In this document: positions 1-64,000 of the stretch, in pieces
Layout of the letters: every line of letters starts with the position of its first letter
How positions within the stretch are numbered: the stretch's first letter is position 1
Source: Pecten maximus
Lineage: Eukaryota
Assembly: GCF_902652985.1 (NCBI RefSeq)
Contig: NC_047015.1
Location: 1,674,001-1,738,000, forward strand
Direction: 5' to 3'
DNA length: 64,000 bases
Notes under the pieces: generated by a model
The model's database searches: none
What the model saw: the letters and a program-made list of their open reading frames with translations, nothing else
Told to the model about the DNA's origin: nothing
Program-made: the position numbers and the translations under genes

Positions 1-1205
1 ATGAACAACTGTGACTGTTAGTTCACAGAGACAGAATTCTATTGTAGCCGTGAACAACTGTGACTGTTAGTTCACGGTCAGAATTCTATTGTAACAGTGA
101 ACAACTGTGACTGTTAGTTCAGTCAGAATTCTATTGTAACTGTGAACAACTGTGACTGTTAGTTCACAGTCAGAATTCTATTGTAACCGTGAACAACTGT
201 GACTGTTAGTTCACAAAGACAGAATTCTATTGTAACCGTGAACTGTGACTGTTAGTTCACAAAGACAGAATTCTATTGTAACAGTGAACAACTGTGACTG
301 TTAGTTCACGGTCAGAATTCTATTGTAACCGTGAACAACTGTGACAGTTAGTTCACGGTCAGAATTCTATTGTAGTCATGAACAACTGTGACTGTTAGTT
401 CACAGAGTCAGAATTCTATTGTAGCCATGAACAACTGTGACTGTTAGTTCACAGTCAGAATTCTATTGTAGCTGTGAACAACTGTGACTGTTAGTTCAGT
501 CAGAATTCTATTGTAACTGTGAACAACTGTGACTGTTAGTTCACAGAGTCAGAATTATATTGTAACTGTGAACAACTGTGACTGTTAGTTCACAGAGTCA
601 GAATTCTATTGTAGCTGTGAACAACTGTGACTGTTAGTTCAGTCAGAATTCTATTTTAACCGTGAACAACTGTGACTGTTAGTTCAGTCAGAATTCTATT
701 TTAACCGTGAACAACTGTCACAGTTAGTTCACACAGTCAGAATTCTATTGTAGTCATGAACAACTGTGACTGTTAGTTCACAGTCAGAATTCTATTGTAA
801 CCGTGAACAACTGTGACTGTTAGTTCACAGTCAGAATTCTATTGTAGTCATGAACAACTGTGACTGTTAGTTCACAGTCAGAATTCTATTTTAACCGTGA
901 ACAACTGTGACAGTTAGTTCACACAGTCAGAATTCTATTGTAGTCATGAACAACTGTGACTGTTAGTTCACGGTCAGAATTCTATTGTAACCGTGAACAA
1001 CTGTGACTGTTAGTTCACAGTCAGAATTCTATTGTAGTCATGAACAACTGTGACTGTTAGTTCACAGTCAGAATTCTATTGTAACCGTGAACAACTGTGA
1101 CTATTAGTTCACGGTCAGAATTCTATTGTAACCGTGAACAACTGTGACTGTTAGTTCACAGTCAGAATTCTATTGTAACCGTGAACAACTGTGACTGTTA
1201 GTTCA
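1..1205. repeat. Minisatellite, ~47-bp unit (GTGAACAACTGTGACTGTTAGTTCACAGTCAGAATTCTATTGTAACC), WAPL intron
   Basis: About 25 tandem copies visible, continuing off the window edge. Confidence 0.97.
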
Positions 1206-1330
1206 GTGCCAGGACTCAAGCGAGGCCATCCATGAACAAATGGCAAGTGCCTGTTCACAGAGTTGGGACTCTACAGAAAAAATCCAAAAAACCTTTTACA
1301 GTACAGGTACCATGCTGTGTGTAATTATAC

Positions 1331-1467
1331 CTAAGGCAGCGTGTTGACATAGGTTGTCCCTCCTGGAGTCCAGCCAGTAGGTACTCCACGTCGTCAGAGA
1401 ACTCCTGAGTCTCCCCATACTCCTGACACTCATGAGCTTGCTTAACATTCTTTACCACAGTGTACAA
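1331..1467 (-). CDS. WAPL: WAPL coding exon 4, start of conserved WAPL domain; gene continues beyond the left window edge
   Basis: LYTVVKNVKQAHECQEYGETQEFSDDVEYLLAGLQEGQPMSTRCL(S) closely resembles human WAPL LYTVVQHVK...EFGENQEFTDDIEYLLSGL...NTRCLS; ttacag| acceptor and AG|GTATAA donor. Confidence 0.92.
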
Positions 1468-1762
1468 CTGTAACAAGAGGCTCCGACAATTACCACAAAC
1501 TTGTCACCCTGTCTGTGTATCGAAATCTTTACATATTGGGATTTCAAAAAGTAAATGTTGCTATTTTATTTTGATTTCAGAATTAAACAACACATTTATT
1601 AAATTAATGTAATAATTCACTTTTCTTATTGATTTTTCTTGAATCCTTCTTAAAAATCTAATGTTGGCAATATACCTTGACCATTTATCAAATTGTGTCT
1701 AAAAGTATCATGTCAATATAAAGTATCGTGTGTGTTGTCGACAGCTGTGTAGTCTCCCCTAC

Positions 1763-1948
1763 CTCCTTGTGCTCCTTGGAGACATGTACAGAAGTGTATG
1801 CCTCATCCCCGAGTCTGTCCGGCCAGTGTACTGCCCTGGACAGCTTAGGAGGCTCATTCGGGCGCTCGCCTGGCTCTTCCAACTTGGGTGCCATTTTAGG
1901 GATAGGGACAAGTTTTGGTGGCCCAGCTGTATCGTCCTTATTCTTGTT
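1763..1948 (-). CDS. WAPL: WAPL coding exon 3 (NKNKDDTAGPPK...HVSKEHKE)
   Basis: ttacag| acceptor and GAG|GTAGG donor; 186 nt, phase 0/0; its terminal KE joins LYTVV of the next exon as in vertebrate WAPL. Confidence 0.82.
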
Positions 1949-2295
1949 CTGTAAGTAAAATATTCTTATATAATAGAATTCAAACTGTTATAACAGGTAT
2001 CAGCTTGCTTTTATTACGGTTCATGCTATTACTTTCTGTATAATGTGGCATTATAGTTGGTAATATATGTATTTGATATTTATCATTTCAATAATGAAAA
2101 AACAAACTTATCTGATCTCGTAATGTTCTGTTATTTTTTTTCATATAAAATTGATTTATAATACCAAAATGTACCCATCAGTGTAAAAGCTACTAACTGC
2201 ATACATGTACATATATTGATATTCAATATCATTTGAAATATTTAAACAAAATGAAGGAAAATTCAAATATATGTTAAACATATTTTGTATCAATA

Positions 2296-2691
2296 AACAA
2301 GAGGCCCAGAGGGCCTGCATCGCTCACCTGGATATATCAGTGATTATGGCAAAATACTCTAATTAAAGTTATATTTCAAATATTTTCCTCCTTTTGAACT
2401 GCCTGTTCCAAAATGGCTCAAAATACAGGTGAACCAAATTCTGTCTTTCGTGGAAAAGGATTTAAAAGTTTTTTTGCTATATTTCCCCTATCAGACCCCT
2501 TTTCTCCTGCCCCATGAGTTCACCTTCCTTTGTTTATACATTTGATATCATTTGCCAATAATGCTCCACACTAAATTTCATCAAAATCCACTCAGGCCAA
2601 GTTGGGATTGAAATGAAATGTTTACAGACGACGGATGGACAGATAGATGCCGCACTATGGCCTAAACTCACCGGTCCTGGTGAGCTAAAAA
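2296..2691 (+). mobile_element. Non-autonomous Helentron-associated element (HINE/DINE-1-like) in a WAPL intron
   Basis: 5' AACAAGAGGCCCA...ATCGCTCACCTG, a subterminal GACG/GATG/GACA microsatellite, and a 3' hairpin CTCACC-GGTCCT-GGTGAGCT followed by an A tract; this is the architecture of bivalve HINEs. Confidence 0.7.
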
Positions 2692-2899
2692 TGTTAAATA
2701 TTTCATTCAGCATGCAGCTACTGATACAACAGACTATGCCACAAGCATTCACTAAGGAACAATAGTAACAATCAGCTTCATTGTAAATGTTCAATATATA
2801 TTAAACTTAGATTATCAAAGAATATTATAAAATATCTAAATAATGAAATTAAACTGTTGGTCTATAGGGAACTGTAAAAAATAACAAAATGTAAAAATA

Positions 2900-3486
2900 A
2901 ATTGTCTTCCCATTTTCTGAAAATAAACAAATTATCTTCACTTTATCTAAACATTAAGTTACCTTCCCATTTATCAAAATAAACAAATTATCTTCACTTT
3001 AAACACTAAGTTACCTTCCCATTTATCAAAAGAACAAGTTATCTTCACTTTATCTTAGCAATATGTTACCTTCCCTAAATCTAAACAACAAGTTATCTCC
3101 ACTTTATCTAAACAACAAGTTATCTCCACTTTATCTAAACAACAAGTTACCTCCACTTTATCTAAACAACAAGTTATCTTCACTTTATCTAAACAACAAG
3201 TTACCTCCACTTTATCTAAACAACAAGTTATCTCCACTTTATCTAAACAACAAGTTACCTCCACTTTATCTAAACAACAAGTTATCTCCACTTTATCTAA
3301 ACAACAAGTTATCTCCACTTTATCTAAACAACAAGTTATCTCCACTTTATCTAAACAACAAGTTATCTCCACTTTATCTAAACAACAAGTTATCTCCACT
3401 TTATCTAAACAAGTTATCTACACTTTATCTAAACAACAAGTTATCTACACTTTATCTAAACAACAAGTTATCTCCACTTTATCTAA
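2900..3486. repeat. Minisatellite, 27-bp unit (TTATCTAAACAACAAGTTATCTCCACT)
   Basis: Homogeneous at 3080-3486, degenerate to the left. Confidence 0.95.
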
Positions 3487-3913
3487 TCCGTTACCTTCCC
3501 TGTAATCAATAAGATACTTTTTATTAGGTAGGTCTACAAAGCAGGGATAAAGCAAAGACAAGTTGAATTAGATAAATCTATTTTGATAGTAATCATAAAT
3601 TGTTGACCCGATGATAAAATGCAACCATTATGCACAGGTAGAAAAAAAAAAATATATAAATAAACCAGAAAACTTGGCATTCATTATGATTGAGCCTTCA
3701 TTTAAGTTTTGCTTTAGAAACTGAATCTGTATGGGAAATTTATGACAAAAATGAAGAACTAGAGATCAAATAGTTGTTCCTGTGAGACCCTCGACAAGTC
3801 CATGAGCTATAATTTATCTAAAATTATAGGTTGAAAGATGACGGTTCTTTAAAAACTAAGCAAATAAAAAAGCAAAATAAAGAAGCACTATGCACATTTC
3901 TGATAAATGTTAC

Positions 3914-3976
3914 CCTTTCCTCTTCGTCAAAGTCTTCCTGCCAGGAGCGGACATTGTACACAGCTTTTGATGGAGA
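3914..3976 (-). CDS. WAPL: WAPL coding exon 2 (SPSKAVYNVRSWQEDFDEEER)
   Basis: tttcag| acceptor and AGG|GTAACA donor; 63 nt, phase 0/0, compatible with both neighbouring exons. Confidence 0.8.
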
Positions 3977-4124
3977 CTGAAAAAGATGATCAGTGTTAAA
4001 AGTTACATCAACAAATTGTTCACTTATAAAGGCACTAAAACATGTTTTCCTCCAAAAATACAAATTTAAAAGAAGACACATTTTAAACAATGTTTTAGTA
4101 TAATGACCAACACAAAATGTTTGT

Positions 4125-4655
4125 TTTACCCTTTTGTGACTTTGTATTACCTTTTTTACTTTGTATTACCTTTTCTGACTTTGTATTACCTTTTGTGACT
4201 TTGTATTACATTTTTTGTCTTTGTATTACCTTTTTGTGACTAAGTATTACCTTTTTCGGACTTTGTATTACCTTTTTGGGACTGTATTACCTTTTGGGAC
4301 TTAGTTTTACATTTTGTGTCTTTGTATTACATTTTGGGACTTAGTATTACATTTTGTGACTTTGTATTACCTTTTTGGGACTTTGTATTACATTTTGTGT
4401 ATTTGTATTACCTTTTGGGACTATGTATTACCTTTTTGTGACTTTGTATTACCTTTTTGGGATTAAGTATTACCTTTTTGTGACTTTGTATTACCTTTTT
4501 GGGACTAAGTATTACCTTTTGTGACTTTGTATTACCTTTTGTGTATTTGTATTACCTTTTGGGACTTTGTATTACCTTTTTGGGACTTTGCATTACCTTT
4601 TTGTGACTTTGTATTACCTTTTTCGGACTTTGTATTACCTTTTTGGGACTTTGCA
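4125..4655. repeat. Minisatellite, 20-21-bp unit (GACTTTGTATTACCTTTTTGG) spanning the WAPL exon/intron boundary
   Basis: About 25 copies; most read AAG|GTAATA on the minus strand. Confidence 0.95.
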
Positions 4656-6387
4656 ACATTTTCTTTTGCACATCTCCTTTGTTTTTGGACTTGAATATCT
4701 TCTTCTCTCTGATCCGGACTGTCTTGGCCTTGGTCAGTTTGGGAGGTTCTGCCTCGCTAGAATCAGCTGATGTTTGACTAAGGTCCTGTGTGGTTTGTGA
4801 ACTCTCTTCCTCCTCGGACTGACTGCCCTCACTCTGCTGCATGGTCTGTTCCTCACCGACTTCCATGGACTCAGCTGCTAAAGGACCTTCCTCAGACTTC
4901 TCCAAACTTTCAGCACTCTGTTGAGATTCTGCATCTTCATCAAAACCAAATGACGTGAAAGAGTCTTGCTTCTTTTTATTGGCTTTGACATTTTCTGGAG
5001 TGTTTTGTTCGAAGTCTTGGTCATTTTCCTCATTAGCTTGCTGCTCTTCTGGACTAGTACCAATTTTTTTGGAATCATTTTCTTCCTTCATTGCTGCAGA
5101 ATTTCTTGACCTGAAGAACTTATTATACCTAACAGACTTATCAGTATTGTCCCGTCCCCGTTTAACACCTTTCTTGTACTGTATTTTACCTGGGTTGTCA
5201 TTTTCATTAGTGGCAGATGACTGTTCTTCCATGCTTGGAGTAGAAGCACTATTATCTTCTGAAAACTCAAAGTTTGAGCTATCTGTGGCAGTTTCCTCTG
5301 ATTTACTATGTTCCTGAGAATCACTACCACTATTCTCATCAGTTTCAGCAATATCTCGTGAGTAAGGGTCTCTAACAGTTTTCTGATGGTGAAGTTTTGC
5401 CTTATTTTCACCAGTCGGTGGCTTAGGTGAACAGATTACAATAAGTGTTGATCCCTTACCATGTTTAATTTCACTTTTTTGAAGAACTTTGCTGTTGTTA
5501 AGCCTTCCTACTGGGTCCTCTGGACGTGGAACATAGTTAAATCTGCTGTAAACGGCTGGGTCCATGAAATGGCTTCGGAAGTTCAGAACAGTTGCCTTTG
5601 GATTATCTTCATCATCACTTTGTAACAAATGTGTTTTAGGGGAGCTGGAAACATTTGAAGAAAATGCCGCCATCTTTGTGTGCTTGCTGTAAGTTTGACG
5701 TTCACTGAACAAAAGGGGAGCTTCTTCCTCATCCTCGTCGTATTGTGAGAATGGGTCCTCTGGATTTGATGCTTCTTCGACTGCATAACTACTGGAATGT
5801 GATGCATAAGGTTCCCCTACAGCAGATCCCTCTGGCTCAAGTACCGGCATGTCATCGTCTTCATCATTAGAAACTGGTTTTGCAAATTGATCCATAGATA
5901 ATTGTTTTGAATTGTCAGCATTATGTTTTTTGGTAGCACGAGAATATGTCCTCACGGGTCTCTTGAATGTAGGTTGAGAATCAAAATCTTGTGTGTCTGG
6001 TTCAATCTTGGTTCTTTCAGATGTGTAAGAATGTGATTTCATTACCTTCATATTTGGAATAGCTGGCCGTCCCAAACCTGCTTGATGCGAGCTAGCAGCA
6101 GGTTCATCCTTGACTACTTTCTGCCTTGCAGTTTCACTTTCATCAGATCCGAATGAGAATGGATCCTCGGTCTCAACCTCTGTTTTAACTTTCTTGCATG
6201 TGGTTTGAAAAGGGTCTTCATCTCTGACCCTACTAAATTGTGTTTTACCCCATTTTGTATTAGCCGTTTTAATTGGGATATTCTGAGCCCCAGCCTTGTT
6301 GGTCACTATTTCATCAAAGGCTTTGCTTGCAGCAGTCTCCCTTCCATAAGATCGACTATAGGTTTTGACTGCGTATTTGCTTGCCAT
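4639..6387 (-). CDS. WAPL: WAPL (wings apart-like cohesin release factor), first coding exon, long disordered N-terminus
   Basis: Acceptor ttcag| at 6406/6405 and ATG at 6387 (MASKYAVKTYSRSYGR). It carries two YSR motifs (KTYSR, RTYSR) and FGF-type motifs (DPFSFGSD, TSFGFDED) typical of WAPL N-termini. First phase-0 donor AAG|GTAATA at 4639; alternative in-frame donors at 4618, 4597 and 4576. Confidence 0.88.
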
Positions 6388-6840
6388 GACGGATTGTCCT
6401 GTCGTCTGAAATACAAAAGTGTGACTTATTTGCATGTAGACGAATAAAATTGTAGAATAAATTCCAAGTAAAATAACTTATACAGGGTATGCTACTGCTA
6501 AAGCATGTGGCAAGTCAGACAATAGATTATTTACCCGATCTGTTGATATGATCTGATGTAAAGCAAACAAACTGCTTCGTGGTATTATTATGATCTTTAT
6601 ATATCAAACTGATTGCAATATGAAAATAAATTAAACACCAACGATAGTTTGACTACTATACGAATACAAAATCACAAACCGACAACAAAATGCGTTTGTT
6701 TATACTTCCGACAGATTGAGAATTTACAAAAACAATGCCCGATATAGTGAGATCTGAACAACTTGAGCTAATATTTGACCATTTTGCGGACTTCACATGT
6801 AACATCTACTAAAATAAACAGATCTATACACGAATCTTAC

Positions 6841-6910
6841 CTGTATTCCTTCCACATAAGCAGTTTATTTTCCACCGCTATCGATGCCACCTAAGGATAA
6901 GCGCCATTTT
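6841..6910 (-). other. WAPL: Probable non-coding first exon (5' UTR) of WAPL
   Basis: CAG|GTAAG donor at 6841/6840 directly downstream of a promoter-motif cluster; the TSS position is approximate. Confidence 0.6.
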
Positions 6911-6956
6911 TCGTGGTTGAAGGCAAAGTAGGGAAGTGCGCATGCCCACAATGCCA
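6901..6956 (-). promoter_or_regulatory. Housekeeping-type promoter cluster of WAPL: YY1, NRF1-like and ZNF143/Staf-like motifs
   Basis: GCGCCATTTT (6901-6910; AAAATGGCG on minus), TGCGCATGCC (6937-6946) and an overlapping TGCCCACAATGC SBS-like motif. Confidence 0.55.
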
Positions 6957-7644
6957 TTTCAAGCAGTACTGATCACCAATTTTGAGGCCTTGTTTCGTAT
7001 TTTGTAAAGAAAGACAACTCTTCATAGATAAAGTGAATTATCTCCACTTAGACCATATTCAAAATAGTGAGATTGTAATATTGAACCTAAGCGGTCACAT
7101 GATTTATTTTACCTTTGAAAATTCAAATGAAGGTTACTTCACTTAATTTAACTGTATTTTATTCAATGCTGCTAATTAGGCACGATGTCATCAGCAACAG
7201 ATTGAGTCGCAGGGATGAGAGATATTTACAGTTTCTGCATTATTTTGTCATTTTTTCCTATTTTGTTGCCATTCCCCCTCCAACATTCACATGTAAGAAA
7301 TAGTTTTGATAATCAGTTAAATAGGTCTGATGTATCCAAGGACAACACGACAAAAAAACAACACATATAGTATTTTCTTAGGACATGGACAAATACTAAC
7401 ACTCAAATTATATTGATGTGGATATAGAGACACCAATGTCTGTGTCCGCTAATATCCTATCATATTGATGTGGATATAGAGACACCAATGTATGTGTCCA
7501 CTAATATCCTATTACAAAATATGTATATGATTCCTCTTGTACCTGTCCGTATGAGATTTTGGATTGTTTTTTACAGTGTACCTGTCCGTATAACATTTTG
7601 TATTGTTTTTACAGTGTACCTGTCCGTATAACATTTTGTATATA

Positions 7645-9212
7645 ACACAGTTGTATCACTCGTTCTACTCCACATCACAGTTGTATCACTCGTTCTACTC
7701 CACATCACAGTTGTATCACTCATTCTACTCCACATCACAGTTGTATCACTCGTTCTACTCCACATCTCAGTTGTATCACTCGTTATTCTCCACATCACAG
7801 TTGTATCACTCGTTCTACTCCACATCACAGTTGTATCACTCGTTCTACTCCACATCACAGTTGTATCACTCGTTCTACTCCACATCACAGTTGTATCACT
7901 CGTTCTACTCCACATCACAGTTGTATCACTCGTTCTACTCCACATCACAGTTGTATCACTCGTTCTACTCCACATCACAGTTGTATCACTCATTCTACTC
8001 CACACATCAGTTGTATCACTCGTTCTACTCCACATCACAGTTGTATCACTCGTTCTACTCCACATCTCAGTTGTATCACTCGTTCTACTCCACATCACAG
8101 TTGTATCACTCGTTCTACTCCACATCACAGTTGTATCACTCATTCTACTCCACACATCAGTTGTATCACTCGTTCTACTCCACATCACAGTTGTATCACT
8201 CGTTCTAATCCACATCTCAGTTGTATCACTCGTTCTTTTCCACATCACAGTTGTATCACTCATTCTACTCCACATCACAGTTGTATCACTCGTTCTACTC
8301 CACATCACAGTTGTATCACTCGTTCTTTTCCACATCACAGTTGTATCACTCGTTCTACTCCACATCTCAGTTGTATCACTCGTTCTTTTCCACATCACAG
8401 TTGTATCACTCGTTCTACTCCACATCACAGTTGTATCACTCGTTCTACTCCACACATCAGTTGTATCACTCGTTCTACTCCACATCACAGTTGTATCACT
8501 CGTTCTACTCCACACATCAGTTGTATCACTCGTTCTACTCCACATCACAGTTGTATCACTCGTTCTTTTCCACATCTCAGTTGCATCACTCGTTCTACTC
8601 CACATCACAGTTGTATCACTCGTTCTACTCCACATCACAGTTGTATCACTCGTTCTACTCCACATCACAGTTGTATCACTCGTTCTACTCCACATCACAG
8701 TTGTATCACTCGTTCTAATCCACATCTCAGTTGTATCACTCGTTCTACTCACCATCTCAGTTGTATCACTCATTCTACTCCACATCACAGTTGTATCACT
8801 CGTTATTCTCCACATCACAGTTGTATCACTCGTTCTTCTCCACATCACAGTTGTATCACTCGTTCTACTCCACATCACAGTTGTATCACTCGTTCTACTC
8901 CACATCACAGTTGTATCACTCATTTTACTCCACACATCAGTTGTATCACTCGTTCTTCTCCAAATCTCAGTTGTATCACTCGTTCTACTCCAAATCTCAG
9001 TTGTATCACTCATTTTACTCCACACATCAGTTGTATCACTCGTTCTACTCCACATATCAGTTGTATCACTCGTTCTACTCCACATATCAGTTGTATCACT
9101 CATAATACTCCACATATCAGTTGTATCACTCATAATACTCCACATATCAGTTGTATCACTCATAATACTCCACATATCAGTTGTATCACTGCTCTACTCC
9201 ACATCTCAGTTG
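7645..9212. repeat. Minisatellite, 30-bp unit (CAGTTGTATCACTCGTTCTACTCCACATCA)
   Basis: About 52 copies in exact 30-bp register. Confidence 0.98.
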
Positions 9213-9644
9213 TAAAATTCCGTCGTGGTTGTTGGTACTCTCCCGTTATTTCCTTACATCTGCCTCCGACAGCCTTAATTGAAATCACAATCCTACTAGC
9301 CAGTCTGAAGTACCCATGCTTGCTTTATTACATTGTCCATCGCCTCAAGCTAGAAAACAGAACTACATTGTGTAATTCCTAAAATGTTGTTTGTAAAACA
9401 GTATCAAAATCAAGGTACACATAACATAAATTTGACGAGTTAAACATAAATTTTTCTCGCATGTAGCTCCCTTGAGCCCCACTTTTGGAAAAAAATCTTC
9501 AACATTGCTTCTTCACGAAATCCATCTGCGGCATTTGGTGTCACTTTCATCTTCAGCCAATCAACATTCTGCCAGAGATATGTAATCCTCTTCTTATTCA
9601 TTTTGGCTGTCCAGCTGCTGTAAAATTCTGACTGATCAGTAGAT

Positions 9645-12190
9645 CATAATACTGGTCAAACATCCTAGTACTGGTCAGACATTCTAGTACTGGTCAGACA
9701 TCCTAGTACTGGTCAGACATCCTAGTACTGGTCAGACATCCCAGTACTGGTCAGTCATTCCTAGTACTGGTCAGACATCCTAGTACTGGTCAAACATCCT
9801 AATACTGGTCAGACATCCTAGCACTGGTCAGACGTCCCAGTACTGGTCAGACATCCTAGTACTGGTCAGACATCCTAGTACTGGTCAGTCATCCTAGGTA
9901 CTGGTCAGACATCCTAGGTACTGGTCAGACATCCTAGTACTGGTCAGACATCCTAGTACTGGTCAGACATCCTAGTACTGGTCAGTCATCCTAGGTACTG
10001 GTCAGACATCCTAGGTACTGGTCAAACATCCTAGGTACTGGTCAGACATCCTAGTACTAGTCAGACATCCTAGTACTGGTCAGACATCCTAGTACTGGTC
10101 AAACATCCTAATACTGGTCAGACATCCTAGTAATGGTCAGACAATCCTAGTTTTGGTCAGACATCCTAGTACTGATAAGACAATCCTAGTACTGGTCAGT
10201 CAATCCTAGTACTGGTCAGTCATCCTAGGTACTGGTCAGACATCCTAGTACTGGTCAGACATCCTAGTACTGGTCAGATATCCTAGTACTGGTCAGTCAA
10301 TTCTAGTACTGGTCAGACATCCCAGTACTGGTCAGTCAATCCTAGTACTGGTCAGACATTCTAGGTACTGGTCAGACATCCTAGTACTGGTCAGTCAATC
10401 CTAGTACTGGTCAGACATCCTAGTACTGGTCAGTCATTCCTAGTATTGGTCAGTCAATCCTAGTACTGGTCAGTCATTCCTAGTATTGGTCAGTCAATCC
10501 TAGTACTGGTCAGACATCCTAGTACTGGTCAGAAATCCTAATACTGGCCAGACATCCTAGGTACTGGTCAGACATCCTAGTACTGGTCAGTCAATCCTAG
10601 TACTGGTCAGACATTCTAGTACTGGTCAGTCAATCCTAGTACTGGTCAGACATCCTAGTATTGGTCAGATATCCTAATACTGGTCAGTCAATCCTAGTAC
10701 TGGTCAGTCATTCCTAGTATTGGTCAGTCAATCCTAGTACTGGTCAGACATCCTAGTACTGGTCAGTCAATCCTAGTACTGGTCAGTCATTCCTAGTATT
10801 GGTCAGTCAATCCTAGTACTGGTCAGACATCCTAGTACTGGTCAGAAATCCTAGTACTGGTCAAACATCCTAGCAGACATCCTAGTACTGGTCAGACATC
10901 CTAATACTGGTCAGACATCCTAGTACTGGTCAGCCATTCCTAGTACTGGTCAGTCAATCCTAGTACTGGTCAGACATCCTAGTACTGGTCAGTCAATCCT
11001 AGTACTGGTCAGTCATTCCTAGTATTGGTCAGTCAATCCTAGTACTGGTCAGACATCCTAGTACTGGTCAGTCAATCCTAGTACTGGTCAGTCATTCCTA
11101 GTATTGGTCAGTCAATCCTAGTACTGGTCAGACATCCTAATACTGGTCAGACATCCTAGTACTGGTCAGTCATTCCTAGTACTGGTCAGTCAATCCTAGT
11201 ACTCGTCAGACATCCTAGTACTGGTCAGTCAATCCTAGTACTGGTCAGATATCCTAGTACTGGTCAGACATCCTAGGTACTGGTCAGACATCCTAGTACT
11301 GGTCAGACATCCTAGGTACTGGTCAGACATCCTAGTACTGGTCAGACATCCTAGTATTGGTCAGACATCCTAGGTACTGGTCAGACATCCTAGTACTGGT
11401 CAGTCATCCTAGGTACTGGTCAGACATCCTAGGTACTGGTCAGACATCCTAGTACTGGTCAGACATCCTAGTACTGGTCAGTCAATCCTAGTACTGGTCA
11501 GACATCCTAGTACTGGTCAGTCAATCCTAGTACTGGTCAGACATCCTAGTATTGGTCAGACATCCTAGTACTGGTCAGACATCCTAGGCACTGGTCAGAC
11601 ATCCTAGTACTGGTCAGACATCCTAGTATTGGTCAGACATCCTAATACTGGTCAGACATCCTAGTACTGGTCAAACATCCTAGTACAGGTCAGACAATCC
11701 TAGTTTTGGTCAGACATCATAGCACTGGTCAGACATCCTAGTACTGGTCAGACAATCCTAGTTTTGGTCAGACATCATAGCACTGGTCAGACATCCTAGT
11801 ACTGGTCAAACATCCTAGTACTGGTCAGACATCCTAGTACTGGTCAGATATCCTAGTACTGGTCAGACATCCTAGTACTGGTCAAACATCCTAGTACTGG
11901 TCAAACATCCTAGTACTGGTCTTTCAATCCTAGTTCTGGTCAAACATCATAGCACTGGTCAGACATCCTAGTACTGGTCAAACATCCTAGTACTGGTCAG
12001 ACATCCTAGTACTGGTCAAACATCCTAGTATTGGTCAGTCAATCCTAGTTCTGGTCAAACATCCTAGTACTGGTCAAACATCCTAGTACTGGTCTTTCAA
12101 TCCTAGTACTGGTCAGACATCCCAGTACTGGTCAAACATCCTAGTACTGGTCTTTCAATCCTAGTTCTGGTCAGTGATCATAGCACTGGT
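9645..12190. repeat. Minisatellite, 19-20-bp unit (TAGTACTGGTCAGACATCC)
   Basis: Well over 100 tandem copies with GACAT/GTCAAT/GTCATT variants. Confidence 0.98.
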
Positions 12191-13834
12191 CTCTCATAAC
12201 TACTAGTACATGTATTTATAAAAAAGAAAACTGCATAATTCACAGGAAAACAACAAAAAGTGTGTAAAGTTTGATCTGTTTAATAATATGCCCATTGGTG
12301 ACCTGATGTAATGTGACAGTGTTAGTCACACATGTAAGGCGAGTAAATCACAAATCTCTTGATAATCATAAATATCTATTAACTAAAGTATTTGAAAGAT
12401 TAGAATAAATAATTAAGGATGGAAACTTACCAGTCAATCCCGGGACTGGCAAATATATTTAAAGATATGTAATCTTACACAGACATATGTTTTTGCCAAA
12501 AGTTGCCACAAAAGTAAACAAAATATATTCAGTTGGTTTTCATCAGTTGGATATGTATCCATGCCTGGAAACTGATCATGATCGGCCCTGGAACAGCCTA
12601 CAGCTGAACAAGACTCAATTCATAACAAAAACATGATTCAGGTTTTAAAACATGTGAATTATCGTCTGATGAAAGGTTTCAAAATTGATTTGTAAATACA
12701 AGTACTTTATATTTAATGTATATTTACTCATACTTTGATCTGGTTATCAAAGTTCTTTCAGCGATATTTAACGGAGACCTGGAATATACTGAATAGTATA
12801 GTATAGGTGTAACTACAGTGAATAATTACCTGTAATCCATGTAGAAATCTTAACGATTAGGTCAGATCAGTATGACATGAAATTCATACTTCCACAGAAA
12901 ACGTATACAATTTTCCCTAATGTGTTTATAAAATAATGATTGTATTGATATTTTCTATTAATAGAAAGCTCTTTCAAACAGAAGGATCGAAGAATTAATT
13001 TTTCAATTTACACATACTTTTTTTTCCTTTTTTTTTTTTTGTAAATTCCAGGTAGATAATTAAAACAATTCCTTTCCTACTCGGAAGTATAACAGGCAAT
13101 AATCTGGACCACATTAAAAACACTCCACATGTGTTACAATGATAAAAACAAAAGGTGAATCATGTTAATTACACGGGGATTGATTTCAAAAGATTAGGCT
13201 AAAAAAGTACAAATTTTATTTGTGAAATTGACAGTTTTCAACTGAATATCACACTCACTCTTGTACAGATGTAGTATACACGCTAATACACAGATGTAAC
13301 AGTCATTTATGGGTGGAATACCTCGCTTCATCTCAGTTGTGAGAACAATACGAGTACATGTATGATTGTATGATCCAGCAGCCTATTATTATTCATTCCT
13401 TGGTACCTTACAATCTGGTATTGTTATTTTTACTAATGACATGAATAACTTATACAGTTTACCAGTACATGTAAGCAAATATACAAACCGCTCACAGATA
13501 AAGTCTCAGACACTCGTTAAAAACCGCATCCTTGTCTCCTCACACCAATAACACAAGGCAATCTCTGTTATAGTATTCTTTGCATTTTTTTTTCATTTTC
13601 ACATAATATTAATCAGGACAAGAATTTTATAGACACATAATTCATAATCTACAGAATCTCAAAACTATTGAAACTAAAATATCCTATGAAAGATATCAAA
13701 TGTTATAGATTTGTCAAAAAAATTAAATGTACTTATAATCATACGGACATATATGCAACACTTTAACATTAGTTATTAATGTTCAACTCTAACAAGTGCT
13801 TTATGTGTGATATAAATTTAAACAACTGTAACTA

Positions 13835-13985
13835 TCTGGCAATATGCCCATATATGACAATAAGCCCATGCCCTGCAATAAGCCCATGTCTGGCAATAAG
13901 CCTATACCTGGCAATAAACCCATGTCTGGCAATATGTCCATATAATATATTATGACAATAAGCCCATGCCTGACAATAAGCTCTC
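13835..13985. repeat. Degenerate 18-bp tandem repeat (GCAATAAGCCCATGTCTG)
   Basis: About 7 imperfect copies. Confidence 0.8.
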
Positions 13986-14129
13986 CCAAATTTATTGTCT
14001 TTCAGCAGATATACTGTCTGTAATAAGCCTGGTCTCCTACTTTCAGTCAGGTATTGTGTATAAATACAGTAATTACCTGCCAAATACAAAAGTAACAAGG
14101 TAAATGTATAACTGACGTGTAGCTCTTAA

Positions 14130-17100
14130 CAGTGTATATCTCTATAGACAGTGTAGCTCTGTGTGTACCTCTATAGACAGTGTAGGTCTGTCTGTACCTC
14201 TATAGACAGTGTAGCTCTGTGTGTACCTCTATAGACAGTGTAGCTGTGTGTGTACCTCTATAGACAATGTAGCTCTGTGTGTACCTCTATAGACAGTGTA
14301 GCTGTGTGTACCTCTATAGACAGTGTAGGTCTGTGTCTACCTCTATAGACAGTGTAGCTCTGTGTGTACCTCTATAGACAGTGTAGCTCTGTGTGTACCT
14401 CTATAGACAATGTAGCTCTGTGTGTACCTCTATAGACAGTGTAGCTCTGTGTGTACCTCTATAGACAGTGTAAGTCTGTGTGTACCTCTATAGACAATGT
14501 AGCTGTGTGTGTACCTCTATAGACAGTGTAGCTCTGTGTGTACCTCTATAGACAATGTAGCTGTGTGTGTACCTCTATAGACAGTGTAGCTGTGTGTGTA
14601 CCTCTATAGACAGTGTAGCTGTGTGTGTACCTCTATAGACAGTGTAGCTGTGTGTGTACCTCTATAGACAGTGTAGCTATGTGTGTACCTCTATAGACAA
14701 TGTAGCTCTGTGTGTACCTCTATAGACAGTGTAAGTCTGTGTGTACCTCTATAGACAGTGTAGCTCTGTGTGTACCTCTATAGACAGTGTAAGTCTGTGT
14801 GTACCTCTATAGACAGTGTAGCTCTGTGTGTACCTCTATAGACAGTGTAAGTCTGTGTGTACCTCTATAGACAGTGTAAGTCTGTGTGTACCTCTATAGA
14901 CAGTGTAGCTCTGTGTTTACCTCTATAGACAGTGCAGCTCTGTGTACCTCTATAGACAGTGTAAGCTGTGTGTACCTCTATAGACAGTGTAGCTGCGTGT
15001 GTACCTCTATAGACAGTGTAGCTCTGTGTTTACCTCTATAGACAGTGTAGCTCTGTGTGTACCTCTATAGACAGTGTAGCTCTGTGTGTACCTCTATAGA
15101 CAGTGTAGCTCTGTGTGTACCTCTATAGACAGTGTAGCTCTGTGTGTTCCTCTATAGATAGTGTAGCTGTGTGTACCTCTATAGACAGTGTAGCTCTGTG
15201 TGTTCCTCTATAGATAGTGTAGCTGTGTGTACCTCTATAGACAGTGTAGCTCTGTGTGTTCCTCTATAGATAGTGTAGCTGTGTGTACCTCTATTGACAG
15301 TGTAGCTCTGTGTGTACCTCTATAGACAGTGTAAGTCTGTGTGTCTCTATAGACAGTGTAGCTCTGTGTGTACCTCTATAGACAGTGTAGCTCTGTGTGT
15401 ACCTCTATAGACAGTGTAGCTCTGTGTGTACCTCTATAGATAGTGTAGCTGTGTGTGTACCTCTATAGATAGTGTAGCTGTGTGTACCTCTATAGACAGT
15501 GTAGCTCTGTGTGTTCCTCTATAGACAGTGTAGCTGTGTGTACCTCTATAGACAGTGTAGGTATGTGTGTACCTCTATAGATAATGTAGGTCTGTGTGTA
15601 CCTCTATAGACAGTGTAGCTGTGTGTGTACCTCTATAGATAGTGTAGGTCTGTGTGTACCTCTATAGACAGTGTAGGTATATGTGTACCTCTATAGACAG
15701 TGTAGCTGTGTGTGTACCTCTATAGACAGTGTAGCTCTGTGTGTACCTCTATAGACAGTGTAGCTGTGTGTGTACCTCTATAGACAGTGTAGCTGTGTGT
15801 GTACCTCTATAGACAGTGTAGCTGTGTGTGTACCTCTATAGACAGTGTAGCTGTGTGTACCTCTATAGACAGTGTAGCTGTGTGTGTTTCTTTAGACAGT
15901 GTACCTCTGTGTGTACCTCTATAGACAGTGTAGTTGTGTGTGTTTCTTTAGACAGTGTAGCTCTGTGTGTACCTCTATAGACAGTGTAGCTCTGTGTGTA
16001 CCTCTATAGACAGTGTAGCTCTGTGTGTACCTCTATAGACATTGTAGCTCTGTGTGTACCTCTATAGACAGTGTAGCTCTGTGTGTACCTCTATAGACAG
16101 TGTAGGTCTGTGTGTACCTCTATAGACAGTGTAGCTGTGTGTACCTCTATAGACAGTGTAGCTCTGTGTGTACCTCTATAGACAGTGTAGCTGTGTGTAC
16201 CTCTATAGACAGTGTAGCTCTGTGTGTACCTCTATAGACAGTGTAGGTCTGTGTGTACCTCTATAGACAGTGTAGCTCTGTGTTTACCTCTATAGACAGT
16301 GTAGCTGTGTGTGTACCTCTATAGACAGTGTAGGTCTGTGTGTACCTCTATAGACAGTGTAGCTCTGTGTTTACCTCTATAGACAGTGTAGCTCTGTGTG
16401 TACCTCTATAGACAGTGTAGCTCTGTGTTTACCTCTATAGACAGTGTAGCTCTGTGTGTGTACCTCTATAGACAGTGTAGCTGTGTGTGTACCTCTATAG
16501 ACAGTGTAGCTCTGTGTGTACCTCTATAGACAGTGTAGCTCTGTGTTTACCTCTATAGACAGTGTAGCTGTGTGTGTACCTCTATAGACAGTGTAGCTCT
16601 GTGTGTACCTCTATAGACAGTGTAGCTCTGTGTTTACCTCTATAGACAGTGTAGCTCTGTGTGTACCTCTATAGACAGTGTAGGTCTGTGTGTACCTCTA
16701 TAGACAGTGTAGCTCTGTGTTTACCTCTATAGACAGTGTAGCTGTGTGTGTACCTCTATAGACAGTGTAGGTCTGTGTGTACCTCTATAGACAGTGTAGC
16801 TCTATGTTTACCTCTATAGACAGTGTAGCTCTGTGTGTACCTCTATAGACAGTGTAGCTCTGTGTTTACCTCTATAGACAGTGTAGCTCTGTGTGTGTAC
16901 CTCTATAGACAGTGTAGCTGTGTGTGTACCTCTATAGACAGTGTAGCTCTGTGTGTACCTCTATAGACAGTGTAGCTCTGTGTGTACTTCTATAGACAGT
17001 GTAGCTCTGTGTGTACCTCTATAGACAATGTAGCTCTGTGTACCTCTATAGACAGTGTAGCTCTGTGTGTACCTCTATAGACAGTGTAAGTCTGTGTGTG

Positions 17101-17287
17101 TACCTCTATAGACAGTGTAGCTCTGTGTGTACCTCTATAGACAGTGTAAGTCTGTGTGTGTACCTCTATAGACAGTGTAGCTGTGTGTGTACCTCTATAG
17201 ACAGTGTAGCTGTGTGTGTACCTCTATAGACAGTGTAGCTGTGTGAACCTCTATAGACAGTGTAGCTCTGTGTGTACCTCTATAGAC
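14130..17287. repeat. Minisatellite, 29-bp unit (CTCTATAGACAGTGTAGCTCTGTGTGTAC)
   Basis: About 110 copies; largest array in the window. Confidence 0.98.
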
Positions 17288-17344
17288 TGATTATTTAAAT
17301 ATATAGGCTGTGTACAGAGAGACAGAGACACAATCATTTCTGTT

Positions 17345-17935
17345 AGACATAGACACACACAGACACACACAAACACTGATGTTATCTCTACTGACATAGA
17401 CACACCCAGACACTGATATCATCTCTACTGACAGAGACACACACACTGATAGTATCTCTACTGACAGAGACACACACACTGATAGTATCTCTACTGACAG
17501 AGACACACACACTGATAGTATCTCTACTGACAGAGACACACAGAGACACACACAGACACTGATATCATCTCTACTGACATAGACACACACACTGATAGTA
17601 TCTCTACTGACAGAGACACACACACTGATAGTATCTCTACTGACAGAGACACACACAAACACTGATGTTATCTCTACTGACATAGACACACACACTGATA
17701 GTATCTCTACTGACAGAGACACACACAGAGACACAAACAAACACTGATATCATCTCTACTAACAAAGACACACACAAACACTGATGTTATCTCTACTGAC
17801 AGACACACACAGAGACACACACAGACACTGATATCATCTCTACTGACATAGACACACACAAATACTGATGTTATCTCTACTGACAGAGACACACACAGAG
17901 ACACACACAGAGACACACACAGAGACACACACAAA
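17345..17935. repeat. CA/GA-rich compound minisatellite (ACACTGATAGTATCTCTACTGACAGAGACAC...)
   Basis: Constant core with variable (AC)n spacers. Confidence 0.93.
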
Positions 17936-18144
17936 CACTTACTACTCACAACCCACTACAACAACTACTCCCAATTACATGATAACACAAATAAAATTAC
18001 AATTATCAGTGGAAAATCTAGTTTTTATGAAACAGAATTTTAAGAAGAATTTTTTTTTCTAAAATTACAACTATGATTTCTTAATTTTTTCTAAGAAAAT
18101 CAATCAAAATAAATCGCATATAAAAGTTGAAATGTATGCCTGTG

Positions 18145-19160
18145 ACACCTGTATACTGCCCACCTGTATATAGAGTACAGGTGTCGGCATAGGTACTGCC
18201 CACCTGTATATAGATTACAGGTGTCGGCATAGGTACTGCCCACCTGTATATAGAGTACAGGTATCGGCGTAGGTACTGCCCACCTGTATATAGAGTACAA
18301 ATGTCGACATAGGTACTGCCCACCTGTATATAGAGTACAGGTGTCGACGTAGGTACTGCCCACCTGTATATAGAGTACAAATGTCGACATAGGTACTGCC
18401 CACCTGTATATAGAGTACAGGTGTCGACATAGGTACTGCCCACCTGTATATAGAGTACAGGTGTCGACATAGGTACTGCCCACCTGTATATAGAGTACAG
18501 GTGTCGGCGTAGGTACTGCCCACCTGTATATAGATTACAGGTGTCGGCGTAGGTACTGCCCACCTGTATATAGAGTACAGGTGTCGGCGTAGGTACTGCC
18601 CACCTGTATATAGAGTACAAATGTCGACATAGGTACTGCCCACCTGTATATAGAGTACAAGTGTCGGCGTAGGTACTGCCCACCTGTATATAGAGTACAG
18701 GTGTCTGCGTAGGTACTGCCCACCTGTATATAGAGTACAGGTGTCGGCGTAGGTACTGCCCACCTGTATATAGAGTACAGGTGTGGGCGTAGGTACTGCC
18801 CACCTGTATATAGAGTACAAATGTTGACATAGGTACTGCCCACCTGTATATAGAGTACAGGTGTCGGCGTAGGTACTGCCCACCTGTATATAGAGCACAG
18901 GTGTCGGCGTAGGTACTGCCCACCTGTATATAGAGTACAGGTGTGGGGGTAGGTACTGCCCAACTGTATATAGAGTACAAGTATCGGCGTAGGTACTGCC
19001 CACCTGTATATAGAGTACAAGTATCGGCGTAGGTACTGCCCACCTGTATATAGAGTACAGGTATCGGCGTAGGTACTGCCCACCTGTATATAGAGTACAA
19101 GTGTCGACATAGGTACTGCCCACCTGTATATAGAGTACAGGTGTGGGGGTAGGTACTGCC
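18145..19160. repeat. Minisatellite, 40-bp unit (GTGTCGGCGTAGGTACTGCCCACCTGTATATAGAGTACAG)
   Basis: About 25 copies in exact register. Confidence 0.98.
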
Positions 19161-19424
19161 AACCTGGAATTTTTTTATGTTGATTTTGATCCAAGTGATT
19201 CATGTTAACATTCCCTCAATGTTAAGATGTCCACAACACCAGTTCTGATACAAGCTGACATTAATGGCGGGACTTTTTCACAATCATTTACACATATCAC
19301 AGACAGAAGTGAGCAAGTAGTCTTTTGTAGGTTCAGGGTTGTCTCAGTCAACTGTATGGCATTTATTTCTTTGTCTGAAACAATAGAGAATGTCTTTAAT
19401 AATGCTGAAATTTAAATTTAAAAA

Positions 19425-20790
19425 GAGATGACAATTATCAACAAAAGAGGTGACAATTATCAACAAAAGACGTGACAATTATCAACAAAAAAGGTGACAA
19501 TTATCAACAAAAGAGGTCACAATTATCGACAAGAGGTCACAATTATCGACAAAAGAGGTCACAATTATCGACAAAAGAGGTGACAATTATCAACAAAAGA
19601 GGTGACAATTATCAACAAAAGAGGTGACAATTATCAACAAAAAAGGTGACAATTATCAACAAAAGAGGTCACAATTATCGACAAAAGAGGTCACAATTAT
19701 CGACAAAAGAGGTCACAATTATCGACAAAAGAGGTCACAATTATCAACAAAGAGGTCACAATTATCGACAAAAGAGGTCACAATTATCAACAAAAGAGGT
19801 CACAATTATCGACAAAAGAGGTCACAATTATCAACAAAAGAGGTCACAATTATCAACAAAAGAGGTGACAATTATCAACAAAAGAGGTCACAATTATCAA
19901 CAAGAGGTCAAAATTATCAACAAAAGAGGTCACAATTATCGACAAAAGAGGTCACAATTATCAACAAAAGAGGTCACAATTATCGACAAAAGAGGTCACA
20001 ATTATCGACAAAAGAGGTCACAATTATCGACAAAAGAGGTCACAATTATCAACAAAAGAGGTCACAATTATCAACAAAAGAGGTGACAATTATCAACAAG
20101 AGGTCACAATTATCAACAAAAGAGGTCACAATTATCGACAAAAGAGGTCACAATTATCAACAAAAGAGGTGACAATTATCAACAAGAGGTCACAGTCATC
20201 AACAAAAGAGGTCACAATTATCGACAAAAGAGGTCACAATTATCAACAAAAGAGGTCACAATTATCGACAAAAGAGGTCACAATTATCGACAAAAGAGGT
20301 CACAATTATCAACAAAAGAGGTCACAATTATCAACAAAAGAGGTCACAATTATCGACAAAAGAGGTCACAATTATCAACAAGAGGTCAAAATTATCAACA
20401 AAAGAGGTCACAATTATCGACAAAAGAGGTCACAATTATCAACAAAAGAGGTCACAATTATCGACAAAAGAGGTCACAATTATCGACAAAAGAGGTCACA
20501 ATTATCAACAAAAGAGGTCACAATTATCGACAAAAGAGGTCACAATTATCGACAAAAGAGGTCACAATTATCGACAAAAGAGGTCACAATTATCAACAAA
20601 AGAGGTCACAATTATCAACAAAAGAGGTCACAATTATCAACAAAAGAGGTCACAATTATCGACAAAAGAGGTCACAATTATCAACAAAAGAGGTCACAAT
20701 TATCAACAAAAGAGGTCACAATTATCAACAAATGAGGTCACAATTATCAACAAAAGAGGTCACAATTATCAACAAAAGAGGTCACAATTA
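19425..20790. repeat. Minisatellite, 22-bp unit (AAAAGAGGTCACAATTATCAAC)
   Basis: About 60 copies. Confidence 0.98.
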
Positions 20791-20814
20791 ACAAACATAT
20801 GTGCCCTCTACTAG

Positions 20815-21602
20815 CCTACTCTTTCTGCCCTCAAACTGATTTCTGTTTGTACTGAATTCTTTCCCCTCTACTAGACTTCCCTGTATGCCCTTAAACTTGT
20901 TTCTGTATGTCATGAATTCTTTCCCCTCTACTTGACGTCTCGATCTGCCCTTAAACTGATTCTGTATGTACTGAATTCTTCCGCTCTACTAGACTTCTCT
21001 GTGTGCCCTCAAACTGACCTGTGTGTGTCCTGACCTCTCCCCACTTCTGACCTTCTACCCAATGCCTCTGTGAGCCCCCAAACTGACCTCCGTGTGTTCT
21101 GACCTTCTACCCAATGCCTCTGTGAGCCCCCAATCTGACCTCCGTGTGTTCTGACCTTCTACTCAATGCCTCTGTGAGCCCCCAAACTGACCTCCGTGTG
21201 TTCTGACCTTCTACCCAATGCCTCTGTGAGCCCCCAAACTGACCTCCGTGTGTTCTGACCTTCTACCCAATGCCTCTGTGAGCCCCCAAACTGACCCCTG
21301 TGTGTTCTGACCTTCTACCCGATGCCTCTGTGAGCCCCCAAACTGACCCCTGTGTGTTCTGACCTTCTACCCGATGCCTCTGTGAGCCCCCAAACTGACC
21401 CCTGTGTGTTCTGACCTTCTACCCAATGCCTCTGTGAGCCCCCAAACTGACCTCCGTGTGTTCTGACCTACCTGATGCCTCTGTGTGCCCTCAAACTGAC
21501 CTCTGTGTGTTTTGACCTCCTACCTGATGCCTCTGTGTGCCCTCAAACTGACCTCTATGTGTTTTGACCTTCTACCCGATTGCCTCTGTGTGCCCTCAAA
21601 CT
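20815..21602. repeat. Compound array downstream of the ERLIN stop codon: ~60-bp degenerate unit grading into a 52-bp unit
   Basis: Both parts share a TG.CCC.CAAACTGA core; the 52-bp unit is CTGACCTTCTACCCAATGCCTCTGTGAGCCCCCAAACTGACCTCCGTGTGTT. Confidence 0.92.
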
Positions 21603-21626
21603 ACCTTTGCATGACTTAACAGAAGT

Positions 21627-21845
21627 CTATGTGTGCCTGACCTCTAGTTGCCCTTTACTTGACTGATTTACTCTTTCACTGACCTCTTTACGTCCCGTGG
21701 ATTCTGCAGCTACAGCTGCTGATGAAACACCCCCAGTGTTCTGGTCCAAAAAGATGTCCGGGATGGCATTTCCAAAGTAGATTTTAGTGTTGCTAGCCAA
21801 GGCTTGGTACTTAACAAGCTCGAGGTACTCTGCTGATAACTTTGC
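21627..21845 (-). CDS. ERLIN1/2: ERLIN last coding exon ([32 protein letters not shown]...stop)
   Basis: Conserved EYL.L.KY.A.ASN.KIYFG..IP motif; the 10 exons total 1041 nt = 346 aa + stop. A cryptic GAG|GTCAGT donor near 21684 could alter the C-terminus. Confidence 0.88.
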
Positions 21846-22356
21846 CTGTACAAAGAAACAAAAGTCCCAAGTGATGAGGTCCAATATTACACATTATTTA
21901 TCGAATGTACACCACTTTCAGCTGATAAGGACCAATACTACACATTTCTTATCGACTGTACACCACTCTCAGATGACATTGACATCAATTTCAAAAAGCA
22001 TATAACAAATCTGAAGGGTCAGATCATATGTGAGACATATTGGAAACATGAGAGAAATATGTATCCATTCATTAAGATTTTATTTTATCAAAATGTGTTG
22101 TGTTACATTTGAGGAATGCATTGGTGATTAAACTTAAGAAAGCATAACATCACACCATCATCTTGCTTCAAGGCACCGATTCTTAAATGCAGAAAAGAAA
22201 GAATTTTTTTTATCAGAACTACCACCTAAACAACAGGACGGAATAATATTGAATGGCCAAATAAAGAATTTATTTTACAGCTGTGTAAAATATAACACAA
22301 TCAGCAATAAATCACAGAATACAGCACAGAATACAGCACAAAATACAGCAGCCTAC

Positions 22357-22436
22357 CTTATTGGATTCAGATTCTTTTTCAGCTGCATAAAACATGGCAT
22401 CACTCTTTGCCTTTTCTTTTGCTAAATGTGTTAAAT
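22357..22436 (-). CDS. ERLIN1/2: ERLIN coding exon 9 (DLTHLAKEKAKSDAMFYAAEKESESNK)
   Basis: Conserved erlin sequence; ttcag| acceptor and AAG|GTAGG donor; 80 nt. Confidence 0.92.
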
Positions 22437-22477
22437 CTGAAAATAATACAGAAGTGTAGGCATAAATTTATCAGGAG

Positions 22478-24272
22478 TGACAGGTGTAAGTATAACTGTA
22501 TATCATACACTACTAGTCCTATACCATACAGTAGGACAGGTGCACGTATAACTGTATATCGTACACTACTAGTCCTATACCATACAGTTGGACACGTGTA
22601 AGTATAACTGTATATCATACACTACTAGTCCTATACCATACAGTAGGACAGGTGTAAGTATAACTGTATATCATACACTACTAGTCCTATACCATACAGT
22701 AGGACAGGTGTAAGTATAACAGTATATCGTACACTACTAGTCCTATACCATACAGTAGGACAGGTGTAAGTATACTTGTATATCGTACACTACTAGTCCT
22801 ATACCATACAGTAGGACAGGTGTAAGTATAACTGTATATACACTACTAGTCCTATACCATACAGTAGGACAGGTGTAAGTATAACTGTATATCGTACACT
22901 ACTAGTCCTATACCATACAGTAGGACAGGTGTAAGTATAACTGTATATACACTACTAGTCCTATACCATACAGTAGGACAGGTGCACGTATAACTGTATA
23001 TCGTACACTACTAGTCCTATACCATACAGTAGGACACGTGTAAGTATAACTGTATATCATACACTACTAGTCCTATACCATACAGTAGGACAGGTGTAAG
23101 TATAACTGTATATCGTACACTACTAGTCCTATACCATACAGTAGGACAGGTGTAAGTATAACTGTATATCGTACACTACTAGTCCTATACCATACAGTAG
23201 GACAGGTGTAAGTATAACTGTATATCGTACACTACTAGTCCTATACCATACAGTAGGACAAGTGTAAGTATAACTGTATATCGTACACTACTAGTCCAAT
23301 ACCATACAGTAGGACAGGTGTAAGTATAACTGTATATCGTACACTTCTAGTCCTATACCATACAGTAGGACAGGTGTAAGTATAACTGTATATCATACAC
23401 TACTAGTCCTATACCATACAGTAGGACAGGTGTAAGTATAACTGTATATCGTACACTACTAGTCCTATACCATACAGTAGGACACGTGTAAGTATAACTG
23501 TATATCATACACTACTAGTCCTATACCATACAGTAGGACACGTGTAAGTATAACTGTATATCATACACTACTAGTCCTATACCATACAGTAGGACAGGTG
23601 TAAGTATAACTGTATATCATACACTACTAGTCCTATACCATACAGTAGGACAGGTGTAAGTATAACTGTATATCGTACACTACTAGTCCTATACCATACA
23701 GTAGGACAGGTGTAAGTATAACTGTATATCGTACACTACTAGTCCTATACCATACAGTAGGACAGGTGTAAGTATAACTGTATATCGTACACTACTAGTC
23801 CTATACCATACAGTAGGACAGGTGTAAGTATAACTGTATATCGTACACTACTAGTCCTATACCATACAGTAGGACAGGTGTAAGTATAACTGTATATCGT
23901 ACACTACTAGTCCTATACCATACAGTAGGACAGGTGTAAGTATAACTGTATATCGTACACTACTAGTCCTATACCATACAGTAGGACAGGTGTAAGTATA
24001 ACTGTATATCGTACACTACTAGTCCTATACCATACAGTAGGACAGGTGTAAGTATAACTGTATATCATACACTACTAGTCCTATACCATACAGTAGGACA
24101 GGTGTAAGTATAACTGTATATCGTACACTACTAGTCCTATACCATACAGTAGGACAGGTGTAAGTATAACTGTATATCGTACACTACTAGTCCTATACCA
24201 TACAGTAGGACAGGTGTAAGTATAACTGTATATGCACTACTAGTCCTATACCATACAGTAGCAGACAGGTGT
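22478..24272. repeat. Minisatellite, 56-bp unit (GACAGGTGTAAGTATAACTGTATATCGTACACTACTAGTCCTATACCATACAGTAG), ERLIN intron 8
   Basis: About 32 copies. Confidence 0.98.
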
Positions 24273-24906
24273 AATTATTGACTTTTCTAAAGTCCAGAAA
24301 TTTGAGATTTTAACCCAAAAATGCAGAAATCAAGGAAATATTTTCAGTGTAGTATGCTCCAATACCCATGCTACATCTATCATTGAGGTTTTGTAGGTCT
24401 AGCTTTGTCAGAAACAGCTAAATGTAAAATCTAAACATAGTTGACACCACCATAATAGTCAGAGAATCAAGGTCTATGTGCTGTCTTTACGACACGAGTC
24501 ATAGATGACACAAAAACAAACATTTAGCATTACCCTCGAATTAATCAATGTCTCACTGCCCTCCAATTAATCAATGTCCTGTTTTAATGTCCTGTAATGT
24601 ACTCGAATTATAATCAATGTTCTGTTGTCCTCAAAATAATTAATGTCCTGTTTTGTTGTTGGACAAGCCTTACATGGCATTTATCTGTCGTCATAAGTAC
24701 CATCAAATGGTAATATGCACCGTAGAGCTCACCCAAGACCATGTCAGACTTGGCTTATAATACTGGAGGTATGTGGTGCTTAAAATATAAAAATTCTAGC
24801 AATTGAACCCTGGTGTCTGCATGGATGAACAGTGTTACAAATCTCCTACATCTATCTGGCACCATCTAAAAATACGAAAAAAATACCACCAAATCAAACA
24901 CCTTAC

Positions 24907-24996
24907 CTTCAATTTCAGATATCTTTTTTTGAGATTCTTTCTCAGTAATTTTCTGTTCCCACTGAATTCTGGAGACCTCTGCCAGTTTCTCAGCCT
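24907..24996 (-). CDS. ERLIN1/2: ERLIN coding exon 8 (EAEKLAEVSRIQWEQKITEKESQKKISEIE)
   Basis: Conserved erlin sequence; ttag| acceptor and G|GTAAG donor; 90 nt. Confidence 0.93.
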
Positions 24997-25057
24997 CTAA
25001 ACAAACAAACAACAAATACAAATTACTACTGTATCACATCACATTCCTGGCAACAAC

Positions 25058-25875
25058 ATCCTCACACACCATTCCTCTTGGAGTACCTGTTGAAGCTATA
25101 ATTATACCTGTTGAAGCTCTAATTAATCCTCACACACCATTCCTCTTGAAGTACCTGTTGAAGCTCTTATTTATCCTCACACCATTCCTCTTGGAGTACC
25201 TGTTGAAGCTCTTATTTATCCACACACCATTCCTCTTGAAGTACCTGTTGAAGCTCTTATTTATCCACACACCATTCCTCTTGGAGTACCTGTTGAAGCT
25301 ATAATTATACCTGTTGAAGCTCTAATTTATCCTCACACACCATTCCTCTTGAAGTACCTGTTGAAGCTCTAATCCTCACACCTCTCCTCTTGAAGTACCT
25401 ATTGAAGCTCTTATTTATCCTCACACACTATTCCTCTTGAAGTACCTGTTGAAGCTCTTATTTATCCTCACACACTATTCCTCTTAAAGTACCTGTTGAA
25501 GCTCTTATCAATCCTCACACACAATTCCTCTTGAAGAACCTATTGAAGCTCTTATTTATCCTCACACACTATTCCTCTTGAAGTACCTATTGAAGATCTC
25601 ATTAATCCTCACACACCTCTCCTCCTGAAGAAACTGTTGAAGCTCTAATCAATCTTCACACACCATTTCTCTTGAAGAACCTGTTGAAGCTCTAATTAAT
25701 CCTCACACACCATTCCTCTTGAAGTACCTGTTGAAGCTCTTATTAATCCTCACACCATTCCTCTTGAAGTACCTGTTGAAGCTTTAATTAATCCTCACAC
25801 CATTCCTCTTGAAGAACCTGTTGAAGCTCTTATTAATCCTCACACCATTCCTCTTGAAGTACCTGTTGAAGCTCT
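25058..25875. repeat. Minisatellite, ~45-47-bp unit (CCTCACACACCATTCCTCTTGAAGTACCTGTTGAAGCTCTTATTTAT) filling ERLIN intron 7
   Basis: About 17 copies. Confidence 0.96.
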
Positions 25876-25895
25876 ATAATCAATAAACTGATTCA

Positions 25896-26114
<219 letters not shown>

Positions 26115-26428
26115 TCAGATAGGACTTTACAATAATTGTACCATGATAGGTCAATACTAAAAACAATTTAATCCCTCTAAACACATACATGTATACACCA
26201 AATCTTACAATCAAGGCAAATTCAAAAAGCCTCCGAAGCTGAAGGAATAAACACGAGTACATGAAACAGAACACTCTGATACATCGTGTGTCAGACCGAA
26301 CTTAAACTTTTAATGAAGATATCAATATTTGATTAAAGTATAGCTTGAGCTAGACAACATTTTAAAAACCTGCCCACCTGACAACAGGTTCTCTGAATGT
26401 GAATCTACAAACCTCTTATTTTACTTAC

Positions 26429-26561
26429 ATTGCTTCGTAGTTTTTACGAATCTGTTCTGGGATCTTCGGTTTGGTCACCCTGACTGCCTGCACAGTTAGG
26501 CCAGGTGCCATAGTGATGAGATCCTTCTGAAGGGCCACACGGAGGTTCTCATCAATTTGAT
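26429..26561 (-). CDS. ERLIN1/2: ERLIN coding exon 6 ([15 protein letters not shown]...[19 protein letters not shown])
   Basis: Conserved erlin sequence; tag| acceptor and AT|GTAAG donor; 133 nt. Confidence 0.94.
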
Positions 26562-26676
26562 CTACATACAAAAACATAATCAGATTCACACATTCAGGTC
26601 ACTGCACAATCATCTATATGCCTTTTGTCTGGATTCATAAAAGGTTTAGCTGACTCAACATTCACTGTTGCGATTG

Positions 26677-27937
26677 CAGGGTTGCCAACTCACGCACGTG
26701 AGACGAAAAAGTCACGTAAAAACGTCCCTAAAATGTCCCTTCTCACGTTGAAGCAATCCTCACGTAACGTGAGGTACAAATCTCACACATTGATTAAGTT
26801 TTCTCAAGTTGCCTCACGCGAAGCCATGAAATCGACAACTTTAGCTTGGGACTGGTCAAAGGGGAATAACTCTTACAGTTTTTGTAAAGATTACACCAGG
26901 CGTCGCGCTTCACATCCGGTCGGTAGCGACGGAAGCATGTTCGGAGAGCTGACTTCTAAACGCGATAACTAAGCTTAGGCCTACAAAAATAGTGAGTAAT
27001 ATTCACATTCTCAGTTTATAACTGAACAATCCCTTTGATATTTCGTGAAATATGCCGTCGCCTAAAAGGAAAAAGATCGATATCTGGTCCACTAAGCCTA
27101 AGCTCGCCAAGTTCAAAGAATCGCCATGGGAAAAAAATCACGATTGGTTTTCTAAACGTGTTTTCGTAAAGTAAAGTAGCATGCCTATTGCAAGTTGTTT
27201 AAAGCCAAGTTTTCGATCAGATAAGCGTAGTATGTGATATAAAACGCCACATTTTGTCAGTTGGCATTGAGTTTGTTTTACAGGTAAAGGTTTATATAAT
27301 TACCACAGCTAAAAATTAAACTCTTGACAGATGATAATTAATAAGTAATTGCATTTTATTTTTACTTTTGCAAGACAGTCGGGGAATTCTATATGGCAGT
27401 GACGGACAAAATGATTGCAAAGTTCCCCCTGCATAATCCTTCTTTGTCGAATTGACATGGATTTTTTGGTACCTAGCCATAGAGCTATATACTTTATATT
27501 ATCTACTAGAAATTAAATCCAAAAATCTCAAACGCCTACATGATATAAATAGAACAGTTATCCATTGCTTCAAAACATTTTATAATCTTAACCCTAAAAC
27601 TATTAATAATCAACTTACAAAAACTATTGGAACTTATTTAGTTCTTTAAGTTCCATAACTGGCAGCTAGATTACATATAATGTCACCAAGGATAGAAGGA
27701 TTCACTTGAGGAGAAAATTATTGACTATCAGCTTGCTCCAAAGGAGGAGATTTCAAAGCAAGAAGATATATTAAATAAATGGCTTAAATATGTGTTAATG
27801 TCTGATATTTTTTCTACAACATTTAATCAAATAATAAAACGCCGTGATGCCGTGACGTCGTAAAAAAGTCTCACACATTGCAAGAGCCCAATGTGGGAGA
27901 TCTCCCACATTGGGCTACTTACAGGTTGGCAACCCTG
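26677..27937 (+). mobile_element. Internally deleted hAT-type DNA transposon with a 6-bp TSD, in ERLIN intron 5
   Basis: TIRs CAGGGTTGCCAAC / GTTGGCAACCCTG, flanked by the direct repeat CGATTG on both sides; subterminal (CT)CACG repeats; frameshifted transposase N-terminal remnant at ~27052-27270. Confidence 0.85.
27052..27270 (+). pseudogene. Degenerate transposase N-terminus (NLS plus Zn-finger remnant)
   Basis: Read across frameshifts: MPSPKRKK...KFKES.WEKNHDW...AYCKLFKAKFSI...CDIKRHILSVG; resembles the BED/TTF-type zinc finger of hAT transposases. Confidence 0.6.
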
Positions 27938-28032
27938 CGATTGTAAAGCAAATAAATCCCTCTGGACAAATCCTTTCTGTCTTTGAGTATGCAAGATAAG
28001 AAATGGAATCAAAATAACTAGAGACAGCTTAC

Positions 28033-28220
28033 CAAACAAATCAATGTAGACCTCCTGGAGATTGTTCATGCTACAGAACTGGTTGAGTTCGTGGTGAACC
28101 TTGTTGTAGATGAGCGTTTTATCGTAGTCAGCAGTGTAGTTTCTCACAATGTCGAACACAGCATTGATATCCAGCTTATTGACAACTTCTATGCGGTCAA
28201 AGTATATCATTACTCCTCCA
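28033..28220 (-). CDS. ERLIN1/2: ERLIN coding exon 5 ([14 protein letters not shown]...HHELNQFCS...QEVYIDLF)
   Basis: Highly conserved SPFH core; tag| acceptor and G|GTAAG donor; 188 nt, phases 2/1. Confidence 0.95.
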
Positions 28221-28375
28221 CTAGTAACGAAAAATAATCTCATTAAACGTACTTCACTCAAAACAACGCAAATCCTGGAATGATAGCAATAGCGGAAATA
28301 TCTGTCCTTCCACAAGGACTCAAATTTACCTAGTGTGACTTGAGTCAGGACTTCATAGGACATATTTTGGATATA

Positions 28376-29269
28376 CAGTCGAATCTGTCCAAACGACCAT
28401 CTCTATTTAGCGACCCTCTGTTCTAAGCAACCATTTCAATTCCTCCCGACCGTTTTCGCTATATATTTTAACTCTATTAAGCGACCCTCTGTTTACGCGA
28501 CCAGCGACCACAATTTTTCGTTCCCGTGATAACAATAACTCTCCAATAAGCGACCAGAAGTCTCCAAAATGCCTTACATTACCATTTCGCTTTAATAACA
28601 CCCAAGTAGTTTTACTTTTCGTGCAAAAGGACGGGAGAGGAGGCGAAGAGACGGTCTAGAATTCTGACGATTTTCAGACGTTTTATATACGATATATCAA
28701 TTTGCATGCGAAATATAACAATGAAGGAATGCATAAACAGATAACTTACTGTTAAATCGTGATTTGTTATCTTTTTTGAGACATTAAAACAGATATTTGC
28801 CAGTGAAAAAGTCACCGTTTTTAAAGTAGGAAATGCAGGAATGTAAATAATAATCGGAGCGGATATCCGCACCAGGTTTTCAGGAATTAAAAATATATAT
28901 ATAAATAATTTGAAAGTAATCTAATTAGCCAATGAAATTATATTTCTCATGTTAAATCGATGTATTTTGCTATGCTGAAAGAATTTTAAAAAATACATAT
29001 AATGATGAAAAATTAGCACAGTAATAATTATATAAAAAAAAAAAAAAATTTAAATAAATAAATAAATAAAAGTTTTTTGTTTTGTTTTATTCAAAGTGGT
29101 GGTTCATTTTTCATATATATTATAAACCATTATTGCCAATTTATAAAGTGAATAGAAAGCTTATGAACATTTATTAAATTTAAGATACCATCTCTATTAA
29201 GAAACCACTCTCCATTAAGAGACCGTTTTTCAACTTCCCTTGAGTGGTCGCTTAATACAGATTTGACTG
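28376..29269. mobile_element. Tc1/mariner-superfamily (pogo/Tigger-like) MITE in ERLIN intron 4
   Basis: TA|CAGTCGAATCTGT...ACAGATTTGACTG|TA TIRs with TA duplication; repeated subterminal TAAGCGACC motifs; no transposase ORF. Confidence 0.85.
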
Positions 29270-29487
29270 TAATCCTTTTTTTTGTGTCTCTGTCAGTTGA
29301 ATTTTGGTTTTTTTACTTCAATAGAAGGTATCAGACAAAACAGTAAACAACTAATATAACTCTACGCACAAGAATATGTTTACAAAATCGATGTAAACAG
29401 CTAATACAACTCTACGCACAAGAACATGTTTACAAAATTGATGTATCACTATTACCTTCTTCGGCATGGAACACATATAAAGTTTAC

Positions 29488-29534
29488 CTTGTTCCACATG
29501 GAACATTCTTCACTTCATCTGTTTGCAGAGTTGT
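29488..29534 (-). CDS. ERLIN1/2: ERLIN coding exon 4 (TTLQTDEVKNVPCGTS)
   Basis: Near-invariant erlin motif; ttttag| acceptor and AG|GTAAAC donor; 47 nt. Confidence 0.93.
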
Positions 29535-29761
29535 CTAAAATAGATAAGATCATGTTTTGTATAGCAAGTATTCTCATATAATTAGTTTGTAGATACGAGA
29601 TGTTTAAGTATTATTCTGAGACTTATCATTTAAAGGATATTTGTGAATTAATTCATCACTTAATGTTACTTCCTAGTAGTGTTACCATTTCTGGTAAATT
29701 CTACCTATTTTTAATGACTTTGTTTTACCAGGAAAAGTTGTGTGTCTCTTTCAACAGATAT

Positions 29762-29878
29762 CGCCATCTGAAATTATCCTGATTAAAGCACGTCATCTGG
29801 AATTATCCTGATTAAAGCACATCATCTGGAATTATCCTGATTAAAGCACGTCATCTGGAATTATCCTGATTAAAGCAA
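29762..29878. repeat. 29-bp unit x4 (CATCTGGAATTATCCTGATTAAAGCACGT), ~10 nt from the ERLIN exon 3 donor
   Basis: Four near-identical tandem copies. Confidence 0.93.
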
Positions 29879-29888
29879 TGTCTCTCAC

Positions 29889-29969
29889 CTGTACCGTACG
29901 ATAGCTGGTTAGGAATGGCAACATAAAGTGGTAGCCCGGAGCACTGACCGACGAAAGCAAGGCTCCTCC
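29889..29969 (-). CDS. ERLIN1/2: ERLIN coding exon 3 ([27 protein letters not shown])
   Basis: Conserved erlin sequence; cag| acceptor and CAG|GTGAG donor; 81 nt. Confidence 0.92.
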
Positions 29970-30600
29970 CTGTCACAAAAAATATCAAACATCAAATCAT
30001 GTCCTCCAGAGTAAAATCAAGGCTCCCTAACACAATAAACATATAATATCTACCCGCAATATTGATATACATTTAGACTTATTACATTTGTTTCCCAAAG
30101 AATGAAGTCAAAAACTGTATTAAAATTGGTCCATCTAGTTCCGAGGTACTGACCCCCAAATTGCTCCATTTACAGTACACCTGTCAATATATTTCTAATG
30201 AGCAAACTGGTGACTCATACTGAATGAGAGCTTTCTGGCTGTGACGTCACAATTTCGTGGTATAAAACTTAATATTATTGTAAATCATTCTGGGTACGCT
30301 TTAACATCAAGTCCCATCCTTAAGAGTATAATTACCAGGATGAAAGCCTGGCCCTCCCTCACACAAGAAATATTTAACATCAAATTCTATCATTCTGAGT
30401 ATAATTACTAGTATTCTTTATAATGTATTTAGATGTTCTATTTACTAAGTAAGAATTACATGTAAATATGACAAAGACATTGATGGATGATTGTGGTTAT
30501 GTGTACAGATAATTAAGATACTTTATCAAATGTAGATATGATGAGAAAGTAACTCTAACAGATGATACATATCTTACTGATAAAACAATAGAAAACTTAC

Positions 30601-30623
30601 CCTGTAGTATACTCCAACATGAC
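30601..30623 (-). CDS. ERLIN1/2: ERLIN coding exon 2, 23-nt microexon (GHVGVYYR)
   Basis: tttgtag|GTCATGTTGGAGTATACTACAGG|GTAAG supplies the conserved GHVGVYYR with phases 1/0 matching its neighbours. Confidence 0.88.
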
Positions 30624-30872
30624 CTACAAAAACATGATTTAAATGAATGTTAAATAATGTTTCAAGAAGTCACCAGGGTCATTAAAATAACTATTACAAA
30701 CATCTACTAAATGACTGATGATCAGGTGATAAACAAAAAGTTTACCAGGCAAGTAAATACTTGTATACAATGTTAACAGTATTTACTAAGTACCGTTAAC
30801 ATTGTATACAGAATCAAGTAAATAGTATTAATATTGTATACAGAGCAATACTACAAGAAGCCAATTTATTAC

Positions 30873-30960
30873 CTTCTCCTATCTTGTGGATGGAGACATT
30901 GATCAGGAGTCCAACACCAACAGCAAGTATTCCCACACCAATAATTCCTGATTGTGACAT
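30873..30960 (-). CDS. ERLIN1/2: ERLIN1/2 (ER lipid raft-associated SPFH/band 7 protein) coding exon 1
   Basis: MSQSGIIGVGILAVGVGLLINVSIHKIGE(G): N-terminal TM anchor plus the conserved HKI.EG; G|GTAAT donor; upstream acceptor at 30983/30982 implies a 5' UTR intron. Confidence 0.9.
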
Positions 30961-33629
30961 CGTTCAGCAGCAACGTTCAGCACTAAGAAACAAAATAGAA
31001 AATTGTACAAATGTATTGATTTCAATTTTGTGTGTTACTTTATGTCTTATCACAGCACTCACGGTCAGGCCACTGAAAAATAGTTGATTGTAAGGCGACT
31101 GATAATATGAATGTGAAGGTTAAGCGACAGGGCTTCAAAGTTCAAAACGGAACAATTGCAAGAAGTCTGTGGAAATATACAATGAATGTCTCTTGCCATC
31201 CCTGAAGTCCAAAACAACATTAAAATTTAGAGCCAATTCAACTATCTGATTGAACGAGCTACACATGTTTTTGATATAATGTATCTAATTATCCTAAACC
31301 TCTGTTGGTATGTACATCACTTCCAAATGAGAAAATGAAAATGACAGAAACGCAAATTCGCTCTCTAGATCAAGGTTGTTTAGTCTGTTCATAAGTCAAA
31401 GATCGATTATAACACAATAGATCTGTGTATGTGTATATAGAGAGAATTGATCTTTGACTTGTGAGAGTGCAAAACACCTCTAGACATGCCTACCATTCAA
31501 GTTCAATCTAGTTTCTTTTAGCAGATTCAATGAAACAGGATTAATGTAAACGGTACATATAAATAGAAAATGACAAACGCCACGTCTTTAACACATCGTG
31601 CTGACGTGCTGTTCAATCTCACTCAGATGTTATATGTATACGGATGATGTAAGAACGTGTCTAAAACATACGTGTCGTCACCGGATAATGTGATACAGAC
31701 AACGCAAAATCGGCGAAACCGAGTCAAATAAGATACTATTAATAACAAAGTAACATCACACGTCAATATCGAGAGACTGTGTTATGTTTATGTTGTTACA
31801 ACATGCATGTACAATCACTTTATCGTTGGTTAACCAGCGAAACATTAGGCAGTCAACCGGCTTAAAGTGACATGACTGTCAAGTTGCTTGAATGGTGGTC
31901 AAACACACGTACGATAGTGGACAAGCATAAAGATAGGCCTGCCATTACAAGAGTTACAATTACCCTAGAGAAGTCGAAAAATCCTAAATATTAACACGGC
32001 AGACAACAAAGAAATCAGTCAGTAACTTCGCTTTCCTGGATGAGGATGGTCATATCATGGAGGACGCCATTTATACAAAGCTAGCATATTATTTCGAGGA
32101 TGTTTTCGTATAAAATAAGCATAGTTCAAACGCGGTGGTGGTTTTCGTATAAAATAGAGACTTGTCTATATCAGATAGTTCATACGCTCGATATTCACTA
32201 TCATATGAAGAATTATATTATGTATCAAAGGAATTGAGTTCCTGATGTTAAAAAAACAAACAAACAGAAAAATCAAACAAACAGGAACGAACTGATTGAT
32301 ATAAATCTTTTCTGGATCAAAAAATCATTTTCTGATAGAGAAAATAGTGATCACACTTTATAATAATATTTGAAAAAAAAATCATGGCGTGGTATCATAT
32401 GTAGTCGAATTTCACTTTGTACAAACTGCTTCCATCTATATATAAAATAAACCTTACCAGAAATACTATATGTTTGCATGATAGATATAGTTACCGAATT
32501 TAAGTCCGTTATAGAAAATAGAAATAAAAAACATTATATGGGTAACTGTGAAGATCTTTAGTACACATATTCAATTAAATCCAACAACGACTAGGGTATA
32601 TTATTGGAAGAATGTTAATTTACCTGGATGAAATCATGTTCAAACTTTTAGTTTCAGGAGAAATCTTAGAGAGGCTTATATTCATGTTTCAGCAGTTGTC
32701 AGAGATTGATTCCGTAAGGTGGACGTAAAAGCCGTTAAATAGATAAATAAATTGAAAAAAATTGGATCAATCAAACGAAATAGATAAAAAAAAAAAGTTT
32801 TTGGTATCTATTAAATGGTTCGACAATACAGCGACATTTTCAAACAGAACTTATGTATGACGGTCAAATGCTACAGGGACCAAATGTATTGCAAACAAAT
32901 GGCCATCTCATTACATAAACATTTAAAAAAAAAAATGAAGTACTGCAGTTGCTCTAACGCTAAAATTCTTGTGCAATTTTATCTGTTGACAATGTTTTAT
33001 ACGGTTTTTTTCTGTTGGAATTGTATCACAATCAGGATTTCCCTCATTTTTCAGCAAGTCAATATGCAGTTCTCCCTTTGGTTCAATACTGTACAGATAA
33101 CATATTTGGACCTGACCATCCTCACATGTCTATTGTGTTAATTTTAGTTCATCAAAAGCCGTTTGAATGTGTTTGCACAGTTGTAATATTTATTATGGTT
33201 GATGTTAATTAACTTGTTCCAGTCAACTTTGTTGAGTTCCATTACAGGAACGCACCTGTCAAATGTAACTAATTTAGATCCTTTTGGTTTTGTGAAGTAG
33301 TTTTAAGGTAGGAAATGAATGTCAGATAGACGTTACAACATTTTAAAGCGTTTTACCAGGGTCATTGTATTAAGATTGTATTCGTGATTAAGATTATTCC
33401 GACGCTCAACTCTAAGATGAGTTGAATCTGAAAGAATGAATAACTTAGTCGAGCTATACTAAGTTTGAAGGAAACCCACCATATTCTGATTCAGTTATTG
33501 CACGGAAAGACTATAGATGGTATCTTTTCTCAATAAATGGGCCATAAGTCCACCGATGGTTGCAATCGAACATGGTCGAGCTGTTAAGGCATTACAACTT
33601 ATCAAGTTTGTTGGAAATCCGGCTTGGTG

Positions 33630-34368
33630 ATGTGACATTGTCCAATAGTATTTTATGTGCATTTTATTCCCGCTCGGACGAGAAGATGTGACTTTTGTCT
33701 AATAGTATTTTATGTGTATTTTATCCCAAATCCTATGAGAAGATGTGACATTCGTCTAATAGTATTTTATCTGCAATCGGATGAAAAGATGTGACATTTG
33801 TCTAATAGTATTTTATGTGTATTTTATCCCCACTCGGTTGAGAAGATTTGACTTTTGTCTAATAGTATTTTATGTGTATTTTATCCCCACTCGGATGAGA
33901 AGATGTGATATTTGTCTAATAGTATTTTATGTGTATGCTACCCCATCTCCTATGAGAACATGACATTTGTCTAATAGTATTTTATGTGTATTTTATCCCC
34001 ACTCGGATGAAAAGATGTGACATTTGTCTAATAGTATTTTATGTGTATTTTATCCCCACTCGGATGAGATGATGTGACATTTGTCTAATAGTATTTTATG
34101 TGTATTTTATCCCCACTCGGATGAAAAGATGTGACATTTGTCTAATAGTATTTTATGTGTATTTTATCCCCACTCGGATGAAAAGATGTGACATTTGTCT
34201 AATAGTATTTTATGTGTATTTTATCCCCACTCGGATGAGATGATGTGACATTTGTCTAATAGTATTTTATGTGTCTTTTATCCCAAATCCTATGAGAAGA
34301 TGTGACTTTTGTCTAATAGTATTTTATGTGTATTTTATCCCCACTCGGTTGAGAAGATGTGACTTTTG
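33630..34368. repeat. Minisatellite, 57-bp unit (GATGTGACATTTGTCTAATAGTATTTTATGTGTATTTTATCCCCACTCGGATGAAAA)
   Basis: About 13 copies. Confidence 0.96.
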
Positions 34369-36009
34369 GATACCTAAGTAACGCCTCGAGCTTGTTCATT
34401 TTCCGTACGAAGATTTATAGATTTTCGATACATGTATTTGTAGTTAGGCTTGATATGCCTTGACACCTCCCAGTCTCACATAAATGATGTCAATGGAGGA
34501 CAATAGTCCGTCCTGATCAGTTGATGTCACTGACCTAGACGCCATGATGTATTCCGCTGTATGTTTGAACACGTTTGTATTGGTTTGATCGACTGAGATA
34601 TATTCAGTGCACGAGAAAGTGTGTCTCCCAATATTCAGAGCAGGATCTATTTTGACATCTACTTCGGCCTACTTCTCTCACAAACTTAACTTACTTACAA
34701 TCTGTAAATTTGAAATAGTTCCTTTAGTTAAAGACCTGTGAAACCAGGATAAGACAAATGACCCGATGTGATGCTTCTAAATTTGAGCACAGTTCTTAAA
34801 GAAAAATACTAAAGGGACACCACTATTTGTACTGTCGAAACCATTGATGTACAGATAATGGGTTAGTAAAAACAACCTTTCCAGTAGAGTTCTGTTCTGT
34901 TTCCCCTCGACCATTACAAGCAGACCAGAGGACACCCTACAATGTTAGTTTATAAAACTGACAGCGTTTATATTTTCTCAAGCTTATATAATATTTTGTA
35001 CATTTTGAAATAACTTTATTCACTTATTCGTTAACTATTTATATTAGTAATTTGTTATTTTTATCCGATTTATGGTATGGTATTTAGTTATTTAATAATT
35101 TCTTTTTCAGTTTTTGCATTTGTAACATATTAAGAAGAAAAATAAAAGATGAAAATAAGAAAATGAAAAAATACGAATGTAAAAACAAATTTCGATATAT
35201 CTGCTTCATCATTGTTGTTTTATGTTTAAAATCTGTAACATTCATATGTATTCCAAATATTTAATGATGCTTACTAATTGTAATGAATATGGAAAGTGTT
35301 GGATTTTTCTTAATTGAATTTGTTTCATTTGTTCATTATCACAGGGGGACATGCTACCTCGCATATGTCACACAAATAATACAATGCAAGGTTCACACTA
35401 TGTTCAGATAATTTAAATGCTGATTAAGGTCGATTGAGCACAGAGTTAAACGATTTTGTACCATGTTCACTAATGATGACATTGAAGACGTATTTCAACT
35501 CATACTTAATGAGTTATATGTTGACTGGAGACCGGGGGACCTTAAGCCTATTACAAATGACCTTGTGTTGTTAACGCACCTTAGTCCTAAGAAGTAAATA
35601 AGTCGGGGTTTTTTTTTATCATGAAGTTCAAAACGCCTAAACGTGCAGCATAATACGATGTCTCTCAGCGTATTGTTGGATACTGCAATATAACAATGGA
35701 AAATCATATTGTATAAAATGACATCATAGTCAAGTCATTATTGATATTGTTTTACTACAAACATCTTTTTTTAAATACTGAATCAATATCAAACTAGTAT
35801 GACGTAACAAGTATGTATACCACATGACACACAATACACGTGTAGGTATTGTACTTTTGTAGTACAGGGCATACTATCATTCTATTGTCATCATTATAAC
35901 TACACTGTAATATATAATTACATCATATTGTAATTAGAGGAACAATAGACATTTACACCTATAGTAATTATGAAGTCTTTTGTCACAAGGATAATTAGGA
36001 ATGCATGGT

Positions 36010-36918
36010 TGTCAATAACATTCTACTGTCTCAGTTCTCTCATATAAATAGTACACTACAGGTGTGTCTCTATATAACATTCTACTGTCTCAGTTCTCTC
36101 ATATAAATAGTACACTACAGGTGTGACTCTCTATATAACATTCTACTGTCTCAGTTCTCTCATATAAATAGTACACTACAGGTGTGTCTCTATATAACAT
36201 TCTACTGTCTCAGTTCTCTCATATAAATAGTACACTACAGGTGTGACTCTGTCAATAACATTCTACTGTCTCAGTTCTCTCATATAAATAGTACACTACA
36301 GGTGTGTCTCTATATAACATTCTACTGTCTCAGTTCTCTCATATAAATAGTACACTACAGGTGTGACTCTCTATATAACATTCTACTGTCTCAGTTCTCT
36401 CATATAAATAGTACACTACAGGTGTGACTCTGTCAATAACATTCTACTGTCTCAGTTCTCTCATATAAATAGTACACTACAGGTGTGACTCTCTATATAA
36501 CATTCTACTGTCTCAGTTCTCTCATATAAATAGTACACTACAGGTGTGACTCTATATATAACATTCTACTGTCTCAGTTCTCTCATATAAATAGTACACT
36601 ACAGGTGTGTCTCTATATAACATTCTACTGTCTCAGTTCTCTCATATAAATAGTACACTACAGGTGTGACTCTCTATATAACATTCTACTGTCTCAGTTC
36701 TCTCCTATAAATAGTACACTACAGGTGTGTCTCTATATAACATTCTACTGTCTCAGTTCTCTCCTATAAATAGTACACTACAGGTGTGACTCTCTATATA
36801 ACATTCTACTGTCTCAGTTCTCTCATATAAATAGTACACTACAGGTGTGTCTCTATATAACATTCTACTGTCTCAGTTCTCTCATATAAATAGTACACTA
36901 CAGGTGTGACTCTGTCAA
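36010..36918. repeat. Minisatellite, 59/61-bp unit (TAACATTCTACTGTCTCAGTTCTCTCATATAAATAGTACACTACAGGTGTG...)
   Basis: About 15 copies, bounded by TGTCAAT at both ends. Confidence 0.97.
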
Positions 36919-38684
36919 TTTACTATCAATAATTGTTGTATATTGTTGTAAATCTGACACATATTTCTATAAACAAGGAACGCTAGTATATGTTTTTGAC
37001 ATATAATTTATTATAATTATATACCTATACAGTTTATCCGATATATACAGAGATATTTGAGTATTAGACGATATAGAAATGACACAATACTTTGTTGATT
37101 ATAAATAAAGACAATACAGAAGTATTAACGGACGATGTAATCTGATTCATAGTGTGTAAACACACAAGTTTTATACATCGTACATATAAGACATGAACAT
37201 AAAAAGTTTCGCGCTTATGACGAGGCGCTTTTTGAATCACTCGTGTCATAATGACATGTGCACATAAAACGATGACGCCTCTCGAAACATACTCTCTGTC
37301 CGAATACATACTGGTTTTAATTCTCACGACAGATGTGTGAACCTCCAGATAATCTCGTCACGTGAATATCATGTGACAATCCTGTGTGTCCTCGCCCGTC
37401 GACTTTGCCACATTACCTATGTTAGTTGATATATATATAACTCTATATATAGAGAACATCTTTGGTACTACATGATCAATAACACAATAAACACTAATAT
37501 TAACTGGCCTCTTACTCGAACATAGTCATTTAAACATTCATTTTAAGTCGGAGTATCCATTCCAACACTTGCGTTCAAACATTCATCCCCGTTGATATTG
37601 AGTGTCTACTCGAACACTGGCGTTTAAACATTTATTTCCGATTAGATCGGAGAATGAAGCAAAACATTGCGATCTTCTTCCCATACGCAACTAGAACACG
37701 TGACAGCTTTCATACATCACACTTGAACATATCTGTCTACTTAACACCATTTAAAGATAAAAGAAATGCAGATCATATCAACTAGACATATTTTCGTATT
37801 GCCGATAAAACGGAAAACATAATATGATGGAATACCCGTATATATCATGATTGATACGTTTTTGAAGTAGAAGAGTATAAACAAACAAATCGTAATATTG
37901 GCCATCTTTGAATTCTTTCTGAAGCTTTTATACCGAGCTTATAAAAGAATACATGAGAATATAAATAAAATATTTTATAAAAAAGGGAAGATTTTACGAT
38001 GTAAAATATGAAATGAATGACAATCTAGATTTTAAGATGTAAAATATGAAATAAATGACAATCTATTGAAAATATAAAGTAAAAGAGTGTATGATGGATT
38101 ACAATATTGTATTTTTATACAATACATATTCCAAATTGCCTTAAATCATATTTTGACAATTTAAACATCAGGTAAAGTGGAATTTCACACCTTTTGTCAA
38201 CGATTTGGCAAGACTCTGTTGGCAATTGTTAGTAATCAGCCTGTTCAGTGTTATACAAGGCCATGACTTGTGATTGTGTCCTTATCAACAGTATCCACGA
38301 CCAGCTTTAATTGGCTACCATTTCGTAGAGGAATTCATGGCAGCCATCTTGTGTACACCTTTGGATTTCTAGGACCAGGTGCAGGCAAGCAACTCTTCCG
38401 TGGTTCTTGACATAAGCGAATCCGAGTTCTGTAAGGTCACGATACTGGTCCGCTGTATAGTTGACTGGAATGTACTGCATCACGCTTGAAAAATAAATCA
38501 GGAAACTGAAGTAATATCCAGATGAAGTGACAAATGACAAACATTTGCATAGTAAGGATATAAAACAAGAATTATATAACAAGCTGAGTGTACAATACCG
38601 AGACGTACAGAGATTCCGTATCCATCCACAACTTACACAATGACGAAATGTAACATACATTCTCATATCTTATACATGTATACC

Positions 38685-40197
38685 TAACCATGCTTATTGT
38701 ACAGTGACCCGAGATGTAACATATATTATATACCCAACCATGCTTATTGTACAGTGACCCGAGATGTAACATATATTATATACCCAACCATGCTTATTGT
38801 ACAGTGACCCGAGATGTAACATATATTATATACCCAACCATGCTTATTGTACAGTGACCCGAGATGTAACATATATTATATACCCAACCATGCTTATTGT
38901 ACAGTGACGCGAGATGTAACATATATTATATACCCAACCATGCTTATTGTATAGTGACCCGAGATGTAACATATATTATATACCCAACCATGCTTATTGT
39001 ACAGTGACGCGAGATATAACATATATTATATACCCAACCATGCTTATTGTACAGTGACCCGAGATATAACATATTATACCTAACATGCTTATTGTACAGT
39101 GACGCGAGATGTAACATATATTATATATCAAACCATGCTTATTGTATAGTGACCCGAGATGTAACATATATTCTATACCCAACCATGCTTATTGTATAGT
39201 GACCCGAGATGTAACATATATTATATACCCAACCATGCTTATTGTTCAGTGACGTGAGGTGTAACATATATTCTATACCCAACCATGCTTATTGTATAGT
39301 GACGCGAGATGTAACATATATTATATACCCAACCATGCTTATTGTATAGTGACCCGAGATGTAACATATATTATATACCCAACCATGCTTATTGTTCAGT
39401 GACGCGAAATGTAACATATATTATATACCCAACCATGCTTATTGTATAGTGACAGGAGATATAACATATATTATATACCCAACCATGCTTATTGTATAGT
39501 GACAGGAGATATAACATATATTATATACCCAACCATGCTTATTGTACAGTGACGTGAGGTGTAACATATATTATATACCCAACCATGCTTATTGTATAGT
39601 GACGCGAGATGTAACATATATTATATACCCAACCATGCTTATTGTATAGTGACCCGAGATGTAACATATATTATATACCCAACCATGCTTATTGTTCAGT
39701 GACGCGAAATGTAACATATATTATATACCCAACCATGCTTATTGTATAGTGACAGGAGATATAACATATATTATATACCCAACCATGCTTATTGTACAGT
39801 GACGCGAGGTGTAACATATATTCTATACCCAACCATGCTTATTGTTCAGTGACAGGAGATATAACATATATTATATACCCAACCATGCTTATTGTACAGT
39901 GACGCGAGATGTAACATACTATACCTAACATGCTTATTGTACAGTGACCCGAGATATAACATATATTATATACCCAACCATGCTTATTGTACAGTGACCC
40001 GAGATGTAACATATATTATATACCCAACCATGCTTATTGTATAGTGACGCGAGATGTAACATATATTATATACCCAACCATGCTTATTGTATGGTGACGC
40101 GAGGTGTAACATATATTATATACCTAACATGCTTATTGTATAGTGACCCGAGATGTAACATATATTCTATACCCAACCATGCTTATTGTACAGTGAC
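38685..40197. repeat. Minisatellite, 50-bp unit (GAGATGTAACATATATTATATACCCAACCATGCTTATTGTACAGTGACCC), just 3' of the gene-3 stop codon
   Basis: About 30 copies; contains a block duplication with 300-bp period. Confidence 0.98.
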
Positions 40198-40230
40198 GGT
40201 AAAGTGGATTTAAAGATGAGAAGATGTACC

Positions 40231-40325
40231 TCAGACGAAAGGCTGTGGTGACTGTGCCCTACTTTCACCATCATCATCGGACAGATAGTTGTCTAGGAAA
40301 CCAAATGCAGCAGATACTTGCTTTC
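40231..40325 (-). CDS. Uncharacterised membrane protein, last coding exon (GKQVSAAFGFLDNYLSDDDGESRAQSPQPFV*)
   Basis: atttcag| acceptor, phase 1 consistent, TGA at 40233-40231; total CDS 1368 nt = 455 aa + stop. Confidence 0.75.
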
Positions 40326-40383
40326 CTGAAATATTCAAACAATTCACAATCTGTCAATTAGTTGCATGATGGTAACACCTACT

Positions 40384-40419
<36 letters not shown>

Positions 40420-40429
40420 TTTCTAATAA

Positions 40430-41550
40430 GTTTGATATACAGGTTTACGGGTCTTTAATTAGTATAATATACAAGTGTACTGATCTTTAATTAGTATAAT
40501 ATACAAGTGTACGGATCTTTAATTAGTATAATATACAAGTTTCTCGCACCTCGGACAGGGAAATCTCACGTGATACCCAGTGCTAGATTTTTCTATCTCG
40601 TCCGATCTGTCTGGTACCTTTACCTGAGTTTTGGCGGAATTTTAACCCATTCATGTATTCATCCGCGCAAGTGACGTAATACTCTCGAATCGGTGAACAA
40701 GTGCACAAACCGCAATGCAGTATGTACTATGCATTGTTTGGTTGGTTGTTGTTTATTATTAAAATAATATGTACCGATTGATCATTGTTTTTCTTCTTTG
40801 ATATAACCGAACTATATTTTTACGCGAAAGGACTGAATTCGAAGCGCAGATGAAGTGGTTAATCGGCTTTGAACCGGGAGGCCCCAGACGGGATACTCTT
40901 ACACTCTAAACGCATATATAGATGGGTTGTTATTATACAACTAGATATATGTAAGAGGTGCGAGAAAAAAAATCTATTACCTGTAAGTGATCGAGTTCGG
41001 GTTATCTCAGTCTCGGGCTAAGATTCTGTAACATCCTCGGCTAATGCCTCGGTTGGGATTATGTTACAGAATCTTAGCCCTCGACTGAGATAACCCGATC
41101 TCGATCACTTAGAGGTAATAGATTTTATTAGTACGGATCTTTAATTAGTATAATATACAAGTGTACGGATCTTTAATGGGTCTGATATACAAGTGTGCGG
41201 ATCTTTAATGGGTCTGATATACAAGTGTACGGATCTTTAATTAGTATAATATACAAGTGTACGGATCTTTAATGGGTCTGATATACAAGTGTGCGGATCT
41301 TTAATGGGTCTGATATACAAGTGTACGGATCTTTAATTAGTATAATATACAAGTGTACGGATCTTTAATTAGTATAATATACAAGTGTACGGATCTTTAA
41401 TGGGTCTGATATACAAGTGTACGGATCTTTAATTAGTATAATATACAAGTGTACGGATATTTAATGAATCTGATATACAAGTGTACGGATCTTTAATGGG
41501 TCTGATATACAAGTGTACGGATGTTTAATGAGTCTGATATACAAGTGTAC
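40430..41550. repeat. 32-bp tandem array (GTACGGATCTTTAATTAGTATAATATACAAGT) split by a mobile element
   Basis: Copies at 40430-40540 and 41130-41550. Confidence 0.93.
40541..41130. mobile_element. Non-autonomous element with an internal inverted repeat and a long terminal hairpin (possibly Crypton-like)
   Basis: TTCTCGCACCTC (40541) is inverted to GAGGTGCGAGAA (40955), followed by a hairpin with ~65-bp arms at 40969-41126; it interrupts a 32-bp tandem array. Confidence 0.65.
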
Positions 41551-41639
41551 GGGCTATCAATTTATTCCATTTCAACAAATCTTATTGCATAGATAATACA
41601 AAAGGATAAGACGATACGACAACAGGCAAGCGGATATGC

Positions 41640-42360
41640 AGGCGTACGGGTCATTAATGGAATACAGGTGTACGGGTCATTAATGGTAAACAGGTGTACG
41701 GGTCATTAATGGTATACAGGTGAATGGGTCATTAATGGTATTCAGGTGTACGGGTCATTAATGAGATACACAGGTGTGAAAGTCATTAATGATATAAACA
41801 GGTGTACGGGTCTTTAATGGTATATACAGGTGTACTGGTCATTATTGATATAAACAGGTGTGAAAGACATTAATGATATAAACAGGTGTCCGGGTCATTT
41901 ATGATATGAACAGGTGTACGGGTCATTAATGGTATACAGGTGTACGGGTCATTAATGGTAAACAGGTGTACGGGTCATTAATGGTATTCAGGTGTACGGG
42001 TCATTAATGATATAAACAGGTGTACAGGTCATTAATGATATAAACAGGTGTACGGGTCATTAATGATATAAACAGGTGTACGGGTCATTAATGGTATACA
42101 GGTGTACTGGTCATTAATGGTATACAGGTGTACGGGTCATTAATGGTATTCAGGTGTACGGGTCATTAATGGTATTCAGGTGTACGGGTCATTAATGATA
42201 TAAACAGGTGTACGGGTCATTAATGATATACAGGTGTACGGGTCATTAATGGTATAAACAGGTGTACGGGTCATTAATGATATAAACAGGTGTACGGGTC
42301 ATTAATGGTATACAGGTGTACGGGTCATTAATGGTATACAGGTGTGCGGGTCATTAATGA
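41640..42360. repeat. Minisatellite, 26-28-bp unit (ACAGGTGTACGGGTCATTAATGGTAT)
   Basis: About 26 copies, ending ~17 nt from a splice donor. Confidence 0.96.
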
Positions 42361-42377
42361 TAAACAATCATCCTTAC

Positions 42378-43085
42378 CATCTGTGTTACTTTCAGTCTTC
42401 TCCAATTTACGGTGTTTGGTGCCAGGAGACGGAGCATCCTTCCTTGCTGTGGAGCTGACGATTTCGTCCGATGAAAATGCTGGATTTGAATGTGAATGTT
42501 TGGAAGATTTTACATAAGCCCTTGCGACACCATCAGTTTTCGTGCTAGATGAACTATGTCTATTTTCAGGTTTTTTCAATTCACCTTTGTATTCATAAGA
42601 TCGCACGTGCACACTGCCACGCTCGTCGTCATCACTGACGGGAAGGTTGAGTTTCAGTTCGTCCTGATTCCGCCACTTATTGCTGAGTTCGTGCTCCCTG
42701 GATTTCTCTTGCATTGCACGAAGTTTGGCACTATCGGTTGCGCACTGTGTCGACAGAGGCTGGTCGTTAAAGTCTAGAGATTTGCTTTGTTCCTCAGAGT
42801 ACCTAGGACCACCCTGGGGAGGTGGAGGGGGCGCCTTCTTTTGTCGATTATGTACCTCCACGGATGCAGTTCTTCCTCGATCCTCATTTCGGGGTCTTTC
42901 CTCTTTCCTTGTTCTCTCAAACGCCGGCGATTCCCTTCGTTTGCGTTCCTTCTTTCTCTTGGTACCTGTGAGATCACTGTGTGTGCGTTTGACCTTCGAC
43001 CCCTTTCTGACCGAGTCCTCATCGTTCCTTCTATAATTATGGTAGTACTGCTCCTCATCCTGGTACTCCACTATAATAGAACGAT
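42378..43085 (-). CDS. Uncharacterised membrane protein, coding exon 4 (charged, disordered)
   Basis: gtgcag| acceptor; DRSIIVEYQDEEQYYH...ESNTD; G|GTAAG donor; 708 nt open, phase 1/1. Confidence 0.82.
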
Positions 43086-43181
43086 CTGCACAAACAAAAC
43101 ATCAACATGTAACATTATAGATTGTGTTACGGCGATCCTCGCATACTGGACGTCCATTTACAAAGTGAGAAGAACAGAATA

Positions 43182-43388
43182 CTGTAAACGTACATATTTT
43201 AGCGGTAATTTTATTTTAGCGCTTTTCGCGCTGGAAGCCTTGCGCTAAATTATGATTGCGCTAATTACTTTTTGTACGTTCCATTTCTATAGAAAGTTCT
43301 GTGGATGCGCTAATTCATCATTGCGCTAACTGGCTAAAATCTGCAAATGCGCTAAAATTTGATTGCGCTAAAATAAGTACGTTTACAG
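43182..43388. mobile_element. Short TA-flanked MITE (~207 bp)
   Basis: TA|CTGTAAACGTACATATTTTAGCG ... CGCTAAAATAAGTACGTTTACAG|TA; internal GCGCTAA repeats. Confidence 0.85.
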
Positions 43389-43649
43389 TACATCATATAG
43401 AATACGAGATAAGAATGACATAGATGCTATGATAGAGAATAGCCGAGAGTACTAATACCGAAATACTATTAATAGATATAGGCTAGCTAATAGATTTACT
43501 CATATAGGAAGAACGTGGAAATATTGAAGAACAAAGGCAATCTAAGTTGGCATATGTTCATGCATTTCGCTTTCGTTAATTATTCCTTCACATTTACATT
43601 ACCATTGAACTATAAATGACGTATACTATTGTTGTTATACTAGCTGTAC

Positions 43650-43802
43650 CTCGCTGTCCGCCGAAGTTGTATGGGTACACACCCCCGTGTACACCCCCGT
43701 GTACGTAGTTGGAGTTGTATGGGTGGTACACGTGACTAGGCACCTGTTGGCTGTGGTACAGCTGCTGCATGTTCCCCTGGTACACCATGTGGCCATTGGC
43801 CG
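43650..43802 (-). CDS. Uncharacterised membrane protein, coding exon 3 (Y/H/Q/G-rich)
   Basis: tttctag| acceptor; SANGHMVYQGNMQQLYHSQQVPSHVYHPYNSNYVHGGVHGGVYPYNFGGQR; G|GTACAG donor; 153 nt, phase 1/1. Confidence 0.72.
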
Positions 43803-45444
43803 CTAGAAACAGGCGGGTACGGTAATTAGTCAATAATTAATTAATGCGATACAGTGACTCAGCGAGGTTTAAGGTAGTGTAGTATCGATTCTTGCATAAT
43901 TGTCAAGAGGTAAGATCAATGTTTTCTCTGGGAATTGATTAGCGACTACTACAAGCAGAGTTCAGTAACGAAGAGATGGAATATAACCTACAAGATGAAC
44001 CTAATGACGTCACAAGGAAAATCAAATTATGTTTTGTCTTAATATGAAAAAGGCAAACGAAAATATTTTTATAGAATGGTAACTTTTGTAGGTCTGAGGT
44101 TCCTGTCAATCATAAACGATAAACAGGAGGAAATATCCCCATTCTAAATAGTATATATCGAGTAATTCATAAAACTGCTTCAAACTGCTGTCTCGTCCTT
44201 CTTAGGCTCCTTGATGCATTATTCATAAAAAGACTTTGCATACAGTGTCACCTTGCAGCAAATACCTTCCAGTAATTTAAAACATTAATTACATATTTCT
44301 TAGAAGTAATGTCCACCAATTTAATAACAGTAATCACATTTCCGTCATACGATTAAATGTCTATAGCAGTGACTGATGACAGAGAGAAAACTTGTCCTAA
44401 ATGTCATGTCCTGTTACCTAATTAGAATGTACAGGTCGTCTAACATATTGGGATATACTCTCTAACTCATTCCATCATTTTTATTATTCAATATTTTAAA
44501 CACTGACTTCTATCTAGCTTCACTGATGATTTTTTGATACATACTGAATTCATCACTGAATTGATAAAAAAAAAATAAACAATAGACAATGAAAAAAAAA
44601 GAGTAAAGAATAAAATATAAAAACAATGCCACGGTGACACGAACACCCAGTAAAACAATACAATACAAAACAATGATAAAGGAAATCAGCGCGGTATGTC
44701 ACACCACACGGCGTACGTGCGTAAACCCACGGTTTACTCGGCAGATGGCGCCTAAGTGACGTAACATCCGGGCCCCAATCACAGTTTGTTTCCAAGCCCC
44801 AGTCACAGTTTGTTCACATTTCGACAGATTTCAAAACACTTGCTAATAACACACAAATATAGAACTGCTTACGTCCGGTACAGAATAACATGATGTTTAC
44901 CTACAGAACCTTTACTGTAGACCTGTCTTAATGTATTAATTTTAACAAAGTCCCTACAGGGACGGTGGTTATATATACATCAAACCCTTATGTTCAATAT
45001 TTACAGAAGAATCTGACGGAAAGCACTACCTCCAGTCTTATACAATCCTGTGAATAGTTTGTATACTATTCACAGCATTCTCCAATATAAGTAGTTTGTA
45101 TACTATTCACAGCATTCTCCAATAGAAGTAGTTTGTATACTATTCACAGCATTCTCCAATATAAATTTTGCGCCATAATGACATCAGTACGATATTACTG
45201 TCCCAGGACTAAACACAGGCTCACAATAGCAATGTATTCGTCACCCAATTTAGCTCTATAGTCAGGTCAGAACACAGCCATTTCAGCGTACATACAAAGC
45301 TTGTTAATTTGTATACAGATACAAGATATATATGTATAACATCATAATTATGCACAACATAATTTATACAAAACAGTTCAACATTTTCCATCACAAACGA
45401 CATCACATGCACGGAACTACAAAAACATGCCATTCAATATATGG

Positions 45445-46122
45445 TCAGATCTACCAAAGGTGCGAGATAAGGTAAGCATTGGACAGGACATCAGATCTAC
45501 CCAAGATGCGAGATAAGGTAAGCATTGGACATCAGATCTACCCAAGATGCGAGATAAGGTAAGCATTGGACATCAGATCTACCCAAGATGAGAGATAAGG
45601 TAAGACAGGACATCAGATCTACCCAAGATGAGAGATAAAGTAAGACAGAACATCAGATCTACCCAAGATGAGAGATAAGGAAAGACAGGACATCAGATCT
45701 ACCCAAGATGAGAGATAAGGTAAGACAGGACATCAGATCTACCCAAGATGAGAGATAAGGTAAGACAGGACATCAGATCTACCCACGATGAGAGATAAGG
45801 TAAGTATTGGGCAGGACATCAGATCTACCCAAGATGAGAGATAAGGTAAGTATTGGGCAGGACATCAGATCTACCCAAGATGAGAGATAAGGTAAGACAG
45901 GACATCAGATCTACCCAAGATGAGAGATAAGGTAAGACAGGACATCAGATCTACCCAAGATGAGAGATAAGGTAAGTATTGGGCAGGACATCAGATCTAC
46001 CCAAGATGAGAGATAAGGTAAGTATTGGGCAGGACATCAGATCTACCCAAGATGAGAGATAAGGTAAGACAGGACATCAGATCTACCCAAGATGAGAGAT
46101 AAGGTAAGTATTGGACAGAACA
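45445..46122. repeat. Minisatellite, 40/45-bp unit (CATCAGATCTACCCAAGATGAGAGATAAGGTAAGACAGGA)
   Basis: About 16 copies. Confidence 0.96.
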
Positions 46123-46399
46123 TGCGTGATACAGGGGAGAAGACCAGGTAAATATTACAGGCTGACAACAGTAAGCGGTGTGGGTTACAGAGACAGCTGA
46201 ATACGAATTCTAATGGAGCAGTATCAACTTCTAGGTCATATTAGAATATAATTAGGTCCAGATTGTATCGGATAACACTTGTCCATTCTTTTGGTGGGGG
46301 ATAGTAAAATCAAAGTCATTCAGAGCGTCGTATGAATTGTAGATTTCATTACCATACAAATGTACATAAGTAGGACGGCATAGCACGACACAGGCAGTC

Positions 46400-47050
46400 C
46401 TACAGTATACAGGTAGGGACAGATGTAGGACAGGTATTCATACAGAATACAGGTAGGGACAGATGTAGGACAGGTATTCATACAGTACAGGGATAGGAAC
46501 AGATGTAGGACAGGTATTCCTACAGTACAGGGATAGGAACAGATGTAGGACAGGTATTCCTACAGTATACAGGTAGGGACAGATACAGGGTAGGCAGTCC
46601 TACAGTATACAGGTAGGGACAGATGTAGGACAGGTATTCCTACAGTTTATAGGTAGGGACAGATGTAGGACAGGTATTCCTACAGTTTATAGGTAGGGAC
46701 AGATGTAGGACAGGTATTCCTACAGTTTATAGGTAGGGACAGATGTAGGACAGGTATTCCTACAGTTTATAGGTAGGGACAGATGTAGGACAGGTATTCC
46801 TACAGTTTATAGGTAGAGACAGATGTAGGGCAGGTATTCCTACAGTTAACAGGTAGGGATAGATGTAGGACAGGTATTCCTACAGTTAACAGGTAGGGAC
46901 AGATGTAGGACAGGTATTCATACAGTATACAGGTCGGGACAGATGAAGGACAGGTATTCCTACAGTATACAGGTAGGGACAGATGTAGGACAGGTATTCC
47001 TACAGTATATAGGTAGGGACAAATGTAGGACAGGTATTCCTATAGTTTAT
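46400..47050. repeat. Minisatellite, 40-bp unit (TACAGTATACAGGTAGGGACAGATGTAGGACAGGTATTCC)
   Basis: About 16 copies. Confidence 0.96.
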
Positions 47051-47459
47051 ATTACCCATACCTACCAATAATAATTAGCTACTGATTTAAAACATATATT
47101 TAACGCTTTCCTCGCGTAATATTCAAGGTACAAGAAAGTTTCACTACACAATAATACTTTATTATTATATCTATTAGAACAGACGATGTGTCCAAGTATC
47201 GTCGACCCCGTGCGTTTATAGGGCTGTGTTCATGATTCAAGAGAAGAAATACTCAGCAAAAAATCCAGATCAACATAAAGAAAATAATTTGTTGACCTGA
47301 ACATACAAAATAATAATGCAATGAAGCTATTGCGAAACATAGGGAAACTATTAAGCGATAAAGCAAGAAAAACAGATACAATGTATACATATTAGTGGTA
47401 AGGCCATAGAAAACACTGGTTAGTAAGCCAGGGTACAGGACTAGTCACGAGTAACCTAC

Positions 47460-47770
47460 ACTGGGCTAGTCTCTGCTCTGACGTGGCTCTCTGTAGAGAC
47501 GGAGCCCGCTTTGGTCTATCAACGTAATAGGCATCGGACGGACCTGTCGAGTACATAGACGGTGCTCCCATCCACAGTCCTGCGCTCCCGACCTTGGGAA
47601 GCCGGGGGTCAACACGTGGTTCCATTCTGGGGTCAATGCGAGGGTCAAGTCGTGGATCAAGGTGAGGGTCAAGGCCATTACCAAAGTTGCTATTTTTACT
47701 AAGACTTGCATCTGTAGTTGAATTCAAATGCTGAAAGCTTCTCCCACGGTTTTTGCTATCACGCATTCGC
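47460..47770 (-). CDS. Uncharacterised membrane protein, coding exon 2 (basic juxtamembrane segment, DPR repeats)
   Basis: ttacag| acceptor, phase 2 in; RMRDSKNRGR...LDPHLDPRLDPRIDPRMEPRVDPRLP...; T|GTAGGT donor phase 1 matches the next exon. Confidence 0.75.
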
Positions 47771-48154
47771 CTGTAAAGAAATACAATGTCGTTAAACAAA
47801 ACATGCAGCCCAAACCAAATAATATATTTTAGTTATTGCAGCCAAGGTGAACCCTTTTCCAACATGCGGGTCAACCGTTCTCACCTCCGGCCGGATAAAA
47901 CACACGTAACACGTGATTCTCTGGCAGTTCTTTCGATATCCGATTATGTCTGGGTTGTTTGTCCTCTGTCCTGTTAAAGTTGATACATAACCATACATAA
48001 ATATACACTTCATTACAATGATTACATCTACATTTACATTTGGTCCATCACTACAGTGATGATTATTCAACGACATAGACAGGCTGATAAAAGATAACAT
48101 TTACAGTGTACATGGATAAAGTCGCCCTTAGCTTCAAAGTCGCCCTTAGCTTCA

Positions 48155-49472
48155 GTTTAAAGCTTGCTAGGGACCCTGAAGTGACGATATCTGGCGGTAG
48201 AGAATTCCAAATCTGTATGATATTTAGAAAGAAGCTGTATTAAAAGTAGTCTGTGGAATGAGGATTGTTGATACAGACAGGGTACAGGGATGAGCGTGTA
48301 GTTTTTACTGGTGGTTTCATGTCAAATCATGCGTCTATTCACAAAAGTTGGTTGTGTATTTAATAAAACCTTGTAAGCCTGATGTTATCTCTGTGTGTTT
48401 GTCTGATATGTTGTGATGGCGGTCTGTAATGTAACAAGCAGATCTTCTTTGTACTCTTTTTTGGAATATTTTTATAATGTTAGAGTGTCAATGTGTCTGT
48501 CCCAGTTCATGTTGTGTGATAATGTTACCCCCAGATATTTAGCATATTTGATTTTTTTTCCAAAGTGTGACCTTTAGGTTTGTAGGATGAGATGAGTGGT
48601 GACCTTTAGGTTTGTAGGATGAGATGATTGGTGACATTCGCTTGCTTCCTATCAGTGAGAACCTCGCCACTCTGTAAGGACCTATTGAAGATCTGTGTGA
48701 GGGTTGGTACAAGCTCAGTGGGAACCTCGCCACTCTGTAAGGACCTATTGAAGATCTGTGTGAGGGTTGGTACAAGCTCAGTGGGAACCTCGCCACTCTG
48801 TAAGGACCTACTGAACATCTGTGTGAGGGTTGGTACAAGCTCAGTGGGAACCTCGCCACTCTGTAAGGACCTATTGACGATCTGTGTGAGGGTTGGTACA
48901 AGCTCAGTGGGAACCTCGCCACTCTGTAAGGAACTATTGACGATCTGTGTGAGGGTTGGTACAAGCTCAGTGGGAACCTCGCCACTCTGTAAGGACCTAT
49001 TGAAGATCTGTGTGAGGGTTGGTACAAGCTCAGTGGGAACCTCGCCACTCTGTAAGGACCTATTGAAGATCTGTGTGAGGGTTGGTACAAGCTCAGTGGG
49101 AACCTCGCCACTCTGTAAGGACCTATTGACGATCTGTGTGAGGGTTGGTACAAGCTCAGTGGGAACCTCGCCACTCTGTAAGGACCTATTGAAGATCTGT
49201 GTGAGGGTTGGTACAAGCTCAGTGGAGAAGAGTTTGAGTATACGTCCATAGATTTCACCTGGACAAGTGACTTTAGAAGGGTCAATATTGTTTAGTAGTG
49301 TATAAGTGGCATTTTTTGGAATGTTACTTGGTTGTATTTATGGTTTGTTGTCCTGTCCCACTGTGAATACAGAGTGATATTGTTTGTGTTATCGACTAGT
49401 AGTCATCTGATCTTAATGGCCCTTCGCTAGTGTTGTCTTTTTCCAGGTTTTTGTTATAACTTTAGAATTTCT

Positions 49473-49515
<43 letters not shown>

Positions 49516-49790
49516 TGTGACATAAGATGTTAACTAGATAAGGCCAGTTGGATTTACGGTTTTTTCCTTTCTGTAAAATTCGTTTTGTCCTCTTTATGAT
49601 TTCCTTACGGAGGATTGTTTTTGTTCATTATCTTAGATTGTTTGTTTCCTATTAAAGCTTTATAATTCCACGGGATCTGCTCTTTATTTGGGTTTATTTA
49701 TTTTGTTGGGACAGTTTCTTGCATCTGGTATCTTTCTTAAAAGTATGGAAGTTAGAAGTATTCAGACCAGAATGATTTTGATTCATTTTG
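48155..49790 (-). mobile_element. Decayed non-LTR retrotransposon (L2/CR1-type LINE ORF2 remnant, RT core deleted)
   Basis: Minus-strand fragments in LINE order: ELVPTLTQIFNRSLQSGEVLTDRKQANVT, KGHTLE..AKYLGVTLSHNMNWDRHID, VQRRSACYI, YSFFLNIIQIWNSLP...LASFKL. Confidence 0.75.
48652..49224. repeat. 63-bp unit x9 derived from LINE ORF2 sequence
   Basis: TCAGTG at 48652 and 49219 are 567 bp (9x63) apart; the minus strand reads PTELVPTLTQIFNRSLQSGEV. Confidence 0.97.
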
Positions 49791-50514
49791 TTGCATAAAT
49801 AATTTCCTATGTGTTTTCTTGACTTTGTCACCAGTGTCTATCGATTATCATGCTTATCAACATTGTGTTCTTAATCCAACGTGGGAAAGTTAACGTATGG
49901 CTATCTGACTGGATCAAGTTAAGGCAGGTTAGCTTACAGGTGGCAGAAAATATCGGGTTATCTACCCGGTGACAACTAACCCCGGTTATCTGACTGGATC
50001 AAGTTAAGGCCTGTTAGCCCACATACGCTAGCTGGTATGGAGCGGTGTAATAAACAGCTAGCTCACATTGTTGACATTCTCTAGGTGGTATGAAGCAATA
50101 CATTTATTGATAAGATTTTTTTTCACTCTAAACCATAAAAGCGTTCGTCAAGGTATACGGATATCGTAGATTTCTGGATTACAAGCTTTTTGTAAACGAT
50201 TGAAATCTGTCCCAAACGTTATTTATGTTACTTCACTAGACAGTTATAAGATCGCTGACAAAGACTAGGAAGCCGACGTTAAATCCACTTTTTCACTGGC
50301 TTGTGAAAATATGACGATTTGTACTAACGCCAGTGACTACATCACTGTGTATCTTAATTAATGTGTGTGACTTTATGTTACAGACCGACAATCCTTCACC
50401 CGACTAAAATGTGTCCTAAATGTCTATTCTTGGTCATCAATGTGACTCCTTGACGACCCGCGGGCACCTGTCGACTGATACCCGTCAACATAGTCGGTAT
50501 AGGTCAACATCAGT

Positions 50515-51512
50515 GTGTACAGACCCTCAGGACGTCGCACCCAATAAACGTCTGTACAGACCCTCAGGACGTCGCACCCAATAAACGTCTGTACAGACCC
50601 TCAGGACGAGGCACCCAATAAACGTCTGTACAGACCCTCAGGACGAGGCACCCAATAAACGTCTGTACAGACCCTCAGGACGAGGCACCCAATAAACGTC
50701 TGTACAGACCCACAGCACGAGGCACCCAATAAACGTCTGTACAGACCCACAGCACGAGGCACCCAATAAACGTCTGTACAGACCCTCAGGACGAGGCACC
50801 CAATAAACGTCTGTACAGACCCTCAGGACGAGGCACCCAATAAACGTCTGTACAGACCCTCAGGACGAGGCACCCAATAAACGTCTGTACAGACCCTCAG
50901 GACGAGGCACCCAATAAACGTCTGTACAGACCCTCAGGACGAGGCACCCAATAAACGTCTGTACAGACCCACAGCGCGAGGCACCCAATAAACGTCTGTA
51001 CAGACCCTCAGGACGAGGCACCCAATAAACGTCTGTACAGACCCACAGCGCGAGGCACCCAATAAACGTCTGTACAGACACACAGCACGAGGCACCCAAT
51101 AAACGTCTGTACAGACCCACAGCACGAGGCACCCAATAAACGTCTGTACAGACCCTCAGGACGAGGCACCCAATAAACGTCTGTACAGACCCTCAGGACG
51201 AGGCACCCAATAAACGTCTGTACAGACCCTCAGGACGAGGCACCCAATAAACGTCTGTACAGACCCTCAGGACGAGGCACCCAATAAACGTCTGTACAGA
51301 CCCTCAGGACGAGGCACCCAATAAACGTCTGTACAGACCCTCAGCGCGAGGCACCCAATAAACGTCTGTACAGACCCTCAGGACGAGGCACCCAATAAAC
51401 GTCTGTACAGACCCTCAGGACGAGGCACCCAATAAACGTCTGTACAGACCCTCAGGGCGAGGCACCCAATAAACGTCTGTACAGACCCTCAGGACGAGGC
51501 ACCCAATAAACA
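50515..51512. repeat. Minisatellite, 37-bp unit (GTCTGTACAGACCCTCAGGACGAGGCACCCAATAAAC)
   Basis: About 27 copies. Confidence 0.98.
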
Positions 51513-51674
51513 TCTACTTTACACTTTAAGTATATCTAAAATATCAGCTCGACCAGCCCAAGCTTTACGAATGTCATTACCACAGGACTCTATAGATTTT
51601 TCAAATTGTTTAATGAATTGTCGACCTGTGTTGCTCGGCACCAGTCACATGTGTCAATGGAAGGGACAAGCTAT

Positions 51675-52320
51675 CATAGACTAAAAACTGAGGAATAGTC
51701 AAAATCCACCAATAGACTGAAACTCGCTGAGGAACAGTCACAGGCCACCAATAGACTGAAACTCACTGAGGAACAGTCACAGGCCACCAATAGACTGAAA
51801 CTCGCTGAGGAACAGTCACAGGCCACCAATAGACTGAAACTCACTGAGGAACAGTCACAGGCCACCAATAGACTGAAACTCGCTGAGGAACAGTCAAAAT
51901 CCACCAATAGACTGAAACTCACCGAGGAATAGTCAAGGCCACCAATAGACTGAAACTCACTGAGGAACAGTCACAGGCCACCAATAGACTGAAATTCACC
52001 GAGGAACAGTTACAATCCACCAATAGACTGAAACTCATTGAGGAACAGTCACAGGCCACCAATAGACTGAAATTCACCGAGGAATAGTCACAGACCACCA
52101 CTATACTGAAACTCACTGAGAAACAGTCACAGGCCACCAATAGACTGAAACTCACCGAGGAATAGTCACAGGCCACCAATAGACTGAAACTCACTGAGGA
52201 ACAGTTACAGGCCACCAATATACTGGTACTCGCCGAGAAATGGTCATAAGCTACTGTAGACTGAAACTCATCTAGGAATGGTCACAAGCCATCATCGACT
52301 GAAGCTTGCTGAGAAACAGT
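51675..52320. repeat. Minisatellite, 39-bp unit (CCACCAATAGACTGAAACTCACTGAGGAACAGTCACAGG)
   Basis: About 16 copies, degenerate toward the right end. Confidence 0.95.
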
Positions 52321-52408
52321 CCTTCGGACTAAATATAGCTACCAACAATTTATAGGGCCCGCCTTATCAAACAATATAGGCAAAATATTAAACGAATTCA
52401 TGTCTTAC

Positions 52409-52509
52409 CCGCATGTACAGTAGATCATGATAGCTATGAGGACGAGGAGAACGATGAGACCAGCGATGGAGCCGCCGATGATGGCGATGAGTTCCTGTGT
52501 GTTCACCAT
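52409..52509 (-). CDS. Uncharacterised single-pass membrane protein, coding exon 1 (N-terminal TM helix)
   Basis: ACCATGG Kozak context with in-frame TAA TAA just upstream; MVNTQELIAIIGGSIAGLIVLLVLIAIMIYCTC(G); GG|GTAAG donor; acceptor at 52525/52524 implies upstream UTR exon(s). Confidence 0.8.
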
Positions 52510-53469
52510 GGTTGGTTATTACGCCTGTAAAGAGATACAATGTTTTGTAGAGCAATATTCACTTAGGAAACATGGACATCATAGAAGGATATCTACAACC
52601 GCAAGATATGACAATCTTCTTCTCAACGGTGCCATACACCCATATATTACGTCGACTTTTAAGTTCTTCCCGCATACCTAGGTATGGTCATCTATTCAAC
52701 GTCGCCGTATACCAAGTTCCTCTCGCAGATATAGGTATCGGAATCGACTTAATATTGAAAAATCGATAGTTAATTGAATCAAACATCTGTCTCATTCTTC
52801 TAGGGCTCGTCAGTGATGCTTAGCGCCTACCGTGGGGTGACGGAGATAACTCAAAAAGGACCAAAAGAAATGTCCAAATCTAAACAGGGAAGTATGATTG
52901 AGTTACAAAACAACACTAAACATGTGTATATGTTGTTTCATTAAAATGATATCGATAGTATATACCTACCTTTAACATTTGTGAAGTATGGTACTCCCTT
53001 TGTGTCTATACAATACCGGTATACATATGTAGTTATGTTTCCCACTATATACTAATCGATATGTTAACTGCCGACCGACACCAGATGTCGCAATCACGAT
53101 CACAACAACCTTTCCGGGAATACATCAACTACTCAGCCGCTGAAGCTGGCCACCCGACCAATCAAAGCGAACATGAAGATGCACAATGACTCAGCTGGTT
53201 ACAGGTATACGCCCAGTGGCTTTATTGACTCGACAAATGTTGTTAGGTCCGTTTAATTGGCAAATGTGAAAGTGTATTGAATGATTTTCTAGTAAGTTGT
53301 GATAAAATTAATTTTAGCTATGTATTAAAATTTTCTATTTAAAACAGAAATTGTTATCCGCTGTAATGGAAGTGTCTTTGTAGGAATAACGTTGTCTACA
53401 TCATTGAGTATACAGTCTGCAGTACAGAAAAAAGGCGAACTCAAAACAATTTCGGTATGAATTAACAGG

Positions 53470-54200
53470 GCTATTAGATAATTTGGTGTGAGGATATTAG
53501 ATAATTTGGTGTGAGGATATTAGATAATTTGGTGTAAGGCTATTAGATAATTTGGTACAAAGATATTATTTATTTTGGTACAAGAATATCAGTTGATTTG
53601 GTGTAAGGATATATGGATAATTAGGTACAAGGATATAAGATAATTTGGTGTAAGGATATAAGATAATTTGGTGTAAGGACATATATAATGTAAGATAATT
53701 TGGTGTAAGGATATAAGATAATTTGGTGTGAGGATATCAGACAATTTGGTACAAGGATTTAAGATAATTTGGTGTAAGGATAAAAGATAATTTGGTGTAA
53801 GGATAAAAGATAATTTAGTGTAAGGATATAAGATAATTTGTTACAAAGATATTATACATTTTGGTACAAGAATATCAGTTAATATGGTGTAAGGATATTG
53901 GATAATTAGGTACAAGGATATTAGTTAATTTGGTGTAAGGATATTAAATAATTTGGTGTAAGGATATAAGATAATTTGGTGTAAGGATATAAGATAATTT
54001 GGTGTAAGGACATAAGATAATTAGGTACAAGGATATTAGTTAATTTGGTGTAAGGATATTAAATAATTTGGTGTAAGGATATTAAATAATTTGGTGTAAG
54101 GATATAAGATAATTTGGTGTAAGGATATTAAATAATTTGGTGTAAGGATATACGATAATTTGGTATCAGGATATAAGATAATTTGGTGTGAGGATATCCG
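53470..54200. repeat. Minisatellite, 23-bp unit (GGATATAAGATAATTTGGTGTAA)
   Basis: About 30 copies. Confidence 0.95.
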
Positions 54201-54539
54201 GTAATATGGATATTATACATTGACATACCATGTATGAAATGTTTTTGTAGGTGTAGACCATAAGGTAGTTTTTACCACTGATGCACTTAAATATGCGTCT
54301 GGCTTTCAACGTCGAATAACTGCATGTTTAACAAGAATGGTTTTCGACCTTCCTGACCGACTTGTATAGCTTCAGGACAGGTACATTGTAAGAGGTCTTG
54401 TCAAGATTTCTTATCAACCATGTTTAAACATGGCTATGATTTATTGGCCACTTCTATATAACCTCCTGAACTTAAAACAACTGACATCAAAGTGTTGTTA
54501 CGTCACACAGATGTTATAAATAGTACCTTATTACAATCA

Positions 54540-54640
54540 GGGACAGCTTACCACCAAGTTGTAGGTTATACGATTTCAATTATTTCTATTGTGTAATTCC
54601 CCTCTTCTGATTTCTTGTAGCATACCTATTCCCCCGTCCT
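54540..54640 (+). mobile_element. Possible Penelope-like retroelement RT fragment
   Basis: Frameshifted GQLTTKL...DFN.SIV.FP...SIPIPP resembles the Penelope RT C-terminal motif; short and degenerate. Confidence 0.35.
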
Positions 54641-55539
54641 CTGTAGTTGAATTCATTGTTTGAGATTCCGAATAAGGCATGTATTTCAAAAATATGAAGA
54701 CTATTTTTGTCGTTTTACGATCGCCATTATTATTTCAAGGAAAAGACTGATGTTGTAATGTGCTATGGACGTTGACCTCCCGGTGATGTGCCTTGGGTGA
54801 CGATAGCGTTAACCTGTCACTTGGATTGGCCGGGTTATACTTACAGGTGTAGAAAATGAAATTATATGGCCTACAAATATCAGTTTATAAATGAGATAAT
54901 TTATGAGACGTGTCTTTCTGTCATTTAACATGCTACTTCTCGATTACCACCCCTAACTCTGTAGTCTATATTAAGTTTACCCTCGCCACGGAAGTCTTCG
55001 GGCTAGATTTGTTCTTTGCAATATTACCATTCTATTTCCCGGGAGAAATAAGACACAATTTTACTACGTCTCGCTAACAAAACAAGGCACTCGTCGGCTG
55101 ACTGTGTACACGGGCAGTGTACCCAGTCCGTACCGTAACCTAAAAGACGGATTACTGATTCAATGGTCAGCTAAAATTAAAATGAAATTCGAATGTCTGA
55201 AATACTAGTCTATACTTGTCTAAATATTGTTTTAATGACATTTGAAATAGTAGAACACACATGAAATGTCTAATTCAGAACCGCTTCGTCATTGCCATAA
55301 CTTTGTTATATTACACGCCAGCGGTGGGTATGATCCGAGTTTACCAGATGTCCCGTGAGGTTTTAATGATGACCCCTCATAACCAACGTATTGGTATGTA
55401 AGCGGGTTAGCCCTATATTAGTAATAACACCATCGGCACTGTCTCTTCCTTAATCGAAGTCATGATTTATGCAATAAAGTATGACTAAAAATGGATTTTT
55501 ACACGAAATGTCATTGAATTTAAATGACCCATCCCCTGT

Positions 55540-55877
55540 GATGTTAACACCTGACCTATAACCTATCGATGTTAACACCTGACCTATAACCTATCGATGT
55601 TAACACCTGACCTATAACCTATCGATATTACCACCTGACCTATAACCTATCGATATTAACACCTGACCTATAACCTATCGATGTTAACACCTGACCTATA
55701 ACCTATCGATGTTAACACCTGACCTATAACCTATCGATATTAACACCTGACCTATAACCTATCGATATTAACACCTGACCTATAACCTATCGATGTTAAC
55801 ACCTGACCTATAACCTATCGATGTTAACACCTGACCTATAACCTATCGATGTTAACACCTGACCTATAACCTATTGA
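55540..55877. repeat. Minisatellite, 28-bp unit (GATGTTAACACCTGACCTATAACCTATC)
   Basis: About 12 copies. Confidence 0.97.
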
Positions 55878-57459
55878 TAGTTGGCGTCAGTCCTGGACAG
55901 GACAGGTTTAGTGTCCAGCGTCACTTTGACAGGAATGTATGAGTTAATTGTTGTAATTAAAGACATGTAATACAAATGTTTATGTGTGGATTAGACAACA
56001 CACAGTAATTACGGAATTATTGTCACGAAGGTAACGTGGACGTCCATCCATCACGTCGACGACACAGTGTCCTAGGGCAGGTGACCCGCTATACCAAAGC
56101 CGAGGGGCACTATTACATAAATACTAACTTCGTTAGACTGTGGCGACGTTTAGGTTCTATTCCAACAGCTGACATGTTTAATTCTAGTTATGTTCGTCCT
56201 GAAGGTTTCCTAATATGACCAATATTTACACGTTATTGCCGTATAATTATATGTCTCGTGCATGTCTCGTGCAGACCTAGTAATGTGGTAGAAATGTTTC
56301 CGGTCGACATTGTATAATTAATTACCTGAAATGATATTTTTATTAAAACATTAAGAATTTAGGACTACAGGGGACATGGTCCTTATGTTAATTAGATAGG
56401 CGTGCCATCCACTTATAATCAAACAATAACGTAATTTGGACCATTTCTGACAAAAATAACTCATATTTTAGGCCAATTATTTTAATATAATCTGTGACAC
56501 ACCATAAAGAACCGGAGAAAGACTAACTCCGAATAGACCGGGATATCAACTAGGGTTTGTAAAGGTGTGTAATATTTTCTGTTTCCTTGTGTTAAGAGAT
56601 ATATCGAATGACAAAGAATGTACAGCTGTACAAAAGACTGTTACCTCCATCTGACACACAGGACAACACCCTTCCGTTTAAAAATTCCAGGGCTTTGTGT
56701 CACCCCAAACTATTAGATAGATGGTGTTGTTAACAAAGACTTCTAAAACAGTTTAACAATAACGGACCATCTAGCTGTAGACTTATAAAGGCGCGAACGT
56801 ACAACACCATACTATTCTTTGTATTGTAAAAGTCACCCTGAAATTCACCCACTACTTTGTGATGTTTGACAATCCGTGACCGCGGACGTCATGGGAGTGT
56901 TCTGGTAGTAAATTCAATGACCCTAGCTATCATATTGTGATCTTCTTTAGAAAATAACAGTATTCAGCTTACATACCAGTTTGAGAGAGCCGATCCAACA
57001 ATACATTAACAGCGAGGCGCCAAGTTTGGCCATTTTGTATGTATAGACAAGTCGACAGCGAGGACCAATGCATTATGTATTGTGTTAATTAGTGTGATAG
57101 AGTTTTGTGATACTGGTCAGTTTGTCAACAGCTGTGTTAATTAGTGTGATACACTTTCGTGATACTGGTCAGTTTGTCAGGCCACGCGTGTCCTCGTGTG
57201 ACCTGTACATCTATGACCTGCCATTCCACTCTCCAGGTCAGGTGTCAGTTCCCGAAGTCTTTCCAGTTCGTAACACCGACTTACAGTAACAACCTGTCAC
57301 AACTATAGTACCCCATAGGTCACTGGCTGCCATCTCAGGCTGCCAACAGGGGGTTCGTAACTTGAGACATGTCAAAAGTCGGGACTATTACAACCTTTCT
57401 CGTAACGAACGTCCGTGGATCTGCTGTCAATACATACCAAGCATTTTTGAATCACACTA

Positions 57460-57965
57460 TTTACTATTCTCCTCACTAGGATGGAGTATGACTTTCATTT
57501 ATAATAAACAATAAAAATAGTATGACTTTCATTCATAATAAACAATAATTTGTTTTACTATTTCCCTCACTAGGATATAGTATGACTTTCATTCATAATA
57601 AACAATAAAAAAAATACTATTTCCCTCCCTAGAATATAGTATGACTTTCATTCATAATAAATAACAAAATATTTACTATTTCCCTCCCTAGAATATAGTA
57701 TGACTTTCATTCATAATAAACAATAAAAAAAATACTATTTCCCTCCCTAGAATATAGTATGACTTTCATTCATAATAAATAACAAAATATTTACTATTTC
57801 CCTCCCTAGAATATAGTATGACTTTCATTCATAATAAGCAATAATTTTTTTTACTATTCCCTTCACTAGGATAGAGTATTACTTTCATTCATAATAAACA
57901 ATAAATAGTGTATGACTTTCATTCATAATAAACAATAACAATATCTATTAGGATGGAGTATGACT
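57460..57965. repeat. AT-rich ~60-bp tandem repeat (TAGTATGACTTTCATTCATAATAAACAATAA...TACTATTTCCCTCCCTAGAATA)
   Basis: About 9 imperfect copies. Confidence 0.9.
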
Positions 57966-58707
57966 TATGTCGAGGCACTATTCGTAGTAAACTAAACCAT
58001 TGTCAGATTGTATCAATAATTTCATTGGGAAAATAATGTCTAAAGTTTCATTATAAACAAAATAATTATTATCATAATGGTGATGAGGAAATGCTTTACA
58101 GTTGATAATATTACATAATTGAGGCTCGGGGATTGGCGTTGTTGGGTGAAGGAGACTATAGACTGGTATTTGTTTTATAAGACAAACTAGCAGGGACACA
58201 CATCAACTCAATGGTGGTCAAGTGATGGAACACTTCGGACAATCAACTGAACAGTACAGATGTCACCAAGCTTTGTCCTCTTACCGAAGTTCTTTATAGT
58301 CTCACCACAACTACGTCCCAGGTCTGTATTGACAGAAACTTATGTCAGGATATGTAAAACATATTGTCACTGTCCGCTACTCTATCTCCTAGTCGACAGA
58401 TTTTATCTGGCTCCGACTACAAATCTCCTAGATTTCTGTCACGAGGTGACAGATTATATATCGGTATGTGTAGGACTGAAACATTTGTAATGTTTACAAA
58501 CAGATTGTGTACACTATCAGACATTACCCTGTAATATAAACTTTCGTTTAAATCAGTCAATGTACCGTGCTTGTGATTCTTTAGCACGTTAATGGGGTCA
58601 AGTTCCTCTCGAGGAAGAAAGGGTTAAATATTTATAGTAACCACAATTAATTATGTAATATTAGTATATAACCACATTCTAGACGTTAATATTATGACTC
58701 GTCAGCA

Positions 58708-59134
58708 ATTAGGTGTAATTACACGTGTGAGAGGACAGATCGATCGTAATTAGGTGTAATTACACGTGTGAGAGGACAGATCGATGGTGGTAAGTCCTGA
58801 TCGGGTCGGGGTAACTAGGTGTAATTACACGTGTGAGAGGACAGATCGATGGTGGTAAGTCCTGATCGGGTCGGGGTAATTAGGTGTAATTACAAGTGTG
58901 AGAGGACGGATCGATGGCGGTAAGTCCTGATCGGGTCGGGGTAATTAGGTGTAATTACAAGTGTGAGAGGACAGATCGATCGTAATTAGGTGTAATTACA
59001 CGTGTGAGAGGACAGATCGATGGTGGTATATCCTGATCGGGTCGGGGTAACTAGGTGTAATTACACGTGTGAGAGGACAGATCGATGGTGGTAAGTCCTG
59101 ATCGGGTCGGGGTAATTAGGTGTAATTACACGTG
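58708..59134. repeat. Two-length tandem repeat (short ~39-bp and long ~65-bp units; TAGGTGTAATTACACGTGTGAGAGGACAGATCGAT core)
   Basis: About 8 copies with or without a GGTGGTAAGTCCTGATCGGGTCGGG insert. Confidence 0.93.
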
Positions 59135-60634
59135 CAAGACGACGGTGGTGGGGTCTATTGTCACCCAGATAATCAAGGATTACACTGGTAAGGATATAAA
59201 CATAGGTCTAAATACGTAAGGGGAAATGTCAGTGTCCCAGTGTTGTTAACGGTGGTGGGAGGGGCCGGGACAATGTAATACAAAACCTCCGTGTTAATAT
59301 GGGTGATCCCATACCCGACATATTGGAAACAACCCCGTAAATATTCCACGTATGGTGGTGTGTCCTGCTACACAGGCATGTGTACTTGTCACACGTAGTT
59401 GAATACAGCTGTGTTATTTGTTTCAATTAAAAATATTTACCTGTCGAAATTAATAGATGGACTTCGTAGTGGAATTCCTAGAATGCCGAAACCTGCCTAA
59501 CTCCGGGTACACCACGGGTGGTAAATTCCAGGTGATACGGTAACATATCCAATCGAAAATAAATTATTTGATGATTAATCCTTATAAAGTGTATGTTTAT
59601 ATTCACACACACACATATCAATTGTCCCAAGTTGTACTGGCTCGTGAGACACCTCCCTACGGCCCGGTACCCTCCTGTACACGCGGGCCACACGGTATCA
59701 CTATAGACCGTACTTATGTTCGAGTTGGTGAATAATGCCCCTAGCAGGCAAATAAATTCGCTCATGTGGAACGGAGGCGGTCCATCACACTAGTGTCTCT
59801 GCCAACATTTCATACGGGCTTTAAAGAAATGTTGATATTAGTACTTGTGTTGTCTATACTCAACACCAGTGTGTGACGGAGTTATCTGTGCTGTAAGTCA
59901 AACACAAGGAAATATCCCTTTCATACATTACCCTACTCCTATAACATAAGAGGCCGCTGGTCGGCTCTTTTTCTATCGGATATTACGGCGCCTGTCAAAA
60001 GTATCTCGCCGTGTAAAACCTCTAACATTGTTGGAGTAACATTACCCGTACCTGACACTTGTCAAGAATAATGTCAAAGTCTTCAGGTGAAGCTTTTCAA
60101 AAAAGAATATACATATGTGCATTTGTTAATTGTCGTTGAGTTGAATGTAGTTGTTATGGGACAGAATACCTGGTAGAGATCGATAATTCAGTAATACACA
60201 GGAACATATGTCCTAGTACACGTGGGACCTATGTATAGTTATCTAGTGTGTTATAACAGATGTTACAATACCATCAAACGTAACATCTCTACAACATAGT
60301 TATAACATGTGGGATGGAGTCCCAGACCTGGTCCACCTTCATCAGATAGGTAGAGATTGGGCCCAAACCTTACTTTATACAGGCGTGCCTTGAAAGTGAT
60401 ATGGGGTTTGTATAGTATTGGGGTATTGTACCCCTGTCCTCCCTCCACTGTAATCCGATACCGACCTTAAACGTAGACATGAACAAAACCACGGCCTTTT
60501 TACAGGCGTTGTCAGAGTTGACGAAGTATGCGTTACTACACGCGTGAGTGACAGCGTTAGTACCGCCGATAGGTACTGTGGGGTCACCACGTGGTTACTA
60601 AACGTGAAACTAATACATTGTAATTGTGTCTAAT

Positions 60635-60848
60635 ATACCCTCAAACATCTCACAATGACGTGACTACACCCTCAAACATCACACAATGACGTGACTACAC
60701 CCTCAAACATCTCACAATGACGTGACTACACCCTCAAACATCACACAATGACGTGACTACACCCTCAAACATCACACAATGACGTGACAGCACCCTTAAA
60801 CATCACACAATGACGTGACTACACCCTCAAACATCTCACAATGACGTG
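60635..60848. repeat. 31-bp tandem repeat (ACACAATGACGTGACTACACCCTCAAACATC)
   Basis: About 7 copies, each with TGACGT. Confidence 0.94.
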
Positions 60849-61296
60849 AAACTTATTATTACATTGTCATTGTGTCGAATACACCCTCAAACATTACATT
60901 GTAATTGTGTACAACCTCAACCATCCCACAATGACGTGTGTAGAACCATGACGATATAATATGACAGGTATTTCTTTGTGTGGAAATGTCGACATTCCAG
61001 TACAGCTGGACCGAACCATGTCTCTTCCTTGTTACTGATCTCAGTCACAAGGAACACACTTAGATATAATTCGATATAGCTTCATTGTATATTATATATA
61101 TGACACCAATATGGACGGGAACACTGCGAATCTACTCACACCCTTCCTCGCACATACACACTCTCACACTCCCCCCCCCCCCCCCCCCCCTCAAAACACA
61201 CACACACACACGCTCACAGCTTCACACAAACGTACTCGCACACTCACCATCATATACACACACACACTCACAACCCCCCCTCCCCACTAACTATCG

Positions 61297-62570
61297 AATA
61301 CATTGTGATAGTACTAAATGATGTATCTAATACATTGTGATAGTACTAAATGATGTATCTAATACATTGTGATAGTACTAAATGATGTAATACATAGTGA
61401 TAGTACTAAATGATGTAATACATTATGATAGTACTAAATGATGTAATACATTGTGATAGTACTAAATGATGTAATACATAGTGATAGTACTAAATGATGT
61501 AATACATTGTGATAGTACTAAATGATGTAATACATTGTGATAGTACTAAATGATGTAATACATTGTGATAGTACTAAATGATGTAATACATTGTGATAGT
61601 ACTAAATGATGTAATACATTGTGATAGTACTAAATGATGTAATACATTGTGATAGTACTAAATGATGTAATACATAGTGATAGTACTAAATGATGTAATA
61701 CATAGTGATAGTACTAAATGATGTATCTAATGCATTGTGATAGTACTAAATGATGTAATACATAGTGATAGTACTAAATGATGTAATACATAGTGATAGT
61801 ACTAAATGATGTAATACATTAGTGATAGTACTAAATGATGTAATACATTGTGATAGTACTAAATGATGTAATACATTGTGATAGTACTAAATGATGTAAT
61901 ACATTGTGATAGTACTAAATGATGTAATACATTGTGATAGTACTAAATGATGTAATACCTAGTGATAGTACTAAGTGATGTAATACATAGTGATAATACT
62001 AAATGATGTAATACATAGTGATAATACTAAATGATGTATCTAATACATTATGATAGTACTAAATGATGTAATACATTGTGATAGTACTAAATGATGTAAT
62101 ACATAGTGATAGTACTAAATGATGTATCTAATGCATTGTGATAGTACTAAATGATGTAATACATAGTGATAGTACTAAATGATGTAATACATAGTGATAG
62201 TACTAAATGATGTAATACATTATGATAGTACTAAATGATGTAATACATTGTGATAGTACTAAATGATGTAATACATTGTGATAGTACTAAATGATGTAAT
62301 ACATTGTGATAGTACTAAATGATGTATCTAATACATAGTGATAGTACTAAATGATGTAATATATTGTGATAATACTAAATGATGTATCTAATACATTGTG
62401 ATAGTACTAAATGATGTAATACATTGTGATAGTACTAAATGATGTAATACATTGTGATAGTACTAAATGATGTAATACATTGTGATAGTACTAAATGATG
62501 TAATACATTGTGATAGTACTAAATGATGTAATACATTGTGATAGTACTAAATGATGTAATACATTGTGAT
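61297..62570. repeat. Minisatellite, 28-bp unit (AATACATTGTGATAGTACTAAATGATGT)
   Basis: About 45 copies. Confidence 0.98.
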
Positions 62571-63204
62571 TCTGTGTTAGATATACTTTATTGACGATAG
62601 CTGATGATATATAGTTCGTGAATTTCATTAATGACCAAATCACGATAAGGTGTGTGGAGGTATACACAGCGTGTCATAAGGTGACCGGGGTTACTCTGTA
62701 TCATTCCATCATTTCGTTACCGATCTGCCGTCGGTGAAGGCGAGAAATCCTTTTAGCATTCTTTAAAGCTTCAATATTATGTCATCACATCACCCTGCTA
62801 CAGGAGTGGACAAAAATATCTAAAATCTATCTGACGTGTCACCTGTGCGGTTTGGAGAAATGATCTAAACAAATGATTGAATTATCTGTAGGGAGTAAGA
62901 CATCGAGATAGATTAACAGGATGTCTAGATATAGGCTCGGCAGTTTATGTAGAGCGACATATCTCTAGAAATTATTACGATAGACCAAGTACATTAAGAT
63001 TTCATACATTTCTAAATTACGTAAATCAAAATTAAATTATTTCATTGGCTCAATTTATTATTGATACAAATCAGATAATAAATTTACAATACTGATGTCC
63101 AGCATATTTTACCATGTATCATTGTTATCCATTTGTTAATGTTCATATTCTCTGTACTGTACTGTTTACGAGAATAAACAATGGTTATTGTCATTGACTC
63201 ATTA

Positions 63205-63530
63205 AGAGAGATTGATAGGGAGTCCAGAAAGACTCATAATTTTATGTAGAGAGCGAAACATCGAGAGAGAGATTGACAGGAAGTTCGAAAAGACTCAGCA
63301 TTTTATGTAGAGAGCGAGACATCGAGAGAGATTGGTAGATGTCTAGAAGGACTCATAATTTTATGTAGAGAGAGAGAGACATCGAGAGAGATTGGTAGAT
63401 GTCTAGAAGGACTCATAATTTTATGTAGAGAGAGAGAGACATCGAGAGAGATTGGTAGATGTCTAGAAGGACTCATAATTTTATGTAGAGAGAGAGACAT
63501 CGAGAGAGATGGACAGGAAGTTCAAAAATA
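63205..63530. repeat. ~60-bp tandem repeat (TTATGTAGAGAGAGAGACATCGAGAGAGATTGGTAGATGTCTAGAAGGACTCATAATT)
   Basis: About 5 copies, with diverged copies near 62880-62980. Confidence 0.9.
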
Positions 63531-64000
63531 CAGTTTATACATTTACTCAGTCATTTACTCAGAAGCGCAGTTGTATCGACTCAATCGGGTTTTGTTATTT
63601 ATGGTATAAATGTTGAAATTCTTGTTTAGGTATTGTAAGTTTGTGTACTTCTATTGTTATATACTTCTATTGTTATATACTTCTATTGTTATAATTTTTA
63701 CACTTCCATTGTTATATACATTGCACTTCCCTCGGGAGATAAGTCCTAAGTGCATTGTCAATCATATATAGATTTCTTTATAACTTTTAGCCAGTATTCG
63801 GCACGTAATTCATGTTCAAAAGGACAATAATGTCCGTCTTTTGTAAAATCTTTATAAACATATATAATTTTCGTTAAAAAAGAATGGTATACAATTTATA
63901 GCTCATTGAATTGACTTGCCGTTTATTTCACATTTTAGAGAGTTAAACATGTCCTCCGATTTCCCCCTATCTGTCGTCTCCCCTAGTAAGTACTGCAATT

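Follow-up and report, generated by a model that had tools for sequence, protein, structure and literature searches.

Dense minisatellites in a 64-kb window of the Pecten maximus genome probably arise by local duplication and grow selectively

The window, by which we mean the whole 64-kb stretch of Pecten maximus DNA analysed here, contains three gene models.

1331-6387, minus strand, WAPL, first four coding exons (6387-4639, 3976-3914, 1948-1763, 1467-1331), continuing beyond the left end of the window
19364-30960, minus strand, erlin-1-like, 11 coding exons, 331/331 residues identical to P0145
40230-52509, minus strand, LOC117321971, uncharacterised single-pass membrane-type protein, 5 coding exons, 455/455 residues identical to P0146

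The WAPL model is identical to XP_033732446.1 at 711/711 residues and its introns are GT-AG. LOC117321971 gave weak scores, below the cut-off, against Syndecan/EphA2_TM. No Pfam match at cut-off was found for seven ORFs outside the three gene models, and Rfam gave no structured RNA match in the window.

The initial annotation described about 30 minisatellites over some 40-45% of the window, with units of 18-63 bp, arrays of up to about 3 kb and high homogeneity in many of them. Using TRF we found that this description held. Tandem repeats covered 28,835 bp (45.1%) with weights 2/7/7 and 29,419 bp (46.0%) with weights 2/5/7, and 30 merged repeat regions of at least 200 bp each made up 27,567 bp (43.1%). 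Among 55 curated TRF rows, 29 had five or more copies of a unit no shorter than 18 bp; these 29 arrays have units of 18-63 bp and a maximum length of 3,156 bp, and 17 show at least 90% match. As a chance control, four order-4 Markov simulations of the 34,581 non-repeat bases yielded one TRF row in total. Copy number per locus ranges from 2 to 132 in the following arrays and duplications.

2-1205, 47-bp array, 25.5 copies, WAPL intron, truncated by the window edge
2895-3486, 52-bp duplication and derived 27-bp array (~21 copies)
4120-4653, minus strand, 20/21-bp array, ~26 copies, WAPL exon end and donor
7410-7512, 52-bp duplication, two copies
7538-7641, 38/39-bp duplication, 2.7 copies
7646-9214, 30-bp array, 52 copies
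9631-12191, 19-bp array, 132 copies, 4- and 5-unit block duplications
13833-13981, 18-bp array, degenerate
14132-17287, 29-bp array, 110 copies, longest of the window
17346-17939, 33-37-bp array, CA run inside
18154-19166, 40-bp array, 25 copies
19421-20794, 22-bp array, 63 copies, last erlin intron
20804-21606, 60-bp array (3.6 copies) and related 52-bp array (11 copies)
21872-21976, 51-bp duplication, two copies
22479-24278, 56-bp array, 32 copies
25058-25875, 47-bp array with 21-bp sub-units, occupying 818 of 934 bp of one erlin intron
26022-26130, minus strand, 44-bp duplication, 2.5 copies, erlin splice acceptor (26023) within
29343-29445, 50-bp duplication, two copies
29444-29507, minus strand, 32-bp duplication, diverged, of erlin exon end and donor (29487)
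29765-29877, 29-bp duplication, 3.9 copies
33629-34368, 57-bp array, 13 copies
36015-36913, 60/61-bp array, 15 copies, TGTCAAT at both ends
37989-38065, 38-bp duplication, two copies
38679-40197, 50-bp array, 31 copies
40424-41552, single 32-bp array, interrupted in register by a 590-bp insertion (40541-41130)
40541-41130, 590-bp non-autonomous element inside the 32-bp array, 18-nt sub-terminal inverted repeats, hairpin with 69-nt arms at one end, no target duplication
41635-42366, 26-bp array, 27 copies, kin to the 32-bp unit at 40424, ~10 bp from a donor
43679-43704, minus strand, 12-bp in-frame coding duplication (VHGG twice), LOC117321971
45055-45164, 37-bp triplication
45445-46108, 40/46-bp array, 15 copies
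46390-47046, 40-bp array, 16 copies
48118-48154, 18-bp duplication, two copies
48567-48635, 32-bp duplication, two copies
48652-49225, 63-bp array, 9 copies
50516-51515, 37-bp array, 27 copies
51687-52321, 39-bp array, 16 copies, one end decayed
53472-54197, 23-bp array, 32 copies
55540-55878, 28-bp array, 12 copies
57081-57179, 52-bp duplication, 5 extra bases at the junction
57517-57938, compound 59/34-bp array
58707-59145, compound 65/41-bp array
60637-60849, 31-bp array, 7 copies, degenerate copies reaching 60938
61297-62570, 28-bp array, 44.5 copies
63205-63510, 60-bp array, 5 copies, degenerate copy at 62882-62957
63646-63730, 16-bp triplication and related 23-bp duplication

The 29 arrays, with head-to-tail units inside the 10-100 bp range and lengths between 0.1 and several kb, resemble single-locus minisatellites (VNTRs) in unit and array size. 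As in VNTRs, variant repeats are interspersed among the copies, and in 23 arrays 173 of 311 substitutions are common to at least 2 copies.

Exons had a TRF cover of 2.7%, compared with 49.1% for introns and 49.6% for the remaining sequence, reaching 74% in the WAPL-erlin spacer. Arrays contribute 43% of the 24,869 bp in 18 fully contained introns, but the suggestion that they drive intron and genome size is not supported more widely, as total intron length in P. maximus (331.8 Mb) lies within the scallop range of 263-372 Mb. Across six scallop species the correlation with genome size was rho 0.89 (p 0.02) for TEs and 0.66 (p 0.16) for tandem repeats. That this is a lineage-specific trait is supported, since tandem repeats make up 35.85% of the P. 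maximus genome, as well as 47.18% of its introns (PMC10225492, Table S13), versus 11-22% in five other scallops. Their abundance in P. maximus is therefore already published, which the initial annotation overlooked.

The unit of the WAPL array is built from the final 15 nt of the large coding exon together with its splice donor (4638), giving 24 donor-like sites. The exon part encodes QSPKK; 7 of 8 orthologues (four scallops, two oysters, pearl oyster) conserve the SPKK end, so the unit long predates its array. The 12-bp coding duplication of LOC117321971 is single copy in Ylistrum balloti and P0147. For this 12-mer and the WAPL exon end the single-copy ancestral state was seen at the protein level only. 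Local birth is supported directly at three loci (WAPL exon end and donor, erlin acceptor, coding 12-mer) and appears probable at the others from within-window evidence.

When units were searched by BLASTN, clear matches lay only next to their own array, with two weak distant matches besides (E 0.001-0.002); the earlier observation that no unit forms a dispersed family in the window stands. Most arrays also have a unit of their own, as claimed, but four neighbouring groups have related units: 40424/41131/41635 (32 and 26 bp), 20804/21045 (60 and 52 bp), 2906/2926 (52 and 27 bp) and 63646/63679. Among 1,225 scored unit pairs, the best four and one more of the top nine were neighbours. Comparison of 57 array flanks found nothing in common beyond neighbours and CA runs, and no dispersed repeat was found in the masked window. 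For gene-derived units a single locus in the genome is also implied. Gene-derived units and uniqueness at the window level support local origin, as initially proposed, rather than the spread of a satellite library.

The element at 40541-41130 is presumably Helentron-like. A single CvA primer match at 2308, ~570 bp from the nearest array, points to a CvA-like element in the window. The 57 flanks showed no conserved left or right boxes of the Helentron/CvA type around arrays. Taken together, 20 arrays did not show the mark of an inserted element with target-site duplication, a direct repeat outside the ends and absent from the unit. Target-site-like edge repeats were likewise rejected, as own-flank matches averaged 3.30 nt versus 3.46 nt in cross pairs of these 20 arrays, which is chance, and matches of at least 5 nt occurred in 2/20 arrays versus 12% of cross pairs.

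Edge statistics were taken from 34 of 50 arrays, hand-picked as clean (12 short, 22 long). We found that in 10 of the 12 young duplications the overlap fell between -5 and +5, versus 4.0 expected for random ends (p 3e-4), and that these overlaps lie between simulated cases of 0-nt and 3-nt microhomology. Duplications of 2-4 copies have near-blunt junctions and background-like sequence, which is new in this window. A terminal overlap of at least 6 nt was present in 11/22 long but only 1/12 short arrays (Fisher p 0.024), and in 11 versus 2 when measured in the opposite direction (p 0.022); a rank test over all overlaps gave p 0.08 only, and 7 of the 22 long arrays had an overlap of +1 or less. 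Overlaps of at least 3 bp were seen in 4/12 short and 15/22 long arrays versus ~10% of simulated blunt duplications. The edges of long arrays are open to later reshaping, and their terminal overlap may therefore differ from the original microhomology. TGTCAAT, previously cited as a direct repeat at array edges, is present at both ends of the array at 36015 but differs from its internal junction, and direct repeats are no general signature. Degenerate end copies also occur at several arrays as described, but terminal full monomers are barely more diverged than internal ones (0.063 vs 0.054).

Long arrays represent the duplications in a biased way, a point missed in the initial annotation. AA/TT content in 16 short units (0.188) matches background (0.206-0.211), whereas 26 long units have 0.114, versus 0.176 in GC-matched (z -5.3) and 0.186 in shuffled sequence (z -7.0). 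Long and short units differ by Mann-Whitney test (p 0.007), and copy number falls with AA/TT (rho -0.40, p 0.009). The depletion is found on both strands and is strongest outside coding introns; in long units GC and CG steps are depleted too, while AG, TA and AC are enriched. GTAC occurs in 11/26 long units versus 3.3 expected, a level reached by 0/150 null maxima. CAGGT, spotted by eye, is nominal only (6/26 long units, p 0.035 GC-matched). Block duplications of 3-5 units were observed four times versus 0.34 in shuffled arrays, and a significant best lag in 4/23 arrays indicates weak order structure. The sample is one 64-kb window of one haplotype with 42 independent units, and many features were tried after inspection of the data.

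Several other candidates were tried and rejected. Regional composition does not account for the AA/TT deficit, which is absent from array flanks (0.196 vs 0.207; within-3-kb null p 0.0003). Long units are GC-richer (0.395 vs 0.352), but W-to-S changes are shared less than S-to-W changes (44% vs 59%), against GC-biased conversion. Units did not exceed background segments in hairpins or palindromes (z -0.3 to +1.2, four measures). The search for a common core of the kind known from human minisatellites gave a best degenerate 6-mer (log10 p -4.5) that 9/25 null sets equalled or beat. Nucleosome-sized expansion steps were not seen, with best lags scattered from 28 to 564 bp and most not significant.

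Unit lengths gave a fragile hint of a 10.4-bp period (Rayleigh p 0.004, 42 independent units), clustering at about 10.4n minus 2 bp (about 19, 29, 39, 50, 60), and the phase agrees between window halves (8.4 and 8.1). The test weakens to p 0.025-0.10 with other period choices and 0.07-0.11 when scanned, the 17 short duplications alone gave p 0.38, and an independent check on six Yesso scallop periods found none (mean cosine 0.00). Fill-in of opposite-strand nicks on nucleosomal DNA is expected to give lengths of 10.4n minus 2 bp. We regard as speculative and rather improbable the idea that a chromatin-guided amplifier in Pecten rebuilt a third of the genome from local sequence, with only AA/TT-poor, often GTAC-bearing units running away to tens or hundreds of copies.

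We favor, with a probability of roughly 0.6, a joint reading in which the arrays are ordinary single-locus minisatellites at extreme density, produced by sequence-blind duplication and then sequence-filtered stepwise expansion. In the first step a 16-65-bp piece of any sequence would be copied head-to-tail in place, nearly sequence-blind and with 0-5 nt of junction homology, as seen at three loci and by extension at the rest. This would be consistent with staggered breaks that are filled in and end-joined by a putative enzyme, or with realignment of an Okazaki flap. In the second step a minority of doublets would grow by repeated in-register re-duplication in blocks of up to 5 units; the arrays display this pattern, for which slippage, flap realignment and unequal sister exchange are candidate causes. 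Growth would favor AA/TT-poor seeds with longer terminal overlap, and old arrays may bud new units through internal deletion. Selection would clear the products from coding exons and tolerate them elsewhere, even across splice sites. The AA/TT bias could equally come from selection or decay against A/T-run arrays, and a high birth rate or slow loss would give the same abundance.

It is conceivable, but in our view unlikely, that the classical Haber-Louis or Rad27-type route operates throughout, by slippage between pre-existing 5-10-bp direct repeats, and that near-blunt doublets are a separate dead end (the 1998 model is taken from its description in PMC13167724). The overlap of at least 6 nt in 11/22 long arrays fits this route, and MTD is described as the dominant duplication class across life, raised by Rad27/FEN1 loss (PMC13167724). 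However, the 7/22 long arrays with an overlap of +1 or less do not fit, outer-flank repeats are at chance level, just 1/12 young duplications reaches 6 nt, and the AA/TT bias is left unexplained. We likewise doubt that expansion is sequence-blind and that the AA/TT deficit stems from fast decay of A/T-run arrays or from selection (decoy pyrimidine tracts, polyadenylation signals). Homogeneity of long arrays does tend to drop with AA/TT (rho -0.36, p 0.07), and the A-run-bearing WAPL array has only 84% match; yet the depletion affects both strands alike and peaks outside annotated coding introns, it extends to GC and CG with enrichment of AG, TA and AC, and AA/TT-removing variants do not spread within arrays (17/42 shared vs 156/269). 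Coupling of birth to transcription or splicing, with seeds at exon borders, appears very unlikely. Three duplications include a splice site and 10/23 intronic seeds lie within 60 bp of one, versus 4.9 under a pooled null (p 0.015), but a within-intron null expects 7.4 (p 0.11), seed coordinates are off by up to 3 nt, and repeat cover is as high outside coding introns as inside and reaches 74% in the WAPL-erlin spacer.

We consider it highly improbable that, as in Crassostrea gigas, the arrays belong to dispersed satellite families or represent the internal repeats of Helentron/CvA-type elements. In that oyster 9/11 major satDNAs are mostly Helitron-associated (PMC8268682), the window holds a CvA-like element and the Helentron-like insertion, and some units could have copies elsewhere in the genome. 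Against this, the flanks and the masked window show neither common boxes nor a dispersed repeat, the Helentron-like element sits within an array and not around one, and oyster monomers are mainly 160-180 bp. Units from conserved splice junctions cannot derive from a TE, which refutes this origin for the WAPL and erlin loci, and library masking of P. maximus gave 27.0% repeats and 0.99% simple repeats versus 35.85% by TRF (second assembly). Finally, the arrays are biological and not assembly errors, an assembly or sequencing artefact having a negligible chance. The first P. maximus assembly came from PacBio Sequel 1 long reads and exact copy numbers could be off, but the 23 arrays have 311 distinct substitutions versus 119 indels, with 173 substitutions shared and transitions biased to CpG (13/28 CpG vs 81/338 other C/G positions). 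The second assembly shows 47.18% intronic cover, and in Yesso scallop PCR confirmed the expected length for arrays of 9-11 kb.

PMC13167724 lists as unresolved what makes tandem repeats appear at particular loci and what lets some doublets expand. At ~45 loci per 64 kb, independent events of birth and growth would number in the hundreds of thousands across 380 Mb of tandem repeats, and P. jacobaeus, as a sister species, could polarise them; few genomes would thus allow so large a direct test of doublets against long arrays. Library masking is blind to single-locus arrays, which may explain the repeat-poor call of one paper (27%) for a genome with 36% tandem repeats by TRF. The amplified WAPL donor is a possible route to new isoforms, as the next three donors are in frame and each adds 7 residues with an SP-K/H motif; neither of the two annotated proteins is such an isoform.

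Tandem-repeat-rich scallop genomes have been described (PMC10225492; PMC4856933; PMC5700196), including the same species at the same density, with 47.18% of introns versus 49.1% here. In mollusc hemizygous deletions, 39-85% are tandem-flagged. In Yesso scallop ~96% of tandem repeats are minisatellites, and 6/12 clones mapped to single chromosome pairs without C0t-1 blocking. In the parts covered here, the three papers on scallop genomes give totals or marker use and do not treat origin, junctions, unit composition or unit length. Satellites of C. gigas Helitron/Helentron and CvA/pearl elements (PMC8268682, PMC5874043) are also short arrays scattered in gene-containing bivalve DNA, but they form multi-locus families with conserved flanking boxes and ~156-180 bp monomers, whereas in the scallop arrays the units measure 18-63 bp, the flanks are unique and the ancestry lies in host genes. 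Staggered-break fill-in (CST/Pol alpha-primase with NHEJ, or TMEJ; PMC8355091) resembles the duplications in its size of tens of bases, little junction homology and occasional extra junction bases; it accounts for the doublet only, and the evidence for it comes from Cas9 nick pairs in mouse and human cells, not from molluscs. Haber-Louis/MTD (PMC13167724) shares in-place duplication of a single-copy segment followed by expansion, depletion in coding sequence and longer microhomology accompanying further expansion (section 10), as in the long arrays here. There, growth past two copies is rare, with 131/9,149 yeast loci reaching 3 (PMC13167724), whereas in the window five or more copies are reached at 26/42 independent loci and over 100 at some. 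Unlike in Haber-Louis/MTD, most young doublets in the window have near-blunt junctions, and the expanded class stands out by a dinucleotide bias. What is new here is how the arrays seem to start and which of them seem to grow.

We found that tandem repeats cover 45.1% to 46.0% of the window in two runs of Tandem Repeats Finder (TRF); merging gave 30 regions of 200 bp or more, which together make up 43.1% of it. We kept 55 TRF rows, one per array, after excluding higher-order periods, two G runs, one AC run and two A-rich rows of low complexity. Twenty-nine of these have 5 or more copies of a unit no shorter than 18 bp (units 18-63 bp, longest array 3,156 bp), and 21 have fewer than 5 copies of a unit no shorter than 16 bp. 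Across four Markov controls of 34,581 bases, TRF reported a single row in total. The initial annotation, which had placed about 30 minisatellites on ~40-45% of the window, was therefore correct on coverage and array count. Homopolymers were also seen: 32 G at 40386-40417, directly adjoining an array, 39 G at 49473-49511 and ~20 C at 61170-61190.

The large WAPL exon matched Pecten maximus XP_033732446.1 at 100% identity across 578 residues and three other scallops at 81%, and one erlin exon and one exon of LOC117321971, an uncharacterised protein, were 100% identical to P. maximus proteins. The three minus-strand spliced models equal their references exactly (711/711, 331/331 and 455/455 residues), with GT-AG borders in 17/17 introns. 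Outside these models three exon-like stretches with splice signals lie on the minus strand (9241-9620, 12430-12605 and 38310-38485); they had no match in Pfam or Rfam and are possibly UTR or non-coding exons. Background CpG is ~0.01 over 1-31,100 (WAPL, spacer, erlin), as would be expected if housekeeping gene bodies are methylated, and 0.026-0.033 rightward.

Across 23 arrays with nine or more copies the distinct substitutions numbered 311 and the indels 119; 173 of the substitutions were found in at least two copies, and transitions occurred at 13 of 28 CpG positions compared with 81 of 338 other C/G positions. Such a pattern is not expected from random long-read error. We conclude that the arrays are genuine and not assembly errors. 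An independent P. maximus assembly gives tandem repeats as 35.85% of the genome and 47.18% of introns (PMC10225492, Table S13), and TRF cover of the coding-gene introns here is 49.1%, thus the window is typical of the species. In Yesso scallop, 9-11 kb arrays gave PCR products of predicted length (PMC4856933). Repeat abundance in P. maximus is already published, in a supplementary table, and the arrays belong to a familiar repeat type, here on an unusual scale.

Arrays are excluded from exons, where TRF cover is 2.7%, compared with 49.1% in introns and 49.6% elsewhere, a class that may include unannotated UTR introns; the WAPL-erlin spacer reaches 74%. With a pooled null, 10 of 23 seeds lay within 60 bp of a splice site (excess p = 0.015); with a within-intron null the excess near splice sites was not significant (p = 0.11). 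Of the 24,869 bp in the 18 complete introns, arrays account for 43%, and the CvA-like element together with four transposon-like inserts delimited by hand accounts for 13.5%. The proposal that arrays drive intron and genome size found no support in a comparison of six scallops: in PMC10225492 P. maximus has an unexceptional total intron size and genome size follows TEs more than tandem repeats, totals that may be biased by differing sequencing technology between assemblies. The inserts and related structures are as follows.

2298-2690: element like CvA/pearl (satellite-bearing elements of bivalves) in a WAPL intron, ends placed by eye; a published CvA primer (PMC5874043) matches 2308-2328 with one mismatch
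26668-27946: insert of 1.27 kb bounded by 22-nt terminal inverted repeats, occupying most of an erlin intron, with a perfect 32-nt palindrome at 27885-27916
28375-29270 and 43183-43390: two inserts, each with inverted ends and carrying short repeats inside
30762-30842: cluster of short inverted duplications in the first erlin coding intron, with arms of 24-26 nt

The inserts at 28375-29270 and 43183-43390 we take to be MITE-like, and class labels for the window's transposons other than CvA are likewise presumptive.

Several units could be traced to neighbouring sequence, either to a gene or, by pairwise unit comparison, to an adjacent array.

4120-4653: WAPL donor array; the unit is the coding exon's last 15 nt plus the splice donor
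26022-26130: erlin acceptor duplication; the unit holds an erlin splice acceptor, which gives acceptor sites at 26023, 26067 and 26111
43679: 12-bp coding duplication, one copy in Ylistrum balloti and in the database protein P0147
29444-29507: diverged erlin donor duplication
2906-3486: related neighbour units, 52/27 bp
20804-21606: related neighbour units, 60/52 bp
40424-42366: related neighbour units, 32/26 bp
63646-63730: related neighbour units, 16/23 bp

The WAPL SPKK end is kept in 7 of 8 listed orthologues, oysters included, the eighth being matched elsewhere; since it is conserved out to oysters, the unit sequence is older than the 4120-4653 array. Three loci, 4120-4653, 26022-26130 and 43679, prove local birth by duplication in place. 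New units also bud from older arrays, and the best scores among 1,225 unit pairs came from neighbouring arrays. A few distant pairs nearly equalled them (score 27-29, exceeding all 400 shuffles), which we read as common composition and multiple testing. Within the window BLASTN found no dispersed unit copies except two weak matches, no box common to 57 flanks and, after repeat masking, only two short, local matches. Thus the claim that no unit forms a dispersed family stood, whereas the claim of a separate unit for every array has to yield to four neighbour groups that share units. Membership of the Helentron-borne satellites fails on the conserved boxes, which are absent from the 57 flanks. 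The only transposon-like element touching any array is a 590-bp insertion, which sits inside a 32-bp array, not around it, and the array continues in register beyond. The three gene-derived units and, for the rest, the lack of dispersed copies or shared flanks in the window support the earlier proposal of local origin instead of a satellite library.

Related duplications were seen in the same genes.

4555-4638, minus: past the annotated WAPL donor (4638), three donor copies (4617, 4596 and 4575) keep an open frame, and each would add seven VIQSPKK-like residues; copies beyond these give a frame shift or stop, and neither annotated P. maximus isoform uses the in-frame extra donors
29950-30405: two decayed copies of an erlin acceptor together with the start of its exon, lying upstream of the true site, probably an old eroded array
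47630-47675, minus: coding 12-bp repeat (DPRL-like) of LOC117321971; P0147 is one unit short of P. maximus and Ylistrum

We compared 26 long units (arrays of at least 5 copies) and 16 short units (2-4 copies) with segments from 25,843 bases outside repeats, exons and TEs; from the 50 units 16 bp or longer we had removed two MITE-internal units, a low-complexity one, a split twin and four neighbours of derived origin. Short units agreed with background composition and long units deviated from it. AA/TT in long units was 0.114, compared with 0.206 in background, 0.176 in GC-matched and 0.186 in shuffled sequence (z -5 to -7), and CpG was 0.013 compared with 0.030. GTAC was present in 11 of 26 long units (~3.5 expected), an excess that passes a family-wise test (reached by 0 of 150 null maxima). 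GC steps were also depleted and AG, TA and AC steps enriched, so that stacking in long units is a little weaker than expected from their GC content (z 4.8, a difference of 2%). The AA/TT deficit was strand-symmetric and absent from array flanks; it was clear in sequence beyond coding introns (z -2.6, -2.5) and weak within them (z -0.8, -1.1). Higher AA/TT went with lower copy number (rho -0.40, p = 0.009). Within-array variants showed no drift toward lower AA/TT or higher GC, which indicates that the bias was already in the seed. Neither hairpins nor a common core motif were enriched in units.

Unit lengths in a 46-unit set clustered with a period of 10.4 bp and a phase of 8.2 (p ~0.01 for a fixed period); the p value was 0.07-0.11 when periods 6-16 were scanned and 0.38 for short units only. 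For 42 independent units it was 0.004, rising to 0.025 with alternative period calls and to 0.10 with six minor units added, and the phase was the same in the two window halves. Nucleosome nick geometry can be invoked for such a period. Since the pattern was spotted by eye before the test, the periodicity is only a lead; the six Yesso scallop periods in Table 1 of PMC4856933 do not support it.

The ends of 50 loci were aligned to their own unit and 34 clean-ended loci retained, truncated, compound, MITE-internal and low-complexity loci being dropped. Young junctions were near-blunt: overlap was -5 to +5 in 10 of 12 short duplications (4.0 expected, p = 3e-4), and the distribution falls between simulated 0-nt and 3-nt microhomology. 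Overlap was -3 or lower in 3 of the 12, compared with 1-5% in simulations with arms of 0-3 nt, which may reflect filler at the junction or decay. Terminal overlap of at least 6 nt was commoner in long arrays (p = 0.024; rank test over all overlap values, p = 0.08). Direct repeats at array edges (TGTCAAT type), singled out earlier, were at chance level across 20 arrays. Re-duplicated blocks of 3-5 marked monomers numbered 4, compared with 0.34 in shuffles; 10 two-unit blocks were seen, a count that has no control.

Birth may proceed by staggered-break fill-in or flap realignment, and growth would be re-duplication in register. Further background comes from PMC7191990, PMC5700196, PMC8437780, PMC10294476, PMC8268682, PMC8355091 and PMC11439060 and from the preprints bioRxiv 10.64898/2026.02.10.705023 and 10.1101/2020.09.15.298695. 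Local ancestry of units and the composition contrast between doublets and long arrays both appear undescribed in the searchable literature, and a genome-wide test of either would cost little. Our survey, in which subscription journals were poorly covered and outside whose scope period histograms may exist in supplements, found no publication that deals with how scallop minisatellites arise, with their junctions or with the composition of their units.

Haber and Louis reportedly set out a path of minisatellite origin in 1998, as a later paper describes it. The window arrays work like this path and like microhomology-mediated tandem duplication (MTD), both described in PMC13167724, and may share their microhomology, terminal overlap of at least 6 nt being present in 11 of 22 long and 1 of 12 short clean-ended loci.

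What the first reader, a model, noticed from the sequence alone, without database searches (positions are those of the whole stretch)
4125..4660. WAPL splice-donor minisatellite: a ladder of 5' splice sites that add SPKK-type repeats
Seen: the 21-bp unit (minus strand AAG|GTAATACAAAGTCCCAAA) fuses the end of the large WAPL exon (QSPKK) with its own donor site. In-frame donors sit at 4639, 4618, 4597 and 4576. Using them adds 0-3 heptads (VIQSPKK, VIQSHKK, VMQSPKK). Reading past 4576 meets a 20-bp unit that shifts the frame to a stop at 4554-4552. Established: S-P-x-K is the CDK consensus, SPKK is the histone H1 DNA-binding motif, and WAPL acts in a cell-cycle-regulated way. Inference: array copy number and donor choice could tune the number of phosphosites in, or the NMD-sensitive output of, a cohesin regulator, making the array a 'splice-site VNTR'.
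Basis: partly seen in the sequence, partly recalled or inferred. Interest (0 to 1): 0.85.

Follow-up and report, generated by a model that had tools for sequence, protein, structure and literature searches.

The report
Minisatellite copying a WAPL splice donor
In the king scallop, a 21-base tandem repeat has copied the end of a WAPL exon and its splice signal about 26 times into the intron, but the annotated mRNAs use only the first, ancestral copy, so it looks like an ordinary by-product of a very repeat-rich genome and belongs to a kind already known from a few human genes.

Summary
Window 4120-4653 (minus strand) holds a 21/20-bp minisatellite of about 26 units. Its first unit is the last 15 nt of the large WAPL coding exon (QSPKK) plus the first 6 nt of the intron (AAG|GTAATA).

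Four donors (last exon base 4639, 4618, 4597, 4576) are in frame. From 4556 on, every donor gives a frameshift or follows the stop at 4554-4552.

The window is Pecten maximus chromosome LR736838.1. The gene matches the two NCBI WAPL isoforms at 100% in all four exons tested.

The functional reading is not supported:
- Both annotated isoforms join ...QSPKK|SPSKAVYNVRSW, which is the first donor only.
- None of 69 WAPL proteins has more than one SPKK at this position.
- Three other scallop genera and a more distant relative have a short intron with no array.
- Units past the fourth are frame-broken.

Splice-site-spanning minisatellites are common here. I found five in four scallop WAPL genes, against 3.7 expected by chance, and the models always use the exon-proximal copy. 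Minisatellites cover 60% of the P. maximus WAPL locus.

The kind is already described in human F7, IFI6, CBS, LMNB2 and PDGF. Low-level use of donors 2-4 cannot be excluded without RNA-seq split reads.

The parts
4639..6405 (-). Large WAPL coding exon. The CDS starts at the ATG at 6387 and the exon ends in phase 0 with ...MLQSPKK (AAG at 4641-4639). The 5' boundary at 6405 (tatttcag|ACG) is inferred.
   Evidence: ORF. 100% identity over 583 aa to XP_033732446.1. The CDS start of the public gene model maps to 6387. Junction mapping. Acceptor read.
4120..4653 (-). Minisatellite with a 21-bp unit (CAAAGTCCCAAAAAG|GTAATA) in about 26 copies. The first copy is the exon end plus the authentic donor. 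Later units are often 20 or 19 nt.
3977..4638 (-). Coding intron 1, 662 nt. About 520 nt of it is the array. Orthologous introns are 271, 174 and 261 nt and have no array.
4576..4639 (-). The four in-frame candidate donors (last exon base 4639, 4618, 4597, 4576). Only 4639 is used in the annotated mRNAs. The other three would add VIQSPKK, VIQSHKK and VMQSPKK.
4552..4554 (-). In-frame TAA, created where a 20-nt unit puts GGTAAT into frame as AGG TAA. Every donor downstream of it is behind a premature stop.
3914..3976 (-). Next WAPL exon (SPSKAVYNVRSWQEDFDEEER), phase 0 at both ends. An annotated alternative donor 18 nt further on (last base 3896, AAT|GTGCAT) adds VTFIRN in isoform X1.
1763..1948 (-). 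WAPL coding exon 3 (NKNKDD...KEHKE).
1331..1467 (-). WAPL coding exon 4, where the Pfam WAPL domain begins.

Best explanation
This is a minisatellite specific to the Pecten lineage that was born on the exon-intron junction of the large WAPL exon. A 21-nt segment, made of the last 15 nt of the exon and the first 6 nt of the intron, was duplicated in tandem.

The probable mechanism is slippage between two CAAAGT motifs lying exactly 21 nt apart: one at exon positions -15 to -10, the other at intron positions +7 to +12. That arrangement is still visible in Mizuhopecten.

The array then grew to about 26 units and decayed through 1-nt deletions and substitutions. It therefore repeats a mid-strength 5' splice site about 25 more times inside the intron.

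The spliceosome uses the first, ancestral, exon-proximal donor (last exon base 4639), and the rest of the array is removed as intron. The extra donors are pseudo-sites, like those of the human F7 intron 7 VNTR.

The array has no demonstrated function. It is a tolerated by-product of the unusually high minisatellite load of scallop introns.

Shown here: the anatomy, the gene identity, the absence of the array from relatives, first-donor use in the annotated models, and the commonness of such arrays. Inferred: the slippage origin, the silence of the pseudo-sites in vivo, and neutrality.
For: - Anatomy.
- Source and gene: the window is identical to P. maximus GCA_902652985.1 LR736838.1 across the WAPL 5' part. 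Exons are 100% identical to XP_033732446.1 and XP_033732437.1.
- Donor use: both isoforms read ...MLQSPKK|SPSKAVYNVRSW. Their only difference is VTFIRN at the next exon's donor.
- Conservation: the SPKK|GT junction is ancestral and single-copy in oysters, pearl oysters, clams, mussels and octopus.
- Relatives: the orthologous introns are 271, 174 and 261 nt without an array. The last P. maximus unit plus its flank aligns to the exon end plus intron start of the relatives. A fifth taxon (L005) also lacks the array.
- Microhomology: CAAAGT...CAAAGT 21 nt apart in M. yessoensis.
- Donor strength: a weight matrix from 56 scallop WAPL donors scores AAG|GTAATA at 7.3 bits, the 39th percentile. GTAATA donors are used elsewhere in Y. 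balloti WAPL. Twenty array copies score the same or better, and 22 of 26 candidate donors would give a frameshift or premature stop. Indiscriminate use would therefore cripple the gene.
- Repeat load: minisatellites cover 45% of the window and 60% of the P. maximus WAPL locus.
- Other such arrays: five splice-site-spanning arrays in four scallop WAPL genes, against 3.66 expected from random seeding (P = 0.31). The models always use the exon-proximal copy.
- Literature: junction-spanning minisatellites in F7, LMNB2 and PDGF use only the authentic donor. The pseudo-sites are functional but lose to the most upstream site (PMC1557585). Tandem repeats are the largest repeat class in scallop genomes (PMC10225492).
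Against: - No RNA-seq split reads or full-length cDNAs of P. maximus could be examined. NCBI models report only well-supported introns, so minor isoforms would be missed.
- In the human IFI6 (6-16) and CBS genes, the two pseudo-donors nearest the exon are used as well as the authentic one (PMC1557585). The 21-nt spacing here is closer to IFI6's short unit than to F7's 37 nt.
- The three units next to the exon keep both the 21-nt length and an open frame. That is what selection for tolerable mis-splicing would produce, although it is not significant (p = 0.07).
- Only one assembly was available, so array length and polymorphism are unverified.
Confidence: 0.78

Rival explanations
1. Splicing noise. 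The first donor dominates, but the nearest pseudo-donors (4618, 4597, 4576, perhaps 4556 and beyond) are used at a low, unregulated level. This would yield a few percent of WAPL with +7, +14 or +21 residues and some NMD substrates, as in human IFI6 and CBS. Array length would then modestly affect WAPL output.
For: The pseudo-donors share the authentic site's 9-mer and the 15 nt upstream of it. [quoted passage not shown] The first three extra units are in frame and open.
Against: Neither annotated isoform shows this, although the same pipeline did report an 18-nt tandem-donor isoform on the next exon. No isoforms are annotated for the other in-frame arrays either: the 42-bp array in P. maximus intron 7 and the 36-bp array of about 60 copies in Y. 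balloti. In F7, identical pseudo-sites stay silent.
Confidence: 0.3
2. This is a functional splice-site VNTR, in which regulated donor choice or allelic copy number sets the number of S-P-x-K (CDK-type) motifs in WAPL or its NMD-sensitive fraction, and so tunes cohesin release.
For: SPKK and SPSK straddle this junction. They are the only two S-P-x-K motifs in the first 640 residues, and they are conserved across molluscs. Each of donors 2 and 4 would add one more SPKK.
Against: All 69 WAPL proteins compared have at most one SPKK at this position, and no heptad insertion occurs anywhere. The array is absent from every relative sampled. One of the three heptads is SHKK, which is not a CDK site. 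The array is degenerate beyond unit 4. No isoform is annotated. Such arrays arise at the chance rate in this genome.
Confidence: 0.04
3. The array acts in cis as an intronic platform of U1 snRNP binding sites. It would reinforce definition of the unusually long (about 1.77 kb) upstream exon, or suppress premature cleavage, without itself being spliced.
For: About 20 consensus-quality U1 target sites lie within 520 nt directly downstream of a mid-strength donor. The transcript is unstructured there (z = +0.87), so the sites would be accessible.
Against: Relatives splice the same long exon with equally modest donors (AAG|GTATTA, GTAACA, GTATCT) and no array. No conservation and no test were possible.
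Confidence: 0.05
4. Assembly artefact. The array, or its length, is an error of the long-read assembly.
For: Only one assembly was available, and arrays of near-identical short units are error-prone.
Against: The units carry many distinct substitutions and indels in a non-periodic order, which is unlike a collapsed or stuttered artefact. Dozens of comparable arrays exist in four independently assembled scallop genomes.
Confidence: 0.03

Closest known systems
Human F7 intron 7 VNTR (37-bp minisatellite whose first monomer spans the exon 7 donor)
   Same: The first unit spans the exon-intron boundary. The authentic donor is followed by identical pseudo-donors. Only the most upstream site appears in the mRNA (PMC1557585; here, the annotated models).
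   Different: F7 has 5-9 units of 37 bp, containing 4 nt of exon. This array has about 26 units of 21 bp, containing 15 nt of exon. F7 is shown to be polymorphic and was tested with 50 minigene constructs. Here neither polymorphism nor splicing could be tested. This organism is a mollusc, not a mammal.
Human IFI6 (interferon-inducible 6-16) intron 2 minisatellite
   Same: The authentic donor is followed by 25 pseudo-sites. The short unit leaves neighbouring donors in frame, so using them adds a few residues each. Copy number is almost the same as here (PMC1557585 citing Turri et al. 1995).
   Different: In IFI6 the two proximal pseudo-sites are used constitutively. Here no such isoform is annotated. 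The original paper was not available to read.
Human CBS intron 13, LMNB2 and PDGF junction-spanning minisatellites
   Same: Same architecture. In LMNB2 and PDGF only the authentic donor is used, and in CBS two pseudo-sites are also used.
   Different: The units are longer (81-100 bp in PDGF and LMNB2). These are known to me only through the summary in PMC1557585.
Tandem alternative 5' splice sites a few nucleotides apart
   Same: They give in-frame alternative donors that add a few residues. A real example lies on the very next exon of this gene (+18 nt, VTFIRN), conserved in four scallops.
   Different: Those are single, conserved, annotated alternative sites, not products of a repeat array.

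Membership tests
Junction-spanning (splice-donor) minisatellite, as in F7, IFI6 and CBS | Tandem array with a unit in the minisatellite range (about 10-100 bp) | tested here: met
   Period 21, 26.2 copies, 84% matches. Units listed.
Junction-spanning (splice-donor) minisatellite, as in F7, IFI6 and CBS | The first monomer spans an exon-intron boundary, so the donor sequence is repeated in the intron | tested here: met
   The exon end was mapped with the public protein to last base 4639. The unit is 15 nt of exon plus 6 nt of intron. Twenty copies carry AAG|GTAAT[A/G].
Junction-spanning (splice-donor) minisatellite, as in F7, IFI6 and CBS | The authentic (most upstream) donor is the one used, or the main one | tested here: inconclusive
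   Both NCBI isoforms use it. These are gene models. No split reads were available (searches found no P. maximus transcript fragments).
Junction-spanning (splice-donor) minisatellite, as in F7, IFI6 and CBS | Copy number is polymorphic among individuals (VNTR) | not testable with these tools
   Only one P. maximus assembly is held.
WAPL (wings apart-like cohesin release factor) | C-terminal WAPL domain (Pfam PF07814) | tested here: met
   Exon 1467-1331 hits at E 6e-12, 45.6 bits against a cut-off of 24.6. The full-length public protein carries PF07814.
WAPL (wings apart-like cohesin release factor) | Disordered N-terminal region with YSR and FGF-type motifs | tested here: met
   YSR at residues 10, 148, 280 and 342. 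FGF at 480 and FSF at 77. That these motifs bind PDS5 is from my own knowledge and was not tested here.
WAPL (wings apart-like cohesin release factor) | Orthology to annotated WAPL proteins | tested here: met
   100% identity to P. maximus XP_033732446.1 in the four exons tested. About 81% identity in the large exon to three other scallops.
CDK-type S-P-x-K / SPKK phosphosite repeat | Motif present in the expressed protein | tested here: met
   One SPKK and one SPSK straddle the junction in the annotated protein, and both are conserved.
CDK-type S-P-x-K / SPKK phosphosite repeat | Variable number of motif copies among isoforms or orthologs | tested here: not met
   0 of 69 WAPL proteins have more than one SPKK upstream of the anchor. 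No isoform differs at this position.
CDK-type S-P-x-K / SPKK phosphosite repeat | Phosphorylation of the site | not testable with these tools
   This needs phosphoproteomics.

The most novel reading that the evidence does not exclude
Donors 2-4 of the array are used in vivo in a regulated or allele-dependent way. King-scallop WAPL would then carry one to three SPKK motifs at this junction (besides the constant SPSK), and a share of transcripts spliced further down the array would go to NMD. Minisatellite length would become a heritable dial on a cohesin regulator.

A broader version: scallop genomes, where splice-site-spanning minisatellites arise repeatedly (five in four WAPL orthologs, twice independently at the same donor), offer a natural experiment on how spliceosomes choose among identical sites outside mammals.
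Probability: 0.05. Interest if true: 0.7.

Novelty: new member of a known kind. Interest (0 to 1): 0.3.

Why it matters
As a WAPL regulator it probably does not matter. The protein made from the annotated mRNAs is the ordinary, conserved one.

Its value is as a natural test case. About 20 donors share the same 9-mer (AAG|GTAATA) at 20-21-nt spacing behind a 1.77-kb exon. In the same gene there is also an 8-copy acceptor array and a 6-copy donor array flanking a single 112-nt exon.

If RNA-seq confirms that only the exon-proximal copies are used, the first-site rule established for the human F7 donor array would extend to a mollusc.

It is also a warning for gene prediction in repeat-rich bivalve genomes. 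Open reading frames that run through such arrays look like coding repeats but are intron.

Tried and rejected
1. Transcript evidence from P. maximus.
- Three word-index protein searches were run: the large exon, an oyster full-length WAPL restricted to the junction region, and the last 180 residues of the read-through ORF.
- They found the two NCBI models but no transcript-derived fragment of this species. The exon tail search found nothing at all.

2. Pfam and PDB on the large exon.
- No hits, as expected for a disordered region.
- Identity had to come from exon 4 and from the orthologs.

3. The idea that splice-site-spanning arrays are enriched at junctions.
- Rejected. 3.66 are expected and 5 observed, P = 0.31.

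4. The idea that such arrays are selected to have unit lengths divisible by 3.
- Four of five do (21, 33, 42 and 36 nt, against 58 nt), nominal P = 0.045.
- However, 25 of all 54 arrays in these loci also have periods divisible by 3. Against that background the excess is not significant, so I dropped the idea.

5. Preservation of 21-nt units next to the exon as a sign of selection: p = 0.07, not significant.

6. A dispersed repeat or transposon origin of the unit.
- Rejected. All 20 matches in the window lie inside the array, and the unit is the local exon end plus intron start.

7. RNA structure or a known RNA family: none.

8. The Turri et al. 1995 IFI6 paper could not be opened. It is cited only through PMC1557585.

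9. Look-ups of the X2 isoforms failed because only the longest product of each gene is indexed. The X1 isoforms worked.

10. Handling of spliced models.
Exons were searched one by one by reference.
- The public proteins were mapped back onto the genomic loci in a script. That script only translated seven-codon stretches across each candidate junction.

11. No contig looked human, and the window has no N.

Full report
**1. What is in the sequence**

On the minus strand the window reads ...ATGTTGCAAAGTCCCAAAAAG|GTAATACAAAGTCCGAAAAAG|GTAATACAAAGTCACAAAAAG|GTAATGCAAAGTCCCAAAAAG|GTAATA....
- Tandem Repeats Finder gives one array at 4120-4653: period 21, 26.2 copies, 84% matches, with a weaker two-unit periodicity of about 40.
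- Cut at each GTAA, the array has 11 units of 21 nt, 12 of 20 nt and 2 of 19 nt, behind the exon tail that forms the first copy.
- The 21-mer with up to three mismatches occurs 20 times in the window, all inside the array. Shuffled sequence gives none.
- The array is therefore real and local, not a dispersed element.
- The transcript has no predicted structure (z = +0.87) and no Rfam match.

**2. The gene**

- The array abuts a 627-codon open frame. That frame has no Pfam or PDB match of its own.
- Downstream exons were located by reading the sequence and checking frames: 3976-3914, 1948-1763 and 1467-1331.
- The last of these hits Pfam WAPL above the curated threshold.
- A profile-free search of 1.8 billion representative proteins with the exon returned molluscan WAPL proteins.
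- A search seeded from an oyster WAPL returned named WAPLs from many bivalves.
- All four window exons are 100% identical to Pecten maximus WAPL isoform X2, XP_033732446.1.
- The window's minus strand from 6435 to 1 is base-for-base identical to GCA_902652985.1 chromosome LR736838.1.
- The CDS begins at 6387. A probable acceptor at 6406/6405 makes this an internal exon of about 1.77 kb (inferred).

**3. The donors**

- The exon ends in phase 0 at 4639.
- Candidate donors with last exon base 4639, 4618, 4597 and 4576 are in frame with no stop. They would add 0-3 heptads: VIQSPKK, VIQSHKK, VMQSPKK.
- The next unit has 20 nt, which makes donor 4556 phase 2 and brings TAA (4554-4552) into frame. 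All later donors lie behind that stop.
- I mapped the public proteins onto the four scallop loci and recovered 15 introns each.
- A weight matrix from the 56 donors other than this one scores AAG|GTAATA at 7.3 bits, the 39th percentile of real donors. GTAATA donors are used elsewhere in Ylistrum WAPL.
- Twenty array copies score the same or better. Twenty-two of the 26 candidates would give a frameshift or premature stop.

**4. Which donor is used**

- Both annotated P. maximus isoforms read ...KKMLQSPKK|SPSKAVYNVRSW, which is the first donor.
- X1 and X2 differ by six residues (VTFIRN). These come from an alternative donor 18 nt downstream on the next exon (3896 versus 3914).
- The same X1/X2 pair is annotated in Mizuhopecten, Argopecten and Ylistrum.
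- The annotation pipeline therefore does report small tandem-donor isoforms in this gene, but reports none in the array.
- These are gene models, not reads. I found no transcript-derived P. maximus protein in the large collection.

**5. Comparative evidence**

- The exon end ...SPKK followed directly by SP[SA]KA.YNVRSW (or AAAVYNVRSW) is conserved in scallops, oysters, pearl oysters, clams, freshwater mussels and octopus.
- Of 69 WAPL proteins with the anchor motif, none has more than one SPKK in the 60 residues upstream. None has a heptad-like insertion anywhere.
- I fetched the orthologous loci. Coding intron 1 is 271 nt in M. yessoensis, 174 nt in Y. balloti and 261 nt in A. irradians, against 662 nt here. 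None has a repeat.
- A more distant relative, known only from a Logan contig, also goes from SPKK|GTAGAT straight into unique sequence.
- In the alignment, the last P. maximus unit and its flank line up with the exon end and intron start of the relatives. The array is thus about 25 extra units inserted at the junction.
- According to PMC10225492, Amusium and Pecten split about 130 million years ago. If Ylistrum is similarly placed, the array is younger than that. This dating is an inference.

**6. Origin**

- In M. yessoensis the exon has CAAAGT at -15 to -10 and the intron has CAAAGT at +7 to +12, exactly 21 nt apart.
- Slippage or unequal exchange between two such motifs would duplicate exactly the unit seen here.
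- This is an inference from the sequences, not a test.

**7. Such arrays are commonplace here**

- Minisatellites (period 10 or more, TRF score 100 or more) cover 45% of the window. They cover 60% of the P. maximus WAPL locus, against 23-39% in the other three scallops.
- I searched every intron for extra copies of its own splice-site 14-mer and found four more cases:
  - P. maximus intron 6 acceptor, 33-bp unit, 8 copies;
  - P. maximus intron 7 donor, 42-bp unit, 6 copies at 96% identity;
  - Y. balloti intron 7 donor, 36-bp unit, about 60 copies, with a different intronic part, so it arose independently at the same junction;
  - A. irradians intron 5 acceptor, 58-bp unit, about 6 copies.
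- In every case the annotated model uses the exon-proximal copy.
- For A. irradians, two transcript-sized Logan contigs encode the same protein apart from one or two substitutions.
- A simple seeding model expects 3.66 junction-spanning arrays in these four genes. Five are observed (P = 0.31).
- Neither the divisibility of unit lengths by three nor the run of 21-nt units next to the exon stands out against background.

**8. Comparison with what is known**

PMC1557585 describes exactly this architecture.
- In human F7 intron 7, the first 37-bp monomer spans the exon 7 donor. The identical pseudo-sites are functional but silent, because the most upstream site wins.
- The paper lists four more genes. 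In IFI6/6-16, 25 pseudo-sites follow the authentic donor and the two proximal ones are used. In CBS, two pseudo-sites are used. In LMNB2 and PDGF, only the authentic donor is used.
- The scallop array is a new member of this kind. It is unusual only in its host gene, its phylum and the number of near-identical sites.

**9. Verdict**

- Best explanation (0.78): a young, tolerated junction-spanning minisatellite whose extra donors are pseudo-sites.
- Low-level noisy use of donors 2-4 is plausible (0.3) and compatible with that explanation.
- A regulated SPKK ladder is unlikely (about 0.04-0.05).
- The decisive data are split reads and allele lengths, which these tools do not hold.

**10. Procedure note**

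- Exons were searched one at a time by reference.

Noticed in passing
window 3896-3914 (minus strand): A real, annotated tandem alternative donor on the next WAPL exon. AGG|GTAACA (last base 3914) gives isoform X2. AAT|GTGCAT 18 nt further on (last base 3896) gives X1, adding VTFIRN. The same pair is annotated in Mizuhopecten, Argopecten and Ylistrum. Two of these species also have a third isoform lacking ER.
   Followed up: partly
L004:15440-15689 and L004:15769-16022 (P. maximus WAPL, outside the window): One 112-nt exon is flanked on both sides by minisatellites that copy its splice sites. A 33-bp unit repeats the acceptor 8 times upstream. A 42-bp unit repeats the donor CAG|GTAACT 6 times downstream at 96% identity. 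Both are in frame and open. The gene model uses the exon-proximal copies.
   Followed up: partly
L002:11347-13600 (Ylistrum balloti WAPL intron 7): About 60 copies of a 36-bp unit repeat the same exon 7 donor (GATACAG|GTAATAC). The intronic part of the unit differs from the P. maximus array at the same junction, so the two arose independently. M. yessoensis and A. irradians have no array there.
   Followed up: partly
L003:16790-17206 (Argopecten irradians WAPL intron 5): A 58-bp minisatellite repeats the acceptor (catacag|AGTCTC) about 6 times. The last copy is the one used in the model and in two transcript-sized Logan contigs.
   Followed up: partly
whole window; L004: Minisatellite density is extreme. 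There are 42 arrays covering 45% of the 64-kb window and 30 arrays covering 60% of the 47-kb WAPL locus. The orthologous loci of three other scallops show 23-39%. Most of 6.5-64 kb is array after array, with different units of 19-65 bp.
   Followed up: partly
window 2926-3486 and 2-1207: The next two WAPL introns in the window also hold large arrays: a 27-bp unit in about 21 copies, and a 47-bp unit in about 25 copies with a 284-bp higher-order period. Some units of the 27-bp array contain GGAGGTAAC, which also resembles a donor.
   Followed up: no
window 7571-9175 (minus strand) and 7603-9105 (plus strand): A 534-codon open frame, with long frames on the opposite strand, runs through the 30-bp array at 7646-9214. 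These are repeat artefacts, not genes.
   Followed up: no
window 4627-4650 and 3965-3976 (protein residues 580-587): SPKK and SPSK, which straddle the exon junction, are the only two S-P-x-K motifs in the first 640 residues of P. maximus WAPL. The pair is conserved from bivalves to octopus. This suggests a conserved proline-directed kinase target, independent of the array.
   Followed up: partly
window 27830-28402 (minus strand): A 191-codon open frame with a sub-threshold Pfam hit to Band_7/SPFH (E 8e-4, 19.9 bits against a cut-off of 23.6). It may be an exon or a gene remnant upstream of WAPL. Two other long frames (42331-43101 and 47395-47832, minus strand) had no hit.
   Followed up: partly

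Follow-up and report, generated by a model that had tools for sequence, protein, structure and literature searches.

Background

For most minisatellites the single-copy ancestor has been lost, and their origin therefore has to be guessed. The array described here, nine units of 63 bp lying head to tail inside a dead LINE retrotransposon, raises the question of how a stretch of unique coding DNA becomes a minisatellite and whether the answer extends to the arrays that surround it. The original prediction held that the array and the rearrangements next to it arose by microhomology-mediated duplication and deletion followed by expansion, and that they are direct local evidence for the birth of the other arrays. 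The LINE itself is a passive substrate, the sole special value of which is that its single-copy ancestor can be read.

The model of Haber and Louis (1998), as it is cited in PMC6947457, PMC3389668 and PMC13167724, is one in which slippage or unequal exchange duplicates a unique segment flanked by repeats of 5-10 bp. Ahmed and Liang (2012; PMC3389668) report 7,276 TE-derived human arrays, 300 of them with flanking repeats of 5-20 bp, mostly 7 bp, and retrotransposon-derived tandem repeats have also been described in maize (PMC3648361). In the present work we utilise the reading frame and conserved residues of the LINE to reconstruct the birth of the 63-bp array, and compare its ends with those of the other arrays in the window, by which we mean the whole 64-kb stretch of DNA that was analysed.

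Methods

The relatives used throughout are 238 distinct long ORF2 proteins, drawn from two clusters of phmmer matches, and the ORF2 profile was made from the first 120 of them. The phmmer search gave 178 matches, and among the 150 matches listed 45 fit the ORF2 profile. Array ends were called for 47 non-redundant arrays with a period of at least 15, leaving out the array that is cut by the start of the window; for the end-overlap test the five arrays with a period above 70 were dropped, leaving 42, and higher-order repeats were likewise left out where their period exceeded 70.

Results and discussion

A decayed LINE relic

The relic in which the array lies (Table 1) retains the linker, pre-RT region, thumb (YLG) region and C-terminus of ORF2 and has suffered internal deletions, at least seven frame changes and several stops. 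Matches to the ORF2 profile are colinear along the minus strand (best E=6e-13 and 2e-10), and tblastn with the nearest ORF2s covered 49724-48156; by profile and tblastn together the relic reaches from at least 49724 to ~48138. In its linker, pre-RT helix, YLG box and C-terminal motifs the relic is colinear with the APE-type non-LTR ORF2s of molluscs and lancelets, from which it differs in its many frameshifts, in having no RT core and in its endonuclease region, which, like the 5' end of the element, was not found by the ORF2 profile or tblastn over the window. Outside the relic the profile gave a single weak match in the window (E=0.45), tblastn matches of the 238 ORF2s were confined to 48-50 kb, and no second copy of the element or of the 63-bp unit was found within the 64 kb.

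The relatives are annotated with RVT_1 and often also with the endonuclease family PF14529, and the named ones include proteins of Nucella lapillus, Pinctada imbricata and Branchiostoma belcheri. The nearest are ~58% identical over the compared blocks (63/108 residues) and serve as a proxy for the family consensus, not as the consensus itself. A Pfam search of six pieces of the window gave no RT or RVT_1 match, as is expected because the RT core has been deleted (see below), and 11 Pfam families that matched the repeated open reading frame were set aside as repeat-driven noise. A PDB sequence search with the flank and first units returned one unrelated match (E=1.3); a first homologue search, of residues 1-62 against long proteins, returned six candidates, none significant.

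The relic may belong to the CR1/L2 group, and by analogy with the 3' ends of CR1/L2-type elements the (ATGTAR)3 sequence is its probable tail. CR1 and L2 rank among the commonest LINEs of molluscs (PMC10294476). The best candidate for a target-site duplication is a common word of 8 bp in AT-rich DNA, which is not convincing. The G39 run, which reads as C on the element strand, may be a short C-run that has expanded, and further long G or C homopolymers lie at 40386-40417 (32 bases) and 61171-61190 (20 bases). G4-type deletions are a conceivable link from G-runs to rearrangement; the G39 run, 250 bp away, was nevertheless set aside as a cause of the array or the deletions, since it is intact and touched by no junction.

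Several stretches of the minus strand resemble host exons. At 47392-47770 there is a candidate exon of 125 open codons, with a good acceptor (TTTCTTTACAG followed by G) at ~47771 and a DPRL-like four-residue repeat, which had no Pfam or Atlas match; if it is real, the intron upstream of it contains the relic, and exon and relic share an orientation. Open frames of 257 and 80 codons (42331-43101 and 43597-43836), without a Pfam match, resemble exons of a disordered, charged protein. At 27830-28402 an exon-sized match to SPFH/Band_7 (E=0.0008) falls below the curated cut-off, and the sequence resembles erlin.

Table 1. The LINE relic, its 63-bp array and its other rearrangements (positions in the window).
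Feature	Position	Strand	Basis
Decayed non-LTR (LINE) retrotransposon relic	48022..49724	-	120-relative ORF2 profile, tblastn, RVT_1 in relatives
G39 homopolymer in relic (C-run on element strand), just before KF(W)SY motif	49473..49511	+	
Single-copy ORF2 flank 5' of array (QYHSVFT...LLNNIDPSKVTCPGEIYGRILKLFS), heavily decayed	49226..49388	-	profile columns 341-394
5' microhomology arm CCACTGA, from S-T-E codons	49219..49225	-	
Minisatellite, 9x63 bp + 7 bp; unit = ORF2 profile columns 395-415 (TELVPTLTQIFNRSLQSGEVP)	48652..49225	-	TRF and profile
3' microhomology arm from P-T-D codons, reading TCACTGA after one later substitution	48652..48658	-	
Single-copy stub past array (DRKQANVT, columns 417-424), ends at deletion junction 1	48630..48653	-	
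32-bp tandem duplication, 2x32+5; unit encodes PIISSYKPKGH	48567..48635	-	TRF, period 32
YLG box region (AKYLGVTLSHNMNWDRHID)	48478..48546	-	ORF2 profile
Deletion junction 2, ~47 codons lost, 3' of YLG box	~48470-48485	-	relatives, n=209
ORF2 C-terminal part (VQRRSA...; ...SFFLNIIQIWNSLP...)	48138..48454	-	profile and tblastn
Deletion 3, ~13 codons lost	near 48403	-	tblastn
18-bp perfect doublet at ORF2 end, end overlap 1 bp	48118..48154	.	
Probable 3' tandem-repeat tail, ATGTAA ATGTAG ATGTAA	48022..48039	-	sequence

The 63-bp array and its ends

Tandem Repeats Finder (TRF) describes the array as 9.1 copies of period 63 with 97% matches and no indels; its length, 574 bp, is 9x63+7, and the units diverge pairwise by 2.2%. 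On the minus strand it reads ...GRILKLFS-(TELVPTLTQIFNRSLQSGEVP)x9-TDRKQANVT, with the final P of the last unit mutated to L. That the array is built from a piece of LINE ORF2 in a dead LINE had been predicted and is confirmed by TRF and the profile, and its 5' end (TTCTCCACTGAG), junction (GTTCCCACTGAG) and 3' end (GTTCTCACTGAT) read as they had been given. Within the window the unit is confined to this one locus of 574 bp, and over these 64 kb it does not behave as a multi-locus satellite family.

Both flanks of the array run on, in the ORF2 register of the profile alignment, into single-copy ORF2. The ends of the array are thus its original ends, and the extra 7 bp an ancestral direct repeat as opposed to a clipped unit; this register is the strongest point of the locus. 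The word CCACTGA is common to the 5' end and the unit junctions. In the terminal copy it is altered by a CTC codon at column 415, a position held by Pro in 236 of 237 relatives and by Leu in none, which identifies the CTC as a later substitution. The direct repeat shared by the array ends, originally put at the six bases CACTGA, is therefore real and was a full 7 bp at birth.

An overlap of at least 6 bp has a probability of 0.002 under random blunt duplication, and of 2272 positions in unique DNA close by, none gave as many as 6 bp at a period of 63. Pairs of 7-bp direct repeats 15-70 bp apart are common (7-14 per kb), so the arm alone leaves unexplained why this site fired or expanded.

An open frame of 243 codons on the minus strand spans the 5' flank, the nine units and TDRKQANVT. 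A function for it was considered and rejected, as 63 is a multiple of three, the frame is inherited and two other frames are open too; all five distinct substitutions in the array alter an ORF2 residue, and there is hence no sign of coding constraint. One variant base is common to units 2, 5 and 6, which points to stepwise growth. Nor does the 63-bp unit form a stable hairpin (z = +0.8 to +1.9), and hairpin-driven slippage was discarded because no strand folds better than its shuffles (6/6).

We conclude that the array probably arose by neutral microhomology-mediated tandem duplication (MTD) of the Haber-Louis type, followed by stepwise expansion, within an old copy of the LINE. A non-LTR element inserted and decayed, its S-T-E and P-T-D codons chancing to hold CCACTGA twice, 63 bp apart, both of which are visible in the relic. 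During replication a nascent strand or a displaced Okazaki flap with the downstream arm at its end, re-annealing to the arm upstream, would then have recopied the 63 bp, and the resulting doublet would have grown over several steps, as the pattern of units 2, 5 and 6 records, perhaps by slippage or unequal exchange. The features that the MTD model calls for are seen here: the head-to-tail length is n units plus one arm both in the array (9x63+7) and in the neighbouring doublet (2x32+5), the arms are longer than chance would give (P=0.0006 for at least 7 bp and P=0.006 for at least 5 bp), and, by the protein proxy, the ancestor was single-copy with its original flanks.

Loss of the RT core and a second duplication

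Immediately past the array, ANVT (profile columns 421-424) abuts PIISSYKPKGH (columns 648-658), with a frameshift. In the relatives these positions are separated by a median of 223 residues (n=224), so that deletion 1 has removed ~223 codons (~670 bp) of the RT core and with them every RT motif before the YLG box: NYRP, QHGF, DFxKAFD, SGVPQGS and ADD. The predicted joining of ANVT to the region before the YLG box is thereby borne out, as is the predicted 32-bp duplication bounded by GTCAC, a doublet of 69 bp that holds this word three times and has one mismatch.

The GTCAC at 48635-48631 derives from the V-T codons left of deletion 1, and those at 48603-48599 and 48571-48567 derive from the G-H codons to its right. 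Since the words come from opposite sides of the break, deletion 1 itself created the pair, and their positions suggest that the deletion came first and the 32-bp duplication second. The ~670 bp loss would thus have put two GTCAC words within 32 bp of each other, after which the same kind of misalignment as in the array may have doubled those 32 bp. At the breakpoint the visible overlap is CC (48631-48630, from the last T codon and the first P codon), as read in the relic's own DNA. Pro is frequent in the relatives on both sides of the deletion (175/237 and 131/223), and a clean join of PI over PI would be 2 nt longer than what is observed.

These features bring in a fairly unlikely alternative, in which the first junctions were made by break repair, through either polymerase-theta end joining or MMBIR. 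In one variant deletion 1 and the extra 32 bp are a single event, a templated insertion from the adjacent flank in which the extended GTCAC end primes once more at the same site. The extra 32 bp do lie exactly on the deletion junction and copy the neighbouring flank, and the sequence alone fits both a templated insertion and a later duplication by slippage; flank-templated insertions at deletion junctions, and microhomology, are given in PMC7368036 as signatures of TMEJ, and the relic has at least three deletions. Against this, the two-step model needs just the visible GTCAC pair, whereas the one-step model needs an unseen homology at the landing site, and the 63-bp junctions carry no inserted bases. 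The TMEJ-dependent duplications described in PMC7368036 were of 1 kb to 1 Mb, not 63 bp, and nine copies require slippage or unequal exchange anyway. A junction sequence such as this one cannot by itself separate slippage from polymerase-theta repair.

Deletions 2 and 3 and the 18-bp doublet formed no part of the original prediction. The doublet is a counter-example to microhomology arms inside the same relic; of the relic's three duplications, two bear arms of 5-7 bp. Elsewhere, the long ORF2 relative P0200 carries at residues ~556-586 a 16-residue duplication (SYILHGHTLENVSSAN) over the segment that corresponds to the 32-bp doublet of the window.

The timing of the duplications

An expansion at columns 395-418 is found in none of the 236 ORF2 relatives covering the region, which serve as a protein proxy, and among the 238 long ORF2s a tandem repeat of any kind occurs in only three, in none of them at the array segment. 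Val at column 398 is present in all nine units but in just 1 of 237 relatives; likewise, Pro at column 655 is present in both 32-bp copies but in none of 225 relatives, 216 of which have Leu. Of 38 conserved columns the relic as a whole still has the majority residue in 26, where the relatives show a median agreement of 97%, and in its 5' flank 6 of 12 conserved columns within 368-394 differ. On the simplest reading, the rare residues common to all copies place both duplications after decay had begun, and amplification of the array most likely postdates the decay of the LINE copy, so far as these residues can date it. The 'derived' residues that the duplicated stretches share could, however, come from a defective parent copy.

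A related and improbable explanation is that the array and deletions arose in a parent element, by reverse-transcriptase slippage during insertion or in a non-autonomous deleted master, and were carried in by retrotransposition. The probable 3' tail is still present, and arrays borne by TEs are known, as in the LTR12 case (PMC3389668). Yet the units are ~98% alike while their flanks are heavily decayed, the duplicated stretches share residues that are almost absent from the relatives, none of the 236 relatives has the expansion, and the window holds no second element or unit.

The dead ORF2 DNA of other LINEs has likewise become tandem arrays over this pre-RT segment, in 7 of the 45 LINE-like matches among the matches listed, from a search whose repeated query favours such matches. 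They comprise P0028 (21 aa x2.9), P0029 (56 aa x3.9), P0033 (53 aa x2), P0020 (94 aa x2.8, named Sparganum proliferum) and P0006/P0040/P0058. P0028 has the same 63-bp period (21 residues) in a different register, columns 399-419 as compared to 395-415 in the window. Because these copies belong to different families and registers, they are independent of the window array. A hot spot at the pre-RT segment was rejected, the 7/45 coming from a biased query and the unbiased set giving 0/236.

The other arrays in the window

Tandem arrays of at least three copies fill 27,568 bases (43%) of the 64-kb window, which holds dozens of different minisatellites with periods of ~16-65 bp, and this density is more striking than the 63-bp array itself. 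It leads one to expect ~0.7 arrays in 1.1 kb, the size of the relic, and the LINE is therefore not a preferred site but merely a readable one. None of the other arrays matched ORF2 by profile or tblastn, and the idea that they derive from ORF2 was dropped because ORF2 tblastn matches lie only at 48-50 kb.

End overlaps of 4-12 bp are found in 11 of 42 arrays, where uniform phase predicts 10.1; removal of the three LINE-internal repeats leaves 9 of 39 (9.4 expected), and the 25 clean arrays give 5 (6.1 expected). Overlaps being no commoner than uniform phase, these arrays lend nothing to the claim that the locus is direct local evidence for their origin; the ends of old arrays may have eroded, which makes the test weak and leaves the extension unsupported, not refuted. 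Decay of array ends with time is reported in PMC13167724. For duplication, the proposed mechanism is supported at the locus itself, where a single-copy LINE segment bounded by short repeats was duplicated and then expanded and the 32-bp doublet fits the same scheme; its extension to the other arrays, about which one locus says little, is unsupported.

Near whole-copy phase (overlap of -5 to +3), 14 of the 25 clean arrays are found against 6.7 expected (P=0.001, one of 30 bin or subset tests), an excess consistent with arrays born by duplication whose arms were short or missing or have since eroded. The ten doublets have end overlaps of -2, -1, -1, 1, 1, 1, 2, 3, 5 and 12. Two of them, the test case and a 2.5-copy array, overlap by at least 5 bp (0.07 expected), and of the remaining eight none does. 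A search for hidden arms flanking 19 near-flush arrays gave a mean longest common word of 3.8, against 3.7 for mismatched pairs (P=0.23). The left and right flanks of two larger arrays share a word, at 36015-36913 (TGTCAAT, 7 bp) and at 50516-51515 (AACATC, 6 bp, offset), in each case different from the internal junction; these words are possible eroded arms and are not significant over the set. Nested higher-order repeats occur at 58707-59145 (41/65/106/171/236 bp) and 17346-17939 (33-183 bp).

It is very improbable that the first duplication was independent of homology (blunt or with 1-3 bp) and that the 7-bp overlap is a coincidence picked among many arrays. The excess near whole-copy phase and the eight other doublets, which look like chance, would accord with such a reading, but the chance of the overlap is still only ~0.03 once the choice among 47 arrays is allowed for, and arms recur in the relic as noted above. 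We hold it equally remote that sequencing or assembly error created or inflated the copy number: long G-runs and short tandem repeats of near-identical units are known to cause such errors, but the units are free of indels and carry variants, some private and some shared, whose pattern is non-random, and dozens of diverged arrays surround the 63-bp array.

Comparison with known systems

Microhomology-mediated duplication with stepwise expansion, which we favour for the 63-bp array, places it close to the MTD or Haber-Louis cases as PMC13167724 describes them, in which a single-copy segment between short direct repeats gives n units plus an arm at a neutral site, expansion following and the arm eroding as it ages. 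The difference is one of scale and host, a 63-bp unit in nine copies here as against the short units that PMC13167724 followed in microbes and humans, mostly as 1x to 2x or 3x alleles; there is no difference in kind from the model. The array also resembles TE-derived human minisatellites (PMC3389668, and Jurka and Gentles 2006 as cited) in that it is nested in a TE and its ancestor can be taken from the consensus of that element. It is unlike those described in PMC3389668 in its substrate, the ORF2 coding DNA of an invertebrate-type LINE, the frame and conserved residues of which date the event. Both models considered in PMC3389668 together account for just 6% of the arrays there, and this small share cautions against generalising from the 63-bp array. 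Our literature search found no report on arrays from such an ORF2 segment, which is weak evidence of absence.

Conclusion

The duplication model itself is unchanged by this locus, having been published since 1998 and, according to PMC13167724, tested on many genomes in 2026. What the ORF2 frame reveals is the original ends of the array, its 7-bp arm, its probable amplification after decay and the deletion that made the arms of the second duplication, and the locus can serve as a clean worked or teaching example and as a practical template for assays in animal genomes rich in arrays. A wider reading, which we put forward as speculative and rather doubtful, is that this lineage converts unique intronic DNA to minisatellites unusually fast through a bias in replication or repair, such as weak flap processing or heavy use of polymerase theta, and that dead LINEs, perhaps in their pre-RT segment, are dated records of such births. 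If this were true, a census of LINE-nested arrays would yield birth rates, arm-length spectra and the rules of doublet expansion in an animal germ line.
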